Of a stretch of DNA of 64,000 nucleotides, positions 1 through 64,000 are shown piece by piece (the first letter of the stretch is position 1; each line of letters begins with the position of its first letter). A program made the translations under genes and the position numbers. The notes beneath the pieces are model-generated. The model worked only from the letters and a program-made list of their open reading frames with translations. It searched no databases and was not told the origin of the DNA. The stretch is from IMG/VR virus record IMGVR_UViG_3300031784_000006, one strand, 5' to 3'. The DNA is from a virus (lineage: Duplodnaviria > Caudoviricetes).

Positions 1-1618
1 GATCGCCATATTCATCCACATACCATCTATCACCATCACTGTCTGTAAAACTTGTTTCATCTAGTCCGTCATTAATAAAACCAAATGGTGACATATCCTG
101 CTCTATCTGATTTTTTTGCTCCTCATATAGTCTCTTTCTTACATCTTGGTCTGTAAGTTCTTTAAAATAATCTTGAGCTACTAACCAAGCATAAATTACT
201 AAGCACATTGCCAAGTCATCGTTACATCCTTCTTCAGCCTCGAAAGAGTTGTGCTTCTGGATAAATGTTGTCAACTCCGAAATTATTTCATAGTCGTTAA
301 GAAAAAGTTTACTCTCCTCAATCATTGTCTTTAGGTTTAGACATCCAACTTTTTTTACAGTTTTGGACATTTTAACTCCAAGTTGAGTTTTCTTTCCAGA
401 AAATCCTTGACCAACAATTTGACCTGCTCTACCTCTCATAGAACACATGAGAAGATTATTGTATTCTAAGTCATATTGAAGAATGCTTGCTACCTGATCT
501 CCAACGTCATTTACCTCACATAAAATATATGCATTATTATATGCTGTCGCCGCTTCGTGAATTATACTGGGGAAAAGCATAGGTTTAATTTCATTATTTC
601 TATATTTTGCAACTACTTTGTGGGGGAATTGTGTAATATCAATAATGGTAAACGCAGAGTAATCATTTCCAACACCTCTAGCAACGTCTACAGTAATGAG
701 ATAATCATGATTCTCCTCTGGGTCTACATAAACATCTAGACCAGCACTACGGGTCTTGGGGGCATCGTAAACAAGGGTTCTAAGTTTAGATGGTGCAATT
801 AGAGTATCGACAGAACCTAAGAATTCGCATTCAAACTCAACCTTAAACTGTTGTTCTGATGTGTTTGCAATTGTTTGCTTTTTCCATTCCTCATCTCTTC
901 CGGGAACTTCACTCCAATGAACGTCTGTAAAGACATATTCGTTCTTACCCTTTTCCGCATCATGCCACATTCGGTAAAAATGATTCATACCATGTGGAGT
1001 AGAAACAATTATAACTTTAGTTTGTTTACCTGAAGTAATTGTTGGATAAACTGACGCAAAGAATGAGTCTGCGATATGATTTGGAACGAAAGCAAATTCG
1101 TCCAAAAATAGGATATTGAATGACATACCACGAACTGCAGAAGCAGAAGTAGAAGCAGCCAAGATTTTACTTCCATTTTCCAATTCCAAAGAACCTTTGT
1201 TCCAAGATATAATTCCTTGCTGCATCCATTTTGGTAGATTTTCATAAGCGGTTTGTAATCTATCTAATAGTTCCCGTGCCGTTGCTGCTTTGTTTGCAAG
1301 AATACCAATATTAACATTATCATTAAATACTGCATAATGTAGTAAAAATGATACTACAGTTGTAGATTTGCCCGTCTGGCGAGGCATCTTGCATATATTG
1401 AATCTATGATTGTGAAAGTTATTGATTAACTTTTCTTGGAAATGATATGGTTTAAATGTTTGAAGACCATGATCCAGAGTTACAATCTTTACATAATTAT
1501 TTGCAAAGTAAACGGGATCATCCTTACATCTCATAAACTCAAGAATTTGTTCTTGAGTAAACTCAATTGGGGTATTTGCTTTTTTTAAAAGTGGATTGCC
1601 AAGATAAACATCAGACAT
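1..1618 (-). CDS. gp17: Terminase large subunit (T4 gp17-like), C-terminus runs off the window start
   Basis: Hand-translated from ATG 1618 (MSDVYLGNPLLKKAN...): Walker A-like MPRQTGKST, Walker B ILFLDEFAF, nuclease segment TVDVARG and GCNDDLAMC. Absent from the ORF track because no stop lies in the window. Confidence 0.97.
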   Translation of the reverse strand, partial: MSDVYLGNPLLKKANTPIEFTQEQILEFMRCKDDPVYFANNYVKIVTLDHGLQTFKPYHFQEKLINNFHNHRFNICKMPRQTGKSTTVVSFLLHYAVFNDNVNIGILANKAATARELLDRLQTAYENLPKWMQQGIISWNKGSLELENGSKILAASTSASAVRGMSFNILFLDEFAFVPNHIADSFFASVYPTITSGKQTKVIIVSTPHGMNHFYRMWHDAEKGKNEYVFTDVHWSEVPGRDEEWKKQTIANTSEQQFKVEFECEFLGSVDTLIAPSKLRTLVYDAPKTRSAGLDVYVDPEENHDYLITVDVARGVGNDYSAFTIIDITQFPHKVVAKYRNNEIKPMLFPSIIHEAATAYNNAYILCEVNDVGDQVASILQYDLEYNNLLMCSMRGRAGQIVGQGFSGKKTQLGVKMSKTVKKVGCLNLKTMIEESKLFLNDYEIISELTTFIQKHNSFEAEEGCNDDLAMCLVIYAWLVAQDYFKELTDQDVRKRLYEEQKNQIEQDMSPFGFINDGLDETSFTDSDGDRWYVDEYGD

Positions 1619-1634
1619 AATAAAAACCTACTTA

Positions 1635-3482
1635 TTAGTTACAATTCCAACGGCGAAGTGCTTTATTAATATTGCTATCTGGATCTCTTGCAGTTTCTGC
1701 AGAAGTTAGTTTTGATTTCATTCCTTTCATTCGACGACAAAATGAAGCACGACGTTTCGCTCTTTTTCCTTCTGGATTTTTTTCAGTTACTGCAGTTTGA
1801 AGTTTTGAACCGGGGTTCTCTCTACGATATGCTTTAACTGCCGCTGAACTTAATCCATCAGTTTTATCTTTACGGTTGACTGATTGCCAATCTTCACCAA
1901 TTTCAACTTCTTCTCCCATTGTCTTTACATAATTCTTATTTGAACCTAACTTTGCGGAACTGCCGCCCTGGGAACTAAAAGTTTGAATAAGTGGTTGTCC
2001 TGGTTGAATTTCAGAAACCGAATGGTATACGACTATTGAACCTGGATAAACTTTTTGAATCTCATCGTTGATTTCTTTTCTGGAAGGTGTCTTTACTTGT
2101 GGGAAGAACATCTTGAGAGAATAATATTTTCCTCTCCATGAAAGAGTTACCGCGATGACATTTCCAGTCTGTGCTTGCAGTCTTGTTGCTTCGCTCATTT
2201 GAGATTTAAAACCTTTGATTGGTTCTGGTTTGATTACGTCAACTACTTCCGCAAAAGTATTTCCGTTTAAGTCTTCTATTGTTTGTTCTGGCACACAATT
2301 TGGAACTGTTTTTTTGCCCTTTTTCTTCATTCCAACTTGCTTATATCCGGACCAACACGCCTCATCAACTTCACTTTCTCCGCCATCAAGATAGTCTGCT
2401 GCAGTATCAATATAGTCTGCTGCTTTAGTGATTTTTGACTGAACCCATGCCTCTAAATTACCTTCACCTTTTCCAACTTTTGCTCGCAATCTTTTTACGG
2501 CATTTTCGATAGTTTGAAGTTCGCCGCGAACCATTGAATATTCTTCATCTTTTGATTCGGGTATAGTAGGCATAGTTATATTATAGTCTTTTTTTCCAGA
2601 AACCACTTCTGAAGGTAATGAAAACATATCCCAGTATTTTTGTCCGTATTTACACTCATCTCTAGACTCAACTTTTTCGCATTTAGGACAATATCTTCCT
2701 GGATTTTCTCTAATTGGTCCATCCCACTCATAATTTAAAGCATCCGTACTTTCTGATTTAGTTCCCCAGTTGTCAGCACCAACCTTACGGCATTTAACCA
2801 AAGCACCTGATGCATACGCACTTGGCCAAACACTATATCTAGACTTTACTTTATGGTAGCAAGCATCTTTAGTTCCGCTACCTTTACCTTTTTTATCTTT
2901 TGCTTCTTGTATATCCATTTCTTCTTTGATTTTCTTTCTAGGTGAATCTGTAGAAACATAAGTTGGTTTTGCAGCACCTGATTTCTCTTGTTGACCAGAA
3001 TCTGCTACCTTTTTTCTTCTTGATGCGGAACGTCTTTCTGCAGGAGTCATGCTTGCTCTTTTAGAAGAAGACACACATTTTGGAACTCCTTCTCCCTGTT
3101 CATCACTTGCACATGTTCCACCTGTAACTACATTTACCCAACCAGATTTACCATCCTTTGATTTTGATTTACCAAACCAATCGCGAAGACCCTCTTCTTT
3201 TACAGTATCTTCATATGCAATTCTTTTTTTGCTATGTTCAATTTCTCCTTTTTGCTTAGCAATCAATTTCCTTGACCAAGCGCCAACATTAATATCTTTT
3301 GGATTTTCATCTGGCATTCTCTTTTTGGGATTGTCGAAAACATCGACATCACCATCAGCATCACGATCAACATATTGAACAGCAGCGTGATGCACTAACT
3401 GTTTAAGATCAAGATTAGGATCTAACTGATGTTGTTTTGCCTTTAAATGTGGCGTTTTGTGGGAAAATTTTGGATATTTCAT
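1635..3482 (-). CDS. 615-aa modular basic protein typical of cyanomyovirus gp16-gp17 intervals; possible head-associated protein
   Basis: ORF track. Short recurrent cyanophage modules (EEGLRDWFGK, DACYHKVKSRY..WPSAYASG, EACWSGYKQVG, EDWQSVNRKDKTDG). Confidence 0.7.
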   Translation of the reverse strand: MKYPKFSHKTPHLKAKQHQLDPNLDLKQLVHHAAVQYVDRDADGDVDVFDNPKKRMPDENPKDINVGAWSRKLIAKQKGEIEHSKKRIAYEDTVKEEGLRDWFGKSKSKDGKSGWVNVVTGGTCASDEQGEGVPKCVSSSKRASMTPAERRSASRRKKVADSGQQEKSGAAKPTYVSTDSPRKKIKEEMDIQEAKDKKGKGSGTKDACYHKVKSRYSVWPSAYASGALVKCRKVGADNWGTKSESTDALNYEWDGPIRENPGRYCPKCEKVESRDECKYGQKYWDMFSLPSEVVSGKKDYNITMPTIPESKDEEYSMVRGELQTIENAVKRLRAKVGKGEGNLEAWVQSKITKAADYIDTAADYLDGGESEVDEACWSGYKQVGMKKKGKKTVPNCVPEQTIEDLNGNTFAEVVDVIKPEPIKGFKSQMSEATRLQAQTGNVIAVTLSWRGKYYSLKMFFPQVKTPSRKEINDEIQKVYPGSIVVYHSVSEIQPGQPLIQTFSSQGGSSAKLGSNKNYVKTMGEEVEIGEDWQSVNRKDKTDGLSSAAVKAYRRENPGSKLQTAVTEKNPEGKRAKRRASFCRRMKGMKSKLTSAETARDPDSNINKALRRWNCN

Positions 3483-3634
3483 TCAACTGGTTTTGATTTA
3501 GTCTCCTCACCTTTTGCTCTTTTCTTTCTCGCCGCACAGTGAGCACGTTGAGAAAATCCTTTTGGACTAGAGCAATCAATACTCTTTTTATATTTATCGC
3601 TCCAGTCTTCTTGAAACTGTTTAAATGTCTTCAT
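3479..3634 (-). CDS. 51-aa small protein with a T4 capsid-targeting-like N-terminus
   Basis: Hand-translated MKTFKQFQEDWSDKYKKSIDCSSPKGFSQRAHCAARKKRAKGEETKSKPVE; overlaps both neighbouring genes. Confidence 0.75.
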   Translation of the reverse strand: MKTFKQFQEDWSDKYKKSIDCSSPKGFSQRAHCAARKKRAKGEETKSKPVE

Positions 3635-4055
3635 TTTGAGTTTGCTGCTTTAAAAGTTTTGCTAACTCGGCAGTAGATCCAACAAAAAGAGCGTTGTTAA
3701 CTGTAGTGGGTCCTTTACCAACCTTTTCTTCTTCAATATCTTTGAGTTTCTTTTGAAGATCCATTAACTTATCCGTAGCATCCGCGACATTCTTAATCAG
3801 TTGTCCGGCAACCTCATAAGCTCTTGGCATTTCACTTTCTTGAGCCAATTCTAAAATTCCGTTAATTGCCTCTTGACCTTTTTCTATAATAGAATAAAGA
3901 TTTCCTCTTGTATATTCATAATCTTTTTTAACATCATCCATTGCTGAGGATATCTTCTCAAATTTTTCAATTTCGGATTTATTGTCGATAGGAACTATTT
4001 CCCCATCTACATTAAAAGCATCATTTAACTTATCGAATTTTTTTGTCATTTTCAT
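3621..4055 (-). CDS. gp16: Terminase small subunit
   Basis: PRAYEVAGQLIK and NNALFVGSTAELAKLLK motifs; lies between gp15 and gp17. Confidence 0.92.
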   Translation of the reverse strand: MKMTKKFDKLNDAFNVDGEIVPIDNKSEIEKFEKISSAMDDVKKDYEYTRGNLYSIIEKGQEAINGILELAQESEMPRAYEVAGQLIKNVADATDKLMDLQKKLKDIEEEKVGKGPTTVNNALFVGSTAELAKLLKQQTQNEDI

Positions 4056-5053
4056 GCTATACTACCACTAAATCCAAAATCATCACCTTGCTCTATTAGA
4101 TCATCATCTGCGGCAGTAATTGATTTTACTGGAGCACCTGCCAAGTGAGAAGTTATGGTTGTATTATCCTTACCCCTTTCAACAGTTATTGTGTTACCGG
4201 ACTTAGACTTAATGTATAACTCCTCACCCTCAAGATCGATATAAGTATCGACGGTAATTGTAGATGCATTATTTACTTCAATAACAAGGTCCTCAACTCC
4301 AATATCGTTGGTTATGTTTGTTAGAACAATTCCAGTATAATTTTTGATCGCTCTAGGTTCGGCAGAATACACCACATCTCTAGATGGAGTTGTTGTATAT
4401 CCTCCAGCAACATATCCAACCGAAGATTTTTTGATAATATCCCTGGTTGCAGAAGAAAGTGGTCCGAAGAGATAAGTTTTTGCGGTGAATCTTAGAGTAT
4501 AAATTAAAACTCTTCTTGTATTAAAATCTCCCTCATAATCATCTTGCATTGTGATATTCTCAAGAACTACTGGAATATCCCTCTTTTCATTAATAGTATC
4601 AACCAAATTAACTGTCATAGTATATGCTGGTTGAAAGTATGGTAGAATTTGTTCTACAATTTGAAGAGCATCATCATTAAGTTTTGACATAATACTCAAT
4701 TCAAATTGCATATTATATGGAACTGGTAAATATCCCTTTTTAATTTCACTACCATCCTGTGTAGACTTCTCTGTAAAATATTGAGTTGTTGTTGATTTTC
4801 TACTTGAATCGTATGTCAGGCCAGTAAATTCAAAAGACATTCTGGGTAATGTAATTTGAACCGGTTTATTTAAATTTGGCGATTGATTTAATCTTGCTAG
4901 AAACTTTTGGGTTGGGCCATATGCCAGAGGAACTTTAATTATACTGACTACTTGATCCGAATTATTTGTATGCCTGATTTCTATATTATTAAATAAAGAA
5001 CCAAAAGAAACAACAGTTCTTCTTAATATTTCGTGGTAAAAGTATTCAAACAT
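4052..5053 (-). CDS. gp15: Tail sheath stabiliser / tail completion protein
   Basis: FEYFYHEILRRTVVSFGSLFNNI, VPLAYGPTQKFLARL, LPRMSFE, QIVEQILPYFQP. Confidence 0.93.
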   Translation of the reverse strand: MFEYFYHEILRRTVVSFGSLFNNIEIRHTNNSDQVVSIIKVPLAYGPTQKFLARLNQSPNLNKPVQITLPRMSFEFTGLTYDSSRKSTTTQYFTEKSTQDGSEIKKGYLPVPYNMQFELSIMSKLNDDALQIVEQILPYFQPAYTMTVNLVDTINEKRDIPVVLENITMQDDYEGDFNTRRVLIYTLRFTAKTYLFGPLSSATRDIIKKSSVGYVAGGYTTTPSRDVVYSAEPRAIKNYTGIVLTNITNDIGVEDLVIEVNNASTITVDTYIDLEGEELYIKSKSGNTITVERGKDNTTITSHLAGAPVKSITAADDDLIEQGDDFGFSGSIA

Positions 5054-5100
5054 GACACTAATTTATTGTATTACTATTTAACAATTCTATTGAAGACTAT

Positions 5101-6516
5101 TTATGGCATACCAAATGGATTTACTTCGCTAAAATCTATTATTTGATCTGCTTCATCTTCAATTTCATTATTTGCAGCGTAACCATCATCTGCAATTCTG
5201 ACATAATCATCAACGGTTTTTAAGTAGTATGATGCGCTGGATGCGGCCCCAACTATATTTTCTCCAACTACAAATTTACCAGTAATCTGAGATACTTGAA
5301 GAACTCTAGTAATTGAGTTCCACGATTTCACTCTTGCAGTTGTGCTGCTTGATGAACCAACAACAACTTCGTTTAAAACAAAGTTTCCGGAAGATGTTAA
5401 AATTGGATTACCTATCGTGATTGTGGGTGCAACAGTATATCCAGCTCCCGCATTAGTAATACGAATTGAAGTAATTGAACCACCTGCCGAAACAACGGCT
5501 GTTGCTGCTGCAGATACTGTAGAAACCCCCGTAAAAGTAATAGTCGGTGGGGTTACATATCCAGAACCACTATTAGTTACAGTAATTACTCCAACTACAC
5601 CATTTCCTATGGATGCAATACCAGTAGATCCTTTACCTCCCCCACCAATAAATCTAACTCCGGGTGCAACTGTATACCCAAATCCTGGGTTTGTAATTTC
5701 AACACTTTGAACTGATGATGTATTTGGGGAAACATTCTGATTGCACACAACAATATTATCAATCATTATTGCAATTGCCGATGCAGTTCTTCCTGATGGT
5801 GATGATGATATTCCAACAGTTGGGGTACTAGTATATCCCCCCCCTCTGTTAGTAACTTGAATATATCTAACTCCACCATTAACTACTGATGCCAATGCGG
5901 TTGCAGTGGCTCCTGCACCAACCATTGTTAAATTAAACACATTTCCAATAGGATTTTTATCACCATCAACTGAATCAGTGCCACTAACAAGATCGTCTAT
6001 TTCATCAATATCAGTGTCAATAAGTTCATCCTCATATCTAAACAGTTCGCACTTAAGTTGATATGTATAAAGACCTTGAAGTTGATAAAATGGTTTTTCG
6101 TGCTCTACAAATTTAATTTCAAATAATCTATTACCAAGAGGAAAATAAATTAAATCACCCTCTTTTGGTCTTGATGATAATTTGATATTTGTTTGGTTTT
6201 GAATAAGTGGCGAAATATAGTTTTTAAATCTTTCTCTAGATATAATTAAATTAATCTCGTTTAGAGATTGAATTCCAAACTTTGAAAGAATAGTCGTATT
6301 ATCACCATATCCTTCATAGTTGTCTATGTAAGCCTCTATTGGATATGCATTATTAAATTCTGATTCTATAACTTCTCTAATGACAGTTTTTTCTGTGATA
6401 AAACTTCTTGGAATATAGTGAACGTCAATTCCATACATTCTAAGTTGTTCGTTAATCAAATCTTGAATAAGTCCTTGCTCCGATTTTGAGCCTTGTTGAA
6501 AAAATGGGTTTAACAT
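5101..6516 (-). CDS. gp14: Neck protein with inserted Gly/Thr-rich repeats
   Basis: LNPFFQQG..EQ.LIQDLINEQLRMYG, EGDLIYFPL..RLFEIKFVEHEKPFYQL; synteny with gp13 and gp15. Confidence 0.92.
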   Translation of the reverse strand: MLNPFFQQGSKSEQGLIQDLINEQLRMYGIDVHYIPRSFITEKTVIREVIESEFNNAYPIEAYIDNYEGYGDNTTILSKFGIQSLNEINLIISRERFKNYISPLIQNQTNIKLSSRPKEGDLIYFPLGNRLFEIKFVEHEKPFYQLQGLYTYQLKCELFRYEDELIDTDIDEIDDLVSGTDSVDGDKNPIGNVFNLTMVGAGATATALASVVNGGVRYIQVTNRGGGYTSTPTVGISSSPSGRTASAIAIMIDNIVVCNQNVSPNTSSVQSVEITNPGFGYTVAPGVRFIGGGGKGSTGIASIGNGVVGVITVTNSGSGYVTPPTITFTGVSTVSAAATAVVSAGGSITSIRITNAGAGYTVAPTITIGNPILTSSGNFVLNEVVVGSSSSTTARVKSWNSITRVLQVSQITGKFVVGENIVGAASSASYYLKTVDDYVRIADDGYAANNEIEDEADQIIDFSEVNPFGMP

Positions 6517-6519
6517 ATC

Positions 6520-7374
6520 TTATCCAATCATATCAAATGGGGGAAGTTCGTATGTATTCGACATTTTTTCCATCAAAATATCAATTTCTCTTTGGGCATC
6601 TTCATACATCTGTCTTCCATTCAATTCGACTCCACCTGGGAGCTTAACGCCAGTAAATTTCATCATATTTTGACCCCACTGTTTTTTAATTAATGAGGTT
6701 AGGTATGGTTTTAAGAAAGAATCATTCCAAACTCTTGAATAATCATTTGGATCTAAAGTTGAGTAACAATCAATAATGATAAACTCACCTTCTCTAACCG
6801 ATGACCAATCAATATCTAAATATAATCTATCTTGCCTTTTGTTGAATCTTATTTGCTTCTGAGTGTTTAGTAAAAAATCCAAGTCTTCCAAGTAAGTTTT
6901 AACCATTGCATAACTTAATAACTCAACTGCACCCCAATAATAAACATCGTTTAAAAATAATTGATATTTCACACTAAACATATTGTTAGTTATAGTGTTT
7001 GCACCATCAAAAGTAAAAATTTTATTAATACCAATTACATTGGGTGGAACTTGAAGATAATTGCTATTTTCATAATAATTGAAAGTTGCTGAAGTTCCCG
7101 AAATATTTGTTGTTACACTAGTGCTTGCTATACCAACACCATTTTCTATTCCACCAGAGTGACCTGCCCTTCCTCTATCTATGTCATTTTGAGTTAATTT
7201 GTATTTGTAAAAAGTTGGATATACTCCATCAAAATGTCTTTCTTGAAAAAACTGAATTGCATCATCAACTAAATCTTCAATTTGCTCATCAGCAACATTA
7301 ATCTCTAAAACTGGCGCTCCCAGTTTTCTTTTACAATAATCTATCAATTCTTGTCTGGTAGATGGTTGCGCCAT
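6520..7374 (-). CDS. gp13: Neck protein
   Basis: PSTRQELIDYCKRKLGAPVLEINV, KQWGQNMMKF.GVKLPGGVELNG. Confidence 0.95.
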   Translation of the reverse strand: MAQPSTRQELIDYCKRKLGAPVLEINVADEQIEDLVDDAIQFFQERHFDGVYPTFYKYKLTQNDIDRGRAGHSGGIENGVGIASTSVTTNISGTSATFNYYENSNYLQVPPNVIGINKIFTFDGANTITNNMFSVKYQLFLNDVYYWGAVELLSYAMVKTYLEDLDFLLNTQKQIRFNKRQDRLYLDIDWSSVREGEFIIIDCYSTLDPNDYSRVWNDSFLKPYLTSLIKKQWGQNMMKFTGVKLPGGVELNGRQMYEDAQREIDILMEKMSNTYELPPFDMIG

Positions 7375-7392
7375 TATTCAATCTTTTTTAAA

Positions 7393-7400
7393 TATTTATG
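7393..7400 (-). promoter_or_regulatory. T4-type late promoter CATAAATA
   Basis: NATAAATA match 19 nt upstream of the gp13 ATG. Confidence 0.65.
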
Positions 7401-7406
7401 AATGTC

Positions 7407-7574
7407 TTAACCCCACTTAGATACAACTTCTTGTTGTTTCAAATATAATTTTATGTACGCTTTTGAGTATTGTCTTAGGGTTTCTAAATCTTGAATAGTA
7501 TCAATATCCCTTGCCAACTTTTCATATTCAAACATCTTGTTAATATCGTCTAAAACTATTTTATTTGGATCCAT
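7407..7574 (-). CDS. 55-aa hypothetical protein, predicted two-helix, weak NblA-like pattern
   Basis: Hand-translated MDPNKIVLDDINKMFEYEKLARDIDTIQDLETLRQYSKAYIKLYLKQQEVVSKWG; fills the gap exactly. Confidence 0.7.
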   Translation of the reverse strand: MDPNKIVLDDINKMFEYEKLARDIDTIQDLETLRQYSKAYIKLYLKQQEVVSKWG

Positions 7575-7788
7575 CAATCAAACTCCTAAGTAAATTTTTG
7601 ATATCATCTAAATCATTTTTTATATCTCCAACATCATTTTCTAATTTTTTTACTCTATTTGATTCATTTTCTTTTATCTTTTTTAATTTCATGTAGTTAT
7701 TATATTCATTCATATCTAAATTTAAAATAGCTTGGCTGTTTGGATCCCTTATTAAATTGTTATGATCCTTTACTTTTATGTAATCCAT
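7561..7788 (-). CDS. 75-aa coiled-coil virion-cluster protein
   Basis: ORF track; tight packing with neighbours and a heptad C-terminus. Confidence 0.75.
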   Translation of the reverse strand: MDYIKVKDHNNLIRDPNSQAILNLDMNEYNNYMKLKKIKENESNRVKKLENDVGDIKNDLDDIKNLLRSLIDGSK

Positions 7789-7789
7789 A

Positions 7790-10297
7790 TCATGCTAAAC
7801 AAATAACTCTTAAGTCTTTTAATCTTGGTGGATACGCCTGATTTGTTCCCGCACCAATTAATTTAATACTAAGATATTTAAATGCTGGAAGATTTGAAAT
7901 AGTAAATTCATGATCTGTAAAAGACAGTTCATTACTTTTGAATGCTAAAGATTTACTTTTTTCTATCTTATTATCGGAAGTTCCATCACTTAATGCTCTA
8001 TACAAATCTGGGTCATCTGCACTGGATTCATTCGAATAACCAGGGAAAGGATAGTAAATCAATTCTTGATTTGGATCATTTTTTATTGCATATAAGCATC
8101 TTAAATCACTATATTCATTAATATATGCAGCTACAATTACCTTTATAGAGGTTGCTGGAATTTCTAATTGTATTGGGTTTGTTGCATAAACAAAGGATGA
8201 TGGGTCATCTTTTAAAGTGGAAACTCTATCATCTGCGGCATAATTTTGGATGGGATTATTAATTCTGTTGGTAACAAAAATCATCGATGCCCTATCTAAG
8301 TCAACTACCGGCGAAATAAACCTATTAGTAGTTTCCAAAAACATGTTCACTGTTAATGATTTATTGCCAAAGAATTCATTATTGGATGATAAAAATTGCT
8401 GCTCATTTTCTTTTGAGCATATCAATCTTGGAGATTCAAAATAGTTAGTTTTATTTAAGTTTATTTCGTCAAATCCCTGATCATAAAAAGAAAATTCCAA
8501 ACCATCTACACTTGTTCCAGATACAGTTCTTACTCTTGCAGAAATATCAGTTCCGTTGAGTGTTAATGTCTGAATAACTGGTTTTGCTGATTCAAATTGT
8601 ATATTTTGAGTCGCTGTAATTTTATCTCCACCGGTTATTTTTGTTTCATTAATGTATAACTTTGGAAAGGATGTACCAACACTTCTATCTACTTGTCCTT
8701 GAGGTAATGGACTCGTATTTCCTCCCGATGAAGTGTCAACTTTAATATGATAATAATCAAAGTCTATGGAATCTGTAATTGTAGAATCCTGTAGAGTATG
8801 TGTTTTATTGATTCTTCTTAAAGAAATTCCATTGAGTTCATACTTATAAACGGGAGCTCCTGCAGAATATGTGAAATTTCTAGTTTGATCTATTTGTCTT
8901 GTTATTCCTGTAAGAGTGTTTCCTGAAATCCCCTGATATGCAATAATTTCTCTACCAATTCGTATATAACCCGGATTAGTGCTACTAATTCCTACGTTTT
9001 CAAATGTATCAAATTTTGCTACAGAATCAACAACAATATTTCCCGTTGATGATGCACTATAATTTTGAGTTAACTTAACTGGTTTGATATCCGGCAATAC
9101 ATCTCTTATTACGACATTATTTTCTTCGGCGTGCATTGCATGGTTCCTGTGGTTTACCTTTATATGCAATCCATCAGTTTCAGTATCAATTTCTCCATCT
9201 ACAATCAAAACACCTCCGCCATTTATATCTGTTCGGATACCTGAACTATTGATATACTGTAGAGTATTTCCAATTCCAGTTACAAAGTCTCCCTGAACAT
9301 TATCTAAAATTAATTCATTTATTCCAAAAAGATTTTGTACAGACATTAGTAAATTAATACCAATATCATCATTACCTAACTGCGATATTGTGACAATATC
9401 TCCATCACTATAACCAGTTCCGCCACTGTTTATTGTTGCTGCTACTGCAACCCCATCAGTAATTGTTACATCAACTGTCCCATTCTTACCCTCACCGGTG
9501 ATACTGGTTAATGCTATTCCCGTATATGTTAGACTACCCGATGATGGTGTGTATCCTATTCCGGGATTTACGATTGTTAAACTACCTGTAGCAATACCCG
9601 CAGAATCAACATAATTGCCAGAAGCATTACTTCCCTGCTGTACTATTGTATTTCCTAATTTTAAAATATTGTCTTGAATTGTTGTACCTAAACCAACACG
9701 AATTCTCTTAGAATTAAATTCTAAGGGATTGGGTACTAATTCTGCAATCTGATTATTCGCTACGGTTAAATCTGGATTATAAAAATTAAAATCACCAAAA
9801 GAAGATGTAAAGTTTGCTCTGTAAAGTGTAAACTTTAAATCTTCAAATCCACTTTCTGTCCAAGTTTCTCCATTTTGAGATTTAAATAATCCACCAGATA
9901 GTGGTTGCTTTGTTACCAATAATTGCTTTGATTCTAACCCAGCAAGTGTGGTAACATCTACTTCATTTAATCTAGAAACCCAAAGACTATATGTTGGTAA
10001 GTTTGCCATAACAACTATGGCATGAAATTTTTTACCACTTAAGTATACTGGAGATGGAAAAACAACCCTCGTCGGTAAAGATGCATCATCCGATACTTGT
10101 ATTTGTTTTGGATTTAATACAACCTCACTGAATGGATATACTTTTGGGGTAGGAACTCCCAATTCCATTGGTCTCAGTTGAACTGCTACTGGCAAAGACT
10201 TATCTTTTGCTGAAAAATATAAATCTACCGAAGTTATAAAAACTCCAGAGTCGTTATCAATATAAAAGGATTGAGCTAATGGATTTACAACTTTCAT
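7790..10297 (-). CDS. Virion structural protein, C-terminal third of the large post-gp8 protein
   Basis: Starts with NPLAQSFYID..GVFITSVDLYF, normally an internal segment of the cyanomyovirus large structural protein. Confidence 0.8.
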   Translation of the reverse strand: MKVVNPLAQSFYIDNDSGVFITSVDLYFSAKDKSLPVAVQLRPMELGVPTPKVYPFSEVVLNPKQIQVSDDASLPTRVVFPSPVYLSGKKFHAIVVMANLPTYSLWVSRLNEVDVTTLAGLESKQLLVTKQPLSGGLFKSQNGETWTESGFEDLKFTLYRANFTSSFGDFNFYNPDLTVANNQIAELVPNPLEFNSKRIRVGLGTTIQDNILKLGNTIVQQGSNASGNYVDSAGIATGSLTIVNPGIGYTPSSGSLTYTGIALTSITGEGKNGTVDVTITDGVAVAATINSGGTGYSDGDIVTISQLGNDDIGINLLMSVQNLFGINELILDNVQGDFVTGIGNTLQYINSSGIRTDINGGGVLIVDGEIDTETDGLHIKVNHRNHAMHAEENNVVIRDVLPDIKPVKLTQNYSASSTGNIVVDSVAKFDTFENVGISSTNPGYIRIGREIIAYQGISGNTLTGITRQIDQTRNFTYSAGAPVYKYELNGISLRRINKTHTLQDSTITDSIDFDYYHIKVDTSSGGNTSPLPQGQVDRSVGTSFPKLYINETKITGGDKITATQNIQFESAKPVIQTLTLNGTDISARVRTVSGTSVDGLEFSFYDQGFDEINLNKTNYFESPRLICSKENEQQFLSSNNEFFGNKSLTVNMFLETTNRFISPVVDLDRASMIFVTNRINNPIQNYAADDRVSTLKDDPSSFVYATNPIQLEIPATSIKVIVAAYINEYSDLRCLYAIKNDPNQELIYYPFPGYSNESSADDPDLYRALSDGTSDNKIEKSKSLAFKSNELSFTDHEFTISNLPAFKYLSIKLIGAGTNQAYPPRLKDLRVICLA

Positions 10298-10314
10298 TTT
10301 ATTGAGACTTTTTA

Positions 10315-10569
10315 CTATTTATTTTCCTTTAATAGATCTATTTCTAATTTTAACTCTTTAACAGCTTCTATTAAAACCGGGATTAACTGTATATAGTCCA
10401 CGGAAAAATATCCAGAGTCATCCACCATTACCATCTCAGGAAATTCTCTTTGAATTTCCTGAGCTATTACTCCATAGTCAAATCCACTTTTTCCACTCAA
10501 ATCTTTCATTTTATCGTTCCACTCATAATATTTTCCATTTATATTTGATAATCTATCAAGATATTTCAT
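10315..10569 (-). CDS. Stand-alone peptidase S74 / intramolecular chaperone domain
   Basis: GKYYEW, DYGVIAQEI..EFPEMV, SVDYIQLIPVLIEAVKELKLEID. Confidence 0.85.
   Translation of the reverse strand: MKYLDRLSNINGKYYEWNDKMKDLSGKSGFDYGVIAQEIQREFPEMVMVDDSGYFSVDYIQLIPVLIEAVKELKLEIDLLKENK
10316..10323 (-). promoter_or_regulatory. Late promoter AATAAATA for the 835-aa ORF
   Basis: Exact NATAAATA 18 nt upstream of ATG 10297. Confidence 0.6.
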
Positions 10570-10572
10570 TTT

Positions 10573-12276
10573 TTAAAAGTTTATATTCATTAATCTTTGT
10601 AATGCATTATTTATAGAAATAATATTCTTCTTAAGGCGTATATCGCTCATTTTTCCGCCGCCGCCACCGCCACCACCGCCGCCACCACCGCCGCCGCCCA
10701 TTCCACCACCACCACCACCGCCGCCGCCACCGCCACCACCGCCGCCACCACCGCCGCCGCCCATTCCACCACCACCACCACCGCCGCCACCACCGCCGCC
10801 ACCGCCACCGCCACCACCGCCGCCACCACCGCCGCCACCACCGCCGCCGCCGCCACCACCGCCGCCACCCATTCCACCGCCGCCACCACCGCCGCCAGAG
10901 GGAGCGCCACCGCCACCACCGCCCATTGGGGCACTACCGCCACCACCGCCGCCACCACCGCCGCCGCCGCCACCACCGCCGCCGCCCATTTGGCCTGCAG
11001 TTCCTCCACCAACTCTACTTCCTTCAACTGCCACTTTTGCCAAATTATTTCCTGGATTTGTTACTGTTTTTTGTCCATGCTTAATATTGCCAGTTCCAAC
11101 TTGTATATTTGCCGCCGATGCAAAATCACTGTTGTTTATCTTGTTAACAATTCTATTTTGAGCCTTTGCGCTCATATCTTTATCAATATTTTTAATTTCC
11201 TTCTTAGAAAGTCCTGCATCCTTAGCTAATTCTTTCAATCTACCAGCACCACCATCATAAAGTTGCTTTGTGCCATAGTTGTAGTAAATTGTTGTTGGTG
11301 CTGGTTTGGGTGTTGGTGTTGGTGTTGGTGTTGGTGTTGGTGTTGGTGTTGGTGTTGGTCCTGGTGTTGGTCCTGGTGTTGGTCCTGGTGTTGGTCCTGG
11401 TCCCGGTGTTGGAACTGGTGTTGGGTAATCTATTGGGAAATCAATAAATACATCTTCGTTTCCAGGTCCACCTATGACATTGATTACTTGAGTAATATTG
11501 GTTTCTACTCGAACTGGTCTAGTGACTATGACATTTTCTTGTACGGTATTTATTTTACCTTCGGCATGATAATTTTCTTCTGCTGCCGTTGTAAAAGTTC
11601 CAACAACTAGAGAATTGACTCTACTACTTGTAAGTCTGAAAGCTCTAACACCCGCTTCAAATGTGGGATTTGCATCTACATTTGGGTTTGGAATAAAAAA
11701 TGATCCAATAACAACCCCATCATCATTTGTCACTAGTCTTAAATCGGTGACTGTTGCCTCCGCTTTGGTTGTTGACCCCCTAAGTTTCATTCCAACAGCA
11801 ATATAACCTAAAAAATCCGACGCCTTATCGGATAAACTATATGTGTCAACATTCAAAATGGTTGAAGTTGCTGAATAGTTAACAGGAATTGTTTGATTTT
11901 GATTGTATGGATTAATATCAAAAATATCTTCTGGATTTGTATAATCGCCATACTTATGATTTTGTACAGCAACTCTAAATCTGCAACTTGGTAATTGTGG
12001 ATTATCAAAAGAACCAACAACAGTTTCTCCGACCTGGAAAACTCCAGATGTCATTCTAATCTCAATTAGTTTTGGAACAACAAATTTGCTAACATCAACT
12101 CCACCAAAAAAAGGATAAACTCTAGTAAGAGGTTTCATCCTTTTTGCAGTAAATTCAATGTTTCTAGACCTCATATAAGGTAATACTTTAGATGCTAGAA
12201 CTCTATCGCCAAAAGATACCGTTTTTGACTGCGGTTCTTTTGGTGCGGTCATTGATGGTGGAGCTAAAGTAGTCAT
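10573..12276 (-). CDS. Virion structural protein, middle piece, with Pro-Thr linker, poly-Gly tail and S74 start motif
   Basis: [24 protein letters not shown] core; (PT)n; long poly-Gly tract; ends [20 protein letters not shown]. Confidence 0.8.
10652..10988. repeat. GGC/GGT trinucleotide-type tandem repeat encoding poly-Gly punctuated by Met
   Basis: Continuous ccgccgccacca-type repeats; a GC-rich island inside an AT-rich module. Confidence 0.95.
11308..11424. repeat. Tandem 6-bp (ggtgtt) and 12-bp (cctggtgttggt) repeats encoding PT and PGPT
   Basis: Directly visible perfect repeats. Confidence 0.95.
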
Positions 12277-12314
12277 TTTTTTCCTTATTTTATATTGTTG
12301 ATATTTTTATTGAA

Positions 12315-12344
12315 TTGTCCTATCTAAGTTATTATTTAGGACAA
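12315..12344 (-). promoter_or_regulatory. Inverted repeat TTGTCCTA...TAGGACAA containing a late-promoter-like CTAAATA
   Basis: In the 81-bp gap between the 1555-aa and 567-aa ORFs. Confidence 0.5.
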
Positions 12345-12357
12345 AACTGCATCAATG

Positions 12358-15300
12358 TTAAGAACGTTTTCCCATCCTTAAATTAGTTCCTGGTATTTTT
12401 GGAGCCCTATTTTGACCCATACCTGCCCCCATAATAGAGCCTGTATTATTTGTGGGTTTACTTAAGATATTTGGATCTTTAATTCTTGGTTTACCCTTGT
12501 CATCTCGTTTTACCTGACCTGTCCTAATATCTAAGAGTTTATCAACAGTTCCCATTTTACCTTTAAGGACCTGCTTAACATATTTGTTATTGTCTTTTAT
12601 TAGTTGACCTTCTTTTTTAGTTCTATCTTCTGGTCTGGTTGCTGGCAATGTTTTCATCGGTGGCATTACAAAAGAACTATTTGCCCCATCTTTTGGTATT
12701 CTTGGAGCAACGGAGTGTGAACCCATGCCCATTCCACCACCGCCCATTCCACCACCGCCGCCACCGCCCATTCCACCACCGCCGCCACCGCCACCCATGT
12801 TGGCGTTGATACCACCTTTAAGTTTTGAAGGAAGAGCGCAAGCTGAAACACCTGGACTTGATACTTTAGGTTTATTAACTTTTGGAACAGTTTTTGGTGG
12901 AGCAGAACTAGCGGCAGTTTGAGCTGCATTAGGTGTTGAAGTGGTTGTTGCAGTGGGTTTAGTTTCTGCTTTTGGTGCATTTGTTGTAGGTGGAGACCAA
13001 GTTTCATGAGAATTCCATGTCACTGGCGCTAAACCTGTCTGTTGATCATTTTGAGTAGTTCTTGTTTGTAAACTTGTCTCAGTAAATGCATCTCCAATTT
13101 CTACAGTGTTTGGTTTTACTCTTACCTGATCGACCCAAACATCAGATGATGGATATAGTTCTATAGTTCCTGTATAGAACTCTTCTGCAAATGGATTGAC
13201 ATTAACAGATCTAGTTGCATATGGTTGATTAATTAATCTTACTTCATTGTAGTCTAAAGTAATAAGTTGGCCAGTTCTTCTTACTCCACTTCCTATCAAT
13301 GATCTATCAACTCTAGAATCTGCGTTTGGTCTTAATGGTCCAGAATTTCTTGATAGACTTATTTTAGAGGTTGTTCCTAATTGTAAATCTAATGATGTTG
13401 TATAGTGGGTTGGTCTTAGTTCTAAATTTTGGGTATCAATACTATTTTTAACAGTAGTTGATTTATTTTGTGCAATTGTTGTAGAAAAATTATCGACAAA
13501 AAATCCAGATTTAAAACGATTCAGTCCATTTTCATCAGTTACAGTGAAATTAGAAGTATCAATTTCTAAAGCAGAGAGAGAAGTGTAGTATTCTAAGTTT
13601 TCTATCCTATCTTCAAGTCTGCCAATATCTGCCATAGTATATCTTCTGTGCTCTTTAATTTCAATCTCAGCATCATCAATATTGCAAAGATATGGGGGGA
13701 GATATACAGTTGCTAGTTCTATAGCATCATCATTTGTGAGTGGAACCTGTGGTATTTCTGCAGAAATACCGTACTTAATGTAAAATAAACCAGTTTTATC
13801 CAACAAAATTTTATCTATTCTAGGTAAATAGAAGGAATATGTTAAGATAATAGACTCATCTGAAGCTAAAATATTAGGTGCAGAATTTCCTGCTGAAGTA
13901 AAGTTTCTACCAAAAAATTCAAAAGGAGATCTTGAACCGGCAGTAACTTCTATTGAAGAAACTCTAGGTCTAATATCAATAATATCTGTAGAACGAACAT
14001 CGTCATCAACGGCATCTACTTCACAATAATCGAATTGTTCATATGAATTTACTGTAGTTATATCCCCGGTATCTGACGGTAAGAAACTTGCCGATTCGTA
14101 AACTATTTTTAATTTTCTCGATAAAGTTTTTGCTTTACTTTGTTTTATTATTTTCGAATAGTCATAAATTGTTGATTTTTGATTTGTATCTAATAGGAAC
14201 AAAGATGTTACGTCCCTATCTCCAACGTCAACCAAAGAAATGTTTGCAGTTATACCACTTTCTTTGAATACTATTTCCTCCCCCTCGATAAATTTATTTG
14301 AATTTACATATACAAACCCTATCTTTAGGTCGTTAATTTTTTCAGAGTATAATCCTATTGCTTTACTAGTTCTTCCAACAAATTCTTCGCCAATCAATAA
14401 GTCGCCAACTCTATTTGTTGGGCCACTTAGAGATGTGAGAACTAGAGATGGTAGGTCTGGATCATTTATATCATTAGATTCAAAAATTCCATAAACTCTT
14501 GTTACTTCTGGTTCCAATAAGCAAATTTCTTCATCTTGAACTCTGGTGCCATATGGATAATTTCCATATACTAAACCATCATTAAGAGTGGTTCCACCAA
14601 TTCCTGAGGAGGGTAAAGATGATTTATTTACTATTAATACATTTGCCCTATTCTTTGTTTTTATTTTAGATTTTATATTTATTTTTCTTAATGTGGTTAT
14701 TAATTTTGCTCTACCACTTCCAGACAATCCTTTTATCTGTAATGATAACGAACCATTTGAAAATACTAAATTATTTGAACTTAATGGTTGAGTGTTACCG
14801 TCTTCAGTTATTAAAGTATATCTTTCTTCATCATAGGGTAAAAACGTCTCATTTGCACCCGCACTTATAATTTCGGTTGAACCCAATACAATTGTTACAT
14901 CATATTGTTTTTTTATTGTTAAATTTGTTTCATTTAAATCTACACTTTCTAAGTTTCTCTTGGGCAATACTGTGTATAAAGTATTATCTGAAGAAGTTGG
15001 TACAGGAGTTGATAGAATCCTAAAGTCAGTTGGATTTATTGATGATGTGGGCAAAGCTCCATCACATATTCCATGGACGGTTGTTACTCCGCTGATAGTT
15101 AAAGTTTTTCCAGAAACTGACTCAACAGATGCGAAAGTAACCGTAGAAACTCCTGGATTGGTAAATGCAACTAAATTCCCGGTAGTTACAACTCCGGTAA
15201 AGAAATTCTCAACAGAAGTAACAACCGAAATATTTCCACTTCTAGCACCAATTGTTACCTGACCTATTGGAACAGAAACTGACTGTATAGTGTCTGCAGA

Positions 15301-17025
15301 AAAAGTGAAGGCGGTTCCTACAATTCCATATAAAGATTCAACGTCACTCATTGAGTATTGACGTGTTTTTTTAACAATTCTGTTATTATCTACACCATCA
15401 AAAATTAATTTTTCACCTAAAGAAAATGCCCCCTGTACATCATAAACAGTTAAAGCAACTCCTGCAGAAACTGGATATCTCAAGAATCCAGAAGCACCAC
15501 TTTGTCTACCCTTAATGTGAGTTGGGGTATTTAGTGTTATTGGTGTGTTAAGGGTTAAATTTGTATATGTTTGTATGTCATATAAAGAAATATCCCATAC
15601 ATTTTCTTGTGGAGATGAAGTTGTATAGGAACCAGATTCTAAAGCAAAGTCATATACTCTTGCAACTCCAATTTCATTTCCTGCAGGGACTAGGGAAGAA
15701 GTTCCTACTCTAGAATCTCTAAGAGTTACATAATAACTAGTGCCAAATCCAATTATTGGCGAACCATAAACTCTATTCAGAGAAAGAGAATACCCAGTAG
15801 TGTAATTTACACTTTGGTCTGCTAGTGTTTTTGTTGTTCTTGGCTTTTGAAAATCAAAAAATCCTGGACTAATAGATTCAATTTCAAACCCCTTTACATA
15901 TGCTTTAGTTGGAGAAATGCTATAAGTTCCTAAATCTTCGCTTGGTTGATTGTTATCATAAGTTAACTGCTCTTCTGTAAAAATACCATTATTTCCCTTT
16001 AGATTATTTAAAGTTTCTCTAGCAGTAATAACGGGAGAATTGACGTAATAATCTCCAGATTCATCGTAAGTTCTTCTTGCCAGTTCTTGGGCAAATACAT
16101 TATATTCTGGTTTTTTATTAAACTTTCTTAATACACCATCTTCTATTTCCATCAAAACGACAAAATTATCTAAATCAGTAGCGTCTAATGGAATTTGGTC
16201 TAGTTTTGCAAAAATAGATAATCTATCTGCTCCAGGTGCGGCAAAATTATTAAATCCCTGAGAATTATCGTTTAGAGTTTCGTCATCAAAAGAATCTACT
16301 ATTCTTTCAAATATTCTAAGACCAACTTTTGCACTTGGTGTTGCTGAATATGGCGAAAGATATAAAACACTTGTAGGAACTGTTACAAAAAATCCTCTTA
16401 TAAAATATACTCCCTCTTCCAAATATACTGCAGAACCTTTAAAAGTGCTTTTTCCTGTTATTGTTGTTGCAAAAGACTGACCTCGCAACAAACTCAATTC
16501 TTTAATATCATCATCATTATCTTCTCCAGCTGACTCTAGAGATTGTTTGTCTACAACAATAGTATCGTCATCATTTACTAGTAAAGTTTCTCCGTTTAAA
16601 AATGTTAACTGCTCATTGCCTGTACCAGAAGCCAAATATTTTACATATAATGTAGTATTCTCTACGCCGCTACCCTGAGGTAAGAATGCTTGAATAGTTG
16701 CAGTTACTCCACTGGTTTGTCCTTTTATCTCCGAACCAATTAGAGTATCTAAGTAATATGATGATGGTTTGCCTTGAAATTGATTTTCTAAGATTACGGC
16801 ATTTAAATCATTTTTATATGTTAAGTTGCCTGGGATTACTACAGAACCCTCTTTAAAAAAATGATTTCCAAACTGCTCAATTTGATTTTGCAGCATAGAC
16901 TGCAAAGTAGTTAATTCCCTAGCTTGTACCGGAAATCCTGGTTTAAACAGTACTCTGAAAAAGTTTTTATCTCGGTCATAGTCATCATAATATGGGGATA
17001 TATTGAGATTAAGTTCTTGTGCCAT
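12358..17025 (-). CDS. Large virion structural protein (DUF4815-like), N-terminal piece, with low-complexity Gly/Met/Lys tail
   Basis: LNLNISPYYDDYD...FKPGFPVQARELTTLQSMLQNQIEQFG, ELARRTYDESGDY, NRFKSGFFVDNF; follows gp8. Confidence 0.88.
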   Translation of the reverse strand: MAQELNLNISPYYDDYDRDKNFFRVLFKPGFPVQARELTTLQSMLQNQIEQFGNHFFKEGSVVIPGNLTYKNDLNAVILENQFQGKPSSYYLDTLIGSEIKGQTSGVTATIQAFLPQGSGVENTTLYVKYLASGTGNEQLTFLNGETLLVNDDDTIVVDKQSLESAGEDNDDDIKELSLLRGQSFATTITGKSTFKGSAVYLEEGVYFIRGFFVTVPTSVLYLSPYSATPSAKVGLRIFERIVDSFDDETLNDNSQGFNNFAAPGADRLSIFAKLDQIPLDATDLDNFVVLMEIEDGVLRKFNKKPEYNVFAQELARRTYDESGDYYVNSPVITARETLNNLKGNNGIFTEEQLTYDNNQPSEDLGTYSISPTKAYVKGFEIESISPGFFDFQKPRTTKTLADQSVNYTTGYSLSLNRVYGSPIIGFGTSYYVTLRDSRVGTSSLVPAGNEIGVARVYDFALESGSYTTSSPQENVWDISLYDIQTYTNLTLNTPITLNTPTHIKGRQSGASGFLRYPVSAGVALTVYDVQGAFSLGEKLIFDGVDNNRIVKKTRQYSMSDVESLYGIVGTAFTFSADTIQSVSVPIGQVTIGARSGNISVVTSVENFFTGVVTTGNLVAFTNPGVSTVTFASVESVSGKTLTISGVTTVHGICDGALPTSSINPTDFRILSTPVPTSSDNTLYTVLPKRNLESVDLNETNLTIKKQYDVTIVLGSTEIISAGANETFLPYDEERYTLITEDGNTQPLSSNNLVFSNGSLSLQIKGLSGSGRAKLITTLRKINIKSKIKTKNRANVLIVNKSSLPSSGIGGTTLNDGLVYGNYPYGTRVQDEEICLLEPEVTRVYGIFESNDINDPDLPSLVLTSLSGPTNRVGDLLIGEEFVGRTSKAIGLYSEKINDLKIGFVYVNSNKFIEGEEIVFKESGITANISLVDVGDRDVTSLFLLDTNQKSTIYDYSKIIKQSKAKTLSRKLKIVYESASFLPSDTGDITTVNSYEQFDYCEVDAVDDDVRSTDIIDIRPRVSSIEVTAGSRSPFEFFGRNFTSAGNSAPNILASDESIILTYSFYLPRIDKILLDKTGLFYIKYGISAEIPQVPLTNDDAIELATVYLPPYLCNIDDAEIEIKEHRRYTMADIGRLEDRIENLEYYTSLSALEIDTSNFTVTDENGLNRFKSGFFVDNFSTTIAQNKSTTVKNSIDTQNLELRPTHYTTSLDLQLGTTSKISLSRNSGPLRPNADSRVDRSLIGSGVRRTGQLITLDYNEVRLINQPYATRSVNVNPFAEEFYTGTIELYPSSDVWVDQVRVKPNTVEIGDAFTETSLQTRTTQNDQQTGLAPVTWNSHETWSPPTTNAPKAETKPTATTTSTPNAAQTAASSAPPKTVPKVNKPKVSSPGVSACALPSKLKGGINANMGGGGGGGGMGGGGGGGMGGGGMGMGSHSVAPRIPKDGANSSFVMPPMKTLPATRPEDRTKKEGQLIKDNNKYVKQVLKGKMGTVDKLLDIRTGQVKRDDKGKPRIKDPNILSKPTNNTGSIMGAGMGQNRAPKIPGTNLRMGKRS
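12725..12800. repeat. Second poly-Gly/Met coding repeat
   Basis: ccaccgccgccacc repeats encoding [24 protein letters not shown]. Confidence 0.9.
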
Positions 17026-17031
17026 AATTCT

Positions 17032-18588
17032 TTAAAACTGCAAAATAATCTTAATGTCTTCTTTTTGATTAGATGACCTCGTTATTGAGGGTCTATTGTC
17101 AACATAAAGTATATCTCCAGAGTATTTTTTAACGTCTGGATTTGATACTCCATTGACAAAAACTTGACCAAGATAATATGTCTTACTATTTAGGATAGTG
17201 GAAATACCGCTAAAACTTGTGTCTATACCCAAATTTGTGTTTCCACCTTCGATGAGTAAAGAACCACCACTTGATGGGTTTGACGTAAACCTATTCATTC
17301 CAAATCCATATATGGCAGATGATGGATTTGAAGTTCCGTCCGAATTAAACCCAACTAAAGATTTATCCTGCCAATACTTTAAAACACCTGTTATTTTATC
17401 ATAGGAAACAACTCTACCAACTGCAGTTGATCCTAAACCAACTGTCTGTTTAATTGTAGAATCTGGAAGAAAAATTGCGTTACTATATCCAACCCCAACT
17501 AATTTTAATGCGTATACTGCGCTGGCCTTGTCTACAATTAAATTTGTATCTGAATTTGCATTTTTTGGATTTCTAACTATCCCAACTCTAGCAATTTGAT
17601 TTCCTGTAGTAAAAATTGTGTTTTGAATACTATTTTCTAACCTAGAGTAAAGTAATACGTTAGTTGCTCCAAGTTCTTTATAAACATTTGCTCCATGACC
17701 ACCATCGGGAGGAATAATGACATCAAACGTTGGTGAAATCGTAGCATCAGGAACACCTCCGGATTTTAAATCCACCGTACCATAAGTATATCCAGAACCA
17801 CCGTTAGATATGGTTATTGAAGAAACCTTTGAGTCTCCATTAATAACAATAGTAGCCTTTGCATCACTACCATCTCCTTTAATTGGTACATTTGAGTAAA
17901 CTGCATTTGCAGTTCCAACCCCCACTCCCCTATTTTTTATTGTTGCAATCTTTATTTGTCCACTTGTTGCTGCATTATTTCTTACTGCAGAATTTTCTGT
18001 GTTTGTTAACCAGTTTTTTGGAACAGGTATATAATTAGTAGATTCGAATTTTATAATATCACTTGGTTTAATAGTAAACAAATATTTCCATATATATCCA
18101 TCTCCACTATCTCCCGCAGTTCTTGGTTCTAAATCAGTAAAAATTGGTTGGTCAATAGATGGTTTTCCTACAGGATTTTCTGGGTCAACACCATTGTATA
18201 AGCAAATATAAACTTTATAATCATCATTTACTACGTAGTAATTTGCATTATATAAATTTGTAGCTTCTGATGGTTTTGATAAATTTGTCCTACTTATATC
18301 ATGCCTATACATGTCATAAGTAGTGCCGGAGGTCCAAGTATTTCTTTTTATGACTTGCCTAACATCATCACTAAAAATTCTTTTTAATGCTATCATTGTG
18401 TCCCAATAATCATCTTCTTGCTCAAAACTATCTTTTGGAGATGGAGGACTAAAATCCCAATTTTCATTATAATTTGTAGGATTTGGTAGGCCAACAAAAG
18501 CATAATAACTATTTTCTTCCGATTCTACATCAGATATAAAGGAGTTAGCATTTAAAATTCTGAATTGATTAGTTATAATTGCAGACAT
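17032..18588 (-). CDS. gp8: Baseplate wedge subunit
   Basis: WTSGTTYDMYRHD, YYVVNDDYKVYICLYN, DGYIWKYLFTI, YSGDILYVDNRPSITR. Confidence 0.93.
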   Translation of the reverse strand: MSAIITNQFRILNANSFISDVESEENSYYAFVGLPNPTNYNENWDFSPPSPKDSFEQEDDYWDTMIALKRIFSDDVRQVIKRNTWTSGTTYDMYRHDISRTNLSKPSEATNLYNANYYVVNDDYKVYICLYNGVDPENPVGKPSIDQPIFTDLEPRTAGDSGDGYIWKYLFTIKPSDIIKFESTNYIPVPKNWLTNTENSAVRNNAATSGQIKIATIKNRGVGVGTANAVYSNVPIKGDGSDAKATIVINGDSKVSSITISNGGSGYTYGTVDLKSGGVPDATISPTFDVIIPPDGGHGANVYKELGATNVLLYSRLENSIQNTIFTTGNQIARVGIVRNPKNANSDTNLIVDKASAVYALKLVGVGYSNAIFLPDSTIKQTVGLGSTAVGRVVSYDKITGVLKYWQDKSLVGFNSDGTSNPSSAIYGFGMNRFTSNPSSGGSLLIEGGNTNLGIDTSFSGISTILNSKTYYLGQVFVNGVSNPDVKKYSGDILYVDNRPSITRSSNQKEDIKIILQF

Positions 18589-18601
18589 TTTTATAGTTTT
18601 T

Positions 18602-18613
18602 TATTTATTTATC
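18602..18613 (-). promoter_or_regulatory. Tandem late promoter motifs (GATAAATA, AATAAATA) upstream of gp8
   Basis: NATAAATA twice in the short gap. Confidence 0.6.
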
Positions 18614-18615
18614 TG

Positions 18616-20454
18616 TTAAATTGCAATTGTATCTAGAGTTCCATCATCCATAACGATTATTCTATATCTAGTTCCATTGGGAGAACTTAAAATTATACCA
18701 ACAGAGGTGTCTACACCAACATTTACATCACTCGAATATGTTGAAATTCCTGAGACATTTAACTGATTTGAAGATACAGTTCCACTAACTGATAACCCCC
18801 CAGTGCTTGCAACAGAGTACTCTATTAGTCCAGTTTCATCAGTCAACTTAACTTCTTTAGCCCCAAGAATTAATGGGAAACTACCAGAAATATCTCTAAC
18901 TTGACTACTTTGGCCTCCAGCAAATTCACTAGATGCGTGATAAACTCTGAATGAATTTGGAGAACCTAAATTAATATACTTATCATCATCAAAATTTATA
19001 TTATCTTTAAAAGTTACAGTACTTTCAAATGTAGAAATACCGGATATACTAACTTCTTGTGCAAATAATGTTCCATTACTCACTGTAGTAATACCACTTA
19101 AAGTAGAAACACCAATTACATTTAATGAATTTGAATTTAAAGTAGAAACTATACAATCTGTCGAGTTTAGGGTAGTGATTGTGCTTAGAGTACCTACTAA
19201 ATTATCTGTCGTTACACTTGAACAATTTAAAGATGTTATGGTTGAAGATGTTCCTGTAAGACTTGCAATATTTGCATTTTGAGTAGTTAAATCTGTGCTG
19301 TTTAGTGTTGAAATTGTACCAATTCCAATAGATGAAATATTTGTAATCGTCAATTGGTCCGAACTTAATATTTCAGAATCACCAATTTTATAACTTTTAC
19401 CTGAGTTTAAATTCAGATTCTCACTCAATTTCCAAGAATCGCTTGAAAAATGATAAAGTATTGTTTTTGTAATATTTGTCGAACCTATGCCAATACCAGC
19501 ACCGTCTAGTAATAAGTTAGTACCAACTGAAGTTGCTATTCCGACATTAAAATCCGCTAACTCAATATTTGATGAACTGACAATAAATTGATCTCCATCA
19601 ACATATAAATCTCCTTTTATTCTTATAATTCCAACATTATCACCTATAGTTTCTGGATCAATAATAATTGTTGATGGACCTGTAATAGAATTTGCAGTAA
19701 TATTAATTGCGGTTCCTGTTGCTCCTGTAGAGAAACTTGTTGCAGTTATAATCCCCGTAGAGAAAATATTATCATTAATAATATTGGGGAGAGTTGAAAT
19801 TCCGGAGCAATTAATATTTGATGAAATTAAATCATTAACATTCGAATTTGTTACAGTTAAATTTGTTATTGTGCAAGATGTGCCAGTTAAAGTATCTGTA
19901 GTGATAATATTAGAAGATACTGAACTAATAGTTGCAGAAGAACCCACAATATTAGTAATATTTGCATTAGTAATATTGGAATTTGTATTATTTGAATTTG
20001 TAATAGTACTGGCAGAACCTATGATAGAAATTGCATTTAAATTCGTTGTAGTTGTATTTGTTACCGTTAGATCTGTTCCAAAATAAGTTGTAATTGTTGC
20101 TGCAGTACCAGTCAAATTTGTAATATTACTATTAGTATTTGTAAAATCACTTATTGTACCAAAACCAGAATTAATCTGGCCATTAAAAGTTGTAGCTGTG
20201 ACTATTCCTGTAAATTTGCCATCCCCAGAAACAGTAAGTCTGCTAGTTACATTTGTTGTACCTATACCAACACTTAACGTTGTAGTAATTCCAGTACTAC
20301 GTTTATCCCATATTGCAACATCAAGATTTACGCCATCACCCAAAAAGTTATATATTTCATCAAAGTTTTCATTAATTTTAATTGCACCAACCAGCAATGT
20401 ATCGCCATCACCGGCATTAGGAGTTGAACCAGTATTTATTCCTAATTTAGACAT
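18616..20454 (-). CDS. Fibre-like virion protein with gp9/gp10-like N-terminus and Thr/Asn/Ser pentapeptide repeats
   Basis: N-terminal INTGSTPNAGDGDTLLVGAIKINENFDEIY; five-residue periodicity (SNITN LTGTA ATITT). Confidence 0.7.
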   Translation of the reverse strand: MSKLGINTGSTPNAGDGDTLLVGAIKINENFDEIYNFLGDGVNLDVAIWDKRSTGITTTLSVGIGTTNVTSRLTVSGDGKFTGIVTATTFNGQINSGFGTISDFTNTNSNITNLTGTAATITTYFGTDLTVTNTTTTNLNAISIIGSASTITNSNNTNSNITNANITNIVGSSATISSVSSNIITTDTLTGTSCTITNLTVTNSNVNDLISSNINCSGISTLPNIINDNIFSTGIITATSFSTGATGTAINITANSITGPSTIIIDPETIGDNVGIIRIKGDLYVDGDQFIVSSSNIELADFNVGIATSVGTNLLLDGAGIGIGSTNITKTILYHFSSDSWKLSENLNLNSGKSYKIGDSEILSSDQLTITNISSIGIGTISTLNSTDLTTQNANIASLTGTSSTITSLNCSSVTTDNLVGTLSTITTLNSTDCIVSTLNSNSLNVIGVSTLSGITTVSNGTLFAQEVSISGISTFESTVTFKDNINFDDDKYINLGSPNSFRVYHASSEFAGGQSSQVRDISGSFPLILGAKEVKLTDETGLIEYSVASTGGLSVSGTVSSNQLNVSGISTYSSDVNVGVDTSVGIILSSPNGTRYRIIVMDDGTLDTIAI

Positions 20455-20476
20455 TGATAGATATTACCTTTTTACA

Positions 20477-20484
20477 TATTTATG
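20477..20484 (-). promoter_or_regulatory. Late promoter CATAAATA
   Basis: NATAAATA upstream of ATG 20454. Confidence 0.6.
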
Positions 20485-20486
20485 AA

Positions 20487-23400
20487 CTAACTATAGTTAT
20501 TATATTTTAATGGATTAACTCTAATAACACTCGCGGATGTGGTGATTCCATTAATTCCATAAGAATTAAACTGCTTTGGATTTATTCTATTAATATCTGT
20601 CAGTTTACCCCAAGTGTATTCGCCACCATAATATATTGTACTATACGAAGTTAATGAACTAGTGTCAAAATAGTCCCAAGTATAATATGTGGAATCAAAT
20701 GTTATAGTTGAAGAACCTAATCCAATTGTACTCAATCCTACACTAGATGAATCATCTGATTTTACAAAGACTCTCTTAATATATGTTGTTCCAATTCCAA
20801 TAATATTTGAATTTAGTATTTGAATGTTGCTAACTTGATATATTGAATCTATAAATTGAGTTGAAATGCCAATTAAAGAACCATCATTCCTGTAAGATGG
20901 ATAAGAATCTGTGGAAATACTCACAACAGAGTCTTTTATTACAAAATAATCTCCAACTTCAATTTGACTGATTGTTATTGCTATTCCTACAATTGATTGG
21001 TCTCGTAAAGTGGAATCATCTGGGATATACAAATCAAATATTTTATACTTTTGAATACCAACCATAGTTTGTCCATATCCAACAATAGTTCCAAAATCTC
21101 CTTTATATGTGATGTTATCAATAACCTCTGTTACTGGTGATGGTGGTTCAATTAAAACTATTGGAGGTTTTGTGGTCGTATACCCACTACCAACAAAATC
21201 AATATTTACTGAAGAAACAGTTCCTGCGGCAGAAACAATAGTTCTGACTCTTGGTGCAAATTCAGAACCAAAACCTATTGGATTTTGAATTGTGATATCA
21301 GGAACTGCTTGTGGATCATATCCAGAACCACCCTCAGTTATTAATATTGAAGAAACAATACCAACTGGAGAAATAATAGCTGTGGCGGCAGCAGAAATTA
21401 TATTGTCTTGAGATACTATTATAATTTTATTTTGTGGTTCAGAACCAGTTATATATTCTTTTTTGCTATCAAAAAATGTCCTTACAGATTCTACATGTAT
21501 TTCTGTAGATGCTAAACTGACGGTTTGAATTATATTTGTAGTTGGTTGTATTAACGGTTCAATTTGAATTCTATCTTTTGTAACCTCTTTTCCATTGACA
21601 AATATATCCTCCCTCTGCCTATATAACGTCATTGGTCTTAATAAAGACTCATTTTCAGTTATTCCGGGTCCACCATAATTATTTGTTCTTATCGAATCTA
21701 CTGATAATATGTCAGTTACGGTTCTTGAATCTTGAGATAAGAAATTAAAAGTATCATCATTTATTTGAACAGAATCTCCAATCTTTATTTTTTGTATCGG
21801 AGTCACTGGGACAACATCAACACTAGAGGTTCCTTCGTAGAATAGTATGGTACAAATGTCGCCAACTTTAGGGGGCTCACTGAAAGAAATTGAACTTCCT
21901 CCATCAAATGTATAACTATTTCCTGGAACTTGTAAGACATTATTTAAAAATACCAATAGGCATGATTGAATGTCAATAGGAGAACCTAGTTTTGATTTTA
22001 TAGAAACAATAGAATTGTTAACTTTTAGAGAGAAAATTCTTCTGCTACCATTAAATAAATCATCTATAGAATCAAAAAGTTTTAAATCTCCAAAACTCCA
22101 TCCAGAAAAAGTGTCAGAAAGTGTTTTTTCAATTGTGATATTAAATTCTGAAAATTGATTACTTGTGGGTATACCTGTAATGTTATTTGTATCTACAGTT
22201 AAAATTTCTCCTTGACCATATCCATAACCAAAGTTTTTGATTTCAAAATCTATTATACTTGAACCCTGACCTACAACAATATCAATCGTTGCTCCAGTGC
22301 CAAATCCTAGAGATGATGCGTTACTGTAAACTAATGGAATGTTTGAATATGAAATAGGATTATCAAAAATGACAGTAGGTAAGTTTGATGTGGTATATCC
22401 AAATCCCACATTTGTTATCTCTATTGGACCAACAATACTTCCATTACTTATAGTTGCAAATCCAATATGTGTAACTGTAGAAATTCCACTAGAACTGCTT
22501 GCAATTCCAACATTAACAAACCCAATAGATGGATTATTAACTTTTATTGATACTTGGGTTTCTTGTGGTATTTGATATTGTGAGGTGCTGCCAATACCTA
22601 TAGTAACAAAAGAAGAACCTATAGAAACTATATTTGCATTTGTAATATATGTTCCAATCCCTATCTCAAAATTTGATTGATTGCTTAACTTTTCAAGGAT
22701 TTTAAATATGCTATTTTTATTTTCAATATAAATCAATGTACTTCCAATACTAATATTTGAATTAGTAAAGGATTCTATATTGTAATAAGATTTTGCTCTA
22801 TAACCCGAACCAGAATTTCCGATTGATATAGATTGTATAGTTCCTCCCACAGAAATTATAGGTGTTCCTCCTGCAGAAACTAGAGGTTGATAACCAAATC
22901 CTTTGGTTGAGCCTACAGAAACTATTATTCCACCTTTGGGAACATTTGATGAGTTAATATCATAAGTTGAATTGAGTTCTCCATCATTAAATTTAATGGT
23001 AGTTATTCCAGCACTCTCTTCCAACAAATAGTTTCCGACTATTGGATTTGGGAATGTTAATCTTTGTGGAGTTTGGAAAACTTGGTTAATTAATAAAATT
23101 CCATTACTTGTAACAATTCCCGATACATCATTTCCATTGGATTTTAAAATAAAATCAGTTTTAATCCCATTAAATCCACTTGAGATGTCATCCAAAATAT
23201 AGTTAGTAGAATATGCTTCCTCAGATGTTCCTTGGAACCCAGACCTGAGGAATATTCTTCCACCGAAAGAAGAATATGTTGTTATACCAACCCAATCAAC
23301 TTCATTTGGTTTATTGCTAGTAAAAGGTGTTGGGCCAAATGGAGGATCTATAAAATTAATAGTATTATTAACTATATTATAAGAACCAAAAAGTTTAGTT

Positions 23401-26400
23401 GCCAGAGTTCCTTGTGAGTGGGATGAAATGCCCGTACCCATCCAAGCTCTGTTTACTAGAACAGAGTTTGTTTGTCCATATCCAACGGTTTTAATCTTTA
23501 CTATTTCATTATCTATTTTTAGAATGTCCCCTGCAAATATTGAAGATACCCCAGAAAGTCTAATAATATCATCGGATATTAATATCTGTGCAGTAGTACT
23601 TGCAGTAATTGCAGTAGAAACAACCGGAGATTGGATGACATTATCTAAAGTTATTAGAGATTTTGTATTTTGATTTGTAGAAGTCAATTTGTGTGCAGAA
23701 CCAACTCCAACTGATAATATGTTTATTGGATTTGGAACTTCTTTTAATGCATTCTCTGCTGAAGACGCTAATTTAATTGTAGAATCATTAATTTTTATGA
23801 TATAAAGTTCGGTACTTAGTTTATCTGTAGCTCCAACACCAACAAAAGAAGTTTCTGCTATTCCTATGGGACTTGATAATTCTCCTTCGTAGGTATAATT
23901 GACTTTTTCGCCAGTAACAAAAAAGTGATTTGGTATTTTAATTGTATTATCTAATAAATTTACTATATTTGGGTTATCCGCTTCAAACTCTCTTTGGAAT
24001 ATTGGTAGACGATTGTATTCGAGGTTAAATTGTCTTTTTACAGTAGATGATGTCGAATTATATATTGAACTTCCTACATTTAGTGAAGCAGCACCGAGAT
24101 TTATTGGAGAAGAACTTCCTGGGTTCGTAATTCCCAAACCCAAAGTAGTTTCAAAAACTCTTATTTCTAAAGAAGTATTTGCTAATGGAGTTGCACAAAG
24201 TTCAACATTATCTCCAGTAATTTTGCTACTTATTTGACATAAATTTTCATCAGTTATAATTCTTCCATATTCTAGAATATGAGAATCTGTAGTGTTACTT
24301 ACTACAATAACTTCAGACATCTGCTTTCTATTATTATTTCTATCAGAAACGCAAACGATATAATATGATGAATCAAAATCTCTTTTGTCGTAACTAGAAA
24401 CTACTTTTTCTTGAGGCGAAGGGGTGGATGCAATTGAAACTGATGATGATTTAAGTAGATTTGTATTTAATTTTATAGAATCAGTACTAGTAACAGAATC
24501 CGACAATGAAAATACCAAAGCATTTGTGATATACTCGGAATTTAAATCATTATTTGGCGTAAATGATAATATTAAAGTAGAACCAGAATATGAAATTCCA
24601 TAAGTTCCTAATCCAACAGAAGACTCTGCTTCTGCACTATTATTAAATTGACCATATTCTAAGAATTCAAATTGATTGCCATTGTTTATTAAACTTATTT
24701 CATTGTATTCGTAGTAATTATCAGTCTTTGATGAGATTTGCAGCAGAATTTTTGCAAAAGAATATGAGGTTGAAATAGATACTATTTCAGTTTCTCCAAT
24801 TGTAGTTGGTAAAATAGTCGATTCTACCGATTCAATCTTAACAGAATCTCCAAAAGAAAGTGTTGAGATGCCTAATGACGAATCAATTAGATCGTAAGAA
24901 ACAAAGTTTATATTAAAATCATTCGTTTGATATTGATTTGGGTAAAATAGTAGATTCGCCTCGTCACCTATAAAAGAGATATCAAAAGAACCCAAGTCAC
25001 TCACCGTTGCAACTTTTGCATATTGATTTAACAGTGCAAAATTATCATCATGCAAAATTGTTACCAATGAAGTTTGCTTTTCTCCAGAAAATCTCCTATC
25101 ATATGCATTAACAATATATTTTTTACTTCTATTTGAGTTCCTTTTAAAAGTATTTGTTACAGAGAAGACAGTACTTCTTTCTTCACTATTGAATTGATCG
25201 CTAATATTATCAACCGCCAATACTCTATTATTAACTGATTGAAGATAATTTGAAGCTTCAACATTTTTCAATATCAATTCACTCGATAGAACTTGTGAAT
25301 TTATTTTTATAGTTTTTTCCTTAGCAAAATCAAAGTCATTAACAGTTTCAAAATCTATTGTTTCACTATAATCAGAAATACCTACAAAGTCTCCAAAATC
25401 TTGTTCTGTAGAAATCCCAGAAAAAGAATCTGTTGAAGATTCTACTATCAAATCTCCAAATTTTTTAAATCCTAAAGTGTGATTTTGACTAGTTACTACG
25501 TCATCCCATTGGTTATAGTCAATTTTTGTTTTAATTGAATATGAGAAAAATTGATAATAGTCACTATCATGTATTTTTTGATAATTATTATTTAAGAATC
25601 CAGTTTCATTTTTAGAACCTTCTTTTACTATTGATGATGCTCCTATAGTGTAGTCGCCAACATAATTGTCTACTGATTTAATAATTCCATGCGTATTTGA
25701 TGAAGATCCTTTTATAATATCCCCAACTTTAAAATTTCCATTCCCATAAACTTTTAAAATTTTAGAACTAAAATTCCAATCAAAAATAGTAGCCTTTACA
25801 CTATCCGATGTTATTTCTTCATTAGTGAAGAAATTATTATATAGTAAATCCATATTAAAGGTTGGGAAAAACTTTTTAGGAACGATATTTCCATAAGAAG
25901 TCGATGCATCAAAAATTCCGGGCAATTCATTTGAAGATAACTTATCTGCCAAATTGTAAGTTACCGTCGAAGTTCCTCCTAGATTTGGATTAACTGAAGT
26001 CAACTTAAATAATGAATAGTTATATGCCGACGAATTATAGCCCTTTAATGTCGATGCGGTTCCTACATTAGTACCTTCTATTAAAACTTCATCGCCAACT
26101 TCAAATGGATAATCTGATAAACTAGTATAAGTTGTTGCCAAAGAAACGGTGACATCCTTAGTAGTCTCGTTAAATGTTATTGAATTAATCCCTATTCCAT
26201 TTGAATTATTAATTGGCAATATTATTGGGTAACTATCGCTTAATTTTGCAGTATCTCTAACTACGGTGATACTCTTATCTTCTAAATTATATCTCAAATC
26301 TACATCATCTATTACTTCACCTCTAACAGAATCTATTACTATTAAGTCTGGAGACTTTGTATAATTCTTTCCAAAAGAAGATATGCCTATAAAATTAAAC

Positions 26401-29400
26401 GAAAGTAAAGTATCTACTTTTAAAACTTGAGGTAGTTTTACAGTGGGTCTTATTGTTTTATCCGCAGAATAATCAAAACCAACATCTTCAATTTCAGAAA
26501 CAACTATTTTTCCAATATTATCCGAATATGGACTTATAATTGCCTGCTTACCCTCTGATGATGAAATTGAAACTATTTTTGGCAGACTTTTATACTGACT
26601 TCCTCTGGACAATGCTCTAAAAGAATCTATTGGACCTTTTGCTGTAAAAGAATTAGTTACATATGATAATACTGCTTCTGAAGATAGATAGGACGAAACT
26701 TCTGGTCTTTTTGCTATATTGAATGAGAAAGTGGTAGAAGTTATTCCTGAAATAATATTATTTCCAGAAAAACCGCTTTCTTCAACTGAAATATGATTAT
26801 TTGATAATATATTTACCGAATCTGCTATAATTTTTATATTATTTTCAATGTTCGTATTCGATGATACTGGTTTTAGTGTATAATATAATGATTTTGGAAT
26901 GTTGTCAGAAACATATAAAGTGACTTTTGCATCTGTGGATATTCCAATTCTTCCACTTTTTTTAATTTCAAATGAATTTGTAAATTTTGAGGTATTGAAA
27001 ATATTTTTAAAATCAGAATCTGTATAGAAATCAAAGTCAAATGAAGATGAGGGGATTGAATTGATTAAATGGCTTAAAGAACTGTCAGAAAGATCGAATT
27101 CAACTACTTGATTTCTAAATACGGAAATTTTGGGATTTACTGCCGACAAAACACCAAAACTTTGACTCGTTAAGTCTATACAAATAGGTTCCGATAGTTT
27201 GGAATCGTAAAACGTTTTTGATAATTTGATATTATTACCATCAATAACAACCGCATAATATATTTCATTATCCACCAAACCACCAACAGGTGCATTTGAA
27301 GTGTAAATAAGTTTCTGGCCGTTTTCGTATCCATGGGATAGAATTGTAATCGTATCTGTTGCTATATCTACATCAGAAGACAAAAATTCCTTAGGATTTG
27401 CAACTAATCTCTTATTGTAAGAATTATATTTTATAATATGAGTTACTGTATTTTTGGAAAGACATGTTAGCGAAATACTATTATTAGTTTCTAGCCCATG
27501 AGTGGATGAAGTTGATACTGTTACTAAATTTTTTTCAATCTTACCCAAAATAATATCATTATAATTTGTTTTAAAACTATGTAATACTCCGGTTCCAATT
27601 CCAGTAAAATATAAAGTACTTGTTGTAACTTCACTGTTTATTCCTACAAAATTTCCATTAGAACCAATACCAATAGGATTAGTTGCAATACCTATTAAAT
27701 TATCATTCACTACGGCTGCATATACTACTTGATTATTTTCTAATTGAAATGAAGATGTACCATCTGTTGAAATTGAAATAGATGTATCACCACCATTAGA
27801 ATATATTAGAGAATCTCCTGTATATAAATTGTGGTCTGGGAGAAAAATTGTTTTTGTTGGAATAAAGAGTGATGTTCTTCCTGTTCCCGGATTACTAAAA
27901 GATAATGTATAACCTATACCAACTCCGGCAACTGTCCCCAATCCTATGGAATCATTGGGGTTAAAATAAATTTGTCTGTTATATGATGGACTGTATATGG
28001 AAGATATTATTCCAACTCGGAATTCGAATTTTCTAGATTCTTGCTTGATAAGAGAAGATATTGTATGAGCAGAACCAACAGAATTGTCATATTCCCTAAG
28101 AACTCTTATTCTAGTTAATTCTGGTTCTATATTCAATACCTTTACTTTTTCGGAACCAATTCCTAAAATATCATTTTCTCTTAGATATGGGTAGAATATA
28201 GCTCCACCAACATCAAAATAAGTTACTATTCCGGTAGAAGATGGAGTATCAACTGAAGAAATAAGAGTTAGAATATCAGTTCTCACTCCTACTCGATATG
28301 AACCATTTAAAAAACTACCGAAAGTGTTTATACCCGTAACGTTAATTATGTCAAAATCGGAAAGACCATGTGGATTTTCAGAAAATCCTACAATCAAACC
28401 TCTCTCTATAAAATTGCTGGGAATAAATTCTACATTTGTAATTGAAGTTGTACTGGAAGAAACTTGATTAATTTCTTTTCCTTTTAATAATGAAACTTCA
28501 TAAGATGCCCCTTGCCCACCTCCAGTTAGTGTGTTATCAAAGATTATTCTATCACCTACTCTATAGTCAATTCCTGAAGAGTTAATTCCAATAAAATCTA
28601 TCTCTCCCCTCTTTATTCTTTTTACTGAAGAATTTTGGGGTTTTATTTTATTACTATCTAATATGAAATCGTATCTACTGCGAGAACTTTTCAACTTATA
28701 TGGGTAAGTATTTCTTAAATATTTCCCAGTATTTAAATCAAAAGTATCTTGATTTATTTTTTTGGAGAAATTATCTTCTATTGGTAATGATTTGAACTCA
28801 TTTCCAATAAAATATGGGAAAATTGGTTTTCTATAATTTCGTAAATTGTCAAAAAATTCAATAGAAGAATCATTTATAGTTGAAAAATATGCATAAACTC
28901 CATTAGGATATTCTGGAGTAATACAGAATCTACCATTGAATTGATCCAAATCTCCTGAGTTTGTATACTCATAATCTTCGCAGAAAAATCCAAGCGGATA
29001 ATCTGATTTATTGGGTCTATTAGATTTTTCTATCAGTGAATATCCAGATTTTAATAACTTTATTGGACCACCCTCATTCGAAGAGTAACCATATGGGCCA
29101 TAAATTGGATTTCCATCATAAGCCCATCCTATTATTGGAGAGTGTATATTTGATAATATTTCTTGTCCAGAATTTAATATTAGGTCTGGGATAAAGGATT
29201 CTACCGAGTTTATATTACTTCCTCTTCCAACAATTCTTCTCAAACTCCTTGGCGGATATGTGTGAGTATACTGCAATCCATTATCCGAATCAATAATAAT
29301 ACCGTCATCATCTGAGATAGAATTTAAAGTAATATCTCTTTCTACTAAATTTATTTTCCAAGTTTTGGTAACAGATTGTAGGTTACATCCAGAACCAGAT

Positions 29401-32400
29401 GGAATAACATTTATTGTTATTGAAGTCGAAAATCCTGTTCCTCCATCAATAACTTTTACTTCCTTAATTTGGCCATCAGAAACAATAGGGGTTAATATTG
29501 CTCCAGATCCTTTTCCATCACTTACAATTTCCAATGAAGGTGGAGAATTGTATTCTGTGCCTCCGTTAAAAACTAGAACCTGGCTAATTTTACCAGAAGA
29601 AACAATAGGGAATAACTGTGCATTTTTTCCAGTTTTTAAAGTAAAATTGGGTTGCCTATTAAAGTTTATAATATCTTCTGAACCATAATTAAATCCTCCA
29701 GTTTCTATGAATACTGACTTAATTTCTCCTTTAAAAATTGGTTGTAAAGTGGCATCTAATTTGTGCGAAGTTAATGTCGATACTCCAATAACTCCAGTTA
29801 TGTTTACTGTAATTGGTTCATAATTAAAAGTATGTTTTCCAGACCCAGTTGTTTTGAAATTTTCATACTGATTAGTAGCAAAATAAAAGTCATTATTTGT
29901 AGATAATCCAACTACAGCTGATCCTATACCTATAGTTGAAGAAGTTCCAACTCTAGATAACTTAAAAGAATTTTCATCTACTTCTGTAACGTAATATGAT
30001 TTTCCTGAGGAAAGACCTACTATCTCTTGTTCTGTTGCGTTATATACTACAATCTCCCCAGTTTTATATCCATGCTCTGGTGCATAAACCGTGTTGGAAC
30101 TAGTAATAATACCTGTTGGGAATACAGAAATTTTTCTATTCTTATATCCAGTTCCTTTATCAATAACTTTTACCAGACCTATTTTTTTCTTGAAGATTGC
30201 TGAAGAGAATTCATGAATACCTACTCCATAAGAAGTTAAAGTAACCGTATTAATCCCCGCAAAAGCATCATCTGAGGTGGTATGTAACTTTATTGTACTG
30301 TCATCTAAGATAGAAGCATAATATGTTGATTCTGTAGTTAGTCCACCTATTGCCTGTTGATTTTTTGTTTTATAAACAATCGCTTCAGAATCTTGGAAAT
30401 TGTGGAATGTTGAAAATCCTATGGTATTATTAGTTAAGTTGACTAAACCTGAAAAATCGGTAGAATCAAAAGGTATTTTATATTCGTAAGAAATTAATTC
30501 AGATTCTACTTTTGCTCCACTTCCTCCGCCACCAGATATTGTTATTGTTGGTGGTTGTAAATAATTAAATCCACCATTAATAATCTGAATACTATCTAAA
30601 TCCCCCTCAATACCACAATAACCATTAGCACCCACTCCAACCGAATCCTCAATGGACAGAACTGGTGGAGAAATAATATCGTAATCATTTTCTGATGACA
30701 ATACGTTTATTTTTTCTATAGGTCCATAAAAAATATTATTTTTTGATTTGTAATTTAAAATTTCAACACCATTTATCAGTATTCCTGTAGTTCCTGGTTT
30801 AGTTTCATATTTTTCTACAGTATCTTGTGGTTCTTTAATAGTTTTTAATAACTTCTGAGATTGTAAATCTTTATTATAAAACTCAGAATCTATAATTACA
30901 TTATCTATCGCTGTACCAGAAACTTTTATATAACTATTTTTATATAAATTTTCTCTACTTCTCGCTAATTTTATTTTTGTAGAACTAATCTTTCTTACAA
31001 AATAAATTCTTTCTTCCAGTTCTTTATTAAAGTCTGCATCAAATAAATTATTTTCGATAAGCTCTGAATTTGGGACATATATAACAGAATTTCCTGTTAA
31101 AAAATAATGTGTTCCTATTTCCAATTCTTCTTGTTGTTTGTAACTTCCACTGAAAACATTTTTTCCATTAGTTGTTTCTAAATCCAAATCAAAGTAATTT
31201 GGAAGAGATGATGCAGATATTAAATATGTACCTTTTCTGTCTCCATAAACATTTTGAACATCTGAAGTGTAAATTTTAGAATTTGGAAAATTTTTAAATT
31301 TACTTTTAGATAAAATCTTTTCGACACTGTATACTCTAGAAGCATCTATTTGCCCCTGACCACTCACGTTAAATGATTTTGAATTTATAATCGATATAAC
31401 TGAAGAATTTATAGAAGGACCATTCGTTAAATGTATGACAATTTTATCCCCTATTCTTAAAAAATTATCTTCAAAAGTCTTAAATGTATAAGAAAATGAA
31501 GAAATATCAACTAAAGATACTGATTCCACATCATAATTTATTGGAATATTAAAAAACCAATTATTTGCAGCAAATTGGGTTTCATCTTCACCGAGAGTAT
31601 CTATTTTTATAATGTCATTTTCGGAAAAAAGTTTTGTGTTTGAGTTAATATTTAAATCAGATAAAACACCAGTTACTCTAAATTTTACGATATTACTCGT
31701 CCCAACACCTGCATAGGAATATGCATAAGAATCTATTCTTATATCCTGTTTTGGTGGAATAGTTTGCGAAATTCCACTACATTCATAGAATTGAGTAAGA
31801 GATTTTGATTTATAAGTGATAACTAGAGAACTACCATTTTTTAATTTTGCAACTAAAGTTCCTTGATCAGGAAATCCTATAGTGGAATCGACATCTATTA
31901 CGCTTGAACCTATAGATACTTGGGAGGTTACTTTTGTTATTGGGTGTATTGAAAATTCTCCTTGTTCAGATGTTTCTGAATCTGGAGTATAGTCTAAACT
32001 AATAGAATAGTATTCTTTTTCACCACGAAGAATTTTTTCAATATTGTTTATTGAACCAAATGCTTTTTGGGATGTTTGAGTTTCATCTTGATATATTGTT
32101 CTATTTAAAACATCATTGACAAATTCCTCATTTTCTAATACCTCAACAACTAATCTTTTTACAACTCTATAATCAGAGTTTGATGGTATAAAAAGATAGT
32201 CTCTTGGCTTAATTACTTTTATTTCGTCGCCATAAAGTGCTTTAAATAAAATTTTAAAAGACTGGTCTGTTCCTTTCGATGAATAGAAATCTTTGGCTTG
32301 TTTAATGAAAAGATTTTCATTTAAACCCGAATATAAAGTTCTATTTTCAAATCCTGGTGTGAATTGAGATTTTACCTTATTAAAAAATTCACCCAAAAGT

Positions 32401-32855
32401 AAAGAACTGAGATTTACAACTTTAGATTGCTCTAAATGCTCAGTTATATTTGTTGATGAAAAAATTAGATTTCCTGAATCATAAGATGAAACTCCACTAA
32501 ATCCTCTGACACACTCTTCAAAAGTTGTATTAGTTTTTGACTTATATGTGATTATTTCGTCATCAATTTTTAAAAGTCCATACGAATCCGGAAATCCTTT
32601 GGTTGATACAACTTCGATACTAGTATCAATCAGAGTGGTTTTTGATGTTGTAACGGTACTTGTTGTTAAATTAGTTAAATTATCAAGTTTTATATATTGA
32701 TCTATATTATTAAGTATGTCAAATGCCTCACCTTTATTTTCTTGTGAAAGGTAATATGTAGATAAAAACTCTTCAACCAGAGGAAATTCTTCCTTAATAA
32801 AATCTGGTAATTGATTTTCGATTACAGAACTAATTTTAACTCTTGTCTTTACCAT
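20487..32855 (-). CDS. 4122-aa baseplate protein (VrlC / gp7-like wedge initiator)
   Basis: Lies between gp6 and gp8. N-terminal VKISSVIENQLPDFI and FIKQAKDFYSSKGTD.SFKILFKALYG; HSPIIGWAYDGNPIYGPYGY; repeated HG..TG..VVY and I..GG.GY modules. Confidence 0.85.
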   Translation of the reverse strand: MVKTRVKISSVIENQLPDFIKEEFPLVEEFLSTYYLSQENKGEAFDILNNIDQYIKLDNLTNLTTSTVTTSKTTLIDTSIEVVSTKGFPDSYGLLKIDDEIITYKSKTNTTFEECVRGFSGVSSYDSGNLIFSSTNITEHLEQSKVVNLSSLLLGEFFNKVKSQFTPGFENRTLYSGLNENLFIKQAKDFYSSKGTDQSFKILFKALYGDEIKVIKPRDYLFIPSNSDYRVVKRLVVEVLENEEFVNDVLNRTIYQDETQTSQKAFGSINNIEKILRGEKEYYSISLDYTPDSETSEQGEFSIHPITKVTSQVSIGSSVIDVDSTIGFPDQGTLVAKLKNGSSLVITYKSKSLTQFYECSGISQTIPPKQDIRIDSYAYSYAGVGTSNIVKFRVTGVLSDLNINSNTKLFSENDIIKIDTLGEDETQFAANNWFFNIPINYDVESVSLVDISSFSYTFKTFEDNFLRIGDKIVIHLTNGPSINSSVISIINSKSFNVSGQGQIDASRVYSVEKILSKSKFKNFPNSKIYTSDVQNVYGDRKGTYLISASSLPNYFDLDLETTNGKNVFSGSYKQQEELEIGTHYFLTGNSVIYVPNSELIENNLFDADFNKELEERIYFVRKISSTKIKLARSRENLYKNSYIKVSGTAIDNVIIDSEFYNKDLQSQKLLKTIKEPQDTVEKYETKPGTTGILINGVEILNYKSKNNIFYGPIEKINVLSSENDYDIISPPVLSIEDSVGVGANGYCGIEGDLDSIQIINGGFNYLQPPTITISGGGGSGAKVESELISYEYKIPFDSTDFSGLVNLTNNTIGFSTFHNFQDSEAIVYKTKNQQAIGGLTTESTYYASILDDSTIKLHTTSDDAFAGINTVTLTSYGVGIHEFSSAIFKKKIGLVKVIDKGTGYKNRKISVFPTGIITSSNTVYAPEHGYKTGEIVVYNATEQEIVGLSSGKSYYVTEVDENSFKLSRVGTSSTIGIGSAVVGLSTNNDFYFATNQYENFKTTGSGKHTFNYEPITVNITGVIGVSTLTSHKLDATLQPIFKGEIKSVFIETGGFNYGSEDIINFNRQPNFTLKTGKNAQLFPIVSSGKISQVLVFNGGTEYNSPPSLEIVSDGKGSGAILTPIVSDGQIKEVKVIDGGTGFSTSITINVIPSGSGCNLQSVTKTWKINLVERDITLNSISDDDGIIIDSDNGLQYTHTYPPRSLRRIVGRGSNINSVESFIPDLILNSGQEILSNIHSPIIGWAYDGNPIYGPYGYSSNEGGPIKLLKSGYSLIEKSNRPNKSDYPLGFFCEDYEYTNSGDLDQFNGRFCITPEYPNGVYAYFSTINDSSIEFFDNLRNYRKPIFPYFIGNEFKSLPIEDNFSKKINQDTFDLNTGKYLRNTYPYKLKSSRSRYDFILDSNKIKPQNSSVKRIKRGEIDFIGINSSGIDYRVGDRIIFDNTLTGGGQGASYEVSLLKGKEINQVSSSTTSITNVEFIPSNFIERGLIVGFSENPHGLSDFDIINVTGINTFGSFLNGSYRVGVRTDILTLISSVDTPSSTGIVTYFDVGGAIFYPYLRENDILGIGSEKVKVLNIEPELTRIRVLREYDNSVGSAHTISSLIKQESRKFEFRVGIISSIYSPSYNRQIYFNPNDSIGLGTVAGVGIGYTLSFSNPGTGRTSLFIPTKTIFLPDHNLYTGDSLIYSNGGDTSISISTDGTSSFQLENNQVVYAAVVNDNLIGIATNPIGIGSNGNFVGINSEVTTSTLYFTGIGTGVLHSFKTNYNDIILGKIEKNLVTVSTSSTHGLETNNSISLTCLSKNTVTHIIKYNSYNKRLVANPKEFLSSDVDIATDTITILSHGYENGQKLIYTSNAPVGGLVDNEIYYAVVIDGNNIKLSKTFYDSKLSEPICIDLTSQSFGVLSAVNPKISVFRNQVVEFDLSDSSLSHLINSIPSSSFDFDFYTDSDFKNIFNTSKFTNSFEIKKSGRIGISTDAKVTLYVSDNIPKSLYYTLKPVSSNTNIENNIKIIADSVNILSNNHISVEESGFSGNNIISGITSTTFSFNIAKRPEVSSYLSSEAVLSYVTNSFTAKGPIDSFRALSRGSQYKSLPKIVSISSSEGKQAIISPYSDNIGKIVVSEIEDVGFDYSADKTIRPTVKLPQVLKVDTLLSFNFIGISSFGKNYTKSPDLIVIDSVRGEVIDDVDLRYNLEDKSITVVRDTAKLSDSYPIILPINNSNGIGINSITFNETTKDVTVSLATTYTSLSDYPFEVGDEVLIEGTNVGTASTLKGYNSSAYNYSLFKLTSVNPNLGGTSTVTYNLADKLSSNELPGIFDASTSYGNIVPKKFFPTFNMDLLYNNFFTNEEITSDSVKATIFDWNFSSKILKVYGNGNFKVGDIIKGSSSNTHGIIKSVDNYVGDYTIGASSIVKEGSKNETGFLNNNYQKIHDSDYYQFFSYSIKTKIDYNQWDDVVTSQNHTLGFKKFGDLIVESSTDSFSGISTEQDFGDFVGISDYSETIDFETVNDFDFAKEKTIKINSQVLSSELILKNVEASNYLQSVNNRVLAVDNISDQFNSEERSTVFSVTNTFKRNSNRSKKYIVNAYDRRFSGEKQTSLVTILHDDNFALLNQYAKVATVSDLGSFDISFIGDEANLLFYPNQYQTNDFNINFVSYDLIDSSLGISTLSFGDSVKIESVESTILPTTIGETEIVSISTSYSFAKILLQISSKTDNYYEYNEISLINNGNQFEFLEYGQFNNSAEAESSVGLGTYGISYSGSTLILSFTPNNDLNSEYITNALVFSLSDSVTSTDSIKLNTNLLKSSSVSIASTPSPQEKVVSSYDKRDFDSSYYIVCVSDRNNNRKQMSEVIVVSNTTDSHILEYGRIITDENLCQISSKITGDNVELCATPLANTSLEIRVFETTLGLGITNPGSSSPINLGAASLNVGSSIYNSTSSTVKRQFNLEYNRLPIFQREFEADNPNIVNLLDNTIKIPNHFFVTGEKVNYTYEGELSSPIGIAETSFVGVGATDKLSTELYIIKINDSTIKLASSAENALKEVPNPINILSVGVGSAHKLTSTNQNTKSLITLDNVIQSPVVSTAITASTTAQILISDDIIRLSGVSSIFAGDILKIDNEIVKIKTVGYGQTNSVLVNRAWMGTGISSHSQGTLATKLFGSYNIVNNTINFIDPPFGPTPFTSNKPNEVDWVGITTYSSFGGRIFLRSGFQGTSEEAYSTNYILDDISSGFNGIKTDFILKSNGNDVSGIVTSNGILLINQVFQTPQRLTFPNPIVGNYLLEESAGITTIKFNDGELNSTYDINSSNVPKGGIIVSVGSTKGFGYQPLVSAGGTPIISVGGTIQSISIGNSGSGYRAKSYYNIESFTNSNISIGSTLIYIENKNSIFKILEKLSNQSNFEIGIGTYITNANIVSIGSSFVTIGIGSTSQYQIPQETQVSIKVNNPSIGFVNVGIASSSSGISTVTHIGFATISNGSIVGPIEITNVGFGYTTSNLPTVIFDNPISYSNIPLVYSNASSLGFGTGATIDIVVGQGSSIIDFEIKNFGYGYGQGEILTVDTNNITGIPTSNQFSEFNITIEKTLSDTFSGWSFGDLKLFDSIDDLFNGSRRIFSLKVNNSIVSIKSKLGSPIDIQSCLLVFLNNVLQVPGNSYTFDGGSSISFSEPPKVGDICTILFYEGTSSVDVVPVTPIQKIKIGDSVQINDDTFNFLSQDSRTVTDILSVDSIRTNNYGGPGITENESLLRPMTLYRQREDIFVNGKEVTKDRIQIEPLIQPTTNIIQTVSLASTEIHVESVRTFFDSKKEYITGSEPQNKIIIVSQDNIISAAATAIISPVGIVSSILITEGGSGYDPQAVPDITIQNPIGFGSEFAPRVRTIVSAAGTVSSVNIDFVGSGYTTTKPPIVLIEPPSPVTEVIDNITYKGDFGTIVGYGQTMVGIQKYKIFDLYIPDDSTLRDQSIVGIAITISQIEVGDYFVIKDSVVSISTDSYPSYRNDGSLIGISTQFIDSIYQVSNIQILNSNIIGIGTTYIKRVFVKSDDSSSVGLSTIGLGSSTITFDSTYYTWDYFDTSSLTSYSTIYYGGEYTWGKLTDINRINPKQFNSYGINGITTSASVIRVNPLKYNNYS

Positions 32856-32856
32856 T

Positions 32857-34764
32857 TTATTTTCTTATGAGACTTCCGTTAGTGTAACTTGTAGATGGGG
32901 TGTATAAAGAAGCAGAACTATCATATCCAGTTTCAATTTCATCCAACTTCATTTTTAAGTTTACCTTACTAATATCTAGTTGCAAATAAAGATCCTGTTT
33001 TCCAATAACATCATTTGAAAGAGGTATTGCAGAAATTTCAATTACTGGTTTTTGATTTACTTTTTTTGCAGTAGATAGTATGTTTATTGGTGATAAATTA
33101 ATTTCTCCTTTGACATAATCAATCGTACCAACAGATCTTTTTGCAATGATAGAATCTGTTCCATTTATAGTAGCAAAAAGAAAAATAGTACCAGTTTGAT
33201 TGTCCGCATTTGGAAAATCTCCAAGATAAACTAAATCTTGAATTCCCAAAACATTAAATCCCGAAGACTTAATGTTATATCCTTGTGGATTTTTTATGTA
33301 AAAACTATTACCAAAACAAATTTCATACTCAGCTAACTGGTTTGTGAGAACATTCAAATCTCTTCTAATATTAATTAGAGTAATGTTTGAGGTTATTGAC
33401 TGGTGACTATCATCTATAATTTTTTGAAATTTACTGTATTTGAACTTGGCACCATACCTATTTAATTCTGTTGAATTTGCATATAAATTTATATTGTTTG
33501 ATATAATAGAACTAACAAAATTTGCATCGGGTGCTAAGTTTGCATTGTAATTTGCTGTAATATCTGCTTCAACATAAACGTATTTTAAATCTATAAATTC
33601 AACAACAATTCCAGCAACACTATAATCGCGTAATTTCACCTTTAAATTATTTTTTATAGATTGTGGTACAAAAGTACCATTATATGGTTTTATGCTAATA
33701 AATATTTTTCCAAATTCTGGAGGGTCTAAGGTTTCTCCACCATACACTGATATTGATTGAGTTTCTGGATATAATCTTGGAACTATAACCTCATAATCAG
33801 ATGCAGTAACAGCTCTATTTTGCGATGCATAAAATCGAGATGCATATTTTTTAATTGAGTTTACTGATTCTATTTCTTGCCCACCACTAGATGCGGTGTT
33901 AGTGGTTATTAAAGAAATTCCTGAAGTAACGGATAACCCAGAATTATCGAGTATTCTTCCATTAAATGTAAATGAAGATACCCCATTTGCAGATTCTGCA
34001 TTAGTTATTATGCAAGAAACTTCAATATAATTTGAATTTTCTAATTTTTCGCCAAAAATTCCATCACCAAAAATTAGTTCATATCTCTCATCTTCAACTT
34101 CTTGAACAAAGAATATTCTTGATGATGAAGAAACTGAAAATAAATTATTGGATTGGACAAATTTTCTTGAGACGGTGCTAGTTTGATTATTTCTTACTGA
34201 TACTGATATTAAAGATGTATCAACATTTGGGTTTGACAAGATAAATCTTTGATTTGCAATGTCGGCCGAAACCGTAAATGTATCTACTACATAATTCCCT
34301 TCATAAATTTCAATATCTTCAAATAAAGCAATCCCATTTATCACAGGGACTGTAACATCATTTAAAATACAAAAAGAGTATCCTTGGTCTCCTATTGTTG
34401 GAGTAGTTGCAACTACCCCTTTTTTTAAAGTTAATGTTAGAGGATTTGTGTTAAAATCCGTGGTATCTACGAAAAATGAAATATTAGCTCTAGAAGCAGT
34501 TCTTGACTTTGGCACATAACCAACGTTTCTTGCAAGAGAAACAACATTTTCTCTTAATGTTGCACTATCAATAAAAACCTCATTGCTAAGCATGTTAGCA
34601 TTATATGAGGATATGTATGTATTATATGCTAAAGTATCAATTAATACTGATAAATTTGAACCCTCAAAATTATAATCAGTAAAATTTGAGTTCGATCTTA
34701 GATAATCTTTAATCGAAGTTTTTATCTGATCAAAATCTAAATTTGTAAAGTTTGCTAATGGCAT
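32857..34764 (-). CDS. gp6: Baseplate wedge subunit
   Basis: LDFDQIKTSIKDYLR, FTDYNFEGSNLS, YASQNRAVTASDYE. Confidence 0.96.
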   Translation of the reverse strand: MPLANFTNLDFDQIKTSIKDYLRSNSNFTDYNFEGSNLSVLIDTLAYNTYISSYNANMLSNEVFIDSATLRENVVSLARNVGYVPKSRTASRANISFFVDTTDFNTNPLTLTLKKGVVATTPTIGDQGYSFCILNDVTVPVINGIALFEDIEIYEGNYVVDTFTVSADIANQRFILSNPNVDTSLISVSVRNNQTSTVSRKFVQSNNLFSVSSSSRIFFVQEVEDERYELIFGDGIFGEKLENSNYIEVSCIITNAESANGVSSFTFNGRILDNSGLSVTSGISLITTNTASSGGQEIESVNSIKKYASRFYASQNRAVTASDYEVIVPRLYPETQSISVYGGETLDPPEFGKIFISIKPYNGTFVPQSIKNNLKVKLRDYSVAGIVVEFIDLKYVYVEADITANYNANLAPDANFVSSIISNNINLYANSTELNRYGAKFKYSKFQKIIDDSHQSITSNITLINIRRDLNVLTNQLAEYEICFGNSFYIKNPQGYNIKSSGFNVLGIQDLVYLGDFPNADNQTGTIFLFATINGTDSIIAKRSVGTIDYVKGEINLSPINILSTAKKVNQKPVIEISAIPLSNDVIGKQDLYLQLDISKVNLKMKLDEIETGYDSSASLYTPSTSYTNGSLIRK

Positions 34765-35165
34765 TATCGTGTAGGTTCTAGAGCGAACGTTAGTTGTTGT
34801 GATGGCACATCAATGCCTATAATGTTGTATATAATAGTGACATTGAATTCATTATTGTCATAATTGGGAACAATAATGGTATCGAGCAACTCAACTCTTG
34901 GTTCAAAGTTTACGATAGTGTATTCAATTTCATCCTTCAATGCAATTGCAGTATTTTCATCAATATTTTCAAATAAAAATCTAGATACTCTGGAACCAAG
35001 ATTTTGATTATAAATTCTCTCTCCATTTACTGTAAAAATCAAATTTCTTATGGAACGAGAAATCGCTGTTTCATTATTAAGTGCAATTAGATCATAATTC
35101 AATGGATTTGTAAGAAAAGACATACTCAAATCCTTAAAGCCTTGACTTGTCCTTTCTAAAGGCAT
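34764..35165 (-). CDS. gp25: Baseplate wedge subunit
   Basis: FKDLSMSF..NP, SIRNLIFT..GER, IVNFEPRVEL. Confidence 0.95.
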   Translation of the reverse strand: MPLERTSQGFKDLSMSFLTNPLNYDLIALNNETAISRSIRNLIFTVNGERIYNQNLGSRVSRFLFENIDENTAIALKDEIEYTIVNFEPRVELLDTIIVPNYDNNEFNVTIIYNIIGIDVPSQQLTFALEPTR

Positions 35166-35188
35166 AAGAATAAAAAATAAATCTATCT

Positions 35189-35196
35189 TATTTATT
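35189..35196 (-). promoter_or_regulatory. Late promoter AATAAATA upstream of gp25
   Basis: Exact motif 23 nt upstream of the ATG. Confidence 0.65.
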
Positions 35197-35446
35197 AAGG
35201 TTTTACTTCATATACGGGTTCTGTACCATAACTCCAGTCATCATAATCTTCATCATTTCGTATTTTTGAGTGAATTTCATTTTGGTAGAAAAAATCATGC
35301 TTTTTGGGAGTTATTTCGTCGTTTGCAATCTCACGAAGCATTTTTTGCTTCTCTATTTTGGTCTCCCAACCATATTCACTAGCTAAAAATTGAGTTCCCC
35401 ACTCATTTTTCATGAAATTTTGGTCTTTATCAACTTTTTTAGTCAT
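35195..35446 (-). CDS. Hypothetical protein
   Basis: ORF track; coupled to the upstream gene. Confidence 0.75.
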   Translation of the reverse strand: MTKKVDKDQNFMKNEWGTQFLASEYGWETKIEKQKMLREIANDEITPKKHDFFYQNEIHSKIRNDEDYDDWSYGTEPVYEVKP

Positions 35447-36122
35447 TTTTTGCTCCTGATTCGTTAAAATCAGAACTTTTTACGGGGTTGCTATCCCGAA
35501 TTTTTGTAATTTCGTACATAAAATCGTCTGAAGTTTCAATTTTGCGACGATTTTCGACTGAATATTCGGTTAAATCAATTTCGTATCCTGGATTTTTGGT
35601 AATTCTGTTCTTAGTCCATGCATCATCATACCATAAAATTTTATTATTTGGGTATGCATAAAAATTACCATCGTCCATCTTAAAAAAATGAGCGCATTTA
35701 TGCTCTGGAGTCTCACTAAAGTTAGTGTTCAGAGTTGATTTTGATTCCCATGACCAATCAAGAGTGAACATATACGTTCCTTCATTCTTTTCTCCTCTAT
35801 AATTAATAAGTTCCGCACGTAAGTTAGCAAGTCTTGAACGTACTTGAACATCAATATAAGGAGAAAAGCAATCCCACCACATACATTCTTCCAATTTTGG
35901 AACTGGTGCGTCTGGCTTCCAACAAAATGCATGAATAGGTCTTCGAGTCCAGTTCACCCCATTCTCTAAAAATGCCTCAAAGAGGGGTACGTGCTTCTCT
36001 AAGGACGCTACGGAATGCATGTCGCATAAAGTTACCTCCCCATAACCTTTTTTATGATTATAAAGAAATTCATTACGAATGTAACAAGTAATTGTGGGAA
36101 GATTGTGATTTAAATATGCCAT
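35439..36122 (-). CDS. Conserved cyanomyovirus hypothetical protein (227 aa)
   Basis: YLNHNLP, WDCFSPY, EHKCAH, GNFYAYPNN motifs seen upstream of gp25 in related phages. Confidence 0.8.
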   Translation of the reverse strand: MAYLNHNLPTITCYIRNEFLYNHKKGYGEVTLCDMHSVASLEKHVPLFEAFLENGVNWTRRPIHAFCWKPDAPVPKLEECMWWDCFSPYIDVQVRSRLANLRAELINYRGEKNEGTYMFTLDWSWESKSTLNTNFSETPEHKCAHFFKMDDGNFYAYPNNKILWYDDAWTKNRITKNPGYEIDLTEYSVENRRKIETSDDFMYEITKIRDSNPVKSSDFNESGAKND

Positions 36123-36132
36123 AAATTTATAA

Positions 36133-36158
36133 TAAAAAAGCAGGAATTTCTTCCTGCT
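36133..36158 (-). terminator. Intrinsic terminator
   Basis: GCAGGAA-GAAA-TTCCTGC followed by a T6 tract on the minus strand. Confidence 0.8.
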
Positions 36159-36167
36159 CTATCTATA

Positions 36168-36308
36168 TTATTTTCCTTGTCCGCGATACCTTTTCTTACG
36201 TCCATTACGAGAGGTTGCACTGAGTAGTGTACGAGAAGAACGACCTTGACGAGTCTTCTTCGGTGCTCCGGCTTCGAACACAGTCTTATTACTTCCACCT
36301 TTAGCCAT
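36168..36308 (-). CDS. 46-aa highly basic protein
   Basis: Hand-translated MAKGGSNKTVFEAGAPKKTRQGRSSRTLLSATSRNGRKKRYRGQGK. Confidence 0.75.
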   Translation of the reverse strand: MAKGGSNKTVFEAGAPKKTRQGRSSRTLLSATSRNGRKKRYRGQGK

Positions 36309-36456
36309 CGTTAATTTCCTCCAGTTCAATTAAATTAGGATCAACATCTTCATCCGAGTAAAAACGCTCAGATAAGTCTTGAATAACCTCAGTACATTCT
36401 TCTGCACTGAGGTCTGTATAAATTTTACGTCCTTTGTAAAGTACGTTGTATTTCAT
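36301..36456 (-). CDS. 51-aa acidic hypothetical protein
   Basis: Hand-translated MKYNVLYKGRKIYTDLSAEECTEVIQDLSERFYSDEDVDPNLIELEEINDG. Confidence 0.75.
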   Translation of the reverse strand: MKYNVLYKGRKIYTDLSAEECTEVIQDLSERFYSDEDVDPNLIELEEINDG

Positions 36457-37223
36457 TAGATTACGCGAGTTTTTTCGTGTCCAACTCTAATACGAGGATC
36501 GCACCAGATTTCAAATCCCTCTTCCTTTGCATCAAGACAGAATGAAACATCTTCTCCACACATATCTTGAACTGCTCCAGATTCAAAGACTTGCATCTTA
36601 GGTGCAAACCAAGGATATTCTAGATTTTCAAAGACACCATTCTTAATCATAACCCATCCAAAACCTGTATAATCAACAGTGAATGGCTTACGACGCTTGC
36701 TGATAGATTCTACAGTTTCATGATTCATCACTCCACCATTCTTACGGAAATCATCTTCCTCTAACCAGTGTGCGACAGAAGTTGTGTGACCATCTTCAGT
36801 TGCATACCAACCAGCGACAATTTCACGCTCTTCTCCTTCAGCAGGAAGAGCAACATCACAGAGTTGCCAGAATTTTTCAGTTGTAAAAACAATATCACTA
36901 TCAATCCATAGTTGATAATCATATTGTAGTTTTCCATCCCAAGGAATTTGCTTTGGTCCCCTTAGAACATTTGCTCCAAGTACCTTACAACGTGCAAAGT
37001 TTACCATTGATGAGTAATCTTGAGAAATTTGAATACTCATTCCATTTTGTACTAAATCAAAGCAAAGTTGTACAAATGCTTTGAGAAAAATAAATGAACA
37101 TCCTCGTCCAGGTAGACAGAAGACAATTGATTTACCTTTCATTCGTTCTTTAATTGCATCATAATCCCATTCTTGTTCTTTGGGTTTAGGTGCAGTAGCT
37201 TTAACAGTGAATCCTTTTGCCAT
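36456..37223 (-). CDS. Glycosyltransferase-like (GT-A fold) protein
   Basis: LWIDSDIVF (DxD), YTGFGWVMIK, GEDVSFC. Confidence 0.7.
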   Translation of the reverse strand: MAKGFTVKATAPKPKEQEWDYDAIKERMKGKSIVFCLPGRGCSFIFLKAFVQLCFDLVQNGMSIQISQDYSSMVNFARCKVLGANVLRGPKQIPWDGKLQYDYQLWIDSDIVFTTEKFWQLCDVALPAEGEEREIVAGWYATEDGHTTSVAHWLEEDDFRKNGGVMNHETVESISKRRKPFTVDYTGFGWVMIKNGVFENLEYPWFAPKMQVFESGAVQDMCGEDVSFCLDAKEEGFEIWCDPRIRVGHEKTRVI

Positions 37224-37282
37224 AAGTTAAAATAACCTTCAACATCAATTTTAACAGTCTATATATGCTTTTGTCAATTTAC

Positions 37283-37483
37283 CTAATGCGAAGAATTCAA
37301 TACAACTTCTTTGCTCAGAACTAGCTCTTCATACTGCAAATCTTCCCTACAAATATTCATATCAAGAAACTCAACCATTCTGTGCAACATCTCCCAGGTC
37401 TCAGAAAATTTTTCCTCTGATAAACTGTGATAGATGCACCTGTCCTTTGCATATATGTGATATACCTTCTCTTCTTTTCTCAT
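37283..37483 (-). CDS. Hypothetical protein
   Basis: ORF track. Confidence 0.7.
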   Translation of the reverse strand: MRKEEKVYHIYAKDRCIYHSLSEEKFSETWEMLHRMVEFLDMNICREDLQYEELVLSKEVVLNSSH

Positions 37484-37503
37484 AAAAAAATTTTCCGGAA
37501 TTT

Positions 37504-37650
37504 TTATTTAACCATCGCATTATATATCATTACTATCAGTACTCCAAGGGGCACTCCAATGATTCGGAATACCTTCCCCGGATACCGTATTAACCACCCC
37601 TCAAAGACAACCTTCCAAAAATTCCAATAGGGGGTTTTTTGTCTTCTCAT
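37504..37650 (-). CDS. 48-aa putative membrane peptide
   Basis: Hand-translated MRRQKTPYWNFWKVVFEGWLIRYPGKVFRIIGVPLGVLIVMIYNAMVK. Confidence 0.6.
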   Translation of the reverse strand: MRRQKTPYWNFWKVVFEGWLIRYPGKVFRIIGVPLGVLIVMIYNAMVK

Positions 37651-37799
37651 ACCTTCCGGAAAATTTTTAAGAGATTGATATAGCTCGGTCGATTTGTCAC
37701 CTCTGTAGGTTAGGGTAGTTTGGGTTTTTTATAACCGCAACGCCGCCGCGACGATATAAACGAACGGCGCAAAACACTGCCGAACCACTGTCATCACCA

Positions 37800-37845
37800 A
37801 GCATAACATAAGTGCCCCTCAGTGTCAACCAAGGGGCACACAGTT
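37800..37845 (-). promoter_or_regulatory. Sigma70-type early promoter overlapped by an inverted repeat
   Basis: TTGACA-17 bp-TATGCT; stem GTGCCCCT...AGGGGCAC; upstream AACTG. Confidence 0.75.
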
Positions 37846-37853
37846 AGACTATA

Positions 37854-38024
37854 TCAGAACGCGATTTCCTCCAGAGTAGGAATACCCAGAGCAGACTCAA
37901 GTTGCGGCGACTCGATATAATCAAAACCACTCACATTATCAGCAGTGAGTGCATCCAGAATGGACAGAATCTCGCTGCCAGTGTTACCTTGTGCCAGCAG
38001 AGAAAGAAGAACTTGCTTGGACAT
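37854..38024 (-). CDS. Small hypothetical protein (MSKQVLLSLLAQG...)
   Basis: ORF track 37854..38084; start moved to the internal ATG at 38024. Confidence 0.7.
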   Translation of the reverse strand: MSKQVLLSLLAQGNTGSEILSILDALTADNVSGFDYIESPQLESALGIPTLEEIAF

Positions 38025-38156
38025 AATAAAGAAGAAAAGTGTTGTGAACTGTGTGTTGGGTGAGAGTGTCCCTAGTCCTCTCATTGTAGCAGTTGTGCTA
38101 CTTCCTGGAACGTGCCTAGTTTATACTCATGCGACAGGAGTGAGTGTTACTTAAGA

Positions 38157-38414
38157 CTAGAAATCAAACACGTCAGAGTTAATCTGAATCACGTTAACTT
38201 TCGGGTCCTTGAATGATACTCCATCAGGCGTCTTTAGTGAGTTGAAAGAACACGCCTCTAGTGCATCTACGAAGTCTTCATAGTTACCTGCTTCCATCGC
38301 AAGGTGATACAAACCCTCATCATTGTTAATCCAGAGAGCAACATTCCAGGTCTCATAATTCTCCCAACCATTATACTCAGTGGAGAGAATGTTGCGTTGA
38401 TAAGTGGTAGTCAT
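38157..38414 (-). CDS. Hypothetical early protein
   Basis: ORF track; GWENYETWNVALW; directly downstream of repeat copy 1. Confidence 0.8.
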   Translation of the reverse strand: MTTTYQRNILSTEYNGWENYETWNVALWINNDEGLYHLAMEAGNYEDFVDALEACSFNSLKTPDGVSFKDPKVNVIQINSDVFDF

Positions 38415-38432
38415 CTGTGAGTGGTTGTCCTT

Positions 38433-38462
38433 ACACTATGGGGACAATCTCAGGGGCCCAAT
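38433..38462 (-). repeat. 31-bp cassette/promoter repeat, copy 1
   Basis: acactatggggacaatctcaggggcccaat. Confidence 0.95.
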
Positions 38463-38485
38463 AATACTCACTCAGTCGGTATGAG

Positions 38486-38659
38486 TTACCACTTATCAGG
38501 ACGGCTGAGGTCTTCCACATAAGCTGACACACGCTCAGCTGGTTCCAATTTGAATACTTTATCCCAGTCAAGTTGATGCGGGTCGAAGTCTTCGAAGACC
38601 TCAAGCTCTAGAGTGACCCTATAACGCTGCTTCTGGGCTTGGCGATACGCAACCGACAT
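38486..38659 (-). CDS. 57-aa hypothetical protein
   Basis: Hand-translated MSVAYRQAQKQRYRVTLELEVFEDFDPHQLDWDKVFKLEPAERVSAYVEDLSRPDKW; has its own promoter. Confidence 0.75.
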   Translation of the reverse strand: MSVAYRQAQKQRYRVTLELEVFEDFDPHQLDWDKVFKLEPAERVSAYVEDLSRPDKW

Positions 38660-38688
38660 AAGTGTGCTCCGTGAGTGTTACTGTGGCT

Positions 38689-38717
38689 ACTATAAGATGC
38701 TGGGGGCAATGTGTCAA
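38689..38717 (-). promoter_or_regulatory. Sigma70-type promoter (leftward)
   Basis: TTGACA-17 bp-TATAGT. Confidence 0.8.
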
Positions 38718-38791
38718 GACCTTGGGTGTATTTATGAGGGGTGTTGATATTTTATGAGGGTGATTGTGGGGATTTGGAAACGTCGGGGTGC

Positions 38792-38820
38792 TTGACATTT
38801 TGGAGAGTGTGTGATAGCTT
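38792..38820 (+). promoter_or_regulatory. Sigma70-type promoter (rightward, into non-coding DNA)
   Basis: TTGACA-17 bp-TAGCTT. Confidence 0.6.
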
Positions 38821-38840
38821 GCACGCAAAGATCACAAGAC

Positions 38841-38925
38841 CTAGAAGGATTTAAAAGGCATAAGTTACGGGGTCTAGAAGGATTTAAAAGGGCTTTATTC
38901 CACAGATTCCACAAGCTTTTCCACA
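38841..38925. repeat. Two 18-bp direct repeats and three TTCCACA heptamers
   Basis: ctagaaggatttaaaagg at 38841 and 38874; TTCCACA at 38898, 38907 and 38919. Confidence 0.9.
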
Positions 38926-39012
38926 AGGCTGTTGAAAACTCAGCTATATTTAAAAAAGGCTTTATTAAACGTTTTAATACATTTTTGACACTAAATCACG
39001 TTTTTAGGCATT

Positions 39013-39038
39013 AAAAAAGAGGGGTTAGATCCCCTCTC
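39013..39038 (-). terminator. Intrinsic terminator
   Basis: AGAGGGG-ATCTAA-CCCCTCT followed by a T tract on the minus strand. Confidence 0.85.
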
Positions 39039-39047
39039 TATGTGTAT

Positions 39048-39284
39048 TCAATCAAGTGCTAATCGGTAACGAGCATAATCCTCTGCATCGCTACGTTTGC
39101 GGAATCGTGCTTCTTCACCTTCAAATCGTAGAGGCAAATACCTATACTTCTTGCCTTCCTTCGTCATAACAATTCGGGAGAATAGGTGCAGTGAGTAACT
39201 ACCATCCTCACTTCTTTCCTTCTCTTTCTTTACAATGAAGGGGAGAACTTGTTGATCGTTGAATGATGCTTTGGAGAGTAACAT
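39048..39284 (-). CDS. Hypothetical protein
   Basis: ORF track; followed by the terminator. Confidence 0.75.
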   Translation of the reverse strand: MLLSKASFNDQQVLPFIVKKEKERSEDGSYSLHLFSRIVMTKEGKKYRYLPLRFEGEEARFRKRSDAEDYARYRLALD

Positions 39285-39315
39285 TTTGGAAAAAAGTATA
39301 ATGAACTGGAGTGAA

Positions 39316-39453
39316 TCAGTATGTCATAATGGTTGCAATCGTTCCTGCTCGTGTATAGAAATCAACCATTCTTTCTGCTTCATTGTAGGTACTGAAACCT
39401 TGAAACTTCCATCCTTGAGAGTAAGGACAAAACCAGCGAATCGTTGTTCTCAT
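39316..39453 (-). CDS. 45-aa protein, paralogue of 39450..39584
   Basis: Hand-translated MRTTIRWFCPYSQGWKFQGFSTYNEAERMVDFYTRAGTIATIMTY. Confidence 0.75.
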   Translation of the reverse strand: MRTTIRWFCPYSQGWKFQGFSTYNEAERMVDFYTRAGTIATIMTY

Positions 39454-39584
39454 TGTGTTACTAATTCAGCAGGACTACCACACGATTTATAGAACTCTAT
39501 CATGCGTTGTGCTTCATCAAGTGTAGAGAATGATTGCGTTCTCCATTGTTGTTGATAAGGCGTAAAGTAGCGAATGGTGAACAT
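39450..39584 (-). CDS. 44-aa protein, paralogue of 39316..39453
   Basis: Hand-translated MFTIRYFTPYQQQWRTQSFSTLDEAQRMIEFYKSCGSPAELVTQ. Confidence 0.75.
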   Translation of the reverse strand: MFTIRYFTPYQQQWRTQSFSTLDEAQRMIEFYKSCGSPAELVTQ

Positions 39585-39856
39585 CAGAACTTATCCATCC
39601 ATTGTTGAATCTTTTGCAGTGCAGTTGGCTCATCATTGCACTTACACTTGCGGAACTTGGTTGTATTCAAACCTTTTGAAATCAGTTCCAGTTTGCCATC
39701 AGCAAGACAGAAGATTCCATATCGTGAGTTATGGAAAATGTTGTTAATCCAGGAATCTTGAGTATCAGCACTGACCTTAAAAAAGATCGAAGTGTGATTA
39801 GCAAGAGTGCTATTGTCGATGTGGAGATAAGGGAAAGACATTTGGGAAGTGCTCAT
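39584..39856 (-). CDS. Hypothetical early protein
   Basis: ORF track; first ATG lies inside repeat copy 2. Confidence 0.75.
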   Translation of the reverse strand: MSTSQMSFPYLHIDNSTLANHTSIFFKVSADTQDSWINNIFHNSRYGIFCLADGKLELISKGLNTTKFRKCKCNDEPTALQKIQQWMDKF

Positions 39857-39885
39857 ACTACTAGGACAATCTCAGGGGCCCAGTA
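39855..39885 (-). repeat. 31-bp repeat, copy 2
   Basis: atactactaggacaatctcaggggcccagta. Confidence 0.95.
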
Positions 39886-39894
39886 TTTGTTAGG

Positions 39895-40068
39895 TCAGTC
39901 GTTTGAAGTGTGAAGAATGGAGATCATCTTTTGGTAATAGTTGTCTGCTTCTACCTCACATTGATGAGATTCGTTTGCATCTTCAATCTCATATTGTTTC
40001 ATATTAAGACGATGAATAACGCTTTCTAGAAGATCAGTCAGTGCTTCAATCTTTTGTGCTTCAGTCAT
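39895..40068 (-). CDS. 57-aa hypothetical protein
   Basis: Hand-translated MTEAQKIEALTDLLESVIHRLNMKQYEIEDANESHQCEVEADNYYQKMISILHTSND. Confidence 0.7.
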   Translation of the reverse strand: MTEAQKIEALTDLLESVIHRLNMKQYEIEDANESHQCEVEADNYYQKMISILHTSND

Positions 40069-40385
40069 TAGTTAAGCACCATACCTTCAGTGAAAGGAAC
40101 TGTGTTGCCATTATCAATCACAAACCATTCAAAGTCACGTTGAAAGATACGGGCATCATTTCCGTGAACTTTCAGAATAGCATTGAGACGTGATTTGGTG
40201 GTAACAGTCTTATACCCACAGGTGTAAAGTTCAAGGAAGGTATCACCAATCGTTGCGATATGATTGCCATGAAGCATAACATATGAAGCATCACGTTCGG
40301 GCGAATAAGTTACCTCAGTGTTGTCATTTTTCCAGTCTTTGCAATCACAGATTGCTTTGTTCATTTGGAGTTCAATCTTACGCAT
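40068..40385 (-). CDS. Hypothetical early protein
   Basis: ORF track; VMLHGNHIA and TTKSRLNAIL motifs. Confidence 0.8.
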   Translation of the reverse strand: MRKIELQMNKAICDCKDWKNDNTEVTYSPERDASYVMLHGNHIATIGDTFLELYTCGYKTVTTKSRLNAILKVHGNDARIFQRDFEWFVIDNGNTVPFTEGMVLN

Positions 40386-40404
40386 GGTTGGAAGTTCAGT
40401 GGTT

Positions 40405-40435
40405 ATACTACAGGGACAATCTCAGGGGCCCAGTT
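40405..40435 (-). repeat. 31-bp repeat, copy 3
   Basis: atactacagggacaatctcaggggcccagtt. Confidence 0.95.
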
Positions 40436-40439
40436 TCTA

Positions 40440-40640
40440 TCAGGCAGCGATTGCAGACTCCAGACATACCTCACGGGTTTCGAGAAGTACATAATCGAAC
40501 TCAGATTCTAACTGCTTCAGGTAAGCATCTGCAGCGGAGAAGCAATCAAACAAGCGGAGAGATTTGAAGTCTTCACCTTCATAATCAATGCCACCAATTA
40601 CAGCATAAACTTTAGACATTTGGAAAGCGTTGGTGTTCAT
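40440..40640 (-). CDS. Hypothetical early protein (single-gene cassette)
   Basis: ORF track; bounded by repeats 3 and 4. Confidence 0.75.
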   Translation of the reverse strand: MNTNAFQMSKVYAVIGGIDYEGEDFKSLRLFDCFSAADAYLKQLESEFDYVLLETREVCLESAIAA

Positions 40641-40669
40641 ACTATAGGGACAATCTCAGGGGCCCAGTT
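40639..40669 (-). repeat. 31-bp repeat, copy 4
   Basis: atactatagggacaatctcaggggcccagtt. Confidence 0.95.
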
Positions 40670-40685
40670 TTTATCAACTTTTGAT

Positions 40686-40811
40686 TTATTCTTCAGATAT
40701 ATGACAAAACTCCATCAAATAGTAATCAATACTGATGCCAAGTTCGATTGCTTCGTCTTTGATTTCCTCGTAAATGTTTTCAGGAATTGTATGATATTCA
40801 GTCTCAATCAT
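40686..40811 (-). CDS. 41-aa acidic protein (MIETEYHTIP...)
   Basis: C-terminal part of ORF-track 40686..40937; the upstream part overlaps another ORF. Confidence 0.6.
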   Translation of the reverse strand: MIETEYHTIPENIYEEIKDEAIELGISIDYYLMEFCHISEE

Positions 40812-40953
40812 GGTCAATTTCTCCTCCTTTGATTTCAACATTTTCAAGAATAGTGACGATAGAATTGTTTGGGGTAAGATACTGAACTTGTAAAACATTC
40901 GGTGCAATTTCAGTCGCTCCGATAATGGTTGATGCAATCAGAAGTTCAATCAT
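40804..40953 (-). CDS. 49-aa hypothetical protein
   Basis: Hand-translated MIELLIASTIIGATEIAPNVLQVQYLTPNNSIVTILENVEIKGGEIDHD. Confidence 0.6.
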   Translation of the reverse strand: MIELLIASTIIGATEIAPNVLQVQYLTPNNSIVTILENVEIKGGEIDHD

Positions 40954-41056
40954 TGTGGCGAAATAATGTCTGCTACAGTGTGCAATGCGCTTGCAGTAGT
41001 GTTGCGAACTCCAGGTGATAAAATACTCGCAACGATGAAGATTAACAGAATTGTCT

Positions 41057-41254
41057 TCAATTTACTACGTCGTAGCGAAGTGATTTTATGCACCATCCTG
41101 TATTGTTTGTGATAACATCTGCAAGACAATCCTCACCATCAGGTGAATCCCACAGACAATTCTTTGCATCATTTACAATCTCATCTTTCTCTTCTTCAGT
41201 GAGATCTTCGTAGTCAAAATCAAACTCAATTTCAGTTACTTTGTAGAAGTTCAT
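41057..41254 (-). CDS. Acidic hypothetical early protein
   Basis: ORF track; downstream of repeat 5. Confidence 0.75.
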   Translation of the reverse strand: MNFYKVTEIEFDFDYEDLTEEEKDEIVNDAKNCLWDSPDGEDCLADVITNNTGWCIKSLRYDVVN

Positions 41255-41272
41255 TGTGGTTTCTCAGTGCTT

Positions 41273-41303
41273 ATACTACTAGGACAATCTCAGGGGCCCA
41301 GTT
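41273..41303 (-). repeat. 31-bp repeat, copy 5
   Basis: atactactaggacaatctcaggggcccagtt. Confidence 0.95.
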
Positions 41304-41307
41304 TCTA

Positions 41308-41898
41308 TCAGAACAGATTGCGACCAAAAGATCCACACAAATAAAACGCCATTCCCTTATCCTTAAGCGTCACACCTGCAAATGTCAGAGGTACATAGCG
41401 GCCGTTGGTTTTAGATGCTTTCGTGCGAATCTGCAGCAATCCGTTAGGTCCAGTGATGGTTCCTAGTTGTTTACCAGCATCGAAAAGTGTGCGAATGCTG
41501 TTACAAATGAACTCATAATCCTCACGCAATTCTTGATAGTGCTCCGCATGAGTTTCCTCATTCAGAATAGCGGAACCCATATAATCGTTCTCACGAGTGA
41601 ATCCAACATACAGAGTTTGCTTTAGTTTCTGCCCGACTTTGCTATCATCAAACGAGACAGAATCTTCGATGATTTCAGATAGACAATGCTTCAACTGTGT
41701 GGCAGCAATCGACTCTCCAACTGTGAAAGTCTTAATTTCCCCATCTTCCAGATCTTGCAGGTCAGAAGAGTTAGGAACTCCCAGTGCAATTTCTAACAGT
41801 TGCCCACGAGCACCTTTGTTCTTTCCTGGTTTATCAAATGCACTGAAGTCAGTAACATTCAGTTTCGCAAATACTTCGTTCGTTGTCAGTTTTGGCAT
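41308..41898 (-). CDS. MutH/Sau3AI-family PD-(D/E)XK endonuclease
   Basis: NKGARGQLLEIALG, D..DGEIKT catalytic segment, LLQIRTKAS and AFYL parallel MutH (KGWIG.LLE..LG, ELKT, LQIRPKA, GFYL). Confidence 0.75.
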   Translation of the reverse strand: MPKLTTNEVFAKLNVTDFSAFDKPGKNKGARGQLLEIALGVPNSSDLQDLEDGEIKTFTVGESIAATQLKHCLSEIIEDSVSFDDSKVGQKLKQTLYVGFTRENDYMGSAILNEETHAEHYQELREDYEFICNSIRTLFDAGKQLGTITGPNGLLQIRTKASKTNGRYVPLTFAGVTLKDKGMAFYLCGSFGRNLF

Positions 41899-41913
41899 CG
41901 TGGTTGTGCTCTT

Positions 41914-41944
41914 ATACTACAAGGACAATCTCAGGGGCCCAGTT
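41914..41944 (-). repeat. 31-bp repeat, copy 6
   Basis: atactacaaggacaatctcaggggcccagtt. Confidence 0.95.
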
Positions 41945-41945
41945 T

Positions 41946-42185
41946 CTATTGCCCAACAAGATCGTTTGCAACTTCATCATCATAGATTTCGCGGATTTCT
42001 TCAATCAACTCATCTACAGTTTCAAACTGTTTCGTGAGGTTATCAATGAGAGTATCAAGTGCAAACTGTTCGAGAGATTTGTAATCCATACCATCCAAAA
42101 TCATCTGAGCATAGTTCTCAACAACAGTGCTAAAATCAGGAGTCATTTCAGTCATTTTGTTTGTGGGATTAGGAAGGGAAATCAT
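41946..42185 (-). CDS. Acidic hypothetical protein
   Basis: ORF track; stop abuts repeat 6. Confidence 0.7.
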   Translation of the reverse strand: MISLPNPTNKMTEMTPDFSTVVENYAQMILDGMDYKSLEQFALDTLIDNLTKQFETVDELIEEIREIYDDEVANDLVGQ

Positions 42186-42409
42186 TGAATAACAGTGTTC
42201 ACATCAGGATTGAAAGTAACCTCATGGAGCACATCAAAATCATCACTCATCTTGACATAATTCCAGAGAGTGTCAGTCTCATCATCCACATTTTCCTGAT
42301 AAAGGTGAATGAAACCGTCATCATCTTGTTTTACATAACAACCATCATAATTTTCATCATCAAATACATAACCAGATGCAATCAGTGCGTCAGTAAAAGT
42401 CATAATCAA
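42182..42409 (-). CDS. Acidic hypothetical protein
   Basis: ORF track; coupled to neighbours. Confidence 0.7.
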   Translation of the reverse strand: MIMTFTDALIASGYVFDDENYDGCYVKQDDDGFIHLYQENVDDETDTLWNYVKMSDDFDVLHEVTFNPDVNTVIQ

Positions 42410-42579
42410 TCAACAACAGAGTAACAGGCAACCCAGGAAGGAATACCCGAAAGTGCTAAAGAACCGTTGCGGTCGTCGCAATACTCTTGGGCATCATCTT
42501 CACTGTAGAAAGGTCCAACATACTCAGGAGAATTGAGTGCATTGGAATCGAATCGAACTGTGAAAGTGGTTTGTGTCAT
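42406..42579 (-). CDS. 57-aa hypothetical protein
   Basis: Hand-translated MTQTTFTVRFDSNALNSPEYVGPFYSEDDAQEYCDDRNGSLALSGIPSWVACYSVVD; the only ATG is inside repeat 7. Confidence 0.7.
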   Translation of the reverse strand: MTQTTFTVRFDSNALNSPEYVGPFYSEDDAQEYCDDRNGSLALSGIPSWVACYSVVD

Positions 42580-42608
42580 ACTACAGGGACAATCTCAGGG
42601 GCCCAGTT
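42578..42608 (-). repeat. 31-bp repeat, copy 7
   Basis: atactacagggacaatctcaggggcccagtt. Confidence 0.95.
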
Positions 42609-42782
42609 TCAATAACCGTTCAGAAAGTCAGCAAGTGCTTCCTGATACTCAGCTTCAGTCTCAAAGGTACGATAACCAATCGTGCAAGGAAAGGTACGCT
42701 TTGAAGCAGAAGCTTTAGGCAGGTCACGACACTTATCGAGAACCTGTTGCTTGTAAGGATTGGCGTTGTAGTTAGTGTTCAT
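42609..42782 (-). CDS. 57-aa hypothetical protein (single-gene cassette)
   Basis: Hand-translated MNTNYNANPYKQQVLDKCRDLPKASASKRTFPCTIGYRTFETEAEYQEALADFLNGY; spans exactly from repeat 8 to repeat 7. Confidence 0.7.
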   Translation of the reverse strand: MNTNYNANPYKQQVLDKCRDLPKASASKRTFPCTIGYRTFETEAEYQEALADFLNGY

Positions 42783-42811
42783 ACTATAGGGACAATCTCA
42801 AGGGCCCAATT
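42781..42811 (-). repeat. 31-bp repeat, copy 8
   Basis: atactatagggacaatctcaagggcccaatt. Confidence 0.95.
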
Positions 42812-42953
42812 ACTTAAACGTTGCATTGACACCAATCACCTTTGCTGTAGGATTTCGTGCTGTTGCTGTTTCGCGGGCATCTTTTGGGGAGTTAGCATAC
42901 ACTTCCTCTTTGAAGACTTTACCACCAACGTAGAGTTGAACTTCGTATTTCAT
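42810..42953 (-). CDS. 47-aa hypothetical protein
   Basis: Hand-translated MKYEVQLYVGGKVFKEEVYANSPKDARETATARNPTAKVIGVNATFK; stop overlaps repeat 8. Confidence 0.75.
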   Translation of the reverse strand: MKYEVQLYVGGKVFKEEVYANSPKDARETATARNPTAKVIGVNATFK

Positions 42954-43144
42954 AGTGTTTGAAACTCCTGTGCTTCTTTGATGTTAGAATTGAAAAACTT
43001 TTGGAAGATGGAATCAATCACAGGATACCATTCTTCGTTACCACTTGGGTATCCACATTCTCGTGCTTGATTGAGAAACTTTAAGATGCAAGTTTCCTCA
43101 TTAGCAGTGAACTCAACGCGATTGAAAGTGTAACCGTCAGTCAT
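42950..43144 (-). CDS. Hypothetical protein
   Basis: ORF track. Confidence 0.7.
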   Translation of the reverse strand: MTDGYTFNRVEFTANEETCILKFLNQARECGYPSGNEEWYPVIDSIFQKFFNSNIKEAQEFQTL

Positions 43145-43146
43145 AA

Positions 43147-43422
43147 TCAGTTCACCGATTCTTGGTAGATTGACATACCCTTACGCATAGAAATGTAGTC
43201 ATCAATCATCTCACCAATCTGTTCATAAACGTAGGAAGAACCTCCTACATCACAGAGCACATCTTCAGTGAGTTGTTTAGAGAAACGCACTTCCTTATCA
43301 TTAGCATCAAACTCAAAGACATCCTCTTGAGTGTATATAAACGCAGCACAACCTGCGTCTTCACCTTGTTGCTCAATCAGTTGGTTGATTGAATCACGGA
43401 GTTGGGAAAGTGTGCGGAACAT
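43147..43422 (-). CDS. Hypothetical protein (MFRTLSQLRDSIN...)
   Basis: ORF track 43147..43461; start moved to ATG 43422. Confidence 0.7.
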   Translation of the reverse strand: MFRTLSQLRDSINQLIEQQGEDAGCAAFIYTQEDVFEFDANDKEVRFSKQLTEDVLCDVGGSSYVYEQIGEMIDDYISMRKGMSIYQESVN

Positions 43423-43424
43423 AA

Positions 43425-43589
43425 TCAGGAATAAACAGGAATAGAGGTGATTTCTTTCCACTCTCGTGGGAAGATTTCGTTGGCAATTTTTTCGTTCAGT
43501 TTGACACAGTTGAGAGGTTTGATGTTACTTTTGCGTTGGAACTTCTCAACAGTTCCATCTCTAAACTCAACGCGAATGTTGTAAAGCAT
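43425..43589 (-). CDS. Hypothetical protein (MLYNIRVEF...)
   Basis: ORF track 43425..43625; internal start avoids overlap. Confidence 0.65.
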   Translation of the reverse strand: MLYNIRVEFRDGTVEKFQRKSNIKPLNCVKLNEKIANEIFPREWKEITSIPVYS

Positions 43590-43591
43590 AA

Positions 43592-43831
43592 TCAAGCAGG
43601 AAGGATACAGAAAGTGCCACACCAACCGCGAACCCAGTTTAGAGTTTCATGGTAAGATGTGCGAGGATTGCTCATCTCCATCTTGGAACCGTTGCTAGGA
43701 TTGTATGCAACAGCGACATAGAGATTGTCGCACTCTTTATCAGTGATTTGCTCAATCCACATTTGATTGACTTTACCTTCCTTCCAATTTGTGTGGTAGG
43801 AGTAGACTTCGGAAACGATGGTGTTGCTCAT
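43592..43831 (-). CDS. Hypothetical protein
   Basis: ORF track; ATG inside repeat 9. Confidence 0.7.
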   Translation of the reverse strand: MSNTIVSEVYSYHTNWKEGKVNQMWIEQITDKECDNLYVAVAYNPSNGSKMEMSNPRTSYHETLNWVRGWCGTFCILPA

Positions 43832-43860
43832 ACTATAGGGACAATCTCAAGGGCCCAGTT
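43830..43860 (-). repeat. 31-bp repeat, copy 9
   Basis: atactatagggacaatctcaagggcccagtt. Confidence 0.95.
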
Positions 43861-43864
43861 TCAA

Positions 43865-44119
43865 TCACCAGCGGCCTTGTTGAATGAGAATCTTTTTTAT
43901 CTCAGTATAAATGAACTGACGAAGTTTAGCGTCTGTGGTGTTATCAAGAGCATAATACAGTCGATTCAGATACTCATTCTGCGTAAGACCTATGTTACCA
44001 TCACCACCAATCTCATTGAGTGATGAACCTGCTTTAGCTTTGGGGCGTCCAAAGTTACCTGTGACGTTGCCAGATGTCCTCAGTTTGGGACGAATCTTTG
44101 AGAGGTTAGAGTAAGTCAT
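43865..44119 (-). CDS. Hypothetical protein
   Basis: ORF track. Confidence 0.75.
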   Translation of the reverse strand: MTYSNLSKIRPKLRTSGNVTGNFGRPKAKAGSSLNEIGGDGNIGLTQNEYLNRLYYALDNTTDAKLRQFIYTEIKKILIQQGRW

Positions 44120-44325
44120 TCATCTTCCTCATAAGGGAACATTTCGTCATACTCTTCGTCTGTGAGAGTAAGATACTGAACGTTAGCATTTTTGTGCTCT
44201 TCAGCATACACCAACTGATAATGTGCGAAAGAAGAAGGGTCAGAACTAGCAAACTCTAGCAGACCATCAACAAAACAAAGGTAATTCATGTTACTCATTT
44301 TGCGTACAGATAACCACCAGACCAA
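44116..44325 (-). CDS. Acidic hypothetical protein (true start probably MSNMNY)
   Basis: ORF track. Confidence 0.65.
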   Translation of the reverse strand: MVWWLSVRKMSNMNYLCFVDGLLEFASSDPSSFAHYQLVYAEEHKNANVQYLTLTDEEYDEMFPYEEDE

Positions 44326-44726
44326 TCAGCATTTTCCAGCAGATATTCACGATCCTTTATCAATCGCAAATCATAACGAACACCTTTCGCAGGAGATTTC
44401 CAGGAGGCAGACTTATACATTTCACCAGTGTTCTTATCAATGAAGCAATGAACAGAGCGAGACATACCACTGGTAATCATAATCACTTTATGATACTTTT
44501 TACCAGTTTCAATCTCATACTCAATAGGACAAAATCCACTCTTGAGTTCATCAATACAGCGCAGATGATACTCTACACTTTCACCACGCTCCGCAGAACG
44601 CTGATGCCCACGAATAGCGTACTGACGATAATTGTCTTTCAGTGCTTCAATCAGCAGCAGAGTATTCTTAAGGACGCTTTCTGCGATAGTTTGTTGTGCT
44701 TGTGCTTGCATCGTAGGAGTGCTCAT
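44295..44726 (-). CDS. Conserved phage hypothetical protein
   Basis: GKKYHKVI, SVHCFIDKNTGEMYKSASWKSPAKGVRY motif. Confidence 0.8.
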   Translation of the reverse strand: MSTPTMQAQAQQTIAESVLKNTLLLIEALKDNYRQYAIRGHQRSAERGESVEYHLRCIDELKSGFCPIEYEIETGKKYHKVIMITSGMSRSVHCFIDKNTGEMYKSASWKSPAKGVRYDLRLIKDREYLLENADWSGGYLYAK

Positions 44727-44755
44727 ACTATAGGGACAATCTCAAGGGCCCAGTT
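44725..44755 (-). repeat. 31-bp repeat, copy 10
   Basis: atactatagggacaatctcaagggcccagtt. Confidence 0.95.
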
Positions 44756-45671
44756 ACCAACTCTTTGCAAGAGTGAAGTTCAACCTGCTAAACTCTTCAC
44801 GATTCACAATCTTGTAAGACCCAAACTTGTTGTGCATTACGAATCCTTCGTGATCGCTGAGTTCACCATCAATCTCACAAGTAATGTCAGTGTCAGACTC
44901 AATGAAGCAGAACAAATCCATCTTGATAGACTCAACCAACTTCCAAAGCCGCATCAGGTTGATGTCAACATCATAATTTTCTGCAATTTCATGCTCATCC
45001 ACCTCCTTACCCTCACGAACGTAGGAATTGATGATTTTTTTGAGTTCTGCTGCTTGCTTTACATTCACGAACTCACAAAGTGTGCTCATTTGCTTGGCAA
45101 ACTTGCAGAAGTCTTCAATATCATCACGGAAGGGACAAATAGACACACTAGGTTGCACAAACAAGCATTTTTTAGTGCTTGCAAACTTACCCACGATAGG
45201 ATGAGCTACCATCTCAGGCAGACGCTCACCAGTGTAATATGTGTGAGGGGCAATGATAATCTCCTGACGAACAATCTCAGGGAAGCGATAGGTAATTGTA
45301 TTGGGTTTGAATGTATCCAATCCACTACCAAAACCAATCCAATCCCCCTGATACACGTTCTTAGTGCGAGGAAGAAAATCCAGGCAGAAGATAAGAATTT
45401 GCGTTACGCGAGGTTGACCACCAAAGTGCGTAAAGATGTCGTCTTCGGTATAGCAAAGGCGAATCTTTTTCTTGTTAAATGCTGCTTTGGTGCAGACAAA
45501 GAACTTACCATTCTCAGGATTAGTGCCCCAAACAATAGCAGGAGCACCATCCATCTTGGTGCTGATGGTAGAATCTACCTCAGAAAACCAGTCAAGAACA
45601 GATAGATTACCCGTTAGGATTTCGTCTTCAGGATGCTCTAGGTGCTTGTTTTGCATTGGTTGCTTACTCAT
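44754..45671 (-). CDS. Ligase/capping-fold nucleotidyltransferase-like protein (DUF6267-like)
   Basis: KHLEHPED, TKMDGAPAIVWG (KxDG motif I), HEGFVM (motif IV-like), YKIVNRE (motif V-like). ORF-track start 45698 lies within repeat 11. Confidence 0.65.
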   Translation of the reverse strand: MSKQPMQNKHLEHPEDEILTGNLSVLDWFSEVDSTISTKMDGAPAIVWGTNPENGKFFVCTKAAFNKKKIRLCYTEDDIFTHFGGQPRVTQILIFCLDFLPRTKNVYQGDWIGFGSGLDTFKPNTITYRFPEIVRQEIIIAPHTYYTGERLPEMVAHPIVGKFASTKKCLFVQPSVSICPFRDDIEDFCKFAKQMSTLCEFVNVKQAAELKKIINSYVREGKEVDEHEIAENYDVDINLMRLWKLVESIKMDLFCFIESDTDITCEIDGELSDHEGFVMHNKFGSYKIVNREEFSRLNFTLAKSW

Positions 45672-45700
45672 ACTACTAGGACAATCCCAAGGGCCCAATT
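45670..45700 (-). repeat. 31-bp repeat, copy 11
   Basis: atactactaggacaatcccaagggcccaatt. Confidence 0.95.
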
Positions 45701-45879
45701 TAGTCTATTGGTAGTTGTGCCACACTTTTACCCCTCTTATGGTCTGTAATGTATTTTCGCGCAGAAGCTTCTGTTCTACAGACTTTCTCAAGTTGTTGGC
45801 CATTATGAATGATAAGATACTGCTTGCCATAAGGAATAGCAGCATAAGTATCGTTGAACATCGTAAATCCTTCTTTCAT
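45700..45879 (-). CDS. 59-aa hypothetical protein
   Basis: Hand-translated MKEGFTMFNDTYAAIPYGKQYLIIHNGQQLEKVCRTEASARKYITDHKRGKSVAQLPID. Confidence 0.7.
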   Translation of the reverse strand: MKEGFTMFNDTYAAIPYGKQYLIIHNGQQLEKVCRTEASARKYITDHKRGKSVAQLPID

Positions 45880-46698
45880 TCAATACACCGCAATGAGTTC
45901 GCTTGCTTTCTTCCTACTGCCACTTTTTGCAGCAATAGTTCTTGTTACTTGAATCGGGTAGATTGTAGCATTTTTGTAGAGTTCTCGTGTGATAGGAACA
46001 TCATGATTAGACACAATCACTTTGATACCCTTCGCTGCAAGAGATTCTGTAAGTTGTGCTAATTGAACCTGCTGGTCGGAGGTGAATCCATCAGTAGCAT
46101 AACTTGTGAAGTTTGCAGTGGCTGATGCAGGAACATATGGTGGGTCGAAGTAGACAACATCACCTGCTTCCAAGTCTTCATAGAGAGATGAATCTTCAAA
46201 AGAAAGTGATGTGAATCTCACAAGTTGTTTGGATAAGAAATACATCCTGAAGTTCATCATTTCCTCCGATGGACAAGATGGTTTGTCATACTTACCAAAG
46301 GGGACATTAAATCCACCTTTACTATTATATCTTGACAAACCATTAAAGCAGTGACGATTCAAGTAAATGAACAGTCGTGCTCTCTCTACAGTATCTGTTG
46401 CTTGATTAAAATGCTCTCGCAACTCTAGATATGCTTCTTTGGTGTTATTCTCTGAAGTGAATAGTTCCTCACAATACTTGATGAAGTTATCATCATTTGG
46501 ATTCACCAGATTCTGATAGATTGCTACCAAATCTTTATTCACATCGTTGAGAATGTATTGTTCTGCTGGTGTATTTAAAGCAACAGCAAGACTACCACCA
46601 AATGGTTCACAATAACGCTTTGGACTTCCGATGTGAGGAATAAGATGTGGCAGAACTCTCGTTTTGTTTCCTGCCCATTTCAGAAAAGTTTTGTTCAT
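45880..46698 (-). CDS. dam: Dam-family N6-adenine DNA methyltransferase
   Basis: FLKWAGNK, YCEPFGGS, RYNSKGGFNVPFG, VYFDPPY, SNHD. Confidence 0.93.
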   Translation of the reverse strand: MNKTFLKWAGNKTRVLPHLIPHIGSPKRYCEPFGGSLAVALNTPAEQYILNDVNKDLVAIYQNLVNPNDDNFIKYCEELFTSENNTKEAYLELREHFNQATDTVERARLFIYLNRHCFNGLSRYNSKGGFNVPFGKYDKPSCPSEEMMNFRMYFLSKQLVRFTSLSFEDSSLYEDLEAGDVVYFDPPYVPASATANFTSYATDGFTSDQQVQLAQLTESLAAKGIKVIVSNHDVPITRELYKNATIYPIQVTRTIAAKSGSRKKASELIAVY

Positions 46699-46704
46699 TT
46701 AACC

Positions 46705-47235
46705 TCAGACAAGAAATTTCTTTTCATACTCCAACAAATCTGATGGAGCTGGAATAATGTTGTCATCATATTCTACAGCATTTTCCCATCTTGCACCACT
46801 CTTTCGATACAACTTGATGTCAAGATGCTGGTACTTGAGATTAGTTGGAACGTGTACTTTATAGTCGATACCATTATTCTCTGTGAGCATACTCAACCGC
46901 TTGTTCTCATCCTTTGTGACTGTGATTGTGGAGCAAGATAACCAAAACAGGTTCTCAAATATATCATAATCTGTCAGGTATTTGTCTGGGTTATCCATAA
47001 TCATTCGACCAATGAATTGTGGTGACAAACAGTGGTCATAAGTTCGCTCTTTTCGATTATTCTTCGCTCCTTCACTTATCAATCCAAGATGATTTACCTG
47101 AGCACAATCAAACACACCAATGTAGTAAATGCGTGTGATGGGTCGGAAGAAATCAGGTTCACCCCAGTTGTCTACATTTGCCTGCAATGAGTTGAATGTT
47201 GTTTTGCAGTAGGCTTTCCAGTTCTTCGGGTTCAT
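46705..47235 (-). CDS. Hypothetical protein with an HNH-like signature
   Basis: TYDHCLSPQ...TITVTKDENKRL; between the helicase and dam. Confidence 0.55.
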   Translation of the reverse strand: MNPKNWKAYCKTTFNSLQANVDNWGEPDFFRPITRIYYIGVFDCAQVNHLGLISEGAKNNRKERTYDHCLSPQFIGRMIMDNPDKYLTDYDIFENLFWLSCSTITVTKDENKRLSMLTENNGIDYKVHVPTNLKYQHLDIKLYRKSGARWENAVEYDDNIIPAPSDLLEYEKKFLV

Positions 47236-47300
47236 TTTGAGAAAAATCGGTGATTTTGTTGCGGTTGATGGGTTCTAGGTCGGTTGCAGTGAAATTGCAG

Positions 47301-47324
47301 AAAAATCAGGTTTTTACACCTGAT
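47301..47324 (-). terminator. Putative intrinsic terminator after the helicase
   Basis: ATCAGGT-loop-ACCTGAT followed by a T tract. Confidence 0.6.
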
Positions 47325-47348
47325 GGCCACTTGAGTCTTGAGTGAGAC

Positions 47349-48596
47349 TCACCGCCTCACCACCGACACGGCAGGTTCACCTTTTTCAAAGATGGTATCA
47401 ACAACCGACTGCACAGCTTTGGCAGTGCTGATACCAACCTTGCTGTAGACAGGAATACACACAAGACCAAAGCTCTTGGTGTATTGCGACAGGTTGCCAG
47501 GTTGGATGCTACCATCACGGAGACCTTTTGCATCGTCATGATGTAGACGGATGCAGCGACCAATAGTTTGGCTGATACCGATAAAGTCCATGTTGCGAAG
47601 GAACAGAACTGCCTCAAGTCCAGAGACATTGATGCCTTCAGCTAGGATGCTATGGTGCAGAACAACAAACTTCTTATCGTTATCCTTACCCCATGCGCTC
47701 AGAGTGTCAAAGAACACCTCACGATTGACCTTCTTGCCGTCAATAACTGCGCCAGTCTTAGCAGTAATATACATCCAGGAATAACCGCGACACTCCAACT
47801 GGAAGCAGAAATCAGTTTCAGTCACCAGAGACACGATTTGCTTGGTTGCCTTAGCACAAATCAGAATCTTACCAACCTTGTTCTCATCAATCGTTTCCAG
47901 CAGATTCTCCGAATCGCGGTCGAAGTTGGTCTGCTTGCCAGTCACCATAGCCAGTTGCTTGACAATAACTTTGGGAGGCACAATGTAACCACCTTCAACC
48001 AACTCAGGAGCAGGAACTTTGCAGATTACCTGACCATAAACAGCAGCATCATTCATGCCAGGTTTGCCAACTGCCAGAGAATGTTTGGGAGTTGCAGTGA
48101 AGAAGTAGCAACGACGTGCATTAGCAGCAAAGTGCTCAGTTGCAGGAAAGAAGTGACGCTGAACAGAATTATGTGCCTCATCAAAGTAGATCGTATCCAC
48201 ATCAATTCCTGCCACTTGAAGACGCGACAGAGAGTTGTAGGTAGTGAAGATCAGTTGGTGACGATTAGCAGCAGCACACATACCAGCATGAACAAGAATG
48301 TCAGCAGGTTTGGTAGTGCTAACGTGATGAGTCTCGCCACTGTGAACGTGAAGAACTTCAGCGTTGGTGATAAACTCCAGAAACTCAGCAGAGAGTTGCT
48401 CAGCAAGCAAGATGCGGGGAGCAACAACAACAATGGTCTGGGGAGTTTCAGACTGCAACTCACGCAGACAATCGTAAATCATTTTGAGAGTCTTACCACC
48501 GCCAGTAGGAACAATGATTTGCCCTTTGTCGTGCTTCTGCATAGCAGCAACACCACGTTCTTGATGAGGGCGAAGATTGATCAGATGAGGAATCAT
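47349..48596 (-). CDS. SF2 DEAH-box helicase (type III restriction Res-subunit-like)
   Basis: LRPHQ, VPTGGGKT, YFDEAHN, FTATP, ILAEGINV, QTIGRCIR. Confidence 0.9.
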   Translation of the reverse strand: MIPHLINLRPHQERGVAAMQKHDKGQIIVPTGGGKTLKMIYDCLRELQSETPQTIVVVAPRILLAEQLSAEFLEFITNAEVLHVHSGETHHVSTTKPADILVHAGMCAAANRHQLIFTTYNSLSRLQVAGIDVDTIYFDEAHNSVQRHFFPATEHFAANARRCYFFTATPKHSLAVGKPGMNDAAVYGQVICKVPAPELVEGGYIVPPKVIVKQLAMVTGKQTNFDRDSENLLETIDENKVGKILICAKATKQIVSLVTETDFCFQLECRGYSWMYITAKTGAVIDGKKVNREVFFDTLSAWGKDNDKKFVVLHHSILAEGINVSGLEAVLFLRNMDFIGISQTIGRCIRLHHDDAKGLRDGSIQPGNLSQYTKSFGLVCIPVYSKVGISTAKAVQSVVDTIFEKGEPAVSVVRR

Positions 48597-48637
48597 TACG
48601 AATTACAGAGTTTCGGGTGGTTTGGTATCTAAAAAGC

Positions 48638-48673
48638 ATTATAGCACCCTTCCTGACGCTTGTGAAGGGTGCT
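48638..48673 (-). promoter_or_regulatory. Sigma70-type promoter within an inverted repeat
   Basis: TTCACA-17 bp-TATAAT with extended TG; stem AGCACCCTTC...GAAGGGTGCT. Confidence 0.75.
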
Positions 48674-48685
48674 GATGGCAGTTAA

Positions 48686-48841
48686 TCAACCACCAAACAT
48701 TTCATCAAACAACCAATCACCAGAACGTTCTTTTTCTTCCCAGACTTTGTTAGCGTTTGCTTCAATCATTGCCCGTTCGATTTGAATATCGAGGGTAGAT
48801 TTGGTGCTGAACCAGTTACCGTTGCGGTCTTGCCAGAGCAT
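48686..48841 (-). CDS. 51-aa hypothetical protein
   Basis: Hand-translated MLWQDRNGNWFSTKSTLDIQIERAMIEANANKVWEEKERSGDWLFDEMFGG. Confidence 0.7.
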   Translation of the reverse strand: MLWQDRNGNWFSTKSTLDIQIERAMIEANANKVWEEKERSGDWLFDEMFGG

Positions 48842-48864
48842 AGTGTCGTTTGAGTGTTGTCCTT

Positions 48865-48895
48865 ATATTACAAGGACAATCTCAGGGGCCCGATT
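48865..48895 (-). repeat. 31-bp repeat, copy 12
   Basis: atattacaaggacaatctcaggggcccgatt. Confidence 0.92.
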
Positions 48896-49521
48896 CAAGT
48901 ATCAGGACCAGTGTACTTGTGCTTCAATTCACTTTCCTTCTTCTTACCTGTCGCTTTGAGAACCAAATCGCGCAGTTTTTGCTTACCTGCTCTTACCATT
49001 TGTTTCTTTTCTGCTTTGGTATATTTGCCTTTAATCATGTGCTCTTCAGGTTTTCTTGAGCTTGAGAATCTAGAATCTTTGGGTGCTGCCGATGATTTAG
49101 GTGCTGCTTTCTTTCTCAGCAGTTCAGTTGCTTTTGCTTTTAATTCTTTCTCTTTTGGTTTTGCTGCTTCTGGTTTTGCTCCTGCCTTTTTCGCAGCAAT
49201 TCTTGCCTGTGCAGCTTTTCTTCTCTCTTCCTTTGCAGCTGCTAGTTGTGCTTCTCTTGCGGACCCACGTTCTTGCTTTGGTGCTTCAATCGTAGACTCA
49301 CGCTTCTTGCCAATATCTTTGCGTGGTTTCTGAACTACAGGTGCAGTCTTTCCACCACCAACTCTCTTTGTTCTACGAATCTCAGGAGTTGTCTTTCTGC
49401 GAAGTCTTCCAGTTCTTCCACCTTCTCCAGTCTTAATGACTTGAGCACCAGAGCGAAACTCTGCATCATAGGTGTCACCAGTTGCTTCGCAAATAGACAT
49501 AAACTCCTGAAAGGTTTTCAT
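48895..49521 (-). CDS. Lys/Ala/Arg-rich putative capsid internal protein
   Basis: N-terminus MKTFQEFMSICEA resembles the T4 IP capsid-targeting sequence; late-promoter-like CTAAATA at 49546-49552. Confidence 0.65.
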   Translation of the reverse strand: MKTFQEFMSICEATGDTYDAEFRSGAQVIKTGEGGRTGRLRRKTTPEIRRTKRVGGGKTAPVVQKPRKDIGKKRESTIEAPKQERGSAREAQLAAAKEERRKAAQARIAAKKAGAKPEAAKPKEKELKAKATELLRKKAAPKSSAAPKDSRFSSSRKPEEHMIKGKYTKAEKKQMVRAGKQKLRDLVLKATGKKKESELKHKYTGPDT

Positions 49522-49548
49522 TGCTATCTAAACACTACTTTTTAGTAT

Positions 49549-49749
49549 TTAGAACTCCACTTCCTTTGCTTTATATGAACCTTTGAATACACGTCCTTCT
49601 GCATAGAATTGCTTCACACGTTCGCGGCGAGTAGCAAGAAGCAAATCATATTCTTCTTGTTGTTGCTTAGTGAACGTGAAATCTTGCCGCCTCCAAGTAT
49701 CTTTCAGTTCTTGGATGTGGGGAAGCACGTTAGGGATGTGTTCAGTCAT
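49549..49749 (-). CDS. Hypothetical protein
   Basis: ORF track; upstream AAACTGTCCACC motif at 49791-49802. Confidence 0.75.
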   Translation of the reverse strand: MTEHIPNVLPHIQELKDTWRRQDFTFTKQQQEEYDLLLATRRERVKQFYAEGRVFKGSYKAKEVEF

Positions 49750-49809
49750 TTGAGTATAATAAAGAATGAAGGGTCAGTATGGGATATTTGGTGGACAGTT
49801 TAAAATCTG

Positions 49810-49944
49810 TCAGTAGTCAATGTTAGAGTTAAGATACTCATTCATATTAAAGTTGTTTTTCTCTTCAATCAATTCGGAGAGATCCTCTTCAATAAAATCA
49901 AAATTTTCAAGTTCCTCAATTTGATTGTCGTCGAACCAGTCCAT
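49810..49944 (-). CDS. 44-aa very acidic protein
   Basis: Hand-translated MDWFDDNQIEELENFDFIEEDLSELIEEKNNFNMNEYLNSNIDY; downstream of repeat 13. Confidence 0.7.
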   Translation of the reverse strand: MDWFDDNQIEELENFDFIEEDLSELIEEKNNFNMNEYLNSNIDY

Positions 49945-49959
49945 AATGCTTGGGTGATT

Positions 49960-49990
49960 ACACTATAGAGACAATCCCAGGGGCCCAATT
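49960..49990 (-). repeat. 31-bp repeat, copy 13
   Basis: acactatagagacaatcccaggggcccaatt. Confidence 0.92.
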
Positions 49991-49994
49991 AAAA

Positions 49995-50375
49995 TCAAAG
50001 AGGAGATAGCATCGTACTTCCAACCATTCTCTTCACAAATCTATCAGTATTACTCTGATGTTTCGGTTTTGGTGCTGTTGGCTTCATTGGAGAAGGACCA
50101 GCTGGAGTTGCTGCAGATTTAAGGTTTTTCTGATGAACAGGATCACTCAACTTAAACACACTATTAGGACTGATTGGATCACCAACAGCCTCTCTTATCT
50201 TTTTTAAAGGCATATTCATGCGTTCTTTATATGAACCCTTATCTATAGTCTTAAATCCAGGATTGAACCTTGGTTGACGATTATCAGGAACACCAGGATC
50301 TTTTCCAAGCGAATAAAATGCCTGGACAAGAGATGGTTTTTGCGTTTGTTCTATAAACTGTTTAAAGGTTTTCAT
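49995..50375 (-). CDS. Putative capsid internal protein
   Basis: N-terminus MKTFKQFIEQ. Confidence 0.6.
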   Translation of the reverse strand: MKTFKQFIEQTQKPSLVQAFYSLGKDPGVPDNRQPRFNPGFKTIDKGSYKERMNMPLKKIREAVGDPISPNSVFKLSDPVHQKNLKSAATPAGPSPMKPTAPKPKHQSNTDRFVKRMVGSTMLSPL

Positions 50376-50382
50376 AGATTAC

Positions 50383-50817
50383 TCATTTTTTAGGGAATGT
50401 TCCAGGAATATCTTTAAATGTTTTTATTTTGTAGTAAGGGTCTTGGTCCTGCTTCTTTCTATACGTATTAAATTCTTTTTCTCTTTGTTGAGCAAGTTCT
50501 CTCCTTCTCAATCCAACTGGACTCGTTCCTTGTGCCATAGCATCTGTTACTCTTGAACGATATGCTCTTCTATCATCCAATCTATCTCTAACAACATCTG
50601 ATGGTGTAGATCCAACCACAGATCTTGGCGACTCAACAATACTATCTCTCCACTCTTCACTCATATTTGCCATAATAGCAATTGCTGCTTCATTTGTGTC
50701 AGCATATCCTTCTGCAACCAGATATTCAAGAATGTGGTCAAACAAATCATTATTTTCTTCAACTTGATGAACTTGGTTATATGCTTCTTGAAGATTTCGA
50801 AGTTCTTGGGAGTCCAT
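50383..50817 (-). CDS. Late hypothetical protein (MDSQELRNLQEAY type)
   Basis: ORF track; FDHILEYLVAEGYADTNEAAIAIMANMSEEW module; CTAAATA at 50839-50845. Confidence 0.7.
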   Translation of the reverse strand: MDSQELRNLQEAYNQVHQVEENNDLFDHILEYLVAEGYADTNEAAIAIMANMSEEWRDSIVESPRSVVGSTPSDVVRDRLDDRRAYRSRVTDAMAQGTSPVGLRRRELAQQREKEFNTYRKKQDQDPYYKIKTFKDIPGTFPKK

Positions 50818-50847
50818 TGTTACAAATACTTTTTTAGGTATTTAGTA

Positions 50848-51144
50848 TTATTCAAACTCAAGTGGTTTGTTAAGTGGTCTGGGGGGTGGTGTTTGGTAAT
50901 CAGGCAACATAGAACCATCAATCACAACCTGCACTGTTGTTTTATCATTCCAATGCCTCACAGCATTTGCTACAATAAAGCAGTTAGTAATAAAAATAGA
51001 CAGAAACATCACAAGGCGAATAAGTGCTACCTTATCCGCCTCCTTATCACATTTACTTGCCTTTTCTCCTAGTGATTTAGCTAGCAACCGCCAAAAGGTT
51101 TTGCTCTTCTTCATAGATTGATGTGCGCGATTGAATGTATTCAA
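50848..51144 (-). CDS. Small membrane protein
   Basis: WRLLAKSLGEK and a hydrophobic segment; likely start MKKSKT. Confidence 0.7.
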   Translation of the reverse strand: MNTFNRAHQSMKKSKTFWRLLAKSLGEKASKCDKEADKVALIRLVMFLSIFITNCFIVANAVRHWNDKTTVQVVIDGSMLPDYQTPPPRPLNKPLEFE

Positions 51145-51346
51145 GTTGTTCCCACTGGTTATTATAACAAATCACAAGTAATCTTTCATTTCTGTGAATA
51201 GGGCAGCATACAAGATTGACTTCATCTTTTGGACGAACACTGCGCTCAATCGTGATATATTCATCACACTTGAAGTACACCCAACCTTCTACATCTTTTC
51301 CATTATTCCACACAACATAATCATTGACTTGTGGTTCATAGGTCAT
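51077..51346 (-). CDS. Hypothetical protein
   Basis: ORF track. Confidence 0.7.
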   Translation of the reverse strand: MTYEPQVNDYVVWNNGKDVEGWVYFKCDEYITIERSVRPKDEVNLVCCPIHRNERLLVICYNNQWEQLEYIQSRTSIYEEEQNLLAVAS

Positions 51347-51663
51347 ACAAAGAACGCATCTAGTGGAGATTGTTTAATTGGCATCGCGGTATAGTTTCGC
51401 GTTTCCTTGATATTTACACAAGCACCGATGGTTTTACTATTGATGGGGGCGAAGTATTCTCTGGTCTTGGTGTTGTAGAAGGAGTGAATAGTCCTAGTTG
51501 GAACACCGCCATTATAGACAAACTTGTAAGTGTTGCATAACCAAATACTAACCACATTTCGCTTGAAGTCTTCACACTCATAATAGTATCCGTTTGGTGG
51601 AGAATGAAAGAAAGATGTTGGAAGTTCAACAATCATAGAACTTGTCTCGCGACATATACTCAA
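51343..51663 (-). CDS. Hypothetical protein
   Basis: ORF track; FFHSPPNGYYY motif. Confidence 0.7.
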   Translation of the reverse strand: MSICRETSSMIVELPTSFFHSPPNGYYYECEDFKRNVVSIWLCNTYKFVYNGGVPTRTIHSFYNTKTREYFAPINSKTIGACVNIKETRNYTAMPIKQSPLDAFFV

Positions 51664-51792
51664 TTTGCTTCTGCAGTTGTGAGATTTCGTGTTCTTGTTC
51701 TACAATTTTATTTTGCAGTTGTTCAATACGTTCTTGATACTGTGTCTTCAAATCAAACACCATTTTATTAGTGTGAGCAACGTGGTGAGTCA

Positions 51793-52032
51793 TCAGGTTG
51801 TAAATGCCTCCACCATTCGAGATTGTTCATTTTCTACGAGAGCGAATCGTGGTGCCTTAATCACATTCTCGCGCAGTTTACTATAATGTTCTGTCCAACA
51901 TTCGTTATCCCATTCTACAACAATATCAAAACATTCATCGTCATTTTCTGCAATAACATTAAGCAAACCACCGTACTCCGATTGCCAAACTGGTACGAAG
52001 TAGTCAAGAATGTAAAGAAACTTTTGTGCCAT
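51793..52032 (-). CDS. Hypothetical protein
   Basis: ORF track; YFVPVWQSEYGG. Confidence 0.75.
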   Translation of the reverse strand: MAQKFLYILDYFVPVWQSEYGGLLNVIAENDDECFDIVVEWDNECWTEHYSKLRENVIKAPRFALVENEQSRMVEAFTT

Positions 52033-52582
52033 TTGTTTGTGTAAATTACCTCTTAAGTTTAGGATTAGTTGTCGTCGTTGTCAACATCTGCAGCGACAAT
52101 AAGTGAAGTTCCAATAGTCAAAAGGATACCAAGTCCCATACCAAGAATAAAAGTCATCAATAAAACTCCGCGAGATAGTAGTCAACGGTTACCTCAAGTT
52201 TTGCTGCTTCAATCTCAACTTCTTTCCAGAACTCTTCTGCTACTTTGTCCATTTCTGCTTGTTTAATAAGGTCGCGGAGTCGTTTAGGAATCATTTGGAT
52301 TTCTCCTTAAGTTGTGCTTCTTCAGTAGGATACATTACCTTATAGTAATATATCATAATCGACGATACAAATGCAACCAGTGCTGCATAGATTGCTATAC
52401 CAAGTCCAATACTCATTCTACGTTACAATCTGGATGCCATCCTGCTTGTTGCTTACAATATTCTTGCTTAGCAGTCTCTTTATAGTATGCTTTGAATAGT
52501 TTTTCATCACGCTGGATTAGAAAGACATTCCAACCAAGAATGACTGCAAAACCAATCAATCCAGCGACGACGTACTTGCGGT

Positions 52583-53002
52583 TCATTTTTTAACAGCAGG
52601 TGCTTGTTGAATGTCAAAAGTAGGAACAGGAGCGCCACCATTACTGGGAACCATATAAACAGTTCGACTGGTGTTCTCTTCACCTTGAGTAATCCAAAGA
52701 TACTGAAGATAAGCAGGATTACCTTTCAAACTATCCCCAATAATGGAGTTTGCTTTTGCGACACCTTGAGCACGGATAATTTCAGCATCAGCGAGTTGTT
52801 GTGCCGAATCTTTCTTTGCTTGTGCTTCCAGAACTGCTACCTGTCGGGTATATTCTGCCTTTTGTAGTTCTGCTTTACCAGCAAGAGATTGTTGCCACAC
52901 ATTATATTGGGGACCACCAATAAAGATGAGACCACCAACTAAGAACACACCAGCAATAAAAAGAACAGCAGGAGGGTCAATAAATCCGCTTTGTTTGTTC
53001 AT
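52583..53002 (-). CDS. Membrane-anchored phage protein with Ala-rich coiled coil
   Basis: N-terminal transmembrane helix; AEIIRAQGVAKANSIIGDSLKGNPAYLQYLWI. Confidence 0.75.
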   Translation of the reverse strand: MNKQSGFIDPPAVLFIAGVFLVGGLIFIGGPQYNVWQQSLAGKAELQKAEYTRQVAVLEAQAKKDSAQQLADAEIIRAQGVAKANSIIGDSLKGNPAYLQYLWITQGEENTSRTVYMVPSNGGAPVPTFDIQQAPAVKK

Positions 53003-53190
53003 TTAGAAGAAACTCCAGTATTTTTAAAAATCAAATTAGCAAGAGCAATGATAGCAAAGTTCTGCCAGAAGGTCAAAGATACATTGAACCAAGACAGAAT
53101 GAGTCCAAGCAACCACGCTTCAAAGAGAAGTCCAGCAGTAGCAAGGACAATAACAACAAAGGCAGCAGCAAGAGTAGTAGAAGTTTTCAT
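52999..53190 (-). CDS. Small membrane protein
   Basis: Two hydrophobic segments. Confidence 0.7.
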   Translation of the reverse strand: MKTSTTLAAAFVVIVLATAGLLFEAWLLGLILSWFNVSLTFWQNFAIIALANLIFKNTGVSSK

Positions 53191-53193
53191 AGG

Positions 53194-53607
53194 TCAAACG
53201 TGAAGAGCAGCAGAGGGGATTTCAACAACTTCAGGGAGTTTCTCTTCAAAGGCGTTCATACTATAGCACACCCACTCACCATTTGTGAAGAGATAGTGAT
53301 ACTCTTCTGCACCATCAGGCAGCAAATACTCACACAGGTCAGCATCAAGACGAGGGGGAGAATCTTCACCGCGATAGGAATAATAGTTGGGACCATAAGA
53401 ACCCTTCACACCACTATCATTCCAACGCTCATCAGTCCAAGCACAAGACATATCACCACCGTCAATCAGTTCGGCAGCAAGTTGTCTGGTATTGTAGTGA
53501 GTCTTGAGAATACGACCCAACCAGGACTCATAACCGTCCCAGTGGTGATACACAGAGAGGATAGAACCATTCTTAAGTTCAATACCGATTCGTGCTCGGG
53601 TGCTCAT
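53194..53607 (-). CDS. Conserved phage hypothetical protein
   Basis: STRARIGI, SVYHHWDGY, EEYHYLF; downstream of repeat 14. Confidence 0.8.
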   Translation of the reverse strand: MSTRARIGIELKNGSILSVYHHWDGYESWLGRILKTHYNTRQLAAELIDGGDMSCAWTDERWNDSGVKGSYGPNYYSYRGEDSPPRLDADLCEYLLPDGAEEYHYLFTNGEWVCYSMNAFEEKLPEVVEIPSAALHV

Positions 53608-53623
53608 TTGAGAGTTGTTGCTT

Positions 53624-53654
53624 ACATTACTAGGACACTCTCAGGGGCCCAATA
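53624..53654 (-). repeat. 31-bp repeat, copy 14
   Basis: acattactaggacactctcaggggcccaata. Confidence 0.92.
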
Positions 53655-53915
53655 ACCATCAACCACCCATCTCTCTCATACTTCGCACAAGATACTCAGT
53701 AAACTGTTCCATCTTCTCTGGATGAACTGCCTGAGGTCTTTCATTGATGGCATTTTTAAGTGCTGCCATTTCTTTCCATTCTTCATCAGTAAGTTTTGCT
53801 TGTTTTCCTGATGAAAGGGTCATACTTTTGCTCCCGCGATTATGTTCATATCCTAACAGTATTTAAGAGAGATATGCGATTTCTTAATGTTGTCTTAAGA
53901 GTGTTGTAACTCTTC

Positions 53916-54149
53916 TTAATCATTAAAGAATGTACCAAAATTACCGCGACTCCCAGGTTTTCTATCTTCCAGCATATCCATCAGTTCTTCAATTTTTTTA
54001 CAATTCTCCATGTCAAGGAGAAGTTGTGATAATTGTTTCACAACTAATGGTTTTTCTGATGTCGATGCAACACGAATAGCAGCACGAAGATGTGATTCTG
54101 CTTCCAAAATATGTTCTAAAGTTTGCTTACTTAATGCCATAATTAACAC
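53916..54149 (-). CDS. Hypothetical protein (likely start MALSKQ)
   Basis: ORF track. Confidence 0.7.
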   Translation of the reverse strand: MLIMALSKQTLEHILEAESHLRAAIRVASTSEKPLVVKQLSQLLLDMENCKKIEELMDMLEDRKPGSRGNFGTFFND

Positions 54150-54694
54150 TCATCCATTCCTAAAGGTTTAGTTACTTTTCTTAATTCAAAACTACCATCA
54201 CCACGGTCAATCCATTCTACTATATCACCTTCCTTAAGTTCAGCTCTCTCAAGTAAATCATCAGGAAACTGCACGAAACAATCGCCAGTAAGACCATCAA
54301 CCTGAACAGGGAGTTGCCACTTTACTACTTTATCTTTTACTGGATAAATGTCTCCGTCTTCAGTTATATGAAGTTTGGATTCTTCTGACAAATTATTAAC
54401 ATCTTCCCAAAAATCCCTCCAAGCACCCTTACATTCTGGTGAAGGGTCATCTTTATCACAACTCAAAATTTCATTTAGATAATCCTGATATTTGTTATTG
54501 TCAACACCACTATTCAAAAGTGCAAGAAGTTCATATGCTTGAGATGTTTGATGCTTGTAAGTGTAATAGTTTTCTTTTACTACACCAACAATCACATCAT
54601 AAATCTCCTGTGGTGTTGCTTCACTTGCAGACATTGCATCGTGAACCCAGTTAGATAATTGCTCCAATGAATACTTTTTATAATCCATAATCAA
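54143..54694 (-). CDS. Protein with a C-terminal AbrB/MazE-like DNA-binding domain
   Basis: FVQFPDDLLERAELKEGDIVEWIDRGDGSFELRKV. Confidence 0.65.
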   Translation of the reverse strand: MIMDYKKYSLEQLSNWVHDAMSASEATPQEIYDVIVGVVKENYYTYKHQTSQAYELLALLNSGVDNNKYQDYLNEILSCDKDDPSPECKGAWRDFWEDVNNLSEESKLHITEDGDIYPVKDKVVKWQLPVQVDGLTGDCFVQFPDDLLERAELKEGDIVEWIDRGDGSFELRKVTKPLGMDEC

Positions 54695-54894
54695 TCTTTG
54701 GGTTTGGGTTTAGAGCACTCGTGGCAGTAGTAAGAGAAACCATCACGAAAGTATTTTACAACTTGATAGTGGTCCTTGTCAAGTGGTTTTTCCACTCCAC
54801 ACTTATCACATATCCTTGTCTTTCTTGATGGACTTTCGAACTCGCTTGAGTTCTTTGAGTTCCATTTTAATATTTTTGTAAGCAGCGTCAGCAT
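54691..54894 (-). CDS. Small Zn-finger-like protein
   Basis: CDKC...CHEC; start uncertain. Confidence 0.6.
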   Translation of the reverse strand: MLTLLTKILKWNSKNSSEFESPSRKTRICDKCGVEKPLDKDHYQVVKYFRDGFSYYCHECSKPKPKD

Positions 54895-55006
54895 CTAATT
54901 TGCCTCCCATTTCCATTGCTATAATAATATCCACTCTCGTTCCAAAATGTGCAAGAGCAGTTTCAAATGAATCTAATTCATACATCCCCATTTTTCCAGT
55001 TATCAA
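54806..55006 (-). CDS. Hypothetical protein
   Basis: ORF track; FETALAHFGTRVDII. Confidence 0.7.
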   Translation of the reverse strand: MITGKMGMYELDSFETALAHFGTRVDIIIAMEMGGKLDADAAYKNIKMELKELKRVRKSIKKDKDM

Positions 55007-55214
55007 GAGTCAGAATATCTATACGAGCATCAACTGCATCAATAGAATTCGAAAGTTCATAGAGACAATTACTGGTTTCTACATTTTCTAATTCAAGTAA
55101 TTCAACACGTTCTTGCAACTCAATCAGTTTGGAATATACATCATCGGGAATAGGTCTCTCATTTGGAGAGAAGAACCATTTAATAAACTTTTTAATCATT
55201 ATCAAGTAATCCAA
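54978..55214 (-). CDS. Coiled-coil hypothetical protein
   Basis: ORF track. Confidence 0.65.
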   Translation of the reverse strand: MDYLIMIKKFIKWFFSPNERPIPDDVYSKLIELQERVELLELENVETSNCLYELSNSIDAVDARIDILTLDNWKNGDV

Positions 55215-55667
55215 CAGATTTCAAATAACGTCTATATGACATAAAACGCCCCAGAGATGGTTGTCCTGGAGCATTTAATTGGTGACAAATCTCACAATAA
55301 CATAACCACTCATACCAAGGAGTAGTTTTATCAAGAACGTGATAAGGATATTCTACAGTAGTTCTTTCCAAAATTGCTCTCCTTTTTGTAGTGCTAATAC
55401 AACAGTTGTGTGTTCTCGTGCGTGTCTATCAAGGTCTTTATCTTGGAAGTAAATGTTAGACCTTTCAACAGCACAGCGAAAGATGTTAGCCCAAAATTGT
55501 TGATTAGGTGTTAGACGCATTATCATTCTTTAGATTGGGATGTGGTGCATACAAAGGCCCAGGATAGTTGCCAGCAAACTTTGCAAGTTCTTGAACTGCT
55601 TTTACTGTTTCTTCTGTCTCTTCCCACTCCCAAGAGTTTCCATTTTTATCTACAAAATTGCGAATAG

Positions 55668-55886
55668 TCATAGTTTTCCTCCAACAGTTGAATCATAAGT
55701 TTTATCGGGTGATTTGTCAAACTCACCCTCTTGCTTTGCTTTCAAATACCAACGGGTTGCTCTCACACATTCTTCTTCAGTCAGTGATGTAATAATCCCA
55801 CCACCGTCAGGATAATGTGACTGCCATAATCCATACTTTTTCTGCTCCACATAGAAAGCATTGTCGTCATAAAATTGTTTACTCAT
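55668..55886 (-). CDS. Hypothetical protein
   Basis: ORF track. Confidence 0.7.
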   Translation of the reverse strand: MSKQFYDDNAFYVEQKKYGLWQSHYPDGGGIITSLTEEECVRATRWYLKAKQEGEFDKSPDKTYDSTVGGKL

Positions 55887-56166
55887 AATGACTTAATTGC
55901 CTCTTCAGTTCTACTTGTGTCGAAATCAGTTTGCTGTATAGAAAGTCTTGATATTCATTACCTTCTAAAAGACTGGTAAGATTATCAATCTGTATTAGTG
56001 CAAGAATGAGTTTAGTCTTGTCGTTCATTGTTTTTCAGTTCTTCCACACGGTCCATAATGACTTTGATAAAGTCTTCTTCAGTCCAGGTGTTGAGAATAC
56101 TTTCCGTAGGAGAAGTTTCATCCCAGGTGATGGTGAATGATTTGTCTTCATTTTCAGTTACTTGTA

Positions 56167-56418
56167 TCATTTTTCATAAACTGGTCTTGTGTTGTTACAA
56201 TGTAAGAAGTATTTGTATTCGGCAAGTGCTCCATAATGCCATTGGATTATATCACATCCCTTATATGTGCCAACAACTTTTGTTTCTTGCGAATGTTCTG
56301 TTGGACTATCACCCCAAGAGATAAAACCAATAAAAATAATAACAACTACAACGGCACTAATCACGCCAGCAGCACCACGAAGAAATTCTTTTAGTGCTTG
56401 TTTATCATCTTGTGTCAC
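56167..56418 (-). CDS. Single-transmembrane hypothetical protein
   Basis: ORF track; hydrophobic residues 15-33. Confidence 0.65.
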   Translation of the reverse strand: MTQDDKQALKEFLRGAAGVISAVVVVIIFIGFISWGDSPTEHSQETKVVGTYKGCDIIQWHYGALAEYKYFLHCNNTRPVYEK

Positions 56419-56789
56419 AATTCACTCCAAGGTATTTTGCGGTCAAATAACTTTTTTAGAGCATCTGTAGGTGGGTCTGGATTTTCAATTTTTTCCATAA
56501 TATAATCATAATCTACTTCTGAGACATAAAATGTATATTGTTGCGGAAATTCACCCAAACGAAGTAATCTTTCTTCACTAATAGTGAGGTTATACCAATC
56601 ATCATAAGGATAGATATACATCTGATACCACCCATAATTTAGTTCCTCAAAAAATGCACAACGGTCAATGTTGTCATTATATTGTACGAACCTATAGTTG
56701 ATAGAATTGACCCAATTCCACCAAGAGTTCTCAAACCAAGTTTTAAGTTGTTTCATCAGAATAATTAACGTAGAGATTGTCCCCACCAA
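56415..56789 (-). CDS. Hypothetical protein (likely start MKQLKTWF)
   Basis: ORF track. Confidence 0.65.
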   Translation of the reverse strand: MVGTISTLIILMKQLKTWFENSWWNWVNSINYRFVQYNDNIDRCAFFEELNYGWYQMYIYPYDDWYNLTISEERLLRLGEFPQQYTFYVSEVDYDYIMEKIENPDPPTDALKKLFDRKIPWSEL

Positions 56790-56925
56790 TGTTTAGATGA
56801 TACATTTTACCATTGTTGAGATAGATTCCCAACCACACTGCACGACCTTCTTCCATCGTTTCATAGTGTACCATACGAACATCCTCCAGCACAATCTCGT
56901 CTGGGTTTTTAACGAATCTACTCAT
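56743..56925 (-). CDS. Hypothetical protein
   Basis: ORF track. Confidence 0.65.
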   Translation of the reverse strand: MSRFVKNPDEIVLEDVRMVHYETMEEGRAVWLGIYLNNGKMYHLNIGGDNLYVNYSDETT

Positions 56926-57233
56926 TTCAGCAACTCATCGACATCAACTCGATAAAAGTCCATCGGTTTGTTTTTGCCAAGCAATCCTAGCACATATCCC
57001 TCAAAATCGGTAGAGTCTGATTCGTAGATGACTTGACCATGATTATTGTCGCTCTCAGTATAGTTGTCAAGGTAATCAGAGAATGTGACAAAGATTGCCA
57101 TAGCTCGTGCTTTATCGTGCTCCGTAAGTGTTTTATGTGGGTGTGCCACAATACACATAATAGTGTTGAATAGTTCCTCTGGCGTATAAGAAAACGCAGG
57201 TGCTTCTTCGTTGAGTTTCAGTGGATTAGTCAT
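56922..57233 (-). CDS. Hypothetical protein
   Basis: ORF track. Confidence 0.65.
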   Translation of the reverse strand: MTNPLKLNEEAPAFSYTPEELFNTIMCIVAHPHKTLTEHDKARAMAIFVTFSDYLDNYTESDNNHGQVIYESDSTDFEGYVLGLLGKNKPMDFYRVDVDELLK

Positions 57234-57541
57234 TTTTTAGATTTTGAATTGCGAGTAGTGTTTCTAGTGGAATCCACGCTGGATTTTCGTTTGCGAACTG
57301 GACTTGCACTTCCGTCACCTTTTGGTTTAGGTTTTTGCTCCACTTTTCTCTTGTGTTTTTTATTGGGCTCAGTGGGTTTTGCATCACGATAATCAATCTT
57401 TGTTTTCCTAGTATCTAGTTTATACCTTTCTAGGTATTTTTGCAAGTCATAGTCGTCCTTAAACCAACAGATTTTCTTTTCATTCATATGTTCTAATCTT
57501 ACACCAAAAGTTTCATATGGAAACAGTTCAGTGGAAATCAT
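57230..57541 (-). CDS. Hypothetical protein with basic tail
   Basis: ORF track. Confidence 0.7.
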   Translation of the reverse strand: MISTELFPYETFGVRLEHMNEKKICWFKDDYDLQKYLERYKLDTRKTKIDYRDAKPTEPNKKHKRKVEQKPKPKGDGSASPVRKRKSSVDSTRNTTRNSKSKK

Positions 57542-57930
57542 CGGGTGATGTGTTCGTACTCAACCACTCTACCACACTTAAAGTGGATTCTGCAACGTGG
57601 CCAATCATCATAGTGTCCGTTCCATTCTGCTGGATAAATCTCCACGTATTTTGTGATGGGATGAACTCTATACTTTCCGTGCTGTCCTGTAGGAATCCAT
57701 TCATAGTTTAAGAAAAGATGTTTATCGCTATGTCGTGGGTCATCTTTCTCAATAGTCTCAAAAGTTGATGTTCCTTTATAATCACCACACCACAAATAAC
57801 CGGCAGGGTCTATCCAGAAGTGAGACATCGTACCACTATAACAGTCTTCAATCTCTTTGGTTTGACACTCTACATTTGTGAAGTGTTCTCCAAGGTTATA
57901 TGAAGAACGAACGTAGTCAAATAATCCCAT
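57538..57930 (-). CDS. Hypothetical protein
   Basis: ORF track; MGLFDYVRS type. Confidence 0.75.
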   Translation of the reverse strand: MGLFDYVRSSYNLGEHFTNVECQTKEIEDCYSGTMSHFWIDPAGYLWCGDYKGTSTFETIEKDDPRHSDKHLFLNYEWIPTGQHGKYRVHPITKYVEIYPAEWNGHYDDWPRCRIHFKCGRVVEYEHITR

Positions 57931-58295
57931 TAACCCAACTCCACATCTTCTACAAGGTCTTTCAATCGGTTCATAAAGTCCTCATCCATAGGATATACTT
58001 TTTCTTTACCAGTCTCAATATCATCCACCATCTGGAGCAAACTATCCAAGAAGTGTTTGGGATAAATCTCATCTTCAAGACTGTCCCAGAAATAAAGAAT
58101 ACACTGCTCTAATGGGTCATCAGAGACAAGAAGTGCATAGTCTTGATAGTTATTGCATATTAAATCGGCCCAGTTCTGAAAGGCATACCAGCAATTGTAC
58201 CATCCTTGAATGAAACAAGAGTGCCAGTAGTATTCAAACCAAGATAGTTTGGTTTTCTTGGTATTAGTTCCTAGGATTGGTCTAGAGAATATCAT
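57930..58295 (-). CDS. Hypothetical protein
   Basis: ORF track. Confidence 0.7.
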   Translation of the reverse strand: MIFSRPILGTNTKKTKLSWFEYYWHSCFIQGWYNCWYAFQNWADLICNNYQDYALLVSDDPLEQCILYFWDSLEDEIYPKHFLDSLLQMVDDIETGKEKVYPMDEDFMNRLKDLVEDVELG

Positions 58296-58470
58296 TAGAG
58301 ATAATGCGGTTTTTCTGTATCAAAATGATAGAATTTTACGTCTTTCATGTCAAGGCACATACGCACGGTTTCATGCTCTCTGTGTTCCCTGTCTGTTCCT
58401 CTATATAGTCCTCTGCGTTGGTAAGCACAGCACCAGACGTTGTAGTATATTTTTGTCTTTTCATTTTGAT

Positions 58471-59025
58471 TCATTTTTTTTTCTCATGAGCCCATATCTG
58501 AACAGTATATCTCAACTGCGGGGATTGGGGAGAAAGTGGAGTAACTAAATGTAAGGTTCTGTTATCATTTAAAACTGCGGTTCCCATTTCGGGTATTACC
58601 ACTTTCCAATTTTTGTGGTCTGACAAATATTTTTCTTCTCGATTATTCCAATCAATTTCTTTATCGTAATAAAGAAAATTTCCACCCCAGTCAACATCCC
58701 AATATTCGTTCAAGTAAATTGTCATTGCAAAAACGTATCCATGGTCGGTATGTTTGGAAATACCCGAATTATACTGCCAAACATTAAACCAAGTAGTGAT
58801 ATCACATTCAACCTCTGGAATATGTGGAGCGATTAAATTGGCAATTTGACTTTTAATTTCTTCACCTGTGCTTGTGACAATACAAGATCCATTAATATTA
58901 TTTTTAATTCCCTCCGGCCAAAATACAGTACTAGACTGCCAAACCGGAGTTTGTTCTTTTTTTTTGATTTCCCACAAGTAGTAATTACAGAATTCTTTCG
59001 ATAAGAGATTTTTAATTATTTTCAT
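58471..59025 (-). CDS. 2OG-Fe(II) oxygenase (prolyl-4-hydroxylase-like)
   Basis: HTD (HxD), TIYLN..W...WGG, distal H (LHLVTP) and RYTVQ. Confidence 0.85.
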   Translation of the reverse strand: MKIIKNLLSKEFCNYYLWEIKKKEQTPVWQSSTVFWPEGIKNNINGSCIVTSTGEEIKSQIANLIAPHIPEVECDITTWFNVWQYNSGISKHTDHGYVFAMTIYLNEYWDVDWGGNFLYYDKEIDWNNREEKYLSDHKNWKVVIPEMGTAVLNDNRTLHLVTPLSPQSPQLRYTVQIWAHEKKK

Positions 59026-59028
59026 TTA

Positions 59029-59418
59029 TCAATCCCAAGAAACATTTTGAACAAGAAATCCAGGCATCACATAAGTCCATGCACCTACATCACCAACTCC
59101 ACCAACTTTATATTTCCATTTATATTCATATTTGTTATGACTGTCCCAGGTCATATAACCCCTTTCTCTATCAAATCGCCCCTTAATTGTCAGAGCAAAT
59201 TTATTAGAAAAAATGTTACGAGTACGAAGTGCTCCACCGGTTTCGCGAGTTTCAATCACTACACAGGTGTCAGAATATGTTTCATTACCTGCCTCCAACA
59301 AACATGGAGTTTCATAACGGAATGGCCGATAAGTTTTAGTCTCTTGTGCGAAAGCAGGAGAAGAGAAAATAATAAAAACAATAGCAAATAGTTTTTTCAT
59401 CCGATTACACGATAACAA
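59029..59418 (-). CDS. Secreted hypothetical protein
   Basis: Signal-peptide-like MKKLFAIVFIIFSSPAFA. Confidence 0.7.
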   Translation of the reverse strand: MLSCNRMKKLFAIVFIIFSSPAFAQETKTYRPFRYETPCLLEAGNETYSDTCVVIETRETGGALRTRNIFSNKFALTIKGRFDRERGYMTWDSHNKYEYKWKYKVGGVGDVGAWTYVMPGFLVQNVSWD

Positions 59419-59711
59419 ACAGTAGCATTACCCTTACGGGTTGGTTGAATGTGAGCGAATGCAGAATAACTTAAGTCAATATCTGCATGAGAATATGGAC
59501 CCCTATCATTGACGCGAACGATTACCTGTTTTCCATTGTCTTGATTTGTAACTCTAATCCTACTTCCCATCGGAAGATATGGGTGAGCTGCAGTCCAACG
59601 ATAAGCATCAAATCTTTCTCCATTTGCAGTGATTTGACCGTGGAATCCGTCACCAACCCCATAAAAAGTTGCAATTCCACAAGTAAGTCCAGCAATTAAA
59701 GATTCTACCAT
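59397..59711 (-). CDS. RlpA-like (DPBB) lytic transglycosylase
   Basis: TANGERFD, TAAHPYLPMGS, IVRVNDRGPY, IDLSYSAF; likely start MVESL (ORF track 59397..59765). Confidence 0.85.
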   Translation of the reverse strand: MVESLIAGLTCGIATFYGVGDGFHGQITANGERFDAYRWTAAHPYLPMGSRIRVTNQDNGKQVIVRVNDRGPYSHADIDLSYSAFAHIQPTRKGNATVCYRVIG

Positions 59712-59712
59712 A

Positions 59713-60705
59713 TTATGAGAAATTATAATGAACTTCGGTATAAAACTCTTTGGAGCACTTGGCATTAGAAAGTTTCATCATCACTGGAGGAAGGAAATAA
59801 GCACACTCAGTTAGAAAATCTTCTTTACTGAGAAACTTTAGACCATACAGCATCCAAGTGCCAAATTGTTTATGAAACTTTCTTACAGCACGATATTGTT
59901 TGCTTGTGACTGGAACATACTTGCTCTTGGCCTTTTCAAAATCTTCCTTTTCACCTGCATTTGCCTGTGTCATCATGATACAGGTAGTTTGACCTTCACC
60001 TGTGCCAAAGTATTCAGCAATCATATACACCCAATGTTCATCCACTGGGAATACATCACGACCATACTTTTGCTCGTATTCTTTCATGCAAGCATCAGCA
60101 ACCAGTTGGAAGTTTTCTTTCTTCTTTGCCTCCAACTCTGCTTTCAACTCTTCCTTTTCAGTTTTAGCAAGCTCTTTGAGAGCATCAGAATACTTTCCTA
60201 CAGCACCACAAGCAATCTGCATTGCTTTGATTCTTTCGTCTTCAGTCATTCTTTCCTCTTTTTCAATGTCAGCGAGTTGTTGAAGAGCATCACCATTTTC
60301 ATTCTGTAGTTTTTCCAATGCTTCAAGTGCTTTGTTTTCTGCTTCTCGTTTTGCTGCTTCTTCAAGCATTTCTTCGTGAGTCATTTCTTTGATGTGCAAT
60401 TGTGTTTCTGGTGTTTGGACTTTTCCCCAAGAACTATCATCAATTGTGAGAGTTTCTTTTCCTTTATCATAAAACCTCAACTTACCATCATTCATAAGTT
60501 CTCGGATTTTCTCCTTTCCATATTGTGTGAGTTCTTGTTTCTTACTACGGAGTTCTTGAATTTCCTCATCAGTCAATCCAATCACCCAAGGCATATCATC
60601 GTTCATTATAAAATACGAATGCGGTTGAGGTTTTATGATCGTAGTAGTAATACTCTTGAAAGACTCCACTCTCAAATGACTCAATTGTTTCATCAAGTTC
60701 ATCAC
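59713..60705 (-). CDS. Coiled-coil hypothetical protein (likely start MNDDMPWV)
   Basis: ORF track. Confidence 0.7.
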   Translation of the reverse strand: MMNLMKQLSHLRVESFKSITTTIIKPQPHSYFIMNDDMPWVIGLTDEEIQELRSKKQELTQYGKEKIRELMNDGKLRFYDKGKETLTIDDSSWGKVQTPETQLHIKEMTHEEMLEEAAKREAENKALEALEKLQNENGDALQQLADIEKEERMTEDERIKAMQIACGAVGKYSDALKELAKTEKEELKAELEAKKKENFQLVADACMKEYEQKYGRDVFPVDEHWVYMIAEYFGTGEGQTTCIMMTQANAGEKEDFEKAKSKYVPVTSKQYRAVRKFHKQFGTWMLYGLKFLSKEDFLTECAYFLPPVMMKLSNAKCSKEFYTEVHYNFS

Positions 60706-60874
60706 TACCAGTTGAGTAGTAGCAGTCTAACACAAAATCAGAATATTCACCAACAGGTCCACAGAACCTATCACCAAACTTTGTAATGTCTTTATCTGGG
60801 AAGAGTTCGTAGTAGATGTCTAATACTTCCTGTCCGTATTCTTCTAGGATTTCTTCAAGAGTCATTGTTCCCAA
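60596..60874 (-). CDS. Acidic hypothetical protein
   Basis: ORF track. Confidence 0.65.
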   Translation of the reverse strand: MGTMTLEEILEEYGQEVLDIYYELFPDKDITKFGDRFCGPVGEYSDFVLDCYYSTGSDELDETIESFESGVFQEYYYYDHKTSTAFVFYNER

Positions 60875-61080
60875 GCATAAGATTTCAGGAGTTCGTTGTC
60901 CTTTTCCAACTGCTCTATTCTATCACACAATTCGGTGATAATGTGAATTAGAGAACGATAGTCAATACTCTCAACATCATCTCCATTCTCCATATCAGCA
61001 TAGCATGTGTATAGGAGTTCTTTGGTAAAATTGCGTTCAGTCATACACTCCACTCCCTTGCTTCCCAATCCATCAAACAC
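60862..61080 (-). CDS. Hypothetical protein (likely start MTERNF)
   Basis: ORF track. Confidence 0.6.
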   Translation of the reverse strand: MFDGLGSKGVECMTERNFTKELLYTCYADMENGDDVESIDYRSLIHIITELCDRIEQLEKDNELLKSYAWEQ

Positions 61081-61235
61081 ATATCAGTTTGCTGTTTATC
61101 AGTATAATTCTCATAAGCATATTGACGACACTCTTCTTCAGTACCCTCAAATAGCATTTCATACATCTTGTGGTCTCCATCATAGGTAAACTTATAAAGT
61201 CCCCACTCATCATAGCAGTCAGGAAAGAAAGGCAT
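61041..61235 (-). CDS. Acidic hypothetical protein
   Basis: ORF track. Confidence 0.65.
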   Translation of the reverse strand: MPFFPDCYDEWGLYKFTYDGDHKMYEMLFEGTEEECRQYAYENYTDKQQTDMCLMDWEAREWSV

Positions 61236-61558
61236 TATCGTAAGTTCCCATAAGAAAGTTCTTTGATTTCTTCTTTATTCAAAGTTTTACAATACCCAAA
61301 AGTATTATAATCCTCACCAGCATCAAAGACAAAAACAGGAATGTTTCGTTCTTTACAGATTTCTTTGAACTTATTTTCATCAAGTTCAAATTTCCCAACA
61401 TACTCTACATTTGGATACCTGTCCCAAGATACTACAAGTCCTTCAGGATAATAACTCCATTCAAACTCACTAAGTTCTTTGATAATGGTTTCAACTTCTT
61501 CTATGTTTTCGGGATTGGTGTAAATTCTACCATATCCTTTGTATGTGAAGGCAGTCAT
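61235..61558 (-). CDS. Hypothetical early protein
   Basis: ORF track; promoter directly upstream. Confidence 0.75.
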   Translation of the reverse strand: MTAFTYKGYGRIYTNPENIEEVETIIKELSEFEWSYYPEGLVVSWDRYPNVEYVGKFELDENKFKEICKERNIPVFVFDAGEDYNTFGYCKTLNKEEIKELSYGNLR

Positions 61559-61581
61559 CAGGTTTCTGTGTGTATGAGAGT

Positions 61582-61640
61582 ATTATAAGGCATCAGGGCA
61601 CAGAGTTCAAGTGCCCTTGTTCCAGTTTGCGAAGTGTCCT
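61582..61640 (-). promoter_or_regulatory. Sigma70-type early promoter with stem-loop and upstream GGACACT..AAACTGG motif
   Basis: TTGAAC-17 bp-TATAAT; stem AGGGCAC...GTGCCCT. Confidence 0.8.
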
Positions 61641-62425
61641 TATGATATTCTTTTTCTCTTGGAAGTGTCTATACCTCTGTTTCTTTGATAGTTAGTAAGT
61701 GCCCCAGCATTAGTAATATGACCTGTTTCTAAACACAACCATTTTTGTGATGCTACATTTTTACCTCCAATTTTACCACCCTTTCTACCATTTTCAGTCA
61801 TTTGTTCTTTACTTTGCCCGTGAATACCAATACCGAGTTCATAAGTTCTATATCCACATTTCCTTCCACTTTCAATCATTTCTTCTTTGGTTCTTCCGTG
61901 TATTCCTATTTTATTTTCATATGTAATTTTACCACCTATTTTACCATCTTCACTCATTTTTTCTCTTGTTCTTCCGTGGGCACCAACTCCAAGTTCATAT
62001 GCTCTTCTACCTCCAATTTTTCCATAAATTTTACCAGTTCTTTTACCATTTTCACTTCTTTGCTCTTTGGTTAATGAATGAACTCCCAATCCAAGTTCAT
62101 AACATTTATTACCACTTCCTCTCAAAACTTCTAACGAAACAATTCCACCACAATTTTCATTTAGACACCATTTATCCATATTGAGAAATGGTTTTATTAC
62201 TTTTGTCTCAACTCTTTTTGCTTCCAACCACCCTTCATCTGTAAAGTCAAAAAGTTGAAGTATTTGTTTCTTTGGAGTATAAAGTTCCCAACACCACTTG
62301 TTTGTTTTTGGAGAACCCCAATACTCTTCACCAAATGCTTTTTCCTTATGAATTCCATAATAGTAATATGGAACTTCTTCAAAGGTAATTTTATACAAGT
62401 ATATTCTTGGACTTTGTGAAGTCAT
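61640..62425 (-). mobile_element. Free-standing GIY-YIG-like (Seg-like) homing endonuclease gene with four C-terminal repeats
   Basis: IYLYKIT...YYYYGIH, YWGS, EA..VE, CLNEN; repeats YELG.G.HG.TKE...E.G.K.G; dedicated late promoter. Confidence 0.75.
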
Positions 62426-62434
62426 AGTTCTACT

Positions 62435-62508
62435 CTATAGGTCGCAATACTATTTATACAAGAAAAGGAGCATTTCTGCTCCCTCTCTACCTATAATGCG
62501 ACCTACAG
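62435..62508 (-). promoter_or_regulatory. Late promoter TATAAATA, terminator hairpin and flanking inverted repeat controlling the endonuclease
   Basis: TATAAATA 62451-62458; GGAGCA-GAAA-TGCTCC hairpin 62467-62482; arms 62435-62446 and 62497-62508. Confidence 0.75.
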
Positions 62509-62522
62509 GCACTATTATTTAT

Positions 62523-63188
62523 CTACCTCAAATTACCTCTCATCATTTTCAAACACTTTTCCCACTCATAACTGTTTCTATCACTTGAAGGTGGAATAAA
62601 CTCTTTAGCAATCCTATCTACAAGAACATCAATAGAAGCATCAGCATCTAAATCACTATCAACAGTAAAAATGTCCTCCCACCATTCCCACAGGAGTTCT
62701 TTTAGAGTGAGTGGTTTGTTCTTCTCTCCCCATTCTTTGATAAGGTCAAGAGAGTTCTTGAAGTTCTTATCATTATCTTCTTCATCAATCTTTCTTTGAA
62801 GTTCTTTCCACTTTTCTGTTTGTTGTGCCTCTCTAAATGCTGTCCTCATTCCTCTTTCTGTTTCTTCTGGTGTTTGTGGTTTCAACCAATCTAATGGGTC
62901 TTTATCGGGATTTTCCTCACACCATTTCACACTCTCACGGACAGCATCCCATTTTTGTTCTTCTTGATACTCTCCTACCTTATAATCCTCTTGTGCAGCA
63001 TTATAACCTCTCTTAAAAGATTTCCAGCAATTGAAATCATCAGTAGTTTTCAGTTCATTTGGATAAACCCCATAATTATCCTTAAATGCTTCTTCTACTG
63101 GTGATTTTGTTTTTTCCAGTTCCTCCAAGAATGAGAGTTTCTTTTCAAGCATTTTGATTTGTGCTTTTACTTCTTCAATTTCAGTCAT
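62523..63188 (-). CDS. Hypothetical protein
   Basis: ORF track. Confidence 0.7.
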   Translation of the reverse strand: MTEIEEVKAQIKMLEKKLSFLEELEKTKSPVEEAFKDNYGVYPNELKTTDDFNCWKSFKRGYNAAQEDYKVGEYQEEQKWDAVRESVKWCEENPDKDPLDWLKPQTPEETERGMRTAFREAQQTEKWKELQRKIDEEDNDKNFKNSLDLIKEWGEKNKPLTLKELLWEWWEDIFTVDSDLDADASIDVLVDRIAKEFIPPSSDRNSYEWEKCLKMMRGNLR

Positions 63189-63384
63189 TCTTCACCCATT
63201 TACAATCAAAACAAATCTTCATCATAAACCTCACAAACCTATTAGGCACTCTTCCTTCTTCTGGAGTATACATTATTCCAACACCACCAGGACGATTGCC
63301 GAACATATAGCAAGTCCAGTTAGATAATTTTGGATTGCCAATTTTAACTGCTGGGTATTGTGTTTTATACAATTCTTCAGTCAT
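63181..63384 (-). CDS. Hypothetical protein
   Basis: ORF track. Confidence 0.65.
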   Translation of the reverse strand: MTEELYKTQYPAVKIGNPKLSNWTCYMFGNRPGGVGIMYTPEEGRVPNRFVRFMMKICFDCKWVKND

Positions 63385-63387
63385 TTC

Positions 63388-63627
63388 TCACTCCACATAA
63401 TGATATACAGGTTCGTTGTATTTTCTCAGTAGTCGTATTGCTTCTTGTGCTTCTTCAAGTGTTTGGAATGTATCATTTGAGTAGGGATAATACTTTTTTT
63501 CAGTAAGATGATAATATTGAATATAAAAATAAGGTTTCAAAGTTTTCAAATTGAGGTCTTCTACAATTCGGTAATCATAAACTTTCATTATTTCCGTGCC
63601 TCCCAATAACGACCCTCTGGACCACAA
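63388..63627 (-). CDS. Hypothetical protein (likely start MKVYDY)
   Basis: ORF track. Confidence 0.65.
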   Translation of the reverse strand: MWSRGSLLGGTEIMKVYDYRIVEDLNLKTLKPYFYIQYYHLTEKKYYPYSNDTFQTLEEAQEAIRLLRKYNEPVYHYVE

Positions 63628-63830
63628 GAATAATCAAGTTCTTTCCATCGTTCTGCTCTCAACATATCACAAAACCTATTTTCATTACCAGTCACAGGAT
63701 TTTGTGTTGTATTTGGAGAGGCACAAGTATCATAATGATGAGTTCCATTGAGAATATGGGAAACCCAATCCTTGCGATACCACTTACAATCCTTACATAA
63801 AAGAAGTTCAGTCATCAGTTTTCCCCACAT
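63588..63830 (-). CDS. Cys-rich hypothetical protein (likely start MTELLL)
   Basis: CKDCKW...C..P...C...R...CG pattern. Confidence 0.65.
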   Translation of the reverse strand: MWGKLMTELLLCKDCKWYRKDWVSHILNGTHHYDTCASPNTTQNPVTGNENRFCDMLRAERWKELDYSCGPEGRYWEARK

Positions 63831-64000
63831 TCAAAGTCAAGGTATTCTACCACAGGTTCTCTCAAAAAGTTACAAAGGTGCCACTGTGCTTCTTCAAATG
63901 TAGAATAATCACCATCCCTATATTCGTCTACAAATATATTATACCAGAACAATCCAAATCTTTTGTGTTGTGGGTAGTATCTGGTTGAGTGTCCGTCTGT

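Follow-up and report, generated by a model that had tools for sequence, protein, structure and literature searches.

The timing of the earliest genes in T4-like cyanophages is poorly understood. Doron et al. in 2016 reportedly described a novel, non-host-like regulatory element of early genes in these phages; it is reported to be conserved and common in both genomes and metagenomes, while promoters of host type serve a different temporal class. Promoter-early stem-loops (PeSLs) have been described in RB49/phi1, PST/T4 and nt-1/KVP40 (PMC2839356, PMC4122927), and nine of the intergenic repeats of halovirus HF2 were tested for promoter activity by means of a reporter gene (PMC8707807). In this work we analyzed a repeated 31-nt element in a 64,000-nucleotide stretch of DNA (hereafter the window) that comes from an uncultured lake T4-like cyanomyovirus.

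A search for the 31-nt pattern with up to three mismatches gave 14 matches in the window, all on the minus strand, against a chance expectation of 0 (100 shuffles). It reproduced the 14 same-orientation copies listed in an earlier note on this DNA, together with their starts, and the lengths given there for the units between them (203–3664 bp) were correct. A scan of the window with a position weight matrix, a tool that the note had proposed, revealed no further copies in the 64 kb, and neither did a search with the 17-nt core. All 14 copies are strictly intergenic and located directly 5′ of ORFs; since the window genes all lie on the minus strand, the repeats are co-oriented with them. The array occupies a variable block just upstream of the baseplate genes gp25 (34764–35165) and gp6 (32857–34764) (Table 1). 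The palindrome GGGCCC occurs 14 times in the window, each time inside a copy, and every copy ends in a TAnnnT hexamer. The sequence YTGGGC, placed by the note 17 bp upstream of this hexamer, was found there in 13 copies, the copy at 48865 having TCGGGC instead. The stop codon of the upstream gene abuts or overlaps the 5′ end of the repeat at offsets from −9 to +2, as had been noticed. The next start codon, previously placed within 0–23 nt of the repeat, is of two kinds: in seven copies the ATG lies inside the motif, at positions 30–32, and in seven it lies 15–23 nt past it.

Table 1. Location of the array, the motif copies and the canonical sigma70-like sites in the window
Feature	Coordinates	Strand	Box or sequence	Associated gene and start codon
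Array of 14 copies with about 46 small ORFs (w14–w58)	38433..53654	-		variable block
Copy 1	53624..53654	-	TAATGT	w14 (T4-GC66 family), ATG 16 nt downstream
Copy 2	49960..49990	-	TAGTGT	heads w26
Copy 3	48865..48895	-	TAATAT, TCGGGC variant	heads w29
Copy 4	45670..45700	-		ATG 30–32 in frame with w34 (DUF6267); second in-frame ATG at position 45
Copy 5	44725..44755	-		ATG 30–32 in frame with w35 (DUF7717)
Copy 6	43830..43860	-		ATG 30–32 is the only start near the w38 N-terminus; next in-frame ATG at codon 24
Copy 7	42781..42811	-		ATG 30–32 is the only start of w43 (57 aa)
Copy 8	42578..42608	-		ATG 30–32 is the only start of w44 (57 aa)
Copy 9	41914..41944	-		heads w47; ATG 15 nt downstream
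Copy 10	41273..41303	-		heads w48
Copy 11	40639..40669	-		ATG 30–32 in frame with w50
Copy 12	40405..40435	-		heads w51 (Kyano_Gp96 family)
Copy 13	39855..39885	-		ATG 30–32 in frame with w53
Copy 14	38433..38463	-	TAGTGT	heads w59
Canonical sigma70-like site	48638..48666	-	TTCACA-17-TATAAT with TG	immediately 5′ of the gene for the UvsW-type helicase
Canonical sigma70-like site	38689..38717	-	TTGACA-17-TATAGT	upstream of w58

Judging by their sequences, two promoter-like classes coexist in the array, the motif and the canonical sigma70-like sites. Copy 3 is the sole copy with a strong hairpin of its own (z −3.8). The homologue of w38 in locus L003 has a separate ATG, 20 nt further on. The cassettes contain genes for DNA methylases, a Mom-like protein and a homing endonuclease; a match to ArdA in the array cassettes was weak and below threshold.

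The element is bipartite. Its 18-nt 3′ core, AAAGTGTCC-N3-TARTRT, is universal, while the 13-nt 5′ half is uniform inside a genome and unrelated between lineages. Divergence of the 5′ half per site is 14% within a locus versus 50% between loci; 87% of the copies differ by no more than two mismatches from the modal 5′ type of their own locus, and at least 15 discrete types were distinguished. The 5′ box often includes a 6-bp palindrome (GGGCCC, GGATCC, GCCGGC), and that of the window reads A-Y-TGGGCCC. The uniformity of the 5′ half could stem from gene conversion alone. The two marine Synechococcus phages that carry the core have unrelated 5′ halves, which argues against recognition by a host factor.

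Conservation of the TARTRT box was assessed on 356 instances gathered without any constraint on the box itself. T26 (97%), A27 (96%), T29 (99%) and T31 (94%) are nearly invariant, positions 28, 30 and 32 are purines, and A33 (89%) and A36 (78%) are also conserved. At the level of sequence, this pattern follows the TAnnnT rule of −10 elements. At 17 nt upstream of the box the YTGGGC of the window matches the −35 hexamer at three of six positions at best, the marine lineages are unrelated there, and we found no −35 consensus shared across lineages. Typical copies have no RNA structure beyond that of shuffled sequences (z +0.2 to +2.0), their hairpin tendency is not above a swapped control, and the motif has no dyad apart from the 6-nt GGGCCC. 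The leaders are A/C-rich, without a GGAG Shine-Dalgarno sequence. Stop codons of the upstream genes lie most often at a fixed distance, 4 nt ahead of position 1.

The element is a member of a large and widespread cyanophage family. Its freshwater form was found in more than 113 IMG/VR stretches and the marine form of the 3′ core in 119 additional ones; the freshwater pattern gave no match in 185,579 prokaryote genomes. In 116 loci the core never occurred on the opposite strand, and in long contigs the copies form clusters of 12–15 over 15–19 kb. Two cultured marine phages contain the same 3′ core, S-SM2 (nine copies) and SynMITS9220M01 (10 copies), and in both it is confined to a syntenic block with a uvsW-type helicase that ends at gp25. 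The exact 18-nt core was not found in Syn9, S-PM2 and S-CRM01. In S-PM2 a canonical TTGTAC-17-TATTAA promoter is present at the orthologous junction upstream of T4-GC66 (PMC4503421). Syn9 has only four copies of its own version; this related-looking repeat (GTGT...CTATAAG) is present at the syntenic junction near DUF7717, and its likeness to the motif is one of position and, in part, of sequence.

About 47% of the copies overlap the start codon, always in the same register. Of the 248 copies that read ATG at positions 30–32, 239 (96%) have these positions in frame with a long ORF, versus 41% of those that read ATA or GTA; hence the start codon is built into the element. With GTG at these positions the reading frame is open in only four of 17 copies. 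Where the embedded ATG is lacking, the first ATG of a long ORF clusters at positions 45–55 in any frame, 14–24 nt downstream of the motif, which is the arrangement that a promoter followed by a short leader would give. No second in-frame ATG was present within 30 codons in 65 of the 248 ATG-class copies, and w43, w44, w38, x48, x7 and the DUF6267 ORF of both marine phages belong to the ORFs without another nearby start.

On balance, it is probable that each copy is a phage-specific promoter of a block of early or accessory genes, used by the host RNA polymerase. The TARTRT box (positions 26–31) would be the −10 element; in place of a usable −35 hexamer there would be the conserved AAAGTGTCC-type core together with the 5′ box, which is genome-specific and probably read by a phage-encoded factor that co-evolves with it and is possibly delivered with the virion. 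The predicted start of the transcripts is close to the conserved C-A at positions 35–36 to 38, and their leader would be short and A/C-rich, with no Shine-Dalgarno sequence. What the data show is the anatomy of the element, its distribution, its two-part conservation, its restriction to phages and the translation of the embedded ATG; that it is active as a promoter, where transcription starts and that a factor exists are inferred. No candidate for the factor was identified; the AbrB/MazE-like domain of w11 is weak, scores under the Pfam cut-off and lacks a marine counterpart. In the sole RNA run that contains the stretch, the contigs may be DNA. That the repeat is a promoter class of its own, perhaps in need of a phage factor, had been put forward before, and this agrees with the placement and orientation of the copies, the invariant TARTRT, the clustered starts, the restriction to phages, the genome-specific 5′ half and the sigma70 promoter at the S-PM2 junction.

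The embedded start codon is the difficulty for the promoter. With TAGTAT as the −10 element, transcription would begin past the embedded ATG, and genes without an alternative start would be translated only from read-through transcripts. The copies are co-directional, with no terminators between them, so that upstream transcripts should read through each copy; we propose that the ATG at 30–32 is translated from these and kept in frame in this way. For old, conserved junctions such read-through-only translation is awkward, and it counts against the promoter. The same codon would be explained directly if transcription began inside the core, at G28 to A30, yielding leaderless or 2-nt-leader mRNAs with the embedded AUG as first codon; the specificity would not be of sigma70 type, and the recogniser would be a phage-modified polymerase or a putative phage polymerase or sigma factor. 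Such a start accords with the in-frame rate of the ATG and its role as sole start for many families, with the disuse of GTG at 30–32, which leaderless initiation predicts, and with T29 followed by R30, an invariant pyrimidine-purine step. T7-/SP6-type promoters consist of a specificity half and an initiation half, and the core TCCCTATAG presumably resembles their −8 to +1 part. Nevertheless, we regard a start inside the core as rather unlikely: no TAnnnT lies 6–7 nt upstream of position 30, the ATG is 15–25 nt further on in half of the copies, and no PF00940 or sigma70 region-4 protein was found in S-SM2 and SynMITS9220M01, although the PF00940 control genomes were unmatched as well and the sensitivity of this search is unproven. 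T4-like phages are not known to have enzymes of this kind. A fuller version, in which transcripts begin at the built-in AUG or 2 nt before it and the fast-evolving 13-nt box is read by a co-evolving, perhaps injected, phage protein, appears quite unlikely; if true, this two-part code of leaderless mRNAs would make early transcription lineage-specific and could insulate co-infecting relatives.

The element may also act in RNA, as an intercistronic site for a RegA-like translational regulator or for an endoribonuclease that trims mRNAs beside the start codon. T4 RegA binds the initiation regions of early mRNAs. The embedded AUG being translated, the element must be transcribed at least by read-through, and both the fixed-register overlap with the start codon and the preferred spacing to the upstream stop would suit such a site; RegA, moreover, ranks with the best-conserved proteins of the T4-superfamily cyanophages (PMC5349666). 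This very conservation is at odds with the genome-specific 5′ half, copies of the non-ATG class vary in their distance to the AUG (15–25 nt), no RNA fold is conserved, and the orthologous S-PM2 junction holds a canonical promoter, so we give an RNA site little chance. Least probable of all is that the repeat serves primarily as a recombination site which adds, removes or reorders cassettes in an integron-like manner or through PeSL-type mini-circles. Some observations point to exchange at the motif: the cassette at 42812–43829 is absent from L004 and L011, where the overlap of the two alignments amounts to exactly one motif copy; two replacements relative to a 69-kb relative have the motif at both flanks; paralogous copies in a locus differ at 3.95 of 31 positions versus 4.91 for orthologous copies elsewhere; neighbouring copies of the window resemble each other more than random pairs do (p = 0.01); and the 82.6-kb contig G002 has same-subtype copies next to each other. 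However, the integron-like system suggested earlier was not supported. Junctions with the motif and those without it show the same neighbour diversity (Simpson 0.62 versus 0.56, p = 0.62; 0.65 versus 0.61, p = 0.80), and gene gain and loss breakpoints, looked for at the repeat as had been advised, are not enriched there (about seven of 26 relative to the closest long relative, the motif accounting for 28–30% of junctions). Precise single-gene indels occur without the motif (e.g., the Dam gene at 45880–46704 is missing in L008), Pfam or PHROGs scans of the larger ORFs of the window gave no integrase or recombinase, and the listed population read joints include no clean motif-to-motif deletion. 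Another explanation would also be needed for the −10-like invariants of the universal 3′ core. The copies evolve in concert, and ordinary homologous exchange between them, as for PeSLs, is possible as a by-product; for the promoter that we prefer, such exchange would homogenise the copies and occasionally swap cassettes as a side effect, not as a function.

The element may represent a phage-only transcription signal, absent from cellular genomes and with a downstream half common to marine and freshwater lineages. A shared core joined to a genome-private upstream half is the pattern that a putative phage specificity factor would lead one to expect. Two carriers are in culture with their hosts (S-SM2/WH8017 and SynMITS9220M01/MIT S9220), so that start site, timing and factor are testable at the bench. 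In addition, the element is of practical use as a marker for the early/anti-defence gene block in metagenomic cyanophage contigs, and it flags start codons that gene callers may miss.

Among known systems, the integron is built differently. Its cassettes are promoterless and depend on one common promoter, whereas here each unit has a promoter-like element; attC sites are imperfect inverted repeats that fold as ssDNA, while no fold above shuffles was seen in our motif; and the larger ORFs scanned with Pfam or PHROGs contained no tyrosine recombinase IntI. The HF2 repeats are likewise short, repeated and intergenic, but they belong to an archaeal virus with archaeal promoter logic and are unrelated in sequence. 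Host sigma70 (SigA) promoters, with their TTGACA-like −35, a spacer of 16–18 nt and a TATAAT-like −10, differ from the element, which has no −35 consensus across lineages and whose pattern does not occur in the prokaryote genomes searched. Like T7/T3/SP6-type promoters, the element is long, fully conserved and two-part, and we take its core TCCCTATAG to resemble the CTCACTATAG of single-subunit phage promoters; unlike theirs, its carriers are T4-like myoviruses, and no PF00940 polymerase was detected in S-SM2 and SynMITS9220M01, with the controls unmatched too. The logic proposed for the element is similar to that of a T4 MotA middle promoter, which combines a sigma70-type −10 element with a phage-specific box that replaces the −35 and implies an activator encoded by the phage; the MotA box, TGCTTtA centred at −30, is however unrelated to the box described here, which varies between related phages, and cyanophages are reported to lack motA and asiA (PMC5780444).

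PeSLs share with the motif the repeated co-oriented cassettes and a lineage-specific consensus; they are concentrated in hyperplastic regions near indels and gene replacements. A PeSL has a terminator-like stem-loop directly ahead of its promoter and, at its 3′ end, a Shine-Dalgarno sequence and a start codon. Our element has no stem-loop, no evident sigma70 −35 hexamer and no Shine-Dalgarno sequence, and fills the entire stop-to-start gap, the ORFs upstream of it ending 0–9 nt before the motif. As to spacing, the −10-like TARTRT is invariant here, and the YTGGGC 17 nt upstream has unrelated counterparts in marine lineages. The region is hyperplastic as in PeSL phages and some events are bounded by the motif, but breakpoints are not enriched compared with other junctions. 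The element of Doron et al. is likewise reported to be located upstream of early genes in cyanomyoviruses, and canonical sigma70-like sites coexist with the motif here; the motif probably corresponds in part to this published cyanophage promoter class, an outcome that the earlier note had named as speaking against its own proposal.

The 31-nt pattern was found as 14 minus-strand matches in the window and gave no match in 100 shuffles of it. No further copy was detected in the 64 kb by a 17-nt core search or by the PWM scan proposed in the earlier note, and GGGCCC is confined within the window to these 14 copies. All of them (14/14) are intergenic and lie on the strand that carries all window genes. 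The upstream stop codon is located 0–9 nt ahead of the motif or overlaps its first two bases, and the downstream ATG occupies motif positions 30–32 in seven copies and lies 15–23 nt past the motif in seven. The array had been described exactly in that note, coordinates and strand included, apart from one copy: YTGGGC, attributed to all copies, is replaced by TCGGGC in copy 48865 (copies are named by their start coordinate).

Genes for T4-type baseplate and neck proteins, among them gp6-, gp7-, gp8-, gp13/14-, gp15- and gp25-like ones, lie in the window. Its closest cultured relatives are Synechococcus myoviruses, with merely 70–79% identity over short pieces, and its DNA was detected in lake and freshwater metagenomes. 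The array is located in a variable block immediately upstream of gp25 and gp6, an equivalent place being used in marine relatives, and its genes include those for a UvsW-type helicase, Dam methylase, DUF6267, DUF7717 and a Kyano_Gp96 protein. DUF7717 was found in all five genomes tested, and its presence in those without the motif rules it out as a motif-specific gene. The DUF6267 protein (T4-GC71) contains K-M-D-G near its N-terminus, resembling ligase nucleotidyltransferase motif I (KxDG). Beyond a terminator-like hairpin the array is interrupted by an ORF-poor stretch of about 300 bp, followed by a canonical promoter. The variable cassettes of four relatives (loci L002, L004, L005 and L010) hold an N6/N4 DNA methylase, a Mom-like protein, a weak ArdA-like match, a GIY-YIG/NUMOD3 homing endonuclease and a helicase-like 755-aa protein, which gives the block the look of a toolbox for countering restriction and modifying DNA.

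Positions of the motif copies and associated features in the window
Feature	Position	Strand	Remarks
Motif copies (starts)	38433, 39855, 40405, 40639, 41273, 41914, 42578, 42781, 43830, 44725, 45670, 48865, 49960, 53624	minus	
Baseplate and giant-protein region	18000–36000		G+C about 30%
Array region	38000–54000		G+C 41–43%
4122-aa ORF	20487–32855	minus	adjoins baseplate genes; YHYH domain at residues 1236–1328; weak baseplate-wedge match
Canonical promoter	38689–38717		
Terminator-like hairpin	39018–39050		with T-run, after ORF w56
Segment missing from loci L004 and L011	42812–43829		
DUF6267 protein	44754–45671	minus	
Hairpin of copy 48865	48840–48905	minus	−17.9 kcal/mol, z −3.8
ORF w11	54143–54688	minus	
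Canonical TTGACA-18-TAAAAT site	54753–54782		just upstream of w11

The element belongs to an extensive family. Its exact core was found in 12 IMG/VR stretches and a looser freshwater pattern in more than 113; the latter had no match across 185,579 prokaryote species, each represented by one genome. At each of 116 loci the copies all share a strand, and the opposite strand was free of the core. Long contigs contain 12–15 copies inside 15–19 kb. A BLAST search of the motif against cultured phages gave only a partial match, in SynMITS9220M01, and through it this marine Synechococcus phage and then a second one, S-SM2, were reached. They contain 10 and 9 copies, respectively, all forward (none in the reversed control), confined to a 14–15-kb part of the block with the uvsW-type helicase gene and ending at gp25. 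The exact core was not found in Syn9, S-PM2 or S-CRM01.

Comparison of the lineages revealed a bipartite structure. The 3' part (positions 14–31, A-R-A-K-TGTCC-N3-TA-R-T-R-T) is common to the freshwater and marine lineages and is directly followed by a conserved R-A-G-C-A-C. The 13 nt preceding it are unrelated from lineage to lineage: A-Y-TGGGCCC-Y-TG in the window, AGGGGGGTCGCCT in S-SM2 and GTTACTCACCTCT in SynMITS9220M01. Scanning IMG/VR with a marine-type core, whose pattern took in the CT at the end of the marine 5' halves as well as a fixed CCCTATAGT, yielded 302 unique instances in 119 stretches. They fall into at least 15 discrete 5' types, and several types bear a 6-bp palindrome (GGGCCC, GGATCC or GCCGGC) at one shared place. 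Among 713 instances, the difference per site of the 5' half was 14% within a locus versus 50% between loci, and on average 87% of copies were within two mismatches of the modal 5' type of their locus. In a set collected without constraint on the −10-like box (positions 26–31), T26, A27, T29 and T31 are conserved at 94–99%, purines occupy positions 28, 30 and 32, and A33 and A36 reach 89% and 78%.

No RNA structure was revealed in typical copies. A stem of at least 5 bp between the core and the downstream part can form in 53 of 225 copies versus 57 ± 4 after swapping of the downstream parts, so that such a hairpin was rejected as a general property. The exception is copy 48865, whose strong hairpin (UUGUCCUUG...AAGGACAA), enclosing the −10-like box, is unique to it; copy 38433 has a 6-bp version. 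In a few relatives matched changes were seen in both arms (TGTTTC with GAAACA). It should be mentioned that the stop codons of unrelated upstream genes peak 7 to 5 nt before motif position 1 at all loci, with the T present in 162 of 225 instances and the A in 159; often a TGA is succeeded by one more stop codon in a different frame, as in TGATAGA and TGATTGA. Given this fixed place, the repeated unit seems to reach a few bases upstream, bringing the stops along.

Of 528 unique instances, 248 have an ATG at positions 30–32, and in 239 of these (96%) the frame behind it stays open for 35 codons or more; the share drops to 41% where ATA or GTA stands there instead. The ATG class comprises 57 peptide clusters, and 48 clusters have long open frames. 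A second in-frame ATG is present at positions 42–54 (mode 45) in 55% of the class, and the start codons of the non-ATG class, found in any frame with a mode at 47–49, coincide with this zone. In 65 ATG-class copies no further in-frame ATG lies within 30 codons, as in the window ORFs w43 and w44 and the ORF family x48. The native ATG of w38, present in the relative L003, is absent from the window, that of the w37 homologue in L004 has turned into ATA, and in the DUF6267 genes of both marine phages ATT or CTG replaces the ATG of the window, the repeat-embedded ATG being the only one. Together, the in-frame statistics and the sole-start genes indicate that ribosomes start at the embedded AUG, and hence that RNA spanning position 30 must exist.

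The earlier note also saw in the element a recombination site of an integron-like system, which the comparison with relatives does not support. A gene-level map of the array against a 69-kb relative (L003 plus L005) revealed about 14 indel or replacement events, two of them with a motif on both flanks; about 7 of 26 breakpoints fell at a motif, equal to its share of junctions (28–30%). Neighbour diversity was high at all junctions and equal for motif-bearing and motif-free ones (0.62 vs. 0.56, p = 0.62; 0.65 vs. 0.61, p = 0.80; 116 loci and 2302 ORFs, with power limited by just 6–10 motif-type families). No integrase was found among the window ORFs scanned. One clean motif-to-motif difference was detected, a segment missing from two relatives where the two alignments overlap by one motif, and the Dam gene is missing from L008 in an equally clean single-gene difference that involves no motif. 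Among the population joints listed, from mostly short contigs, there was no clean motif-to-motif deletion.

Nevertheless, the motif copies evolve in concert. Out of 31 sites, 3.95 differ between paralogous copies of one locus, 4.91 between orthologous copies from other loci and 6.38 between unrelated copies; adjacent window copies resemble each other above random pairs (p = 0.01), and in an 82.6-kb contig (G002) copies of the same subtype adjoin each other. By analogy with promoter-early stem-loops (PeSLs), for which homologous exchange between copies was proposed (PMC2839356, PMC4122927), occasional exchange of this kind is plausible. The ORF family x6 (150–220 aa, no Pfam match) occupies several differing positions in L003 (3232 region), L009, L005, L002 and L012. 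In L003 and L009 it lies between w35 and w36, accompanied by a motif copy whose subtype (TTCAAAGTG) is foreign, and looks as though gene and motif had arrived as one unit.

The other function proposed in the earlier note, a dedicated promoter class, is plausible: placement, orientation, the TAnnnT invariants, the zone of start codons past the box and the confinement to phages all fit a promoter, its activity being deduced from these features. At the junction upstream of T4-GC66 the motif is present in the window, S-SM2 and SynMITS9220M01, and S-PM2 has a canonical TTGTAC-17-TATTAA promoter, described as a host-like early promoter (PMC4503421). Syn9 has a repeat of its own at the junction near DUF7717. 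Canonical sigma70-like sites also occur inside the array, e.g., ahead of the uvsW-type gene, which suggests two promoter classes. The RNA datasets provided one run (X20), in which a small share on four short contigs, possibly DNA, was uninformative on 5' ends; for a 3.5-kb query no RNA dataset was listed as containing it.

If TAGTAT acts as the −10 box, transcription would start near the conserved C-A (positions 35–36), downstream of the embedded AUG, and genes relying on this AUG would be served by read-through from upstream copies. In a co-directional array with few terminators such supply is possible, but inelegant. Alternatively, a start at positions 28–30 would produce leaderless mRNAs, but this requires a non-sigma70 recognition mode. 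A sigma54 site (TGGCAC-N5-TTGC) was rejected, the spacing being 1–2 nt off by inspection; cyanobacteria are also not known to have rpoN. A host factor is unlikely to recognise the 5' half, since this half is unrelated between two marine Synechococcus phages; either it is read by a putative co-evolving phage factor, or gene conversion alone maintains its uniformity. Neither a single-subunit polymerase nor a sigma70 region-4 protein was detectable in S-SM2 and SynMITS9220M01. The product of w11 shows a weak AbrB/MazE-like match at its C-terminus (E = 1.8e-4) that would make it a speculative DNA-binding candidate; it was discarded as the factor, being below the Pfam cut-off and without a match in five cultured cyanophages.

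At the early junctions of Syn9 (L243, 46304–51292) we observed a longer composite, consisting of a AGGTGGCACA box, a GC-rich hairpin or TTGCCCCC, and then TAYTCTATAAGAG; S-PM2 (L013) has GAACTGGCACA, a hairpin and TATACT. The boxes of both phages resemble the freshwater AACTGGGCCC half. The window element shares with PeSLs the principle of early promoters repeated within hyperplastic regions, but it is without the stem-loop, −35 hexamer and Shine-Dalgarno sequence that characterize them. The motif strings were not found in print in the literature searched, a comparison outside which the 2016 work of Doron et al. falls. According to that work, a novel regulatory element reportedly controls early-gene transcription in Syn9 and P-TIM40, middle genes are said to be driven by host-like promoters, and these elements are said to be abundant among T4-like cyanophages. 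The element of the window is therefore taken as a lineage-specific variant of a class that has probably been published.
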